From: Chiloscyllium plagiosum
Lineage: Eukaryota
NCBI RefSeq assembly: GCF_004010195.1
Contig: NC_057756.1
Coordinates: 7,817,676-7,862,004 of the forward strand
Reading direction: 5' to 3'
DNA: 44,329 nucleotides
Made by a program: the position numbers and the translations under genes. Shown piece by piece: positions 1 to 44,329 of the stretch. The notes beneath the pieces are model-generated. The model was not told the origin of the DNA, ran no database searches, and worked only from the letters and a program-made list of their open reading frames with translations. How positions within the stretch are numbered: the first letter of the stretch is position 1; each line of letters starts with the position of its first letter.

Positions 1-46
1 AATGACCATGGAGCAGTGGAGGGCTCCATCACCATCATTGTGCAAT
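1..46 (+). CDS. Gene A exon: 3' end of a C2-set Ig domain (NDHGAVEGSITIIVQ)
   Basis: Matches the G-strand of gene B domains (NEHGSVEGSITITVD). Phase-1 donor T|GTGAGA at 47. Confidence 0.85.
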
Positions 47-3000
47 GTGAGACTACTGTTAGATTCATTCATTGTTACAGGAACCATTGGCACTGCCTTG
101 TTCCTTCTCCGGATTTCATAAAGCCCCCCTCATTCCACGCTCCAATGTTATTCACAGTCTGATTTTCCTTTATCCTTTCCTGCTATTCCCCTTCCCTATC
201 ACTTTACATTTACCCGGACTAATGCACCTAACTTGCACATTCGTGGACAATTTAGTTTGGCCAATTCACCTGAACCTGCACATCTTTGGATTGTGGGAGG
301 AAACCCGAGCACCTGGAGGAAAGACACGGGGAGAATGTGCAAACTCCACACAGACATTCGCCTGAGGCTGGAATCGAACTCGGGTCCCTAGTGCTGTGAT
401 GCAGCAATGCTAAGCACTGAGCCACCGTGCTGCCAATTTCTCTGACAACTGTTGCTGAGACAAAGATAGTTCCTCATTTCTAGGTCCTTACTCATCTGTC
501 TAGTTCACTCTGACTGCACTTAACACTCCCTTTTAACTCCAATTTTTCCCAGTCTTTATCTAAGCCACTCACTTATCTTGCTCTGCGTTCAGCTGAATCT
601 GAGCATCCTCGGCTATACCCACATCTCAAAAGCTGTTACCCTCCTCTCTCCACTTTCTTCAGAGTCTAACCCTCACATCCATCACATACAATCCTCCACG
701 TTAGTGACTATACCTGACATTTGCTCAACTTCGGGCTGTTTTCAGATGTTGAGACTGAAGTCACAGGCCATGCTGTGGCTTTTCTAAGCTAAATTTCAGT
801 CCTGGATGTAATTTGGATGTTTATCATTGAACCAAATATTGGAATGTGTCCACTTTCTCTATCACAATGCACCCAATCATGATGTCTCCATTGCCATTCA
901 GAGCCATTATATTGACCGTCACCACATTCATGTTCAGTCCAAATGTCTCCTTGCCTTTTGTCTGGGTCCATCAAACCCTCCAGTACCTCCTTTGTTCTGT
1001 TTGTGTGTGTGGTGTCATCCGCAGACCAGTGATTCCCCAGCCATGTCATTAGAAACCGAAGAATGTCCTGAGAGACTCTGAGATTTACATTGTTTGTGGC
1101 AGGAATGTGGATGTGTGTAAACACAGGCACAAATACTTCAGCACTCTTTCCTCTTTTAAGACACTTTCTAAATTAAACCTTTGGGTGGTGCTTTCAGTCA
1201 GTGACCAAAGGTCTCCTTTTGTGGCTCAGGATAACATTTTGCCTGAAGGTGGTGAAAATTGAGTGAGAGAATTCCAAAGCTTCAGGCTGTACCTGATCGG
1301 CATGGACGAGTTGGACCAAAAGGCCTGCTTCCATGCTGTACATCTCGATGATTCTATGCAGGCAATTGAAGGTGGAGCCATAAATATCAGAAAACACTCA
1401 AGATGCCGGAACAGAGATCTCAGAACGTTGTGGGCCATGGGGATTACCTGCTGATTCTCCTCTGCTCTTGTTCCAGATCCCCCACGGGAGACCACAGTGT
1501 CCATCAGTGGAGCCTCAGCTGGGATCAGAGAGGGACACAACGTCACATTAATCTGTTCCAGTCAAAGTGTCCCACCGATATTGCATTACACGTGGTTCAG
1601 GATGGAAGGTAACACCAGCATCCAGTTAAACACAAGCAGCCAGATTCTCTCCTTCACTCCAGTCACACGTGGGAATGATGCAGGTTTCTACTGCACAGTC
1701 ACAAGTCCATTGGGTAACAGCAGCTCCAATATGACCCACCTGAATGTGGAATGTAAGCATTTTACTCTGTCTGTCTCTTCTTTAAACTCCGTGATCGTCT
1801 GTCTGGGGAAGCTTACACACTGTAGTTTAGTATAACCTCCTCGCTGCTGTAACCTGTCCCTCACTGAGGTAATAGTGATACTAGGATAGGTGACCAGCTT
1901 GGCTGCTAAGGAACATCATAAATGAGGAGAGACTGGGGCATGGAGGATTAGGGAGGAAATTTCAGAAATTTGACTCCTGGGCAGGTGAAGATATGGTCAC
2001 GAATGGAGGGGCGATTGGGAAGGTTCAAGGTGCCAGAGTTGGAGGACGGTAGAGATCTTGGAGGGTTGTAGGGACTGGATGAGCTCACAGATTTAGGAAG
2101 AGGTGTAGGGTTGGAGGAAGTTACAGAGAAAAGAAGTGGGCAGGGAAAGATTTTAAAGGAAGGATGGGAATTATCATTTGGTGTTCCCAGACTGAGCGTC
2201 AATGTTGCTCAGTTAATGACAGAGCATAATTATTTAATCAAATTCAGTGCAACTTGGGACATGGCAGTAGAGTTTTTGATTAGCTGAAGTTTATGGAACA
2301 TGACAGATGAGAGCATTGAGAAACTTAAGTTTGGAGTGAAGCGAGGCCTTGAGAAAGACTTTAGTGTACAGGGTGTAACTTGACGAATTGTTGTCATTCC
2401 CTCCTCAGATGGTCCGGAGATTTCCTGGGAGTCGGAATGTGCTCAGAGGGCAGAGGGGATCACCTGCGCCTGTGTGGCCAACTCCAATCCTCCTGGAGAC
2501 CTGACCTGGCACCTGCCCCATGCCAACCTCAGCGGAAACCAAACACACGGAGGTTTTGTGTCGCAGCAGCTCAGAGTGGGGCATCTGGTGATGGGTTCGC
2601 TGATCCTGAAGGGAGACCAGGATGAAGAGAAAGTGATGGCATCCTGCTCGATTCGAAACCCACATGGAAAAGCCACACACAACATGTATCTTTGGGTCAG
2701 AGGTGAGAGGTTTGACCCACAATCGATCTCTGCCTGGTTAGTTATACTCGAGACTCGAGAATCCCCTTCCTCTCCCCTCACCACCTCCTTTGTATTGTGC
2801 TTTTCCGCTGGCCTCTGACCAACATGTCCCCGTGTGCCAGTGACAACACTGGATAAAGTTTGAGTCAGGGCGTTTTGGGGAGGAAGTCAGGAAATGCTTT
2901 CTTCACAAAGTGAGGTGGAAATCTGGAACTCTCATCAACATATCCCACCCTCACCCACACCCCCCAAAAAAAAAGCCTTAATTGAAAATACAGGCAGACA

Positions 3001-6000
3001 ATGCAGCAGGGGGTGGTGTGGGGGCAGGGAGTAGGGGAGACTGGTTGAGGATGATGTCCAGCCTTTGGGTGGGTGTCTCATCACAGACTGCAGGTGGGTG
3101 GTGGGGAGGTGGTTAGTGGGGGGTGTTAATGTGGCAGGACAATTGGAGCTAGACGTCAGGCTAGCAGCAAGGTAGCATTGGGGCCTTTATCGGGACTAGG
3201 CTGGAGGAATTCAGACCATTGGCAGTTTGGGTACTGGGTCCCATCCCAATGGTTCAGGCCAGCGGTGAGTTAAGGTGAATCATTTTGAGTTGGGAGTTGT
3301 GTCTGGATTGGGTCGAGTGGGAGTCAGTCTGTTTATTGGGGGAGGAGGAGAAGAATGGCATTGGGTTGTTGGCGAGTGAGAAGGTGCTTGTTCAGAGGAG
3401 GAATGATTGTCAGATGTCTGGGAAATGTAAGGGTACAGTGAGGTGAACTCAGGGATTATGTGGTCTGTTTGGGCTTGTGGGATCAGTTTATCTGGATGTT
3501 AGACTAGGCTTTCAATTGTCTGAACATAAAAAAAGTGGTGACCTCTGAAGCCTCTGACTTGAATGGGCTTTGTCAAGGCAATCCAGATGCAGGGCAGCTA
3601 CCTACCAGAATCTCCAATTTCCTGGACAATTCCCACGGAGGCAGCTGCTTGTGGGATTCTGCAGGGTGCTGACACACAACGCCAGCCTACGGTGCTCTGA
3701 CAACTCACTGTACATAAGAACATCCAGACCAATGTAAATACAAATGATACATAGATTACATCCAGAATCATAGTCATAGAGACAGACATGTTGGACCAAA
3801 CCGGCCATGCCGACCAGATATCCCAACCCAATCTAGTCTTGGACAAATATATTGCTCACATTATGACAGAATATGTTTACCTATGTGTGATGATTGCTTG
3901 ATTGGAGGTAACATAACTTCTGATTTATGCATAACAAGATCCCACAAATAGCAACACGATAATGAACTGATGATTGATTATTTTACTGAGTTTGCTTTGA
4001 TACAAAGACAGAGATCATGAAGTGGGTCATTGATAGCCCATTACTGAAGGAAACCCAATGTTTTACTCCAGTCTGTGCGTATGTGATTACAGTTTCAAAC
4101 TCCAATGTGGTTACCTCTTAACTGCTCTCCTCTCTCAGCTGGTGTGGTTCAAGAAAAAGATACCCCACAACCCTTCAAGCGGCAATGGAGGTGTATTAAG
4201 TGGCAACAGTGCTTGGAGTATATTCTGAAAAATGGAGTGCATTGCTTCCAATGATCCATCAGAGCATCATTCAAGTGTGATAATTAATGGCTGTTTTTAC
4301 AGATAGAGACTCCAGTAAATGGACAGTAGGACTGGTCGTGATTGGAATCATGTTGACTGTTTTTCTGGCTGGAATCTTAATCATGCTGAGTGTCAAAAAG
4401 TAAGTGTAAATGCTTCATTCAATTTTACTCTCAACATTTGCTTCCATTTTCATTCCTTCAGTTGATAACTGTTCCCTTGAGGTGAAGTACCAGACACTAC
4501 TTCTCTAATTGGTCCTCTTTCCCCAAAATGTAGAGCACTTCATTGTTGTGTGTGCAGGTGAATAGCTCTGAGTTGTTGTGATCTGGAACGTGCTGCCCGA
4601 TAGGGAGATAAAAGCACGTTCAACAGAAATGTCCAAATATGTAACTGACTCTCTGACATACATTAACCACATTGTGATATTGTGTTATTGCAGGAGAAAG
4701 ACAGCAACTGAGGAGACAGCTTCAAAGACCAGTGACATTGCATTGACTGACCGTCGAGTCTCTGTGAAACACCAGGTACAGAAGCTGTTTACACTCACTC
4801 CAAAGCTTTAAGCTCAGTGTTTCGACAATGCAACATGTTGCAACTAACAAATCCAAGTTAAAAATCACACAACACCGGGTTATAGTCCAACAGGTTTAAT
4901 TGGAAGCACACTAGCTTTCGGAGCAACGCTCCTTCATCAGGTGGCAGTGGAGGGCTCAATCCTAACACACAGAATTTATTGCAAAAATTTACAGTGGGAG
5001 GTAACTGCAATTATACATTGAAAAATTTTCAATATATAATTTCAGTTACATCACACTGTAAATTTTTGCTATAAATTCTGTGTGTTAGGATTGAGCCCTC
5101 CACTACCACCTGATGAAAGAGCGTCGCTCCGAAAGCTAGTGTGCTTCCAATTAAACCTGTTGAACTATAACCTAGTGTTGTGTGATTTTTAACTTTGTAC
5201 ACCCCAGTCCAACACCAGCATCTCTAAAACAAATCCAAGGATCTTCTCTGCACCAGCGTCACCTTTTTGAAACTGCCCAGGAGTGATGGGACTTTGCACG
5301 GAAGAGAGATAAGGTTAAATCCCTGCAAAACGGAGTTAGAAACAAAGAGATGGGTGTGAAGGTTGTGTGCAGTGAACATGGTTGAATTGGCAACATGCCA
5401 ATGATTACCCATGGATTTGGAGATAGTGAGAACTGCCGATGCTGGAGAATCAGAGTGAACAGAGAGTGCAGCTGGAAAAAGCACAGCAGGTCAAGCAGTA
5501 TCAGAGGAGGATGGGAGTTGATGTTTCAAGTTAGATGCTTTCATTAGGAGTAGCTCAGCGGGCAGCACTCTCACCTTCCTTTTCTCTGAGTCAGAAGGTC
5601 TTGGGTTTAATAACCAACTACACAAATTTAAACATAATCTGACAGCACTGTCACTCTGGGGTGTTAGTACCAATGGGGTAGCACACTATTGGAGGGTCAG
5701 TCCCAAGGGAGTGCCACTGACCCTGTTCTGTCATACAGTCATTCTACTCTCAATGTGCACTGCTTTCTCTTTACTCATGCTGCCAGATCTGCTGAGTTTG
5801 TCCAACAGTTTCTTTTGTTGTTATTTTCAAATTTCCAGCATTTGCAGTTCTTCTTTTGTGCAAAAATTGGCTCATGCCACCTGTTTATTTTATTGCTGCT
5901 TGTGAGACTTTTCTGTGCACAAACTGGTGCTGCACATCTTACATTACAACAGCAATACACTTCAAAACATGGCTGTGAGGTATTTTGGAACATGTGAGGG

Positions 6001-8935
6001 AAGAAGAGAGCTCAAATCCAAATTTGAGAGTCAAACTATGCTATCTCAGCGGTGAGAAAGGGTCAAGACNNNNNNNNNNNNNNNNNNNNNNNNNNNNNNN
6101 NNNNNNNNNNNNNNNNNNNNNNNNNNNNNNNNNNNNNNNNNNNNNNNNNNNNNNNNNNNNNNNNNNNNNNNNNNNNNNNNNNNNNNNNNNNNNNNNNATT
6201 ACATCCACTGAACTATGAATACCATATAAAAGGTTGTGCAATCATTTAACACAAATGTCCCAGAAAATTTCAGAACATCTTGTGTTTCCAATTCTGTGAT
6301 GGAACTACATACTGTCAGAGGTGCCATCTTTCAAATGATATATTAAACTGCTCTGTCTGTCCTCAGGGGGATATTAAAAGTTCCCACAGCCATTATTTGG
6401 AAGAGAAACAGTGAGCTGTTCTCAGTTCTTGGAACCTATCATTATCTCTCTCAAACAGAACAGCATTAAAAAAAAAATGTGAAGATGTGAGTTATTCCAA
6501 CACAGCTGTTGAGAAATTTAAAGTCATAGAGTCATAGAGATGTACAGCATGGAAACAGACCCTTCGGTCCAACCTGTCCATGCCGACCAGATATCCCAAC
6601 CCAATCTAGTCCCACCCGTCAGTGCCCAGCCTATATCCTTCCAAACCTTTCTATTCATATACCCATCTAAATGCCTCTTAAATGTTGCAATTGTACCAGC
6701 CTCCACCACTTCCTCTGGCAGCTCATTCCATACATGTATCACCCACTGTGTGAAAAAGTTGTCCCTTAGGTCTCTTTTATATCTTTCCCCTCTCACCCTA
6801 AACCTATGCCCTCTAGTTCTGGACTCCCCCACCCAGGGAAAATACATTGTCTGTTTATCCTATCCACATCCCTCATAATTTTGTAAACCTCTATAAGGTC
6901 ACCCCTCAGCCTCCGACGCTCCAGGCAAAACAGCCACAGCCTGATCAGCCTCTCCCTGTAGCTCAAATCCTCCAACCCTGGCAACATCCTTGTAAATCTT
7001 TTCTGAACCCTTTCAAGTTTCACAATAGCTTTCTGATAGGAAGGAGACTAGAATTGCACACAATATTCCAACAGTGGCCTAACCAATGTCCTGTACAGCC
7101 GCAACATGACCTCCCAACTCCTGTACTCAATACTCTGACCAATAAAGGAAAGTATACCAAACACCTTCTTCACTATCTTATCTACCTGTGACTCCACGTT
7201 CAAGGAGCTATAAACATGCACTTCAAGGTCTCTTTGTTCAGCAACACTCCCTAGGACCTCACCATTAAGTGTATAAGTCCTGCTAAGATTTGCTTTCCCA
7301 AAATGCAGCACCTCGCATTTATCTGAATTAAACTCCATCTGCCACTTCTCAGCCCATTGGCCCATCTGGTCCAGATCCTGTTGTAATCTGAGGTAACCCT
7401 CTTCGCTGTCCACTACACCTCCAATTTTGGTGTTATCTGCAAACTTACTAACTATACCTCTTATGCTCACATCCAAATCATTTATATAAATGATGAAAAG
7501 TAGTGGACCCAGCACGATCCTTGTGGCACACCACTAGTCACAGGCCTCCAGTCTGAAGAATAACCCTCCACCATCACCCTCTGTCTTCTATCTTTCAGCC
7601 CGTTCTGTATCCAAATGGCTCGTTCTCTCTGTATTCCATGAGATCTAACCTTGTTACCCATCTTCCACAGGGAACCTTGTTGAATGCCTTACTAAAGACC
7701 ATATAGATCACATCTACCGCTCTGCCCTCATTTGTTACTTTTTCAAAAAACTCAATCAAGTTTGTGAGACATGATTTCCCATTCACAAAGCCATGTTGAC
7801 TATCCCTAATCTGTCCTTGCCTTTCCAAATACATGTATCTCCTGTCCCTCAGGATTCCCTCCAACAACTTGCCCACCACTGAGGTCACTCTGGTCTATAG
7901 TTCCCTGGCTTGTCCTTACCACCCTTCTTAAACAGTACCACATTAACTAACCTCCAGTCTTCTGGCACCTCACGCTCAATGATATAAATATCTCAGCAAG
8001 GGGCCCACCAATCACTTCCCGAGCTTCCCACAGAGTTCCAGGGTACTCCTGATCGGTCCTGGGGATTTTTATCTACGTTCATGCATTTCAAGACATCCAG
8101 CACTTCATCGTCTGTAATATTGACATTTTTCAAGATGTCACCATGTATTTCCCTACATTTTTTTTATCTTCCATGTCCTCTTCCACAGTAAACACTGATG
8201 CAAAATGCTTGCTTATTATTTCCTCCATTTTATGTGGCTCCACACAAAGGCCGCCTTGCTGATCTTTGAGGGGCCTTATTCTCTCCCTAGTTACCCTTTT
8301 GTCCTTAATGTATTTGTAAAAACCCTTTGGATTCTCCTTGATTCTATTTGCCAAAGCTATCTCATGTCCCCTTTTTGCCCTCCTGATTTCCCTCTTCAGT
8401 ATACTCCTACTGCCTTTATACTCTTCTCAGGATTGCCTTGTGCAAATTGGCTGCTGTGTTCCCTAGATTACATCAATGACTACAGTTCAATAAATAAAAT
8501 GCTTCAGTGGCTGAGGAGAACTTGGGATGTTCAGTCTGTGTGAACAAGGAACTTTAGTCTTCAAAGTAAGAAAGAGCAGGATAAACTCCAAATAAACCCA
8601 CAGAGCTACAGTTGGCTCTCAAATGGTTGTGCAATAATTTAAAACTACCCCTGCTGATAAATGATGTGAGAACATCCTCTGTTTCCATTTCTCTACAGGG
8701 TTCACAGGACATGAAAGTTAAGGACCCTCTGGACACAATTAGAGAGGGAGATACACCATCTCCTCAGGATGTCTTTGACAGTCCAGTGGGAGGAGATGCT
8801 GGACATGAGAACCCCAACAGAACTGAAGATGTTCTCTACGCCAACATCAACTTTTCAAAGCTGCCCAAAGGTGACGGGACAGTGCACAGAGGCGAGGACA
8901 CGGAATATGCAAAGATCAGATTCCAACCAAACTGA
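1..8935 (+). CDS. Gene A: Siglec/MAG-like inhibitory Ig-superfamily receptor, 5'-partial, spliced (exons 1-46, 1477-1752, 2409-2702, 4303-4399, 4694-4775, 8699-8935)
   Basis: All introns are GT..AG with consistent phases (1,1,1,2,0). The joined translation gives C2-set Ig domains, a TM and a tail with ITIM VLYANI and ITSM-like TEYAKI. An extra exon could be hidden in the N gap. Confidence 0.9.
200..434 (-). mobile_element. HE1-type tRNA-derived V-SINE
   Basis: Minus strand starts GGCAGCACGGTGGCTCAGTG (A box)...GAGTTCGATTCC (B box), followed by the V-domain TGTGTGGAGTTTGCACATTCTCCCCGTG. Confidence 0.85.
1477..1752 (+). CDS. Gene A exon: C2-set Ig domain (YPPRETTVS...VTLICSS...YTWF...DAGFYCTV...LNVE)
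   Basis: Acceptor ctcttgttccag, donor T|GTAAGC; Ig Cys, Trp and DxGxYxC motifs. Confidence 0.92.
1885..2370 (-). mobile_element. Degenerate L2-like LINE fragment
   Basis: Purine-rich plus strand resembling the reverse 3' portion of L2; no intact ORF. Confidence 0.45.
2409..2702 (+). CDS. Gene A exon: membrane-proximal Ig domain of MAG-domain-5/Siglec type (YGPEISWESECAQRAEGITCACVANSNPP...ASCSIRNPHG)
   Basis: Acceptor ccctcctcag, donor G|GTGAGA. The ESxC...CxCVxxSNP pattern resembles MAG domain 5. Confidence 0.9.
3766..3838 (-). mobile_element. Short CR1 3'-tail fragment
   Basis: tcatagtcatagag...ccatgccgaccagatatcccaacccaatctagtc, the same tail as at 6523 and 43797. Confidence 0.7.
4303..4399 (+). 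CDS. Gene A transmembrane exon (DRDSSKWTVGLVVIGIMLTVFLAGILIMLSVKK)
   Basis: Acceptor ggctgtttttacag, donor AA|GTAAGT; phase 1 to 2; uncharged hydrophobic span. Confidence 0.9.
4694..4775 (+). CDS. Gene A cytoplasmic exon (RKTATEETASKTSDIALTDRRVSVKHQ)
   Basis: Acceptor gttattgcag, donor CAG|GTACAG; phase 2 to 0 fits both neighbours. Confidence 0.82.
4855..5225. mobile_element. Palindromic Penelope-like terminal-repeat insertion with hammerhead cores
   Basis: About 170-bp inverted arms (4855-5024 and 5026-5195) plus an unpaired tail; TSD aacaaatccaag at 4846-4857 and 5228-5239. Confidence 0.8.
5107..5141 (+). ncRNA. Minimal hammerhead ribozyme-like motif (second copy on - strand at about 4910-4943)
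   Basis: cac CTGATGA aagagc gtc gctcc GAAA gc TA gtg: conserved core, stem II, palindromic AGCT stem III and a 3-bp stem I. Confidence 0.6.
5548..6000 (+). mobile_element. Degenerate Deu-domain SINE (SacSINE1-like) with an inserted Penelope-terminus fragment
   Basis: tRNA-like head gtagctcagcgggcagcactctc...tctgagtcagaagg; tail acattacaacagcaatacacttcaaaa. Confidence 0.55.
6070..6197. other. Assembly gap (128 N)
   Basis: Run of N. Confidence 1.
6523..8428 (-). mobile_element. CR1 LINE, 5'-truncated and frameshifted (RT domain), nested in a Deu-SINE remnant
   Basis: ORF pieces LGPLLFIIYINDL..SKFADNTK, QHGF..KSCLTNLIEFF and RPLLEYCVQF; (ctctatga)n-type tail. The SINE halves lie at about 6310-6510 and 8430-8550. 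Confidence 0.92.
8699..8935 (+). CDS. Gene A terminal exon with ITIM (VLYANI) and ITSM-like (TEYAKI) motifs
   Basis: Acceptor tttccatttctctacag, phase 0; reads ...DVLYANINFSKL...EDTEYAKIRFQPN*. Confidence 0.9.
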   Translation, partial: GSQDMKVKDPLDTIREGDTPSPQDVFDSPVGGDAGHENPNRTEDVLYANINFSKLPKGDGTVHRGEDTEYAKIRFQPN

Positions 8936-9289
8936 CAGAGAAACAGGGAGAGGGGTTTGTGCAGCCTATATGGTTGGAAAATAACGAAGATAAAATGACA
9001 TTGCCCAACTTTGTTGGTAGTTCTGAACATGCTTTCCAATTGCTGCATCTTTTTCATGCTGTGAGAGGTTGCACAAAGCTTATGAATAATGTTACATATG
9101 TTAGTAAAAGCAGTTGTGATGAAGCTTCATAATGTGCTGTCATTATTTGGGAACTTTGGTTCTAAAGTGGAGAAATGAGGCAAATTTATTCGGTCAGAAA
9201 TAATCGAGAACAGAAGTGCTGTTAATTGCAGCCTCCAAGGCAGTAGCACTGACAGAAAATGACCTGATGTAATTCGGAGATAATGAGAT

Positions 9290-10790
9290 TTGAATTCCAA
9301 ATAAAATATGGAATTGAATGGCCAATGATGACCATGTAACAGTGGCTAAATGGTTTATTTCTGCTCCTCTGCCTTATGGTTTAATCTTTGTTATTATCAT
9401 AAAAACCCATCTGGTTCAATAATGGCCTTTAGGGAAGGAAATGTACTGCAATATGCACAGGTTCAAACCCACAGCAATTTTGGTTCTTAACTGGCCTCTG
9501 AAATGGCCTAGCAAATTATTCAGTTGTATCAAATTGCAAAAAACATCTCAGAAAAGAAACAACACCAGGACCTCCACAAGACACCAGTCTCAGCTTTGGA
9601 AACAAGAATGACATAGTCCTCCTTACCATACTGAAGTGGATTAGGAGAGATGTTCTCAAAGACTCGACAGACAATAGCCTACCTCAAGGAATTCCCCAGA
9701 TATGATCTGAGGTCCTCGAGGTGGTAACACAGAGGTATACCATTGAGTGGGAGTCACATTAAATGGGCAAGGAAACCTCCTGTTGGTTACCATGCACTAC
9801 TCTCCCTCATTGGTGGATCCATGCTCTTCCATGTTAAACACCACTTGGAGAAAGCACTGATGGTGGCAAAGGCACAGAACGCACTCTGGCAGGGGAACGT
9901 CAGTGTCCATCAGCAACAGTGGGATGGCAGCAATGCCACTGCTAATTAAGCTGGTTAAGTCATAAGCAATATAGCTGCTAGACTGGGTCTGCCAATTTGC
10001 CTGCCACTAATGCAATTGTCTATGACAGTAACTGGACCAGTGAACAATGCAAACGACTTGTGGAGACTAAGTCCTGTCTTCACATGAAGAATATCCTGTT
10101 GTGTGTCCTTGTTAAGGGAGGTAAATTTTGAACTAAACCAGCAACTCAAGACGGAATATCTGTGAGGCGCTGTGAGCCATCAACAGCAAAAGTGTACTCC
10201 AATACAAACTTCAACTGCATGGCACAACATATGCCCCATTTTAGCATTACCAGGAGCTCAACCCTGGTTCAATGGAGAGTGTAGGAAGGCATGCCAGGAG
10301 CAACACTAGGCATACCTAAAAAAGGGGTGTTCACCTGGTGAAGCAACACAGGACTATTTGTGTGTCAAAGAAGATAAGCAACAAATATTAGACAATGCTA
10401 AGCGATTCCACAACTGACAGATCAGATCTAAGTATTGCAGTCCTGCCAACTCAAGTTCTGAATGGTGGTGGACAGTTAAACAACACTCTGAAGGGGAAAG
10501 CTCCATAAATATTCCATCTTCAACTCTGGGGAAGCCCCGCACAGCAATACAAAATGGAAGACTATCATATCTGCAACAACTTTTAGTCAACAGTGCCAGC
10601 TCGATGATCTGTGTCAATCTCCTCTTGAGGTCTCCAGCTTCTCTACCACTTCGATTTACTCCACTTGATATCGAAATGGCAGATGCTACTGGACAGTGCA
10701 GAGTCTCTAGGCCCTGACAATATTCTGCAATCTTACAGCACCCTGAGCCAATCTGTTCCAGCACAACAAAAACACTGGCATCTACAGAAA
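9290..10790 (+). mobile_element. Old, degenerate CR1-clade LINE (endonuclease region)
   Basis: LFHVKHHLEKALMVAKAQNALWQGNVSVH resembles a decayed AP-endonuclease GDFN region; related pieces recur at about 27340-28010 and 32570-33330. Confidence 0.6.
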
Positions 10791-10854
10791 AGAATAGTAA
10801 TTTACTATTACTTGTATTTCACCAAGAAAAACAGTGAAAAGTATTTAAGTTGAC

Positions 10855-11265
10855 ATAGTCGTGGAGTCATAGAGATGTACAGCACAGAAACAGACCCTTC
10901 AGTCCAACTTGTCCATGCTGACCAGATATCCAAATCTAATCTCGTCCTATTTGCCAGCACGTGGCCCATATCCCTCTAAACCCTTCATATTCATATTCAG
11001 CCTCTCCCTATAGCTCAAACCCTCCAACACTGGCAACATCCTTGTAAATCATTGCTGAACCCTTTCAAGTTTCACAACATCCTTCTGATATAAAGGAGAC
11101 CAGAATTGCACCAAATTTCCAATGTCCCGAACAGCCGCAATATGACCTCTCAACTACTATGCTCAATGCTCTGACCAACAAAGGAAAGCATACCAAATGC
11201 CTTCTTCACTATCCCATCCATCTGTGACTACTTTTAAGGAACTAGGAACCTGCAGTCCATGGTCT
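10855..11265 (-). mobile_element. CR1 3' fragment with internal deletion
   Basis: Same tail and sequence as the 6523 copy. Confidence 0.85.
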
Positions 11266-12379
11266 GTCTAGGGCCTTTATAATAACAGAAATCACATATA
11301 AAAACACTTTAAGAACAAAGTATATCTCTGTTTAATTCACCGCACATGGGTTCCCAAGGGTCGAAGAAAAGACTACATTCTCCACTACTGCAGAAAGGCG
11401 ACATTGAAGCTGACGAATCTGGAGCCAGACCACCATGCTGCCGAATATGCTGGAGAAACCACCTCAAAGACCTATCTTGTTGCTGAAGCTGCTGTTGAAG
11501 AAGCAGACCACCATGTCGGGCCATTGGAATCCACAGCCAGAAAACATCACGGAAGCCACCTCAGGCATCCTAGGCCAAACCCACCTCATCGCTGCCGATC
11601 TGGGAGGTTGGAGTCCCAGGTTAGACCCATCATGTTGCTAAAGACAACAAAGCCACTGAACCAGACCACCACACCACAGGTCCCACCATGACACAACCTC
11701 AGTGGCCACAAGGAATAGACCACACCACTTTCACCACTGCAGCAGCCTCCCGTGACATCTTTGCTCCATTGAAGCTCCATTGTTAAAAGCGGCAATGTGG
11801 AAAATTGTTGAGTAAAACATTTTTTTTGCAGCTTCCTCGTCAAACTGCATGTCAACAGGAAACTTTCACAACCTCAGGATGTACAAAACAATTTGTTTTA
11901 AAGCAGAATTGTGAAATGATGTCACTGGTGCATTATGGGAAATCTGATGGTCAAGTTACACATACAAAGATTACACATAGAAAGATCTCACTAGTAGTAA
12001 TGTGAGTATGAACGCAGCCATTTTATTTTGAGGAATGTTGCTTCTGGGTTAACTTGTGTATCACAATGAGCTCCCTCATGATCTTTCATGGAATAATGAC
12101 TGTTGATTCATCTACATTGACCCATGAGGCTAGACTGGGCTCAGATTAATGTCTCAATCTACCACTGGTATGTTGACAAGAATCTTCTAACAATCAATTG
12201 TTCATCAAGGATTTATGAACTCAATGTGTTAATTTACTTAAAACAGCAACACACATTATGTTGCAGACATTACTACCAACTAACTGATTTCTATGTTCAG
12301 TTTGCAGACCCACTAACTGCAGACAGTCATAAAACACACAGGACATCAAGTTGAGATGAGCCAAAGTGAGCCAAAGACC

Positions 12380-12461
12380 AACAGAGAGAGAGAGAGTTGG
12401 GGTTGGGGGTGGGGTGTTGTGGGGGTGGGGGAGCTGGTGTGTGTATGAGAGAGAGAGTGAG

Positions 12462-12514
<53 letters not shown>

Positions 12515-12612
12515 GGGAGAGAAGACAGGAACAGCCCAAGACAAAAACAGCCCAAGACATCGCGAATGAAATAGAGAGAGAGAGAGAGAGAGAGACAAAC
12601 AGAAAGAGAGAG
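12380..12612. repeat. Compound (GA)n/(GT)n microsatellite
   Basis: Directly visible. Confidence 0.95.
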
Positions 12613-12819
12613 GGAAGGAGGCACAGATTAGATGCAGAGCAGGGGAAACCTGAACCCATCAATTCATTCTTCCCCCGCTGGATGCAGCGAGGACTGGAAT
12701 TTTTAATTCACTTCAGGGATATAGGTGTCACTGAAAGGGTTTATTACCAATTTGTAACTGACCATGAGAGGGTGCTGGTGAGCTGCCTTCTACATCTTCT
12801 GCAATCATTTCATCAAATC

Positions 12820-13137
12820 GGTACAGTGTGGAAACAGGCCCTTCAGCCCAACAAGTCCACACCGGCCCTCTGAAGAGTAACCCACCCAGACCCATTCCCC
12901 TACTCTATTGTCTTGTATTTATGCCTGACTAACGCACTTATCCTACACATCCCTGAATACTATGGGCAATTTAGTGTGGCCATCCCACCTAACCTGCATA
13001 TCTTTGGACTGTGAGAGGAAACCCACACAGACACAGAGAGAAGGTGCAAACTCCACACAGTCACCTGAGGCTGGAGTCAAACCCTGGTCCCCAGCACTGT
13101 GAGGGAGCAGTGCTAACCACTGAGTCACCATGCCACC
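12820..13137 (-). mobile_element. HE1-type V-SINE
   Basis: Same head, V-domain and tail as the 200-434 copy. Confidence 0.85.
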
Positions 13138-13514
13138 CTTCCCGCTTCCCCTTTCCCTGCATCATCTTCCATATACATGCAAACCCTTTCCTAGCTACAA
13201 ACAGTTCTGAAGAAGGATCACTGGACTGAAAACACTCACTCTGTTTTCTCTCCACAGATAATGTGAGGTCTGCTGAGTTTTTCCAGCAATTTCTGTTATG
13301 TATGTTACACATGCTGACACTGTGCCTGTGAAGCAGAACATGATTATGCAGAATTACCTTGATTTCTGACAGGATATCTGAGTCTGTAATTTGCAGTGAC
13401 AATGTTGGCTGAAACAGAAGATTTGAAATATTTGGATTTTGACATTTTTTCAAACAGGTGTCACACAAAGGTTTCATAAGACTCTGGGGACGCGAGGAAT
13501 ATGTTAACAAAGAA

Positions 13515-13822
13515 TCCTGACAGTGTGGAAGCAGGCTATTCATCCCAGTGAGTTTACACTGTCCCTCCGAAGAGTCCCTCAATCAGACCCAACCCCTCCT
13601 AACTTATCCCTCCAAGTCATAACTTATCCCTGTAAGCCTGCATTTCACATGCTCAATTCACCTCACCTGCGCATCTTGGGGCTGTGGGAACACCAGAGGA
13701 AACCCATGTGGACACTGGGAGAATGTGCAAACTCACACAGACTGTCACCTGAGTTTGCAATCAAACGTGGATCCGTGGCGCTGTGAGGCAACAATGCTAA
13801 CCAATGAGCTACAATGCTGCCA
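13515..13822 (-). mobile_element. HE1-type V-SINE
   Basis: gagaatgtgcaaactcacacagac...gctgtgaggcaacaatgctaacc. Confidence 0.8.
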
Positions 13823-13861
13823 TGCTGCTATGGATCGGAGACTTGGTTAGAGACTAAATAA

Positions 13862-14168
13862 GACTGCAGTTTCTGGAATCCAATGTAGACAAGCAGGAGG
13901 TTGGAAGAACACAGCAAGCCAGGCAGCATCAGGAGGGACAAGCAGGAGGTTGGAAGAACACAGCAAGCCAGGCAGCATCAGGAGGGACAAGCAGGAGGCT
14001 GGCAGAACATAGCAAGCCAGGCAGCGCCAGGGGAGACAGGCAGGAGGCTGAAAGAACACAGCCAGCCAGGCAGCATCAGGAGGTGAAGAAGTCGATATTT
14101 TGAAGAAGGATTGAAAAGGGGTTATACCAAAACGTTGACTTCGCCATCTGCTGATGCTATCTGGCTTG
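13862..14168. mobile_element. Penelope-like terminus with four 49-bp tandem units
   Basis: Unit aagcaggaggttggaagaacacagcaagccaggcagcatcaggagggac from 13891, then a short inverted copy. Confidence 0.65.
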
Positions 14169-14561
14169 ATGGATTGGAGACTGGGTAAAGGACAGAAAAT
14201 TGAGAGAATGAACAAAGGGAAAATTTTCAGGATTGACAACCTGTGACAAGTGAATTGCTCCAAGGATCGGGGTCTCACCTATTTCCAACCAGATCATAAT
14301 ATGAGTGACTCTGAACTGTATAACTGGGGCAAGCAATGCTGGCTGAATGGTATTGCCATGGGATAAGTATTCCAGACTCCAAAACTATTTCTCTGATGGC
14401 ATGGGGTCAAATCCCAACCATGGTAGGTGAGGGAATTTAAATTCATCAATCACTCTGGGATTGAAAGCCTATCTCAGTGATGATGACTGTTAAATGCTCA
14501 TTGATTGGTGCAAACATCCATTATCTTCACCAGTGTCCTTCAGGGAAGGAATGTGACAAAA

Positions 14562-14880
14562 ATACTACAGATGCTGGAATCCAAAGTAGGCAGGCAGGAG
14601 GCTGGAAGAACATAGCAAGCCAGGCAGCATCAGGAGGGACAGGCAGGAGGCTGGGAGGACACAGCAAGGCAGGCAGCATCAGGAGGGACAGGCCGGAGGT
14701 TAGAAGAACACAGCAAGGCAGGCAGCATCAGGAGGTGGAGAAGTTGATGTTTCGGGTGAGTCCTGAAGAAGGGGTACATGCAAAATGTCGACTTCTCCAC
14801 CTCTTGGTGCTGCCTGCCTTGCTGTGTTCTCCCAGCCTCCTGCCTGTCCCTCCTGATGCTGCCTGCCTTGCTGTGTTCTC
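14562..14880. mobile_element. Penelope-like terminus with three 49-bp units and an inverted arm
   Basis: Same unit, a decayed ctgaagaagggg core at the turn, then reverse-complement units. Confidence 0.65.
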
Positions 14881-16239
14881 AAGTCAAGAAATGTGGTCTG
14901 TGCTCACTGTTAAACTAAACAACAGGTACATGTTGGCCGAAGGGCCTGTTTCCACACTGTAAGTAATCTAATCTAATCTAATCTAAAATATAGAAGAAAA
15001 AGGCATTTCAACCTATCATGATGTATGGTGCCCAAAAGGCCTACCCAGTTGGTCCCACTCTCCAACCCTGTCAAATAGACGCTATACTTTCCTTGCTCAT
15101 AAATCTTTCCAATGAAACAAAAACCCATTAGTTCTTCAAAACTCTCTCTCCAAACTTACTTTATCACCATGGCTACAGAGATGCTCAAATCTGTCATTAA
15201 ACCCTTTCCAATATAAAAGCGATACGAGATTAGTTCAAATTTCAAAAGTCCAGTTTTAAAATAAGAGCCATTAAAATATGTATAAATCACATACCATACA
15301 GCACATGGCTTCGATGTAACTGACTCCTTACAATTTCATTTGCTGTCGACTTTGAAGACCATTCAATGAGGCTTTCCAAATGTGCCCATGAACCTTTATA
15401 TAGATCTGAGTGCACAAAGGGTAATTGGTGCATGGAATACGTGGTAGTAGAGCCAGATACATCAGGGACGTTTAAGCGACTCTTGGATAGAACTGAATAC
15501 TGGCATCTGCTGAACTGAATTTCTTGACATAAATAACTTTTTTTCTGAATAAATTGTTAAAAATTGCTGATCAAGATTCAACTGAACTGAACACAAACCG
15601 AATAGCCTGACATGTTTATCCTACCTGTGGTGAAGCATAGAATAAACATCTTATTTCATTCATACTCAAGAAGTTTGCAGTCATCTACAATTTGATTAGG
15701 TCACAGTTTCGGAAGGACTCTCTAAAAGTCTTTTCCTCAAGAAATCCCCTCACAAAAGTCACCAAATCACATCTGTCACTATTTTGAAATCTAAACTCCA
15801 AAAGTGATATATCAAAACATGTAAATTATAAATGTTTCATCAGACCAGCAGTTTAGGAATGATGCGGCTTGGAGCACAGAACCTGCCCAAATTCTGGGTG
15901 GGTTTCCACAGATTGTTGACGACCACAGTGCGAATGCCATGACTAAGGGGAGGGGAGGGGAGAGGGTGGAGAAGGAAAGCTCCACAAGTCCAGGCTGAGT
16001 GGATTTGACCCAGAGCGGACTTACCTGCAAGTCCCATTAGCACAGTTTCTCATCCAGAGAAAGCCCTTCCAATATTCCCTGGCTGAATAGAATGAGAGTC
16101 TTCCTGAAAAAAGTGACACAAAGTTGAATTCTCATCTTGCACTCATCAGGACAGAGGCAGGAATACAAAGTTTTAAAGGGAAAATCAATTAATACTGTAT
16201 GAGAAACTGGGCTGGTTGGTTGGCAAGTGCACTCCGATA

Positions 16240-18960
16240 GTGCATCGAAGAGTCCTTAATGTTGTGCAGACCTTTGATCCTACTCCAAGATCAAACTAAC
16301 CTACATTTTACTAACATCCATGTGTCTATCCAAGAGTCGCTTAAATGTCCCTGATGTATCTGACTCTACCACCACGTATTCCATGCACCAATTACCCTCT
16401 GTGAAAAGAACCGACCTCTGACATCTCCCGTAAACCTTCCTCCAATCACCTTAACATTATGCCCCCAAGTGATAGCCATATCTGCCCTGGGAAAAAAGTC
16501 TCTGACTATTCACTGTATCTATGCATCTCATCATCTTGTACACCTCCATCAAGTAACCTCCCACCCTTCTTCGCTCCAATGAGAAAAGCCCCAGCTTCCT
16601 CAAACTTTCTTCATAAGATATGCCCTCCAGTCCAGGCAGCATCTTAGTAAATCTCCTCTGCACCCTCTCCAAAGCTTCCACATCCTTTGTATAACGAGGT
16701 TACCAGAACTGAACACAATATTCCAACTAGAGCTCTATAGAGCTACAGCATAACCTCACTGCTCTTGAATTCAATCCCTCTGCTAATGAAAGCCAACACA
16801 CCATGTGCCTTCTTAACAACCCTATTAACTTGGGTGGCAACTTTGAGGGATCTATGGACATGGATCCTATTTTCCCCCGGTTCCTCCACACTGCCAGTAA
16901 TCCTGCCTTTAACTATGTCTTCTGCATTAAATTTGTCCTTCCAAAATGAATCACTTCACACTTTTCCAGGTTGAACTCCATCTGTCACTTAGCCCAGCTC
17001 TACATCCTGTCAATGTCCCATTGCAACCTACAACAGCCCTCCACACTACCCATAACTCCAACAACCTTTGTGTCATTGGCAAACTTACTAACTCACCCTT
17101 CCACTTCTCATCTAAGTCACTTATAAAAATCACAAAGACCAGAGGTCTCAGAACAAATCCCTGTGGAACGACACTGGTCATTGAACAGCAGGCTGAATAC
17201 TTTACATCTATTATCACATTCTGTCTTCTATGGGTCAGCCAATTCGATATCCAGACAGCCAAATTTCCCTGTACCCTCTGCCTCCTTACTTTCTGAATGA
17301 GCTTACCATGGAGAATCTTATCAAATGCCCTGCTAAAATCCATGTACACCACATCCACTGCTCTACCTTCATCAATGTGTTTTGTCACATCCTCAAAGAA
17401 TTCAATAAGTTTTGTGAGGCATGACCTGCTCCTCACTAATCCATGATGGTTATCTCTGATCAAACTATGGTTTTCCAAGTAATCATAAACCCTGCCTCTC
17501 AGAATCCTCTCCAATAATTTGCCAATCATCGCCATAAGACTGACTGATCTGTAATTTCCAGAATTATCCTGATTCCCTTTCTTGAACAAGGGAATAACAT
17601 TTGTCACCCTCCAATCATCTGGCACTACTCCAGTGGACAGTGAGGACACAAAGATCATCACCAACGGTGCAACAATCTCTTCCTTCACTTCCTGCAGTAA
17701 CCTTGGGTGTATCCTTGAGGGAAGCAATAACTTGTGGCATTACACTGGACTGTTAATCCAGAGACCTAGGTCATGTTCTAAGGACCTGCGTTTAAATCCT
17801 GTCATGGTGGAATTTGAATTCAACAAAATTCTGGAACTAAGACTCTAATAATAACCAATAATCTATTGTCGATTGTTGGAAAAACTCATCTGGATCACTA
17901 ATGTCCTTCAGAGAAGGAAACTGCCATCTTACCTAGTCTGGCCTACATGTGACTCCAGACGCACAGCCATGTGGTTGACTCTTAACTGCCGCCTGGGCAA
18001 TAAATGCTGGCCTAGCCAGTGATGCCCTCATCTTGTGAATGAATAAAAAAAGTCCCGCCTAGCCCAGGGGATTTATCTATCATAATGCTTTCTCAAAAGT
18101 TTCAGCACATCCTCCTTATTAACATCAGACTGTTTGAATATATTGGCCTGTTTCATGCAGTCCTCACAAATGACAGGTCCCTCTCACTAGAGAATACTGA
18201 ATCAAAGTATTCATGAAGGACATTTTCTACTTCCTCTGACTCCAGGCACAAGTTCCCTCCACTATCTCTAATCGGCCCTACCCTCACTCTGGCCATCCTC
18301 TTGTTCCTCACATAAGTGCAGAATGCCTTGGGGTTTTCCTTAATCCTACTTGCTAAAGCTTTCTCATGCCCCCTGCCAGCTCTGCTAAATCCATTCTTCA
18401 GTTCCTTCCTGGCTACCTTGCAACCCTCTAGAGCCATGTCTGATCCTTGTCTCCTCAACCTTAAATCAGCTTCCTTCTTCCTCATGACTAGATGTCCTAC
18501 ATCTCTTGTCACCCAAGGTTCCTTCACCCTACCATCCCTTCATTGCCAATTTGAGACAAACCTGTCCAGCACTATCAGCAAATGCTCCCTAAACAATCTT
18601 CACATTTCTGCTGTGCATTTCCCCGAGAACATCTGCTCCCAATTTAGGCACCACAGTTCCTGCCTAATAGCATTTTAATTCCTTCTCCCCCAATTAAATA
18701 CTTTCCCATACTGTCTGCTCTCTCCATGACTACAGTAAAGATCAGGGAGTTGTGATCACTATCACTGAAATGTTCTCCTGCCACAAGACCTGACACCTGA
18801 CCTGGTTCGTTGTCAAGCACCAAATCTGGAAAGGCCTTCGCTGTATTCAGCCTATCTACATACTGAGTCATGAATCCATCCTGAATAACCCTGACAAAAA
18901 CCTTTGAATCAAGGAGGTTCTAATTAATATTAAGGAAGTTAAAATCACCCATGAAAACAA
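16240..18960 (-). mobile_element. CR1 LINE ORF2 remnant interrupted by a SINE-like insert (about 17720-18051)
   Basis: 258-aa ORF VPDDWRVTNVIPLFKKG..NYRSVSL..VDVVYMDFSRAFDK..VPQGFVL; endonuclease end SDHN. Confidence 0.92.
17720..18051 (+). mobile_element. SINE-like element with an A-rich tail inserted in CR1
   Basis: Ends gggcaataaatgctggcctagccagtgatgccctcatcttgtgaatgaataaaaaaa; related pieces at about 9290-9530 and 14340-14550. Confidence 0.6.
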
Positions 18961-19754
18961 GAGGGCGAGGCCAGTGATATGAGGGCAGAGGGAGATATGA
19001 TGATTAACCTCCATGGAACATGCATGCACAGCCGGACTCTTGGCAGCTTCAAAGTTTCCTGACCATCCAGGTTGCCAAACATCTCAAAATGGCCTTTGGT
19101 GCCAATAGTGCAGTGGATTTCCCCACCAAACTGTGAATGGTGACCAACCCAATCCCAAGAAACCTATCACAATATACCAAAATGTCCCTTCATCTACTCT
19201 CCCTCATCATTTATCATCATGTTGAAGGTATTGGCATTGACCTGTGGGCAAGAAATTCCCAGTTGTGGTGGGTGTGATCGAGGGTCCTGAGGTCAGTCAC
19301 ACGCAGCAACCAATGGGGATGTCAGGAGAGCTTGGAGTTGGCAGGGGTCAATGGGTGTAAAGGTCAGAGGATGTCAACACCAGGAATGTGGTCAACCTGA
19401 GTTAGCAACTTGTACCCGCTGGATGGGATGGTCAGGTCAATGCATTTTTAACTCAAAGACCCAACCAGTTCCTTCAAGGGGAGCGAGCCCTACCATCTTT
19501 TAAGGGAACCTTGCAATAATTCAGGACTGGGAGCTGAATGGATTCAGCGTACGTTTCAATAAAGATGGAGAAAATAACACCACTGAAGCTGATAAACTGT
19601 CCTGGGTCTGACGCTGCCAAGCCCATGCTGCAGTGACGAAATGTTAAGGAAATTGTCTACGCATTAATCTTGATCTTCGAAATGTTCTTTATTCAGGAAT
19701 TGTCATATTGGATGAGGAAAATGAACAACGTCACAACAATATTTAAAAGAACAG

Positions 19755-19915
19755 TCCGGTCTTCGGTTGGTCATCCATCGCCATAGTTCAAATTGCTAAT
19801 CTTCTTCTCTGGTTTTAAGCAGAGCTCCCTCGATCCACATCTCAATGTTATCCAACCATCTGACTTTTCCTCTCTCACTTCTGTTTTTACGTTCAATGTC
19901 TCCTTCGTTAACCCT
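19755..19915 (-). mobile_element. RTE-clade LINE 3' fragment
   Basis: Translates EGDIERKNRSERGKVRWLDNIEMW...WRWM, resembling the RTE C-terminal EGxIEGKRxRGRxxxRWxDNIxxW motif. Confidence 0.55.
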
Positions 19916-19969
19916 TTTGTTTCCTGAATGCCCACTCTTGATTTGAGAGTACAGAGGAATCACTTTTAA

Positions 19970-20870
19970 GTCGAATCATGGAATCAATGGCACAGAAACA
20001 GACCCTTCAGTTCAACTCGTCCATGCTCAAACTAAATTGTTCCACTTGCTTGCATTTGGCCCATAAGCCTCTAAACCTTTCCTTTCCACGTATCTGTCCA
20101 AATCTCTTTTAAATGTTGTAATTATATTTTCTTCTACCACTTCCTCTGGCAGTTCGTTCCCCAACTGTGTGTGAAAACATTGTCCCTCAGGGCCTTCGTA
20201 AATCTTTCTCCTCTCACCTTAAAAATATGCCCCCGAATTTTGAACTCCCCCACTCAAAGGAAAGGACTTTGGCTATTCACCTTTTCTGGTCCCCTCATGG
20301 TTTTATAAACCCCCATAAGGTCACTCCTCAACCTCCTGTGCTCCAGTGAAACAAGTCCCAGCCTGTCCAACCTCTCCTTATAACTCAAATCCTCTAGTTC
20401 CAGCAATATCCTCGTAAGTATTTTCTGAAACCTTTCCAATTTTGTAATATCCTTCCTACAGCAAGGCCACCAGAACTGTACACTGTACTCCAAAAGTGAC
20501 CTCACCAACATCCCACAGAATTTCAGCATGACCTCCAACTCCTATATGTGTTGCTGGAAAAGCGCAGCAGGTCAGGCAGCATCTAGGGAACAGGAGAATC
20601 GACGTTTCGGGCATTAGCCCTTCTTCAGCTAATGCCCGAAACGTCGATTCTCCTGTTCCCTAGATGCTGCCTGACCTGCTGCGCTTTTCCAGCAACACAT
20701 ATCCATCTCTGATCTCCAGCATCTGCAGACCTCACTTTCTCCTCCAACTCCTATACCCAATGGACGGGGCATTGAAAGCAAGCATGCTTAATGTCTTCTT
20801 AACTATCCTGTCTACTTTCAAAAAACATGTACCTGAACTCCTTAGACTTTCTGTTTAAAAACACTAATGC
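19970..20870 (-). mobile_element. CR1 3' fragment containing a Penelope palindrome
   Basis: LVRSLLEYSVQFWWP..LERFQK..RRLRSDL. Confidence 0.85.
20547..20740. mobile_element. Palindromic Penelope-terminus insertion
   Basis: About 75-bp inverted arms plus a tail; TSD cctccaactcctata at 20532-20546 and 20741-20755. Confidence 0.85.
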
Positions 20871-20939
20871 GCAGGAAAATCTCTGCCGGATGTGGAAGGA
20901 TCCTTTGGGGCATTGGAGGGAGATAATGGGGAGGAGTGG

Positions 20940-21622
20940 GTGCAGATTCTCCTGCACATCCAAACACCTCATCTACTGTGCCCATTACTCTCGGTGTGGT
21001 CTCCTCTACACTGGGGAGACAGGGCGCCAACATGCAGAACGTTTCAGAGAACATCCCAGGGACACACGCACCAAACAACGCCACTGTCCTGTAGCCAACC
21101 ACTTCAACACCCCCTCCCACTCCGCCAAGGACATGGAAGTCCTGGGACTCTTCCACTGCCAAATCCTAGCCAACTGATGCCTGGAGGAAGAATGCTTCAT
21201 CTTCCACCTTGGAACCTTCTAACCACATGGCATTAACATCGATTTCACCAGTTTCCTCATCTCCCCTCCCCCCACCTGATTGTAGATCAAACTCTCCGCC
21301 CAGGCACTACCCTCTTGAATTGTCCTATCTGCCCAGCATCTTTCCCACTCATCTACTCGACTCTTTGCTCTGAACTATTACCATCACCCCTCCCCCACCT
21401 GAATCTACCTATCGCCTTACCAACTACCTTCCCCCAGGCCCACACTCCCCTACTCTTTATCTCTCAGCCCCCTTCCATCACCCTCTGCCCCCAACATCTC
21501 TGATGAAGGGCTTATGCCCAAAATGTTGATTCTCCTGCTCCTTGAATACTGCCTGAACTGCTGTGTTTTTCCAGCATCACACTTTTCTGATCTCCAGCAA
21601 CTGCAGTCCTCACTTTCTCCTG
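20940..21622 (+). mobile_element. Penelope-like element 3' part (GIY-YIG endonuclease remnant plus terminal repeat)
   Basis: FSCTSKHLIYCAHYSRCGLLYTGETGR..ERFREH..PVANHFN; ends in the same terminal sequence as the palindromes. Confidence 0.85.
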
Positions 21623-22099
21623 CTCTTCAGTATTGTAATGGTAATGTCAATGTAAACAGGTCATACTGTAATAATACCCTTTTTCCAATGGTGGTTCTGT
21701 ATGATCCGTGATTCACATCCCCCAATTCCTCAGCCTATGCTGTAAAGAGTCTCTCAACTTCACAAATAACATCATCTTCTGTCTAGGTTACTGTCTGTTT
21801 GTACAACCAAGGCTGACAATACAAGATCGGGACTATCATATGGAAATATGATAAGACTGCTGGACTAGAAAGTGGTGAGGACATTATACTAACGTGTTCT
21901 AATTCTGCTTTGACCCTGCTTTCTTTGGGTTTTGTTGAGAGAACTCTGTAAACTTTCATAGTGTACAACAGAATGAAAATTGATTCAAATACAGCAGCAG
22001 CAGCTAGAACCCACACTTAGAAAAGATCCAAACATAATTACACATCAAAAAGTGCATCATCCATCAAAATTAATCCAGTTAAAACTCCCGTGTCGTACA

Positions 22100-22800
22100 G
22101 AGTGCATGCTGCACTATTAAAGTGTCAGGACTCAGAGACTGTTGCACTGTCCGAGCATCAGTACTGAGGGAATGTTGCACTTTTCAGAGGATCAGTACTG
22201 AGGGAGTGCAGCACTGTTGGAGGGTTAATACAAAAGGATTGCTGCACTGTCTGAGGGTAATACTGAGGGACTGATGTACTGCTGGACCATCAGTGCTGAG
22301 GGAGTGCCAACATGTTGGAGGATCACTACTGAGGGAGTCCTGCATTGCTGGAGAGTCAAAACTGGGGGGGTGCCACAATGTCAAAGGATCAGTATTGAGG
22401 CAGTTCCATACTGTTGAAGGGTCAGTAATGAGGGAGTGCTGCACTGTCAGAGGGTCAGTACTGAGGGAGTACCACAGTCAGAGGGTCAGCGTTGAAGGTA
22501 TGCTGCACTATCAGAGGGCCAGTACTGAAGGAGCGCTGCATTGTCAGAGGATCAGTGCTGAGGGAGTGCCACACTGCCGGAGAGTCAGTGCTGAGGGAGT
22601 GCTACACTGCCGGAGAGTCAGTGCTGAGGGAACTGCCGAATTGTCAAAGGGTCAATGCTGAGGGAGTGCTGCATTGTCAGAGGGTCAATGTTGAATGATC
22701 GGCGCACTGTCAGAGGGTCAGTGCTGAGGGAGCGCCACAATATCGGAGGGTCTGTGCTGAGGGAACTGCCGAATTGTCAAAGGGTCAGTGCTGAGGGAGG
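22100..22800. repeat. 33-bp minisatellite (gtcagtactgagggagtgctgcactgtcagagg)n, Deu-SINE-derived
   Basis: About 20 degenerate units, continuing directly into a Deu-SINE body and tail (22805-23066). Confidence 0.9.
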
Positions 22801-22804
22801 GCTG

Positions 22805-23066
22805 CTCAAGTGGATGTGGAAAATCCCATGGCGATTTTTGGAAAAGGAGCAGGTGTTCATCTTCCCAATGTCCTGCAACCAACTTCTATTTCCCAATCAG
22901 CATCCATAAAAGCAAACGTTATGTCTCACAATCGCATGCTTTTTTTATGGAATCTTGCTGTGTCAATCCTACATTGCAAAGATGGCAGCACTTCAAAACT
23001 ACTTAATTCACTGAAGCGCTTTTGAAAAGTTCTGCAGTGGTCCAAGGTGTTACACAAATGTAAGTC
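22805..23066 (+). mobile_element. Deu-domain SINE 3' part
   Basis: aagtggatgtggaaaatcccatggc...cctacattgcaaa..cacttcaaaactactt...tgaagcgctttt. Confidence 0.65.
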
Positions 23067-23813
23067 TGCCTTGGTTAGAATTGGGCAAGGGAATATGATT
23101 TAATACTGGTGGATAAGAGTTTGATCAAAGAGATTGGGTTTTCTGAGCATCTGAAGCAGGCGGTTTAAGGAGTGAAGGGATGTTTTTGGAGGGGAACGGT
23201 GTGGGTGGGAGACTTCAAAGAGAGAGGGGACCAGTTACTGAAGAGAGTGAACCATCACAACGGTTGGCTAACATGAGAGCCAGGAGGGAATGTTGGGTGA
23301 TGAACGTTTAGTGGGAACTGGACAGAGGGAAAAGGAGGCAGTTGTCATTGACAGAGTGAGCTTGGAGAGAGCATGAGAGGTGATAGAACAGAAAGTGGGC
23401 AGAAATGACAGTTCTGGGCTAGGGCGGAGGTGAGGATTCAAGGAACGTTGACCCAGTGGATGAGTGCAAGGAAGGGAACTGGCGCAGAGTTGAATACGTC
23501 TGTTCAGTCTTGGCAGAAGTTTGATCAAGATCGAAAGACATTGACAATCACAACGGACAGAAGGACATTCCTTGCTGTTGGAGATAATGTAGAAAAAGGA
23601 TGTTTAAAATTAAATCCAGACCAACACATCTTGGACACCTCATCACTCAACTCTGACACATCACCTCCGAGAAACGCCAGCACATGATATTGAGAAATTT
23701 CAAAGTAGTTCTTGGGAATGATTCCTGTGGATTTTAGAAAATAAGTTGAAGTTTAAAAATATTCCCTCAATCTGTGTTGTCCCCATGCTGAACATTTCTC
23801 AATCTTATTTAGT

Positions 23814-23921
23814 TTAGATATTCGCATACACAGCCTCGTCATCATAATTGCAGTTTGCGTAGAGGTCATCTTTTTGGTGCACATGGACATTATGATTTGA
23901 TTTCACTTCTTCAACTTTCCT
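23814..23921 (-). CDS. Gene B terminal exon (RKVEEVKSNHNVHVHQKDDLYANCNYDDEAVYANI*)
   Basis: Strong acceptor tttccatttttattgcag, phase 0; two YAN motifs, then TAA. Confidence 0.85.
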   Translation of the reverse strand, partial: RKVEEVKSNHNVHVHQKDDLYANCNYDDEAVYANI

Positions 23922-26900
23922 CTGCAATAAAAATGGAAATGAGCAGAACAATAATCAGAGTGATCAATGTTAGCATTATTCACCTGAATAGAAATTTTAC
24001 CCCCAATAGATCCATTAATAGTAAGGTCCTAGGACATGTTGCTGAACAAAGAGACTTTGGAGTGCAGGTTCATAGCTCCCTGAAAGTAGAGTCGCAGGTA
24101 GATAGGATAGTGAAGAAGGCGTTTGGTATGCTCTCCTTTATTGGTCAGAGTGCTGAGTTTCGTAGTTGGGAGGTCATGCTGCAGCTGTCCAGGACCATTG
24201 ATTAGGCCACTGTTGGAATATTGCATACAATTTTGGTCTCCTTCCTATCAGAAGGATGGTGTGAAATTTGAAAGGGTTCAGAAAATTGTACAAGGATGTT
24301 GCCAAAGTTGGAGGATTTGAGCAGCAGGGAAAGGCTGAACAGGCTGGTGCTATTTTCCCTGGTGCTGAGGGGTGATCTTACAGATGTTTATAAAATCATG
24401 GATAGGACAAATAGACTAGGTCTTTTTTGCTGGGGTGGGACAGCCCATAACTAGAGGTCATAGGTTTAGGGTGAGAGGGGAAAGATGTAAAAGGGACCTA
24501 AGGTGCAACTTTTTCACGCTGAGCGTGGTGCGTGTATGGAATGATCTACCAGAGGAAGTGGTGGAGGCTGCTACAATTACAATATTTAAAAGGCATCTGG
24601 ATGGGTACATGAATAGAAAGAGTTTAGAGGCATATGGGCCAAGTGCTGGAAAATGGGATTAATTTAGGATTCCTGGTCAGCATGGATGAGTTGGACTGAA
24701 GGGTCTGTTTCTGTGCTGTACATCTCTATAACTCTATGACTCAAATTATCTGAACAGAGTCGTGTTTGATTATTGATACTGAACTGTGTGGGATTTGATT
24801 ATTGGCACTGAATAGTGTGAGGTTTGACTATCGATACTGAATGGTGGGAGTTGTGCAGTTTTTGAGTTCAGGGGTTTGGTTGTATAAGTGATTGCAGAGA
24901 CACGACTGGACCAGACATGTCAGTATTGGAACCGGTGGAGGAGGTGTGCCTGTGCATTTGGTGGTATGTTGCTCACCTTGTGACTTCTCAAAGCCCAGTC
25001 AAGCTCACAGCTTTCATAAGTAGGACATTGACATGCACTGACACCATATTTAGCTTCATTTTCTTGTTTCATTTTCTTTCTCTCCTGGATCATAACCTGC
25101 TGTACAGTGTGCTAGGCAAAACATCTTTTCAGTTTGACTCCTGATCTTGTGAGTGGAGCAAACCACTCATGGGTTTTCAGCAGAGTAGCAGTGTGAGAAG
25201 ACGAGCTTCTCATATTGTTCATACTGTTCTTTGGGCCAGCTTCCCCACCCAGAGTATTCTGAATTAGACTGGGCACCGCACAAGGCAGTGGTCCTTTGAT
25301 GAATGTTCACAATGAACAGATGATCGGCGAGCTGTTATCATGCTGGGTAGTTTTGCCTTGTCTCCTTTTAGCAACAATGAACTTCTGTACTACAAAACAA
25401 TCCTTTTATTATCTTAATCATTTTGTTCAGCCTTTAATGTTCTAGTCTCGAGGAACCTCAAGCTTTGCTTAGCTTGTGCAGCCTACCCTCAGAATTTGAT
25501 TAAAAGATGTTCTATACTGCAGAGTTGAGCCTTCTACACAGATCTTAACACTAAGCAAAATTATTTCAAAGGTATCAATCATTGGAGTCTGCTTTATAAA
25601 GTCATCAACATCAATACAGGAAAATGTTGGTTGAGGAATTGAATTCCGACAAGTACTTTACTTACCCTGGACTTGTCAGACTGCTCCCTTGCGGTGTCTG
25701 TTTGGTTTCTTTCTGTGCTTTTCACTCTGTGTATTTAATTAGAAATAGTCACTATGGGTCAGATCGGGGAGTAGGGAAGAGTATGAAGGTACGTTTTCTG
25801 AAATGCAGGACCTTCATCTTTCATTGCTAGTAAATCATTAACTCTTTGTGTCCTGTTTCCTAACCATATTGCAGTGTTAGGTGGGCAATTATTGACATTG
25901 AGATTTACTTCACTGCTCCCTCCAGAGGACAAAGAGGGAACGTCTGCAGGACCAGATGTTACTCCACGCTCTTTGAAACAGTGAGAAACTGAACAAAATG
26001 TGCAAGACAATGAAAACGAGAATGAGATGGAGAGCATCAGTAGATAAAGGAGAGGGAAATGAGAAGGTGAAAATGGAAAGGGATGCATCCACTGATGACA
26101 GAGAGGCTTGCATTTATATAAATGCAAAACGCTGCTGATGCTGGAGATCTGAAATGAAAACAGCAAATACTGGAAAATCTCAGCAGGTCTGGGAGAGTCT
26201 GTGGATAGAGAAACAGAGTTAATTTTGGGAGTTCAATATGGCTCTTCATCTCGTTCAGGTCAGTAGTTGGGACAATCTATGAGTGACTGTCAAAGAAGAG
26301 TTGTATTGGACTGTAAAGGTTAACTCTGTTTCCCTCTCCACAGCTGCAGCCAGACTTGCTGAGTTTCTCCAGTATTCCCGGTCTACAGTTAGATGGCTCC
26401 TTTCACAACCTGAGGAGATCAAAACACATTTTAAAGCCAGATTACTAAACATTGACTGGAAATCAAAGCACTTCAGTATCTCATCAGTATTTTTGAAATG
26501 TGAAAGGTGCTGAGGAGCTGCTGTGAGTTCAAAGGCAGCAAATGAACCTTTTGCACTTACTTTCTCACACACTTGAAGATGAAGAACGCACTCAGTCCAA
26601 CAATCAAAATGATTCCAGCTCCAAGCAATCCTGCTTTCCAAGCACTAAAATTTCGACCTGGAGAAACAGCCAATGAATTTAGATTTTGCATAGTTTTAGT
26701 GGTACAGACTTGATCGGCTGAAGAGCCTTTTTTGTACTCAGAGACTCATGGAATCATACAGTAGAGGACCTTTGGTCGATCATGTTTATACCACTACCCG
26801 CATTTGCTCCACTTTACTGCACGAGGCCTATTCCCTTGAATGCATGAGTTCATCCAAGTATGTTTTGCCTTTCAACTTCAAAACGATAGCCCCTTGATAT

Positions 26901-29900
26901 TGACCCTTCAACTAAGAGGAACAGCTGCCTTCTATACATCCTATCCATACCCCTCTTAAATATAACCTCGATCAGGTTTCCCCCTCAACCTTCCTCGTTC
27001 TAAAGAAAACAAACCAAGCTTAGACAGCCTCTCTTCATCACTGAAATGCTTCATCCCAGGCGACATCCTGGTGAATTGCCTTTGCACCCCCTCCAGTGTA
27101 ATGGCTCTGTATGATTCTATGAATGGCTCCAATACTATTTTTGGATATTGCGTTCAGAAGTGGGTCTCCTCATGCTAACCTGGTGAAGCGATATTTGTCC
27201 ATATGTGTAAGATCTATACAAGGAATGTTTATGAATATAATATTTATAAACTACATTTATATCAGAAAGAATTGTTTTCATGGAGTTGGCAAACTGATGA
27301 GATGATACGAAGGTCTGTATGCAGAATAACAGAAGCAATAGTCCGAGTTAAGCAATCCCACAACCAATGGAACAGAATGAAGCTCTGCAGTGCTGCCACA
27401 TCCAGCCATGAAAGTTGGAGGAAAATCAAACAATAATTGGAGGACAGGACTGCAGAAATATCCCATCCTCAGCGATGGGAGAGCCCAGTTATTCTGTGCA
27501 AAAGACAAGGCATGTGGATGATCCATCTTGGCCACTTCCAGAGGTTCCAAGCATCACAGATTCCAGTCTTCAGCAAATTTGATTTACTCCACACAATGTG
27601 AAGAAATGGCTAAAGACACTGGGTACATTAACAGCTGTGAGCCCTGAGAACAGTCTGGCAATTGTCAATTGTGTGGTGACAAGAGCAGATCAAAGGCTAG
27701 GAATGCTGCGGTGAGGACCTCACCTGCTGACTCCTCAAAATGTGCCCTTTATTCATGAGGCAGGAGTGCGATGGAATCCTCTCCACTTGCCCTGGCTGGG
27801 TGCAGCTCAAACAACAAGAAGCTCAACACCATCCAGGACAAAGCAGCTGTTTGGCTGGCACCACATTCACCCTAACTGACGTTCATTTTCTCAACCACAT
27901 ATGCACAGGTGAGGGCAGTGCACATTACAAAATTCAATATGCATCTCATCAATGTTCCTTCGCCAGCACTGGTCAAACCTATAACCATGGTCACTTGGAA
28001 GAATGCTGCATGGAAACACAAGTTCTTTTTAAGTCACACAAGGTGTTTTCGGAAGTAGGAATTGAAGGTTGGCATTAGTTAAAAAAAACTCCAGCGAGAT
28101 TAATGGGACTGAAAGCTGATCAATGCCTAGGGCCTGATAATCTACAGCCAAGACACTAAAGATGTGGTCATAGAAATGGTGGAGGAGAAATAGGAGATTG
28201 GAAATTGTCAAATGTAACCGTGCTGCTGAACAAAGTAGGGAGTCACAGACTGGTTAGCCTAACATCAGTAATAGGGGAAATGCTGGAGACATTTATATAC
28301 ATACAGAACTGGCTCAAAGGTAGACGGCAAAGGGTGGTGATGGAGGGTTGCTTTTCAGACTGTGACCAGTGGTGTGCCACAAAGATCAGTGCTGGCTCCA
28401 CTGTTTTTAGTCATTTACATAAATAATTTGGATGTGCTTGTGGAGCTATCGTTTGCATTGACACCAAAATTGGAGGTGCACTGGACAACGAAGAAGGTTA
28501 CAACTGGATCTTGATCTTGATCAGATAGGCCAACAGGCCATGGCATGGCAGATGGAGTTTAATTTAGATAAGTGTGAGGTGCCACATTTTGGAAAGGCAA
28601 ATCAGGGCAAGATTTATATAGCTGAAAATGTGTTGCTGGAAAAGTGCAGCAGGTCAGGCAGCATCCAGGGAACAGGAGAATCAACGTTTTGGGCATAAGC
28701 CCTTCTTCAGGAATGAGAAAAGTTTGTCCAGCAGGCTAAGATAAAAGGTAGGGAGGAGGGACTTGGGGGAGGGGCGTCGGAAATGTGATAGGTGGAAAGA
28801 GGTCAAGGTGAGGGTGATAGGTCATTCTGGGGTGGGTGCCTGCTGGACAAACTTTCCTCATTCCTGAAGAAGGGCTTATGCCCGAAACGTCGATTCTCCT
28901 GTTCCCTGGATGCTGCCTGACCTGCTGCGCTTTTCCAGCAACACATTTTCAGCTCTGATCTCCAGCATCTGCAGACCTCACTTTCTCCTCCAAGATTTAT
29001 ATACTTAAGGATAATGTCCTGGGGAGTGTTGCTGAACAAAGAGACCTTGAAGTGCAGGTTCATAGTTCCTTGAAAGTGGAGTTGCAAGTAGATAAGAAAG
29101 TAAAGAAGGCATTTGGCATGCTTGTTTTATTGGTCAGTGCATTGAATATAGGAGTTAGGAGATCATGTTGTGGCTATACAGGACATTGGTTAGGCCACTT
29201 TTACAATACTGCTTGCAATTCTGCTCTCCCTCCTGTCGCAAGGATGTTGTGAAACTTGAAAGGGTTCATCAAAGATTAGCAAGAATGTTGCCAGGGTTGA
29301 AGGGTTTGAACTACAGGGAGAGGCTGAATAGACTCGGGCTATTTTCCCTGGAGCATCAGAGGCTGAGGGTTGACCTTGTAGAGGTTTATAAAATCATGAA
29401 GGGCATGGATAGGGTAAATTGACAAGGTCTTTTCCCCAAGGTTGGGAAAGTCCAAAACTAAAGGGCTTAGATTTAAGGTGAGGGGGAGGATTTAAAAGGA
29501 ATTGAAGGGGCAACCTTTTCACGCAGAGGGTGGTGCGTGTATGGAGTGAGCTGCTGAAGGAAGTGATAGAGGTTTGTACAATTACAACATTTAAAAGGCA
29601 TCTGACTGGTTATATGACTAGAAAGGGTTTAGAGGATACGGTCAAATGCTGTCAAATGCAACTAGATTTATTTAGAATGTCTAGTCAGCACGGTTGAGTT
29701 GGACTGAAGGGTCTGTTTCTGTGATGGATTTCTGAACGACTCTGTGACAAACTGACAACAGGAAATTTAGAAAATAGCAACAGGGTTACACAAACTCAAC
29801 ATATATATATGAATAAGAAACCTGTTGTAGTTTTTAAGGAGCTAACTAGGAGAATAATGAGGGAGAATCAGTGAATTTGAATTTGGATTTTTAGAAAACT

Positions 29901-32900
29901 TTTGATAAAGTTCCAAATAAGAGGCTAGGGTATAAAAATCAAAGTATGTTGGACTGGTGGTAATATGGATTGAGAACTGGTTAGCAGACAGGAAATAGAG
30001 ATTCGGAATAAATCAGTCATTTTCAGAAGAAAGGCAGTGACATACAGGATATCATAGGGAGCAGTGCCTAGGTCCTAGCTATTCACTACATATCAGCAAT
30101 GATTTGGATGAGGGAATTAAATGCAATATTTCCACAACACAATCCATCAACAGTAACTAGTTGGGGTTATGAGGTGGTGAGGAGGATGCAAAGAGCTTTC
30201 AAGATGATTTAGACAAATTGAGTGTGTGAACGAATGTATGACAGATGCAGTAGAATGTGAATACGGGCGAAGTTGTCAACTCCAATCAGAAAAACAGAAT
30301 GGCAGAGTATTACTTAAACAGATGGAAAGGTTAATGTAAAAAGAGACATGGGTGTCCTTGTGCACTGGGCATTGAAAGCAAGCATGCAGGTGCAGCAAGC
30401 AATGGAGAAAGGAAGTGGTCCGGTGGCATACAGTGCAAGAAGATTTGAAAACAGAGCAAAGAAGTCTTACTGCAGCTGCACAGGGCTTTTGTGAGGCCAG
30501 ACCTGGAATATTGTGCACAGTTTTGGTCCCCCTACCTCAGAAAAGATATACCTATAGAGAAGGTTCACAAGACTGGATTTCTGGGATGGCAGGTTTGTTG
30601 TTTGAGTTTTTCGAAGAATGAGAGGGAATCTCGATGACATATATACAAATCTGGCAGGTCTAGATAGACTGGATGCAGGGATGATATTTCCTTTTATCAG
30701 GAATCCAGAACAAGGGGTCACGGATTCAAATTGTGGCTATTTTGGACTGAAACATGAAGAGACTTCTTTGATCAGAGGTGAACCTACAGCAATTGTCTGC
30801 CACAGAAAGCTATGAATCCAAGCCACTGAATATGTTTCAGAAAAAAGTAGATTTCCAAAGGCTAAAGGTGTCATCGTGTATGATGGGAATGGGAGTATGA
30901 GATAGAGGGTCAACCAAAAATATGTTGAACAGCAAAGCAGATTTGATGGGCTGAATTGCTTATTACTCATCTTATTCTCCATGTTTCCACATTATCCTTT
31001 CTTGGAACTATATCACAATTCCTTCAGTGTTGCTGAGTCAAAATCTTGGATCTTGTTTCCAAACATTACAGTATGATAACCCCAACCCTCTGAACCACAG
31101 TCATGTCTAGAAGGTAGCTAAGGGCTAGGTTCTCAAGGAGCAATTAGGGATGGTCAAGAAATGTCAGTGCTACCAGGAATGCACACATCACGTAGACCAA
31201 TAAAAGCTGATAAAGTCTGAGTACACTCACTTTTTACAGAGATGGTTATGGAGTCCTCCACTGTTCCATGTTCATTCTCTGCCACACACTGATAGTCTCC
31301 AGTCTCCCTGTACGTAATGTGAGGAATCTCCAACCACAGCTCATTGCTGGAACGTGTTCTGTTCACTGTGACATTAAGATGTCTCCATATCAGGTTGGAA
31401 GCAGGGGAGCTCTTGACAGAGCAGATTATCACTGCAGAATGCCCTTCAATTACACTGATCGATGAATCTTTAATAACATGAATAGAAGTGATCACAAGAT
31501 TCCGTGGTGTGTCTACAAACAAAGAAAGAATTTGTTGTGAGCTACCAGCGCACAGCAAGACTCCCTGCTCATCTCTCTCTCTGTCTAATGTCATTATGCA
31601 TTAGCAGTAACATTTCTGCAATCTAAGTTTCTGTGTGACATTTCTGGTGGACACTACCTGTCTAAATCATCACGCTGCATTTCACTCTCACCCCAGTGGA
31701 CAAAAGATGAAGAAAGTAAGTAAGGTACACATCCTCAGAATGTCACAGTTGAAGGCGGGGGATGGTTTGAGAGGGGAGGGATTGTGTGTACATGTGTGTG
31801 TGTCCCAGTGACACTGAGGGAAAAGCAATATATTTCCAACTCAAGATGATGAGTGGTTTGGAGTGGAATTTGCAGGAGATTCTCATGTACATGTAGCCCC
31901 TGTTCTGTGTGGTCATAGGTTTTGAAGGTGCTGTCTATGAACCTTCCCAGATTTCTGCAGTGCCTCTTGTCAATAGTACACATCGCTGCTACTGAATATT
32001 CATGGTGGAGGGAGTGAATGCGCCATAGAGTCATATATTATGGAAACAGACTCTTCGCTACAATTCTTCTGTGCCAGCCAGACATCCCAAACTAAACGCG
32101 TCCCATTTGCCAGCTTGTGGCCCATATTCCTCGAAAGCCCTCCGATATATACACCCATCCACATGTCTTTTAAATGCTGTCATTGTACCTGCCTCCACCA
32201 TTTCCTCTGACAACTTGTTTTGTACATGCATCTTCTTTTCCATGAAAAAGTTACCCTTTAGGTCCTTCTCAAATATTTCGTCTCTCACCTTAAGACTATG
32301 CCATTTCAGTTTTGGACTCCCAAATCTTGGGGAAAAGACCTTGGCTATCTGTGCCCCTCATGATTTTATCAGCCTCCGTAAGGTCACTTCTCAGCCTCCA
32401 ATGCTCCAGGGAGAAAAAACCCAGTCCATTCAGCCTCTCCCTATCTTTCAAGCCCCCAATCCTGGCAACATCCCTATAAGTCTTCTCTGTACCTTCTCAA
32501 GTTTAACAACATCCTTCCAATAGAAGGGCCACCAGATTTGTATGCTGTATTCTAAACATGGGTTTGTGGATGTGGTGCCAGTCAGGCAGCTGCTTTGTCC
32601 TGGGCAGATTTTTGAGTGTTATTGAAGTTGCATCCATCCAGGCAAGTGAGGAGTATTCCATCACACTCCTGACTTGTGCCTTGTGAATGGTGGACAGAAT
32701 TTGGGAAAACAGGAGGTGAGTTACTCACACCAGGATTCTTAACCTATGACCTGCTCTTGGAGCCACTATATTTATACGGTTTGTTCAGTTATCTTTCCAA
32801 TCAATGGTAAGCCCCAAGGATGTTGATCGTAGGCGATTCAGCGATGTTGGCACCAGGTAATGTCAAGGGATACTGGTAGATTCTCCCTTTCTGCAGATGG

Positions 32901-35900
32901 TAATTGTATGGCATGAATAGCACTAGACAAATGTCAGACTAAACCTAGATTTTGTCCAAACCCTGTTACATTCACATATGGATTGCTTAAGTATCTGTGC
33001 AACAGACCTTATGATGGAGGGATGGCCATTGATGAACCAGCTGAAGATGGTTGGGCTGAGGACATTTCCTTGAGGAACTCCAGCAGAGATGTCCTGGAGC
33101 TAAGATAACTGACCTCCAACAACCATAACCATCTTCCTCTGTGCCAGGTATGAATCCAACCAATAGCAAGTTTTCTGCTGATTCCTATTAATTCCAGTTT
33201 TGCTCAGGATCCTTGAGCCATATTTAGTCAAGTGTGGGCCTGACATTAAAGGCAACCATCTCAATCTCTGAAATTCCGATGATTTGGTTATGTTTGAGCC
33301 AAGGCTGGATGAAGTGAGGAATACAGTTCCCCTAGTGCACATCAAGACTCCACACTCTTCTGTCTATTTAAGCTGCCATGCTGTATTTACACTGTCCCAT
33401 CAGTGAAAACACTCAACATTGTGGAAGAAAGGAAGTGCCTTTCACTGTCTAAGGTAGTTGCCAAACAATGTGGCAGCCAGTAAAATGTCTTTGATCAATG
33501 GAGTTTTGAGAGATAAATCTACAATTTTCCATAGAGAAGGCTGCTCAATTATTACAGGTCCTTCTAATCTATAACATTTGCATTCCTTCAACACAGATTC
33601 AGAGTGAACACTGACACTGTACTGTACAAATGAGAGGGGGCAGATAATTCACAAGTGGGTGTGTGTCTCTGTGTCTTCATGTATATTTCTGACAGGAATT
33701 TAGAAAGTGTGTACACTCACGATCCACTGTGATGGTTATGGAGCCCTCCACTGATCCATGTTCATTCTCTGCCACGCACTGATAGTCTCCAGTCTCCCTG
33801 TACGTAATGTGAGGAATCTCCAACCACAGCTCATTGCTGGAACTTGTTCTGTTCACTGTGACATTAAGATGTCTCCACGTCAGGTTAGAAGCTGGCAAGC
33901 TCTTGACAGAGCAGATTATCACTGCAGAATTCCCCTCAATTATATTGATTAATGAATCTTTCATCACATTAAGGGATGCAACTGAGAGATTCCGTGGTGG
34001 ATCTAAAACAATTAAAACAAATTCAATTACAATTACTGTGAAGCAGTGAAAAGCAGTGACAATGTGAAAGGAGTGATATCAATGCAGCTTCCTTTATCAG
34101 AAAACAGATCATCTAGACACAAGCTTCAATTCAGCACTGAGGGCGTGCCACTTTGTCAGATGTTCAGTCCTGAGGGAATACCATGCTGTCTGAGGTTCAG
34201 TAATAAGGGAGTGTCACACTTTCAAGATGGTCAGTGTTGAGGGAGTGCTGCACTGTCAGAGGGTCAGTACTGAGGGAGTGCCGCACTGTCAGAGGGTCAG
34301 TACTGAGGGAGTGCTGCTTTGTTGGAGTGTCAGTAATGAGGGAGTACTGCACTGTTGGAGGATTAGTACTAAGGGAGTACTGTCAAAGTGTCAGTAGTGA
34401 GATAGTACTGCAGCATTAGAGGATTAGCTCTGAGGGCTTGCTGTATTGCCAGAGAGTTAGTACTGTGCGAGCTTTGCTCTTTCAGAGGACACTTACATTG
34501 AACTGTCAGTACGAAGGTCTGCTCTGATGAAACAGTTGGATATCTCACTCTGCAGGTGAGAGTTTGTCCCTGGTGTCTGGGTGATGGGATCAGGCTCAGA
34601 ACAGAAGTATAGGTCAGAGTGACACCATTCTGAGTTACAGTGTTTGAGACTGATCCAGGTACGGCAGTGGGAGTGTCCCAGGCTAAGACAGGAGCTGTTC
34701 CATTGCACGTTGTGTTGAAGGTGCACCTTAGGTTCACACGCTTTTCCGCGATAATTTCCACAGGGATTATTATGGGTTTCTCGGTGAAATCTAAGATAGA
34801 GAGAATGCATCATTTTAAATAAATAAAATGGGAATCATCAGTTCAAAAAGAATCAAATTCCCATGAAAGAAAGCACTTTTACAAGCACTCATGATATGAG
34901 ATCAGAGGTTAAAATAATGAAGGAATTCCTTTTAAACAGGATTAGAGATAGAGGCAGTCAGTAACCAGATAGAACTGATACATTTAATCATTCAATATAT
35001 TTAATCATTGATATCGAAGTCTGTATTAGAGGTTCCTTCTGGACAGAATTCTTAGAATCCTGACAGTGTGGAAGCAAGGCATCCTGTCCATCGAGACCAC
35101 ACCAAATCTCCAAAAAGCATCCCACCCAGATCCACATACCAATCCCCGTAACCCTGCATTTCCCATGGCTAATCCAGCCTGCACACCTCTGGACACTATG
35201 GGCAATTTCGCATGGCCAATCCACCTAACCTACATATCTTAGGACTGTGGGAGGAAACTGGAGCACCCATAGGAAACATACACAGTTAGAGAGAATGTGC
35301 AAACTCCACAGACAGTCAACCGAGGCTAGTATTGAACCCGAGTCCCTGGTGTTGTGAGGAAGCAGTGCTAACTGCTGAGCCAAGGTGCTGTCCTGAATTG
35401 AAAGCTACCACCAGTTAATTGATAATACATACAGTGTTTCAATAAGCTGTGCTTTCTGTGGAATGCTGTGGAGGAGAGGCTCGAGTGTTCCATTGATCCA
35501 AGAGTGACACTGTCAGAGTTCTGAACTCCTGTCAGTGTCACCCATGATGGTAAGGTCAGAGAGAAGAAACTAGACAAAGCACAATCCAAAAACCTGTTGT
35601 CAATGGCGAGCCAGGTGGAAGATACCTTTTTTTTATTAGATTACTTACAGCATGGAAACAGGCCCTTTGACCCAACAAGTCCACACCGACAAGCAACCCA
35701 CCCAGACCCATTCCCCTACATTTACCCCTTCACTAACATGATGGGCAATTTAGCATGGCCAATTCACCTAACCTGCACATTTTTGGACTGTGGGAGGAAA
35801 CTGGAGCACCCGGAGGAAACCCACGCAGACACAGGGATAATGTGCAAACTCCACAGACAGTCGCCCAAGGTTGCAATCAAACCCAGGTCCCTGGTCCTGT

Positions 35901-36552
35901 GAGGCAGCAGTGCTAACCACTGTGCCACTGTGCCACCCATACCTGTGTGATATCAACGGCTATGAGACAAATATCAGCTGCAGCGGTAGGGAGATTCATC
36001 ATTAACATTCACCTGCTGATTTCTGATGAATTGCAAAGGCATTCCTACATTGTTCAACACATACCTAACCCAGATTTTCATCAGTGTCCAATCATGCTCA
36101 TTCCCAAGTGATTGCCATGACAGTAATAAACTGTGTCTGTATAATTTCCTACTGAGAGCTGGGTGTACGTTATTGAGTAAATGTAACTCAGCACTTACCA
36201 GAAATGTGAAGGTTGGTTGCAGGAAAGTAGCTGTAACTATTCACATTGTCAAATTCTATTCTCAAGTGATAAGATCCTGCATCTTCCCGTATGATATTGT
36301 TTATAATCAGGGAACAGTCTCCATCTTTCAGGTGTCCAGACAGCCAGGTCCGAGTGCGGAACCGTTGCAACATTTTCTCATGATGCTCGGAATGAAAAGC
36401 TACGGAATCTTTCCCTTGGTACCAGATTCCAATTCGTGTTTGGCTTGCTAGATGTGAAGGATAACTGTAATGACATGGAATCCGAGCACAGGAACCTTCC
36501 TGCGCTGTCACCTGAGGTGGAATGTTGATTTTCCAGTTTTGGGCCAGTCCAG
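23814..36552 (-). CDS. Gene B: Siglec-like receptor V-C2-C2-C2-TM-cytoplasmic tail, spliced, leader exon not found
   Basis: Seven GT..AG-bounded exons in consistent phase (1,1,1,1,2,0); Siglec V-set signature, TM and terminal tyrosine motifs. Confidence 0.9.
24015..24742 (+). mobile_element. CR1 3' fragment
   Basis: QRDFGVQVHSSLK..RPLLEYCIQFWSP..TRGH..WNDLP; tail ctctataactctatgactc. Confidence 0.9.
24977..25111 (-). CDS. Possible additional or alternative gene B cytoplasmic exon (HTVQQVMIQERKKMKQENEAKYGVSACQCPTYESCELDWALRSHK)
   Basis: 135 nt, open in phase 0 to 0. Strong donor AAG|GTGAGC but weak acceptor (ttttgcctag; alternative in-frame AGs nearby). Confidence 0.35.
25666..25726 (-). CDS. 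Gene B cytoplasmic exon (VKSTERNQTDTAREQSDKSR)
   Basis: Acceptor tacacag, donor AGG|GTAAGT; phase 2 to 0, as in gene A. Confidence 0.75.
26561..26657 (-). CDS. Gene B transmembrane exon (SRNFSAWKAGLLGAGIILIVGLSAFFIFKCVRK)
   Basis: Acceptor tggctgtttctccag, donor AA|GTAAGT. It is 97 nt and phase 1 to 2, exactly like the gene A TM exon. Confidence 0.9.
28060..29745 (+). mobile_element. CR1 remnant with Penelope insertion
   Basis: YRTLVRPLLQYCLQFCSP..LERVHQR..; CR1 tail. Confidence 0.88.
28621..28990. mobile_element. Palindromic Penelope-terminus insertion
   Basis: Inverted arms; TSD caagatttatata at 28608-28620 and 28991-29003; core CTGAAGAAGGGCTTATGCCCGAAACGTC at 28864. Confidence 0.85.
29820..30985 (+). 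mobile_element. Old CR1 remnant
   Basis: Decayed RT motifs and RPGILCTVLVP-type C-terminal region. Confidence 0.7.
31231..31512 (-). CDS. Gene B exon: C2-set domain 4, a duplicate of domain 3
   Basis: Same 282-nt length as D3 with a near-identical core; acceptor tttgtttgtag, donor A|GTGAGT. Confidence 0.93.
32025..32560 (-). mobile_element. CR1 3' fragment
   Basis: DLKGNFF..EEMVEAGTMTAFKRHVD. Confidence 0.85.
33721..34002 (-). CDS. Gene B exon: C2-set domain 3 (YPPRNLSV...IICSVKSLPASNLTW...ETGDYQCVAENEHG)
   Basis: Ig motifs; acceptor tgttttag, donor C|GTGAGT. Confidence 0.93.
34130..34450. repeat. Second array of the 33-bp minisatellite, in the gene B D2-D3 intron
   Basis: cactgtcagagggtcagtactgagggagtg units. 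Confidence 0.85.
34497..34790 (-). CDS. Gene B exon: Siglec domain 2 (DFTEKP...LRCTFNTTCNGTAPVLAW...TSVLSLIPSPRHQGQTLTCRV)
   Basis: Extra Cys for the D1-D2 disulfide; TSVL..P...HQGxxLTCxV motif. Acceptor tctatcttag, donor T|GTAAGT. Confidence 0.95.
35060..35392 (-). mobile_element. HE1-type V-SINE
   Basis: As for the other copies. Confidence 0.8.
35635..35937 (-). mobile_element. HE1-type V-SINE
   Basis: As for the other copies; tail gtaagtaatctaa on - strand. Confidence 0.85.
36199..36552 (-). CDS. Gene B exon: Siglec V-set sialic-acid-binding domain
   Basis: QNWKI...QEGSCARIPC...GIWY...GDCSLII...EDAGSYHLRIEF...SYSY, with Siglec Cys placement and F-strand Arg. Acceptor ctctccccag, donor G|GTAAGT. 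Confidence 0.95.
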
Positions 36553-36894
36553 CTGGGGAGAGAAATATCAATATTTACCATTGAATGACCTGTAGATTCA
36601 CTAGACCGATCTCCACTCCCTCCAACACTGGTACACATTGGCTGCAGTGTGGACCATCTACAGCACATACAAGGAACTCCATAAGGTTACACAGCAGATG
36701 GAAGGGAATCGTGGGGCACAGTCATGGACAAATTCATTCTACATTGGCTCATGGACCTCTGGGCTCTGTTTAGTGAAGCAAGTCTTCCACTCAACACAAT
36801 GTCTATACGGTGCACAATTCGAGATGCATTCAGTTCTGATTTACGAAAAAAAATCCTCTTATCTATTTTCTAATCAGCCTGTTTAGTCAAATTA

Positions 36895-36978
36895 TTACAT
36901 GCCTCTGGAGTAGGTGAGACTTGAACCCAGGCCTCCTAGTCCAGGGTTAGGGATGCTACCACTCCACCACAAGAGGAC
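36895..36978 (-). mobile_element. tRNA-derived SINE head
   Basis: Minus strand TGGTGGAGTGGTAGC...GGTTCAAGTC (A and B boxes). Confidence 0.5.
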
Positions 36979-37299
36979 ACTTCAGTGCTGATTTTTAAAG
37001 TAGGACAATGGATGAGGAACTCTCAGAACTTACATCACTCTCGCATCATTTCGACTTGAACCCAGCCAATTAGCTGATTGATTCAACTTAATTGGTGAAA
37101 ATTCTTTTTTTAATTCGTTTACAGGATGGGTGGGTCACTGGCTGGGCCAGCATTTATTGCTCATCCTTCAGTACCTTCAAAACGATGGTGGTGACCTCAC
37201 TACCACAGCGATGAATTGGAGAATAACGCTTTGTTCTTAATGACATGTCAGAGCGGAAGTAACAAGAAACAAAAGTGGGGCAAGACTATTCATCTTTTG

Positions 37300-38870
37300 A
37301 TCCTCCTGAAGACTTGCGCACACATGGGGCTAGGGATAATTTATTCATTTGGATCGATTGTCCACCAACAGGAACAAAGAGTTTGGATAAATGGGTCTGT
37401 TTGTTGTTGGCAAGATGCAACACGTGGTGTGCCACAGGGATAAGTTCGCAGGCACCATTTACCATGTACACCCATGACTTGAATGAGGGAATGAGCTGGA
37501 AATGTGTTGCTGGAAAAGCGCAGCAGGTCAGGCAGTATCCAGGGAACAGGAGAATCGACGTTTCGGGCATAAGCCCTTCTTCAGGCATAGAAGCAGAGTG
37601 CCTGCAGGCAAGTTTGTCCAGCAGGGTAAGATAAAAGGTAGGGAGGAGGGACTTGGGGGAGGGGCGTCGGAAATGTGATAGGTGGAAAGAGGTCAAGGTT
37701 AGGGTGATAGACCCTCACCTTGACCTCTTTCCACCTATCACATTTCCGACGCCCCTCCCCCAAGTCCCTCCTCCCCACCTTTTATCTTAGCCTGCTGGAC
37801 AAACTTTCCTCATTCCTGAAGAAGGGCTTATGCCCGAAACGTCGATTCTCCTGTTCTCTGGATGCTGTCTGACGTGCTGCGCTTTTCCAGCAACACATTT
37901 CCAGCTCTGATCTCCAGCATCTGCAGACCTCACTTTCTCCTTGAATGAGGGAATAGCAGGTACTCTTGCCAAAGTTGCAAATCACAGTTGAATAGGTGGG
38001 AAAGAAAACTGCAATGAGAAATAAGAAATTTATGATCAGTTCCGAACACGTTAGGTGAATAAGATAAAATTTCGCATATGGAGTTTAACATTGATTAGCA
38101 GAATTAACTAATTCAGTTAGAGGTGTAAAAAGCGAACTTGTTATCTAAACGGAGAAAAACTTCAGAGTGCTTTGATGCAGAAGAACTTGGGTAGCCTTGT
38201 GCAGGAATTGTGGAAACTGGTATGAAGGTACAGCGGATGATAAGGAAGACAAATGGAATTTTGGCATTTATTATTGAAGGAATAGTTTCAAAGTAGAGAA
38301 GGCTGAGGAGTGACCTTATAGAGGTGAATAAAATCATGAGAGCATGGATAGGAGGTCACTTCACCAGGATAGGGGAGTCCAAAACTACTAGGCTTTAGTT
38401 CAAAGTGAGACGGGGAAGATTAAAAGGGAGCTACTTTTTGACACAGAGGGTGGTGCATATGTGGAATGAGCTGCCAGAGGAAGTGGTGAAGGCTGTTACA
38501 ATTACAATATTGAAAAGGCATCTGGGTGTGTACGTGAGTAGGAAGGCTTTATAGAGATATGAGCCCAAATGCTGACAAATGGGACGAGGTTAATCGAAGT
38601 TATCTGGTTGGAATGGAGAAATTGGACCAAAGGCTCTGTTTCCATGCTGTATATCTCTCTGACTTTAATTATTGCTGCAACTGTAAAAGGCATTAGTGAA
38701 ACCACACCTGGAGTACTGCACAGAGTTTTGGTCCCCTTACTTGAGAGGGACGTAGTTGTATTAATAGCAATTCAAGGGAGGTTCAATAAATCAATTTCAG
38801 AGATGAGGGGTCTGCCTTATGAAGAGAGATTGAGCAGTTCATGTCTGTACACTGGAGTTTAAAAAATGAG
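37300..38870 (+). mobile_element. Composite CR1 remnants
   Basis: QRVWINGS..WQDATRGVPQG; CR1 3' ends. Confidence 0.75.
37493..37939. mobile_element. Palindromic Penelope-terminus insertion (about 200-bp arms, 5-nt loop)
   Basis: Loop gatag at 37706-37710; TSD cttgaatgagggaat at 37478-37492 and 37940-37954. Confidence 0.88.
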
Positions 38871-38874
38871 AAAA

Positions 38875-41800
38875 TATAGAACATAGAACACTACAGCTCA
38901 GTGCAGGCCCTTTGGCTGTTGATGTTGTACTGACTTGTGGAACCAATCTGAAGCCCATCTAAACTACACTATTCCATTCTCATCCATATGCCTATCCAAT
39001 GACCATTTAAATGCCCTTAAAATGAGCAAGTCTACTACTGTTGCAGGCAGTGCATTCCACACTCCTACTACTCTCTGACTAAAGAAACTACCTCTGACAT
39101 CTGTACTTTATCGATCACCCCTCAATTTAAAGCTACGTCCCCTCTTGCAGGCCATCACCATCCAATGAGAAAGGTTATCACTGTCCAACCTATCCAAACC
39201 TCTGATTAGCTTACATGTCTCAATTAAGTCACCTCTCAATCTTCTTCTCTCTAATGAAACAGCCTCAAGTCCCTCATCTTTTCCTTGTAAGAAAATATGC
39301 CTCCAAACCAGGCAACTGCCTGGTGAATCTCTTGTGAACCCTTTCTAAAGCTTCCACATCCTTCCTATAATGCAGTGACTAGAACTGCCCGCAAAACTCC
39401 AAATATGGCCACACCAGAGTTTTGTACAGCTGCAGCATGATCTCATGGATCCGAAACTCAATTTTTCTACCAATAAAAGCTAACACACCGTATGCTATCT
39501 TAACGATTCCATTAACTTGGGTGGCAACTTTCAAGGATTTATGTACCTGAACACCGAGATCTCTCTGCTCATCCACACTACCAAGAGTCTTACCATTAGT
39601 CCAGTACTCTGCATTCCTGTTACTCCTTCCAAAGTGAATGATCTCACACTTTTCCACATTAAACTCCATTTGTCTTCTCTCAGCGCAGCTCTGCAGCTTA
39701 TCTATGTCTCTCTGTAACCAGTAACATCCTTCGTCACGATCCACAACTCTACCGACCTCGTGTCATCTGTAAATTTACTAACCCATCCTTCTATACCCTC
39801 AACCAGGTCATTTGTAAAAATGACAAACAACAGTGGACCCAAAACAGATCCTTGTGGTACCCTACTAGTAACTGAACTTCAGGATGAATATTTCCCATCA
39901 ACCACCACCTTCTGTCTTCTTTCAGTTAGCCAATTTCTGATCCAAACTGCTAAATCACCCTAAAACCCATGCCTCCATATTTTAGTGCAATAGCCTACTA
40001 TGGGCAACCTTATCAAATGCCTTACTGAAATCCATATACACAACATCAACTGCTTTACCCTCATCCATCTGTTTGGTTACCTCCTCAAAGAACTCAATAA
40101 GGTTTGTGAGGCACGACCTATCCTTCACAAAACCATGTTGATGATCCCTAATCAACTTATTCCACTCTAGATTATTATAAATCCTATCCCTTATAACCCT
40201 TTCCAGCACTTTACCCATAACTGAAGTAAGGCTCACAGGTCTATATTTTCGAAGGTTGACTCTACTCCCCTTCTTGAAAAAGGGAATAACCTTTCCTATC
40301 CTCCAGTCTTCTGGCACTATTCCTGTAGACAATGATGACATAAAAATCAAAGCCAAACTCTCGGCAATCTCCCCCCAGCTTCCCAGACAGTCTGCGGATA
40401 AATCCCATCCAGCCCAGGAAACATCTATTTTTACACTTTCCAGAATTGCTAACATCTCTTCCCTGCAAATGTCAATCACATCTAGTCTAGCAGCCCGTAT
40501 CTCAGTATCCTCCTCGATCACATTGTCTTTTTCTAGTGTGAGGAGGCCAACAGAAAACTCCCAACAGGGTAATCTCTCCTTTCCTGTTTCTAATCTCAGC
40601 CCACACTACCTCAGTAGATGAGTCCTCAAACGTCCTTTCTGCCACTGTAATACTGTCCTTCAATTACAGTGCCGCACCTCCCCCTCTTTTACCATTTTCT
40701 CTGTTCTTACTGAAACATCTGAATCCCGGAACCTGCAATAACCATTCTTGTCCCTGCTCTACCCATGTCTCTGAAATGGCCACAATATTGACATCCCAGA
40801 TACTAACCCATGCTGTAAGTTCACCCATCTTCTTCTGGATGCTCCTGGTGATGAAGTATACACACTTCAAACCAAATTCTTGCTTGCCGGTGCCTTCTTG
40901 CAATCTTGAAATCTTAATTCTGACTTCACTACTCTCAGCCTCCCATATACTGCAACAACAAAAAATTTGGTTCCCATCCCCCTGCTGGACTAGTTTAAAC
41001 CCACCCGAAGAGCAACAGCAAATCCCCCCATCCCAAGATATTTGTACCCCTCTGATTCAGGTGAAAAGCATCCTGTTTGTAGGATGCTTTTATCTCAGAA
41101 AGAGCCCCAATTATCCAGGAATCCAAAACCCTCCCTTGTGCACCATCCTTGTAGCCATGTGTTCAACTCCTCTCTCTCCCTTTCCTCATCTCGCTCGCAC
41201 GTGGCACGGGCAACAAACCAGAGATAACAACTCTGTTTCTTGCTTTAAGCTTTGACCCTAGCTCCCTGAATTTCTGCCTTAAATCCCGATCTCTCTTCCT
41301 ACCTATGTTGCTGGTGCCTAAGTGGATCCCGATAACCCATCCACCTTCTTCTTTTACCTGAGATGTGACTACCTCCCTGTAACTCCTCTCAATAAGCCCC
41401 TCGGCCTCCCGAATGATCCCAAGGTCATCCAGCTCCAGCTCCAGTTCACTAACGCAGTTTTCGAGGAGCTGGAGTTGGGTACACTTCCCACAGATGAAGT
41501 CAGCAGGGACACTACTGGTGACCCTTACTTCACACGTTCTGCAGGAGGAACATTCAACATCTCTAACCTCCATTCCCACTATTCTACATTCCCAACGAGA
41601 CGACTGCAAACCTAAAAAAACAGAGACCAGTCACCTTACCAATTGGAGCACAGAACCTTGTTTTTTGGTTAGAGGAGGAGGACGGATTGGAGCCACTACC
41701 TAAGTGGTGTTTTGGGTAAAGCAACCACCCAAATATAAGCCTCACTTACCCAACAGACCCATGTGCACTCCTCCTCAGTATACGCTCTGCCTTTATGTGA

Positions 41801-42005
41801 GGTAAGCTTTTATATCGTTTAAAATTTACCTTCCTGTCAGGCCTCTGGCCCTCGCTGTCGCTCCTCCCACTCCAACCGCCACCAAAAAAAGTGAAGAACG
41901 CTGAACTCCTGAAGCCAGCTTTTATATCTTTTTAACATTTACCTTCCTGTCGGGCCTCTAGTCCTTGCTGTTGCTCCTCTCACTCCGACTGCCTTCAAAA
42001 TAAAA
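38875..42005 (-). mobile_element. CR1 LINE retaining 5' UTR, ORF1 and ORF2 remnants (internally deleted)
   Basis: ORF1 CSSC..FICGKC + leucine zipper + esterase-like IHLGTSNIG; endonuclease IVAISETW..KRGGGAAL; RT QHGF..DFSKAFDKV; (ttctatg) tail. Confidence 0.92.
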
Positions 42006-42049
42006 TGCGGAGGTCTAATTGGGGTTTTTAAGATTATAAAGGGAATGGG

Positions 42050-43070
42050 AATCACTGAGGTGTACAGTATAGAAACTGTCCTTTTTGCCCATCTCATCCA
42101 AACCAACTAGGTTTCCTCAACTGATCTAATCCAATTTGCATGTTTTTGTTCCATATCTCTCTGAACCTTTCTGATCCATGCACTTATCAAAATGTCTTTT
42201 AAATGTTGAAATTGTACCTGCACCTACCACTTCCTTTGGTAGTTCATTCTGTCTGCACTACTTTCTTTGTGAAAAAGTTGACCATCGGGTCCTTTTCAAA
42301 TCTTTCCTGTCTCATGTTAAACCTATGCCCTATAGTTCTGAATTCACCTCACTCTGATTTTATAAACACCTGCAACGTCACTCCTCAGCATCCTGTGTTC
42401 CAGGGAAAACAGTCCCAGCTTATCCAGCCTCTCCTTACAAGTCTAAACCTCCAGTCTTGTTAACATCCTTGTAAATGTTTCTTGCTCCCTTTGCAGTTTG
42501 ATAACATCCTTTCTGCGGTACTCCAAATGTGGCCTTGCCAATGTCTTGTACATCCCAACTCTTGTGCTCAGTGCTCTAACTGATGAACGCAAGCATGCCA
42601 AACACCTTCTTCACTACCCTGTCTACCTGAGATGCTACTTTCAAGGAACTATGTACCTGCACCTCTAGATTTCTCTATTTTGCAACACTCCCCCCGGTCC
42701 TATCACTAACTGTGTATATCCTGCCCTGGTTTGTCTCACCAAATTGCAACATCTCATATTTATCAAAATTAAGCTCCATCTGCCATTCATTGGCCCAAGG
42801 CCCAGTTGATCAAGTCCCCATTGGAACCTGAGGTAACCTTCTTCACCATCCACTATACCATCAATTTTGATGTCATCCACAAAGCCAATTATGCCTCCGA
42901 CATTCTCATACAAATTATTATATAACTGACAAACAACAGTGGATTCAGCACTGACCCCTGTGGCACAATGCAAGTCATAGGCCTCCAGGCCAAAAAACAA
43001 CCCTTAACTACCATCCTTCTGTCAAACCAATTTGGTATTGAATTGGCTAGTTCTCATTGCATCTCATGTG
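42050..43070 (-). mobile_element. CR1 3' fragment
   Basis: GFVDDIKIDGIVDGEEGYLR; CR1 tail. Confidence 0.85.
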
Positions 43071-43796
43071 ATAGGATAAAGGGGAGCAGATTTAAAACAG
43101 AGATGAGGAGAAGTTATTTCTCTGAAAGTGTCATGAATCTTTGGAATTCACTACCACAGATGGATTCCAGGACCTAGAGTAAAATTAAAGAGAACATAGA
43201 GAGATTTAGAATGAGCAATGCGTTGAAGAGTTAGCGGAGTGGGGAGCAGGCAAGAAAGTAGAGTTGAGGCCAAGGTGATTATGAGCCATAATCATATCGA
43301 ATGTAGACAGGCAGGAGGCTAGAAGAACACAGCAAGCCAGGAAGCATCAGGAGATGGAGAACTTGACATTTCGGGTGCAACCCTTCTTCAGGACATCATA
43401 TAAAATGGTGGAGCAGGCTCGAGGGCCTGATGGGCCTACTCCTGCTCCTAGTTCTGATGTAAAATCATGACCTTAGCTTTCCTCTCCTACCTTTTCACTG
43501 TATCCTTGACTCCATTTTTGATCACAAATTAATCTAACTCAGTCTTGAATATTTTCAGCAACACAGCCTCGAAGAAAAGTTCAGAGGATTAACTGGAGCC
43601 AGGGAAAGAAATTATGACATAGGTTCTTCTCCTGCCTTCATGTCCCATCTACTCCTCCATATCAACACCACTTTTAATCCTTGGAAGCCTTCACTGTGCA
43701 CCATCTGGCTGCAGTCCATGCTAATTTGGTACCCTCTGTAACATGAGTTTTTATTTTCCACAAGAGATTTTCATGTGCTGCCTGACCAAATATCTT

Positions 43797-44329
43797 AGAG
43801 TCATAGTGTCATAGAGATGTACAGCATGGATACAGACCCTTCGATCCAACCCGTCCATGCCGACCAGATATCCCAACCCAATCTAGTCCCACCTGCCAGC
43901 GCCCGGCCCATATCCCTCCAAACCCTTCCTATTCATATACCCATCCAAATGCCTCTTTAATGTTGCATTTGTACCAGCCTCCACCACATCTTCTGGCAGC
44001 TCATTCCATACACGTTCCACTCTCTGTGTGAAAAAGTTTCCACTTAGGTCTCTTTTATATCTTTCCCCTTTCACCCTAAACCTATGCCCTCTAGGTCTGG
44101 ACTCCCCGAAAAGACTTTGTATATTTATCCTATCCATGCCCCTCCTAATTTTGTAAACCTCGATAAGGTCACCCCTCAGCCTCTGATGCTCCAGGGAAAA
44201 CAGCCCCAGCCTGTTCAGTCACTCCCTGCAGCTCAGATCCTCCAACCCTGGCAACATCCTTGTAAATCTTTTCTGAACACTTTCAAGTTTCACAACATCT
44301 TTCCGATAGGAAGGAGATCAGAATTGCAC
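43797..44329 (-). mobile_element. Young CR1 3' end running off the window
   Basis: RGHRFRVKGERYKRDL..WNELPEDVVEAG; highly similar to 6523-7060. Confidence 0.92.

Follow-up and report, generated by a model that had tools for sequence, protein, structure and literature searches.

A Candidate Paired-Siglec-like System in Elasmobranchs: An ITIM/ITSM-Type Gene Facing a Paralog with a Tandem Tyr-x-Asn Tail

Introduction

Do the two Siglec-type genes that face each other in the genome of Chiloscyllium plagiosum form a pair in which one receptor restrains the cell and the other drives it? The question is raised by a stretch of 44,329 nucleotides (hereafter the window), which an initial annotation had read as an inhibitory receptor, gene A, opposite a paralog with an activating, ITAM-like tail, gene B, in analogy to the paired Siglecs of mammals. 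Paired Siglecs are described from primates, and no living lineage with adaptive immunity is older than the cartilaginous fish. Our search of the literature found no published account of an elasmobranch paired-Siglec-like system. As for bony fish, the available account lists Siglec-1, CD22, MAG, and Siglec-15 as the only Siglecs, inhibitory CD33-related ones being absent (PMC7226832). If the tail of B works as predicted below, this would be a type of paired immune receptor that has yet to be described in fish.

The Locus and Gene A

Genes A and B correspond to RefSeq Siglec-like models (XP_043539166-8 and XP_043539169, respectively), whose C-termini match the spliced window exons letter for letter, so that the exon structure is not a product of chance. 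A lies on the forward and B on the reverse strand, facing each other at a stop-to-stop distance of 14.9 kb, and their description as convergent paralogs is confirmed. A B-type paralog, gene D, is found 100 kb away, and in C. punctatum the orthologs of D, B, and A carry consecutive locus tags. The other structural likenesses first noticed between the genes hold as well: both have a 97-nt transmembrane exon of phase 1-2 (A, 4303-4399, +; B, 26561-26657, -), the acceptors of these exons agree in 13 of 15 bases, and an Ig repeat type is common to both (NDHGAVEGSITI at position 1, NEHGSVEGSITI at 33766).

The upstream exons of A lie to the left of the window, up to 40 kb, and comprise a leader, two V exons (V1 and V2), the first C2 exon (C2-1), and eight further repeat exons. 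The V2 exon is absent from the A models of C. punctatum and Hemiscyllium, and it may be skipped in splicing, as may two stop-bearing repeat exons. Within the window follow, all on the forward strand, the end of the ninth repeat-type C2 Ig exon (1-46), a membrane-proximal C2 Ig exon (276 nt, phase 1-1; 1477-1752), the last Ig exon (294 nt, phase 1-1; 2409-2702), the transmembrane exon, which is without a charged residue, and the first cytoplasmic exon (82 nt, phase 2-0; 4694-4775). The last exon (8699-8935) bears out the ITIM/ITSM-type tail claimed for A: it encodes VLYANI (Tyr at 8837) and TEYAKI (Tyr at 8906) before the stop. TEYAKI agrees with the ITSM consensus TxYxx[VI]; VLYANI, having Ile at +3, fits only the extended ITIM and not [ILVS]xYxx[LV]. 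Both motif types are kept across A-type proteins, and A likely switches cells off.

Gene B and Its Transcripts

Gene B runs on the reverse strand from a leader exon about 7 kb to the right of the window. Its Siglec-type V-set exon (354 nt; 36199-36552) is followed by the first C2 exon (34497-34790), two repeat-type C2 exons of 282 nt (33721-34002 and 31231-31512), and the transmembrane exon, whose hydrophobic core is free of charged residues, as initially stated. The cytoplasmic part consists of a 61-nt exon (phase 2-0; 25666-25726), an optional 108-nt exon (phase 0-0; 24977-25084), and the last coding exon (23814-23921), which encodes DDLYANC-x7-YANI-stop (Tyr at 23861 and 23828). The 3' untranslated region (22906-23813) is spanned by one contig of a relative's probable RNA run.

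How is this tail reached in frame? Splicing the transmembrane exon directly to the last exon was considered and rejected: the former ends in phase 2 and the CAG acceptor of the latter is in phase 0, so the product is frameshifted to KGKLKK-stop and has no tyrosine motif. The 61-nt exon, required for the in-frame tyrosine motifs, and the optional exon restore the frame, and both are conserved in D. The optional exon, missing from the C. plagiosum RefSeq model but included in the C. punctatum and Hemiscyllium models, contributes PTYESC in B and YENC in six relatives. Its 108-nt form is favored over a 120-nt one by paralog D, the models of the two other species, and a depth of 6.6 (expected 6.49 or 7.21).

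With regard to transcripts, none of the sequencing runs listed as containing the sequence is on record as RNA. Mapping four runs to positions 22900-34900 of the window listed no junctions of gene B, the junction table being filled by repeats, and the single-cell run X10, of which about 2/100 was read, has zero depth on B's unique exons, while X11 yielded no alignments; neither outcome bears on whether B is transcribed.

Siglec Identity

The architecture is that of Siglecs, namely a V-set domain, then C2-set domains, and one transmembrane segment. Alignment to sialoadhesin, MAG, and Siglec-8 recovers the Siglec cysteine pattern (two near strand B, one in strand E, and an extra one in the first C2 domain), and YHLRIE of B aligns with YNFRFE of sialoadhesin, which holds the essential Arg of strand F (E 3e-15). 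This Arg is also present in V1 and V2 of both A and D and varies little or not at all across the family alignment, and because of it we infer that the A/B family binds sialic acid. In single-sequence searches the best PDB match is MAG for the whole of B and sialoadhesin for its V domain. The family profile scores CD33 and MAG about equally (134 and 130 bits), followed by Siglec-5/10/8 (123-124) and CD22 (70), with Siglec-15 below the cut-off. Among the 120 homologues listed, the named ones are all elasmobranch, and the look-alikes in the ESM Atlas are only generic Siglec/CD22-like clusters.

The B-Type Tail and the Third Receptor Class

Across sharks and rays the B-type tail is conserved as YxNC-x7-YxNV-stop. 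In 25 proteins chosen by eye and by profile search, Asn follows the first Tyr at +2 in 23 and the second in all 25, so that the tail reads as tandem pY-x-N; the first Tyr also has Cys at +3 in 21 and Asp or Asn at -2 in 23, and the latter means that the proximal motif cannot be an ITIM. In 6 of the 25 proteins the extra exon supplies one more YENC, so the unit that is multiplied is a single YxN. A larger collection of 30 B-type motifs and 42 A-type tails came from a pattern that itself requires Asn, which is why the Asn counts above are taken from the 25 proteins; in that collection Asn at +2 also occurs in the first motif of A-type tails (32/42), so it does not set the presumed activating class apart. 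According to PMC4647266, pYxN is the consensus of the Grb2 SH2 domain and suffices for activation by DNAM-1, the Asn at +2 being important and the residue at +3 not. Grb2 binding can, however, be inhibitory, as in CD22 (PMC5302901). The tail of B is an ITT-like motif that is predicted to dock Grb2, and the sign of its signal is likewise a prediction.

Where might such a tail come from? The distal Tyr of B and the ITIM Tyr of A give a weak profile match (probability 23%), and the DNA of the two last exons agrees in register at p 0.004-0.03, although B and D score better in other registers. The homology of these exons is suggestive, and the distal Tyr of B may be the counterpart of A's ITIM Tyr. 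A-type tails also carry His/Tyr-x-Asn 11 residues ahead of the ITIM Tyr (His in 14/42, Tyr in 2/42), from which the B-type spacing of 11 residues may be inherited.

The cluster also includes receptors of a third kind, the classical activating class, in which a transmembrane Arg goes with a short tail. This class counts nine database proteins from three species, has an intact exon at C47:5706350, and places the Arg near the outer end of the membrane segment; coupling to an FcR-gamma-type adaptor may be expected. The combination of charged membrane segment and short tail known from Siglec-14/16 is absent in B and present in this separate class. Since the class is found alongside A and B in the cluster and in further shark species, there is no support for the view that sharks rely on a receptor-borne motif in place of a charged transmembrane residue. 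A sawfish member has a receptor-borne true ITAM tail, which presumably resembles that of DAP12. An origin of this tail from DAP12 was considered and dropped, as it found no match in the C. plagiosum genome, short proteins, PDB, or ESM Atlas.

V Domains, Exon Conversion, and Pairing

If A and B were twins, their V domains should be close. Those of A, recovered from the left of the window as initially proposed, are 64.1% (V1) and 56.4% (V2) identical to that of B, and at this distance the view of A and B as ligand-binding twins, which had been made to depend on the V domains not being distant, is given up. In the V tree the V domain of B groups with its carpet-shark orthologs (support 100/96). 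B itself belongs to an old line of carpet-shark orthologs, and its V domain has diverged from those of A, so that it probably sees different ligands. The first C2 exon tells another story. B's DNA is 95% identical to A's there, between unrelated flanks; the core is 98-100% alike vs 43-71% in the flanks; and dS between A and B is 0.055 in this exon, vs 0.32 in the V exon and 0.61 in the transmembrane exon. Species-specific residues in it are common to A, B, and E. The pattern is that of A/B gene conversion, limited to the first C2 exon.

Closer matches across tail classes are found elsewhere. V2 of A and V2 of D are 94% identical in amino acids (dS 0.046). For other species the pairs depend on automatic gene models, some of them visibly fused: in the sevengill shark Heptranchias an A-type and a B-type locus (models XP_067831451 and XP_067831309, which may be chimeric) agree in 119/122 V residues (97.5%) and 96/99 C2 residues, a short B-type ectodomain being matched in V to a long A-type one; Arg-class and A-type V domains of S. 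torazame are 88-100% alike; and those of Pristis, where the model XP_051901316 may likewise be chimeric, are 96.7% alike across tail classes. An A-type V domain of the same species at 90% identity or more exists for 7 of 10 Arg-class V domains vs 2 of 18 B-type ones. The matched partners of the inhibitory genes would then be other B-type genes (D, the Heptranchias pair) and above all the Arg class. The V tree requires 19 changes of tail class, the minimum possible being 2. As for the paired-Siglec module first proposed, its family-level hallmarks stand (exon-limited conversion and, in several species, V domains that are nearly the same on genes with different tails), but the V match between A and B does not; at the level of sequence, a paired-Siglec-like system of elasmobranchs is well supported.

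Interpretation

The explanation we favor, and which we believe about as readily as we doubt it, is that A and B belong to an elasmobranch Siglec-like paired-receptor cluster in which A is inhibitory and B is co-stimulatory through its tandem Tyr-x-Asn tail and the Grb2 family. Gene A, the long one, would inhibit through its ITIM and ITSM, putatively by recruiting SHP-1/2. The tail of B would be phosphorylated by Src kinases and would then recruit Grb2-family adaptors, the resulting signal being co-stimulatory and not of the ITAM/Syk kind. Mimicry by pathogens is the presumed driver.

What else could B be? It is unlikely, in our estimate, that B is a second, milder inhibitory receptor, whose C-terminal Tyr is a shortened ITIM for SHP-1/2 or SHIP and whose upstream YxN brings Grb2 into a damping complex, the TM-Arg genes being the only true activators. 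The distal motif of B does align with A's ITIM, the extended form [SILV]xYxx[ILV] is fitted by 13 of the 30 B-type motifs, Grb2-dependent inhibition is on record for CD22 (PMC5302901), and a classical activating class, with the V matches given above, is present in the cluster in any case. Yet 17 of the 30 misfit, including B's own with its Ala at -2; the B-type tail is without an ITSM; the proximal motif has the wrong residues at -2 and +3 (Asp/Asn and Cys); and the short and long Heptranchias ectodomains with matched V domains are the usual pattern of opposed pairs. Quite unlikely is the view of the initial annotation, an atypical ITAM read by the tandem SH2 domains of Syk/ZAP-70, as in CEACAM3, which would make B a self-sufficient activator. 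The distance between the tyrosines is 11 in 24/25 tails, inside the ITAM range of 10-12, acidic residues precede both, the membrane segment is uncharged, and ITAM-like CEACAMs of Xenopus also retain YxN motifs (PMC5112662). Residue +3 of the first Tyr, however, is never Leu or Ile in the 25 tails, none of which fits the canonical YxxL/I-x6-8-YxxL/I, and 1 of 16 fits a relaxed rule; the spacing is 10 or 9 in 5 of the 30 motifs, and the value of 11 may be the A-type inheritance noted above. Pfam ITAM (PF02189) matched none of the three B-type proteins searched; it does match a true-ITAM control, P0069, at E 0.0023, below its curated cut-off. The term "ITAM-like" is thus best withdrawn.

The least probable of the alternatives is a mainly endocytic or decoy receptor, in which the last four residues would be a sorting signal for clearing sialylated cargo with no net activation. 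Yxx-hydrophobic is a tyrosine-based sorting signal, and in 25/25 proteins the stop falls exactly three residues past the distal Tyr, after a residue that is mostly Val, Ile, Leu, or Met. That residue is nevertheless Thr or Lys in 2/25, and the conserved upstream YxNC, the duplication in the extra exon, and the Asn at +2 are left unexplained.

Beyond the co-stimulatory reading of B, a wider one is offered tentatively and with more doubt than belief: the elasmobranchs would have a paired-Siglec system of their own, older than the split of sharks and rays, in which converted V domains were shuffled before four signalling modules and the tandem YxN arose from an ITIM exon edited into a Grb2-docking, activating module. 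The four modules are ITIM+ITSM, adaptor coupling by a transmembrane Arg, the true ITAM of the sawfish, and the tandem YxN; to our knowledge, no mammalian Siglec has a tail of the last type. If this were true, arms races over sialic-acid mimicry would predate the mammalian CD33-related Siglecs or have been reinvented apart from them. Inhibitory, adaptor-coupled, and Grb2-type tails on one multi-copy, exon-converting Siglec-like cluster would place the beginnings of paired sialic-acid sensing, whether shared or convergent, in cartilaginous fish. The tail of B, moreover, is a simple module to test: 15 residues and two tyrosines, in any reporter cell.

Comparison with Known Systems

The closest likeness is to Siglecs 5/14 and 11/16, which share the Siglec V and C2 ectodomain, clustered genes, an ITIM+ITSM member, and conversion of N-terminal exons (PMC4042635). 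The mammalian pairs are nearly identical in their first two domains, whereas A and B match closely in the C2-1 exon alone; the mammalian partner uses a charged membrane segment and DAP12, B an uncharged one and a tandem YxN tail. In the charged class of sharks the Arg lies near the outer end of the membrane segment. Any orthology of the shark genes to the CD33-related Siglecs would be putative.

CEACAM1/CEACAM3 and the paired CEACAMs of Xenopus offer opposed gene orientation, exon-limited conversion, a partner with its own tyrosine motifs, and conserved YxN (PMC5112662). They differ in sharing 80-93% of the V-like domain, where B has 64% with A, and in having ITAM or YxxL/M/V/I/F motifs in place of YxxC (PMC5112662). 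DNAM-1 (CD226), with its ITT-like pYxN docking of Grb2, has the same acidic-hydrophobic-Tyr-x-Asn near the C-terminus (PMC4647266); in the B-type proteins a Siglec ectodomain is combined with a tandem of two or three of these motifs, and their Grb2 binding is predicted. The third shark class, with its short tail and transmembrane arginine, recalls the FcR-gamma-coupled LILRA members of the LILRA/LILRB family (PMC10679719), but its ectodomain is that of a Siglec, not an LILR, and its adaptor is putative. The Siglecs that recur in bony fish are MAG (Siglec-4), CD22, sialoadhesin (Siglec-1), and Siglec-15 (PMC7226832). MAG and sialoadhesin give the best structural matches of B and of its V domain, while the shark family differs from all four in being multi-copy and fast-evolving.

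Siglec Membership of the Family

The V domain of gene B belongs among the Siglecs by several marks: sialoadhesin (E 3e-15), MAG and the CD33-related Siglecs rank ahead of every other Ig protein, and the essential Arg, the N-terminal Trp and the Siglec cysteines are all in register with known Siglecs in the alignment. Family profile scores (CD33, 134 bits; MAG, 130; Siglec-5/10/8, 123-124; CD22, 70) place the family, by sequence, as Siglec-like and nearer to the CD33-related Siglecs and MAG, which score about equally, than to CD22 or Siglec-15. All 72 matches to the B V query are from sharks, skates and rays, as is every named organism among the 120 matches listed of 199; both searches need exact shared words and are silent on other groups. 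Tandem arrays of 4 to 7 Siglec V domains, most of them with the essential Arg, occur in five proteins from basking shark, catsharks and rays (P0001, P0002, P0003, P0006 and P0010); these may represent genuine multivalent lectins or fused gene models. Gene groups of a more distant Siglec-like or V-set type (L062-L067) lie on C47, the contig of the window (6.62, 7.37 and 7.70 Mb), and on contigs C33 and C2.

Structure of Genes A and B

The window spans G000:C47:7817676-7862004. The features that the initial annotation quoted for the two genes are all found in it, and the C-termini of the RefSeq models match its spliced exons (A, 343 aa; B, 491 aa). The models XP_043539166-8 correspond to the 3' part of gene A, without leader and V exons. 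To the left of the window lie A's leader, V1, V2, C2-1 and nine repeat-type C2 exons. Two of these repeats, at G000:C47:7795989 and 7800536 (stretch L004), contain in-frame stops and are left out of the RefSeq models; the reading frame survives their skipping because all nine are phase 1-1. In C. punctatum and Hemiscyllium, the orthologs are ordered leader-V1-C2-repeats. A decayed copy of the ITIM exon, its Tyr lost, sits within A's last intron (5228-5308, +), and the paralog at C47:6156067 holds a similar one.

For gene B, a homolog search with the V exon as query returned its RefSeq model, P0023 (XP_043539169, Chiloscyllium plagiosum), at 100% identity. From a leader right of the window, the gene runs through V, C2, two repeats and TM to the tail. 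The phases of the TM exon (ending in phase 2) and the last exon (beginning in phase 0) do not match, and splicing the one straight to the other was rejected, as it gives KGKLKK-stop. Two small exons supply the frame, one of 61 nt and an optional one of 108 nt; paralog D keeps both, with their splice sites. In a single read test, a 1492-nt contig, probably from an RNA run of a relative (37 differences, 8 gaps), spans 22906-23921 and ends exactly at the predicted acceptor of the last exon; read depth was present in the bins with the two small exons (108-nt exon: 6.6 vs 6.49 expected), and no splice junction of gene B was among those listed.

The B-Type Tail

The tails of the homologs sort into classes, the B-class C-terminus being (D/N)-(L/I/V)-Y-(A/E)-N-C-x7-Y-(A/G)-N-(V/I)-stop. 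In 25 B-type proteins, 15 chosen by eye among homologs and the remainder obtained via a profile search and cluster look-ups, the tyrosines are 11 residues apart in 24, Asn stands at +2 of the first Tyr in 23 and of the second in 25, Cys follows at +3 of the first in 21, and the stop falls three residues past the second Tyr in all. Among 30 distinct B-type motifs from 18 species, selected by pattern, the spacing is 11 in 25, 10 in 4 and 9 in 1. A profile of 12 B-type tails searched against 1.84 billion representatives retrieved 11 proteins, every one an elasmobranch Siglec-like protein. The same tail is found in a second Siglec-like subfamily, one with no essential Arg in its V (YYFYVD; L061, from G000:C47:8200853 onward; P0165, P0081, P0073); this module thus moves from one ectodomain family to another.

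How is this tail to be read? It had been described as ITAM-like, a view that is not supported in its canonical sense: none of the 25 proteins has a canonical ITAM, which occurs within the last 90 residues of 1 of 170 proteins, a non-B-type one, and the Pfam ITAM matched that single protein and none of the B-type P0023, P0042 and P0060. An atypical ITAM, to which the two regularly spaced tyrosines could be assigned, is improbable. The Grb2 SH2 consensus is pYxN, and DNAM-1 activation via pYxN needs the Asn at +2, not the +3 residue (PMC4647266); the B tail would, in the same manner, be of Grb2 type and probably co-stimulatory. Counting against a simple Grb2 reading, the first A-type motif also has Asn at +2 in 32 of 42 cases. 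Grb2 recruitment can dampen signalling too, as in CD22 (PMC5302901), and the distal Tyr fits an extended ITIM in 13 of the 30 pattern-selected motifs; that B is an inhibitory member is unlikely. That B is an endocytic receptor is quite improbable.

The B tail may itself have an inhibitory ancestry. Profile alignment sets B's distal YANI onto A's ITIM with a probability of 23%, and in this register, not always the best one, the DNA agrees at 21-22 of 45 positions, above codon shuffles (p 0.004-0.03). Eleven residues upstream of the first-motif Tyr, A-type tails often have His (14 of 42) or Tyr (2). The alignment and these upstream residues give a lead: the B tail may be an ITIM exon truncated past its first motif, in which the -2 position was relaxed and a second YxN arose. 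In stingrays and devil rays (P0129-P0170, A-type tails), PVYA(N/S)L, which is no ITIM, stands as first motif, and a VIYSEL-like ITIM as second; two of these models stop directly past PVYAN(I/V), resembling B-type tails.

Sequence Exchange among Tail Classes

A and B exchange sequence: the DNA of the first C2 exon is 95.2% identical (core 98-100%, flanks 43-71%, dS 0.055), and A, B and E of C. plagiosum have common residues not present in their orthologs. The proposal that A and B form a pair fails for the ligand-binding V, since A's V domains, recovered left of the window, are distant from B's (V1, 64.1% identity; V2, 56.4%; dN 0.28, dS 0.32). B's V is 91% identical to its C. punctatum ortholog and falls, on the V tree, within a starred clade made up of five B orthologs from carpet sharks.

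Closer matches across classes occur elsewhere. The second V of gene D (C47:7954687-7982017, on A's strand, with the B-type tail YANW-x7-YGNI) is 94.3% identical to A V2, a predicted exon (exon 94-100%, near flanks 80-85%, dS 0.046). In Heptranchias, separate RefSeq loci for a 1506-aa A-type and a 412-aa B-type protein have 119 of 122 V and 96 of 99 C2 residues in common. On the V tree (83 domains, 122 columns, unclassified and duplicate rows excluded, many forks open), the three tail classes need 19 changes vs the least possible 2, and starred cross-class sisters from the same species occur in five species. Of 18 B-type V domains compared with A-type ones from the same species, 2 reach 90% identity (5 reach 80%), whereas 7 of 10 do in the third, TM-Arg class.

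Two Siglec-like models of Pristis pectinata, P0069 (XP_051901316) and P0087 (XP_051901468), are identical at 324 of 335 ectodomain residues. P0087 has an A-type tail; P0069 has an uncharged TM and a canonical ITAM, YQEL-x7-YSEL (Pfam ITAM E 0.0023), and is either a twin with a receptor-borne ITAM or a chimeric model. A resemblance of its tail to DAP12 found no support in the present genome, short proteins, the PDB or the ESM Atlas.

About 0.63 Mb of C47 taken around search hits, in a region interrupted by many assembly gaps, holds intact A-type tails at four places and three intact B-type genes (B, D and E), with several decayed pieces. At G000:C47:8399910-8434807 (L021-L023), a second tail-to-tail layout opposes a broken A-type last exon (+) to intact gene E (-); a look through the 50 kb on its left, rich in gaps, gave no A-type ectodomain exons.

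Concluding Remarks

These genes were already on record, labelled Siglec-like by automatic annotation; what is new is their tail classes and the conversion pattern. A 2018 review of Siglec evolution may mention shark genes. Our searches on shark, cartilaginous or elasmobranch Siglecs and paired receptors, outside subscription journals, found no paper on the family. In the text available, Siglecs come up once in the whale-shark genome paper, as a family of jawed vertebrates (PMC8455134), neither shark nor cartilaginous occurs as a word in a 2025 review of sialoglycan-binding proteins (PMC13358205), and a teleost study reports CD33-related Siglecs as absent from fish (PMC7226832).

The system first noticed is real, beyond chance and richer than it was taken to be; it is not a simple ITIM-ITAM pair of A and B. 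Judged from motifs, there is an even prospect that it is a three-class paired Siglec-like system with B as its Grb2-type, probably co-stimulatory member. Pair criteria and motif definitions follow PMC5112662 and PMC4042635.

A third tail class carries an Arg in its TM. At C47:5706350, an intact exon encodes a TM whose Arg lies near the outer end, followed by a tail of 9 residues. Degenerate copies of this exon are found 55-75 kb to the right of the window, and the layout leader-V-(C2)-TM-Arg recurs in nine proteins of Carcharodon and two Scyliorhinus species. LILRA, which couples to FcR-gamma, is likewise built with a short tail and a TM Arg (PMC10679719), and charged TM residues with DAP12 are the route of activating Siglecs (PMC13233462, PMC4042635), so that, by analogy, a classical activating partner is present beside the B class.

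Follow-up and report, generated by a model that had tools for sequence, protein, structure and literature searches.

A spliced terminal exon encoding a double-YxN tail motif at ITAM spacing in a Siglec-like receptor gene of the shark Chiloscyllium plagiosum

Several tail motifs close to the one reported here are described in extracts of published work. Grb2 reads the residue at position pY+2 (PMC12470777), and conservation of the activating ITT motif is confined to its YxN core (PMC4263166). The YENV-Grb2 site of CD22 is inhibitory through PMCA, and the Grb2 sites of Siglec-10 and Siglec-G lie beside ITIMs (PMC6286995). YxN is conserved in most CEACAMs of Xenopus that carry an ITAM or ITAM-like motif (PMC5112662), and mammalian activating Siglecs combine a charged transmembrane (TM) residue with DAP12 (PMC13358205, PMC2832619). 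A 2020 paper states that CD33-related Siglecs are absent from fish genomes, in an extract that makes no mention of sharks (PMC7226832). A search of the full-text literature, judged by titles and the beginnings of abstracts and with subscription reviews on Siglec evolution outside its scope, returned no paper on shark Siglec tails or on the motif. The double YxN at ITAM spacing is apparently undescribed; the exon itself has already been modelled by NCBI.

Here we describe the terminal coding exon (cyt3) of a Siglec-like receptor gene in a stretch of 44,329 nucleotides of the Chiloscyllium plagiosum genome (GCF_004010195.1, contig NC_057756.1, positions 7,817,676 to 7,862,004), which is called the window and supplies all coordinates given without a contig name. 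The exon was identified from its translation, from spliced contigs and from the NCBI model P0002. It occupies 23814..23921 (-), follows a pyrimidine-rich AG acceptor in phase 0, and encodes 35 residues and a TAA stop codon. The full reading up to the stop is RKVEEVKSNHNVHVHQKDDLYANCNYDDEAVYANI, and its C-terminal end is DDLYANCNYDDEAVYANI. The motif YxNC-x7-YxN(I) at the C-terminus (23817..23870 (-)) consists of acidic residues, an aliphatic residue at -1, Tyr1 (23861-23859), Asn, Cys (23852-23850), a spacer, Tyr2 (23828-23826), Asn and Ile, with exactly seven residues between YANC and YANI, as originally predicted. The 3' UTR covers at least 23001..23813 (-), and contig X1 extends 277 bases further. 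A degenerate tandem repeat with repetitive open reading frames lies just downstream of it (22184-22909). Broken fragments of a LINE-type reverse transcriptase occupy 24016-24740 and many other intronic stretches, with very deep repeat coverage in all compared runs that had data.

An acid-anchored pattern of the motif had a single match in the window and was present in 1 of 100 shuffled sequences; the plain pattern YxN-x8-YxN matched twice and was seen in 17 of 100 shuffles, its second match at +21631 being in a frame without annotated exon. The pattern is weak by itself, so that splicing and conservation carry the finding. Splicing was judged from 8 of the 21 listed runs, and the RNA nature of contigs X1 to X3 is only a program's guess, none being recorded as RNA; their junctions fall at GT/AG borders. 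Contig X1, from an organism (A) about 96.5% alike, runs from the TM exon (26561-26657) through cyt1 and 24977-25083 to 23921-23001 at consecutive record positions, and contig X3 likewise joins 23921 to the exon at 24977. Contig X2, with 0 differences over 156 bases, joins 23921 directly to the exon at 25666, so cyt2 can be skipped in frame. Contig X4 covers cyt3 and ends before any junction, and the genomic-type contig X6 reads through the unspliced intron as DNA. Raw-read runs X10 (about 2% sampled) and X11 (about 6% sampled) had cover on repeats or none, and X12 left the exons without cover; these runs have no bearing on expression. In organism A the last residue of cyt3 is changed from Ile to Val and the spacer Tyr to Phe, with both motif tyrosines and the Cys kept, and X3 has one further change upstream. 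The NCBI model P0002 (XP_043539169.1) ends in cyt3 in the form that skips cyt2, which is included in models P0003 and P0004. An upstream acceptor for cyt2 at 25096 was rejected, as 25084 is used in the X1 contig and in P0003/P0004. Cyt3 is a genuine exon that is spliced in as the last one of a Siglec-like receptor gene of the shark. The 35-codon exon and its splicing to the exons at 24977 and 25666 thus agree with the original prediction, which had also called the exon hidden: it is indeed absent from the open-reading-frame track but was already part of model P0002.

The gene encodes a V-C2-C2-C2-TM protein followed by cytoplasmic exons, with AG/GT at all borders and an open frame of 527 residues without the leader, whose exon lies about 7.3 kb past the end of the window (L005:7333). 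In the Siglec-type V-set exon (36199..36552 (-)), an Arg is aligned with Arg97 of sialoadhesin, a Trp with Trp2, and a Tyr lies near Trp106; we take these to be the essential F-strand Arg and flanking aromatic residues of Siglecs. The first Ig C2-set exon (34497..34790 (-)) encodes the additional Cys that is typical of domain 2 in Siglecs, and the second C2-type exon (33721..34002 (-)) has 87% DNA identity to the third (31231..31512 (-)). The TM exon (26561..26657 (-)) encodes a hydrophobic core without charged residue and a juxtamembrane Cys. It is followed by the cytoplasmic exon cyt1 (25666..25726 (-), 61 nt) and the optional cyt2 (24977..25084 (-), 108 nt, phase 0-0), which contains a third Tyr unit, YESC, and is present in X1, X3 and P0003/P0004 and skipped in X2 and P0002. 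The 18 best PDB matches of the V domain are sialoadhesin, MAG, Siglec-5/7/8/10/15 and CD33 (best E 3e-15); Pfam V-set and C2-set_2 were matched, and Ig_CD22 stayed below its cut-off. Three Cys of the V domain align with those of sialoadhesin, and together with the extra Cys in the first C2 domain they would form disulfides predicted by alignment. With a V-set nearest to Siglecs, C2-sets, a type I TM, the Arg and aromatic residues and the extra Cys, the predicted receptor qualifies as Siglec-like, which upholds the assignment of the tail to such a protein. The NCBI label Siglec-13 is automatic.

The opposite side of the window (1478-8935 (+)) holds the 3' end of a convergent Siglec-like gene of ITIM type, whose terminal exon (8699..8935 (+)) encodes the ITIM VLYANI and a distal TEYAKI. 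Many tandem C2 exons lie upstream of it (L014, L015), and its relative P0051 has 12-13 Ig domains. In the genome that contains the gene under study (G000), the V exon was matched 14 times (12 on contig C47) and the ITIM exon nine times, and a cyt3-type tail is present in five places, namely this gene, the gene of P0035, a Trp-variant paralogue, a copy with a stop and a copy without Tyr1.

A search with the V domain yielded 71 proteins, all from sharks or rays by name. A profile of 13 tails had 14 matches among 1.84 billion representatives, 11 with the full motif, one without Tyr2 (P0084 lacks it), one ITIM-type TM match and one unrelated protein. A regular expression matched 33 of 89 proteins, which gave 25 distinct species-motif strings from 16 species (11 sharks, 5 batoids); the counts are partly circular, as part of the motif is presupposed. 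Tyr1 is followed at +2 by Asn in 23 motifs and Ser in two, and at +3 by Cys in 21, Phe in two, and Trp and Tyr in one each. The spacer has seven residues in 24 motifs and five in one, with a Tyr-to-Tyr distance of 11 in 24/25. Asn stands at +2 of Tyr2 in all 25, followed by Val (12), Ile (7), Leu (2), Met (2), Lys (1) or Thr (1, the C. punctatum orthologue). Upstream, -1 of both tyrosines is aliphatic or Met throughout (25/25), -2 of Tyr1 is Asp or Asn in 23, and -2 of Tyr2 is Ala (10), Ser (9), Pro (4), Val (1) or Leu (1). The motif is C-terminal in 24/25. Since the expression presupposes the motif, the 61 TM-bearing proteins of the 71 were rescanned for any pair of tyrosines 10-12 apart. Such a pair was present in 18, of which 16 have cyt3-type tails, one is a chance pair in an ITIM type and one is a canonical ITAM. 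In the cyt3-type tails found this way, +3 of Tyr1 is Cys in 16/16 and never Leu or Ile, and Asn occupies +2 of Tyr1 in 14/16 and of Tyr2 in 16/16. The tyrosines, the +2 Asn and the 7-residue spacer are thus common to sharks and rays; for the tyrosines and the spacing, the original prediction had demanded this of orthologues. Constancy of the spacer length is not clearly above background: by visual count, the spacer has one indel event and the 11 upstream residues about 4-5 (P 0.25-0.36). No match to the motif was obtained in bony vertebrates or chimaera, at search thresholds that a 15-residue motif on another TM would miss.

The TM is neutral in 32 of the 33 proteins with a cyt3-type tail. A Lys before it was discarded as an adaptor-pairing residue (WK in 18/33 such tails vs 5/22 ITIM types). 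A lone YxNC unit occurs in the cyt2 of P0004, P0016, P0032, P0034, P0043, P0066 and P0076, so the half-unit is able to stand as a single unit; it reads YENC in most relatives with the exon and YESC in Chiloscyllium. The exon cyt2 may have arisen long ago as a copy of the terminal exon. As a DNA-level duplication this is weak, with 40 of 1000 shuffles scoring as high, and the protein likeness in relatives was judged only by eye. According to gene models, the same tail type is also joined to a second, MAG-like ectodomain without the essential Arg (P0076, P0084, P0085). Together with P0080, four proteins have the tail motif on such an ectodomain, three of them with a different TM. The tail profile had one chance match in the PDB, and in the ESM Atlas every match of the tail (SCIMP, LST1, C1orf162, opalin) scored below 0.9 and counts as no more than a lead.

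Tail types were compared on a tree of 62 V domains, built after removal of seven P0005 rows, which look chimeric, and of one short row, and without P0020 and proteins that lack a tail. Tail type changes 13 times on this tree against a shuffled mean of 21, and starred branches require at least five of these changes; the underlying alignment is short and the bootstrap had not settled. In Heptranchias, P0061 with a cyt3-type tail and P0062 with an ITIM have V domains 97.6% identical (120/123 residues). In G000, the second V exon of the Trp-variant paralogue (C47:7964217-7964582, L028) is 96.7% identical in DNA to the V exon upstream of the ITIM neighbour (7787011-7787376, L030), with 73% and 85% in the flanks, and gene conversion between the two is likely. 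The L028 exon has an AA instead of an AG acceptor and may be skipped in frame. The V domain of the gene under study shows at most 68% identity to any other in G000, has no close ITIM twin, and belongs to a five-member carpet-shark clade (support 100/96). The alternation of cyt3-type and ITIM tails on near-identical V domains, as in paired receptors, is seen in its relatives.

Among gene models of Pristis pectinata (P0070, P0092) is a Siglec-like one with a canonical intrinsic ITAM (YxxL-x7-YxxL) and an ectodomain 97% identical to that of an ITIM-type partner. Its TM and tail differ from those of the rest of the family and, as we presume, recall DAP12 without its acidic residue; it could reflect a genuine Siglec with an ITAM or the fusion of genes in a model. 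P0070 is a candidate counter-example to the view in the original prediction that no Siglec is known to have an intrinsic ITAM. A query with the ITAM tail of the sawfish had no match in G000. Six further shark models of Siglec type (P0006, P0030, P0031, P0052, P0059, P0069) form a third class, in which the tail is very short and an Arg lies close to the beginning of the TM; they are possibly adaptor-coupled activating members.

The tail had been viewed as an ITAM whose first half-site is broken by the Cys, and the spacer is indeed within the 6-8 residues of an ITAM. However, the Leu or Ile expected at +3 of both tyrosines is absent from Tyr1 in all 25 motifs of the shark and ray relatives and present at Tyr2 in only nine. 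The Pfam ITAM model (PF02189) did not match cyt3 or nine full-length proteins with this tail at E<=10; it matched the positive control P0070 at 18.7 bits, under its cut-off of 22.2. Across G000 it had seven matches, all near-copies of one repeat-like sequence, which therefore provide no shark ITAM control. Decay of an ITAM in this species was rejected, the Cys being the conserved state in relatives. Because +3 of Tyr2 drifts while both +2 Asn hold and the Cys is conserved, Y-x-N-C-x7-Y-x-N-(V/I)-stop is, by its sequence, best regarded as a stable motif in its own right that has the spacing of an ITAM, and not as a decayed ITAM. A hemITAM is a single conserved YxxL behind an acidic patch. Such a function is unlikely here, with two conserved tyrosines, Leu at +3 of Tyr2 in 2/25, and only 9/25 if Ile is included. 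Binding of Syk by the tail as a non-canonical ITAM is a possibility to which we give limited credence. It would suit the Tyr-to-Tyr distance of 11, the mostly small or aromatic hydrophobic residues at +3, the acidic residues before Tyr1 and the canonical ITAM of the sawfish model, and an extract of PMC4810170 reports that Syk binds atypical tandem motifs. It is opposed by the residues at +3, including Thr or Lys at Tyr2 in two motifs, by the Pfam result, by a spacer constancy not above background and by the half-unit that stands alone in cyt2.

Rather less probable is an inhibitory or modulatory tail, in which Grb2 would bring SHIP1, Cbl or PMCA as in CD22, or the distal AVYANI would serve as a weak ITIM-like site for SHP-1/2. 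CD22 and Siglec-10/G are inhibitory receptors that use Grb2 sites, according to an extract of PMC6286995, so Grb2 docking leaves the polarity unfixed; the TM lacks an activating charge, and the YAN core is common to the ITIM of the neighbouring gene and its relatives. Yet the ITIM consensus (I/V/L/S at -2, L/V(I) at +3) does not fit the Asp and Ala at -2 here, nor most relatives (Ser, Val or Leu at -2 of Tyr2 in 11/25). The cluster already contains canonical ITIM paralogues, and conversion between the types suggests opposite outputs. Least probable, and in our view a poor candidate, is a tail that acts mainly in trafficking, with the terminal YxxV/I as a Yxx-hydrophobic endocytosis motif for ligand uptake. 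The C-terminal position of the motif and a hydrophobic residue at +3 of Tyr2 in 23/25 would agree with this, and the same ambiguity is noted for the ITAM-like motifs of CEACAMs in an extract of PMC2832619; the Thr and Lys variants at that position do not agree, and the invariant Asn, the conserved first Tyr-Asn-Cys and the acidic kinase-site context would be left unexplained.

The reading we prefer, with about an even chance of being correct, is that the cyt3 tail is a multivalent docking site for the Grb2 family and that its receptor belongs to the activating, ITIM-free side of a family of paired receptors. The pY-x-N core of a Grb2-family SH2 ligand (ITT-like) is present at Tyr1 in 23/25 motifs and at Tyr2 in all, and Grb2 docking fits best among the roles originally envisaged for the tail. 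It is favoured by conservation of the +2 Asn and not of Leu/Ile at +3, by the half-unit standing alone, by the preference of Grb2 for pY+2 and by the YxN core of the ITT; drift at +3 of Tyr2 fits a specificity at +2. That the polarity is activating is inferred from the absence of an ITIM and the pattern of pairing, in parallel to the CEACAMs. Once ligand is clustered through the Arg-bearing V domain, the acidic-aliphatic-Tyr sites would become substrates of a Src- or Syk-family kinase, each pYxN would then bind the SH2 domain of Grb2, GRAP or GADS, and docking would feed SOS-Ras-ERK, Gab-PI3K or Btk/Vav without an adaptor of the DAP12 type. Inclusion of cyt2 would raise the valency from two to three sites in relatives, the third having drifted to YESC here. 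Grb2 requires neither a Cys at +3 nor a fixed distance of 11 residues between the tyrosines, so this reading leaves both conserved features unexplained; an SH2 contact at +3, S-acylation or a turn constraint are candidate roles of the Cys. The Asn at +2 of the ITIM-type paralogues (YANI) means that YAN may partly reflect ancestry or kinase preference, and the Ser at +2 of Tyr1 in two relatives, the missing Tyr2 of P0084 and the lack of an ITIM twin of this gene also count against Grb2 docking in a paired receptor. A broader and distinctly speculative proposal is that sharks and rays have activating Siglecs without DAP12, in which YxNC-x7-YxNV would be an undescribed dual-use motif for Syk/ZAP-70 (by its ITAM geometry) and Grb2 (by its Asn). 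The motif would move between ectodomains, an optional exon would tune it and ITIM twins would be its counterparts, the sawfish member reaching the same end with a canonical ITAM.

By its combination of ITIM tails, a conserved double-YxN tail and converted V domains, an expanded cluster in elasmobranchs would date paired Siglec-like receptors to an early stage of jawed-vertebrate evolution and would mean an activating solution other than DAP12 with a charged TM. The motif is relevant to the limits within which an ITAM can vary and to the relation between ITAM and ITT-type motifs. Like CD22 (YENV) and Siglec-10/Siglec-G, the receptor combines a Siglec ectodomain with cytoplasmic pYxN sites for Grb2, which bind in those proteins according to an extract of PMC6286995 and are predicted here; unlike their single YxN among ITIMs, it has two or three YxN, no ITIM and a conserved Cys at +3. 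It shares the conserved YxN core with the ITT of membrane IgG/IgE and with the ITT-like DAP10 and CD28, where Grb2 is the effector (extract of PMC4263166). The ITT has one site and serves to amplify an ITAM within its complex, whereas here tandem sites at ITAM distance occur in a stand-alone receptor. With the canonical ITAM (D/E-x-x-YxxL/I-x6-8-YxxL/I) the tail has in common two tyrosines 11 apart and acidic residues upstream, and it differs in the Cys and mostly Val at +3, the Asn at +2 of both sites and the lack of a PF02189 match. Paired CEACAMs (human CEACAM1/3, those of Xenopus and the marsupial members with ITAM and YxN) likewise have an intrinsic non-ITIM Tyr tail, ectodomains shared with ITIM partners by conversion and, in activating members, a conserved YxN (extracts of PMC5112662, PMC2832619). 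They belong to another family, keep YxxL and have the motif split by introns, whereas here it lies whole in one exon. The pairs Siglec-5/14 and Siglec-11/16 also comprise ITIM and non-ITIM members with converted V domains. Unlike the mammalian activating Siglecs, with their charged TM and DAP12 (extracts of PMC13358205, PMC2832619), the shark receptor has a neutral TM and a long tail with tyrosines.
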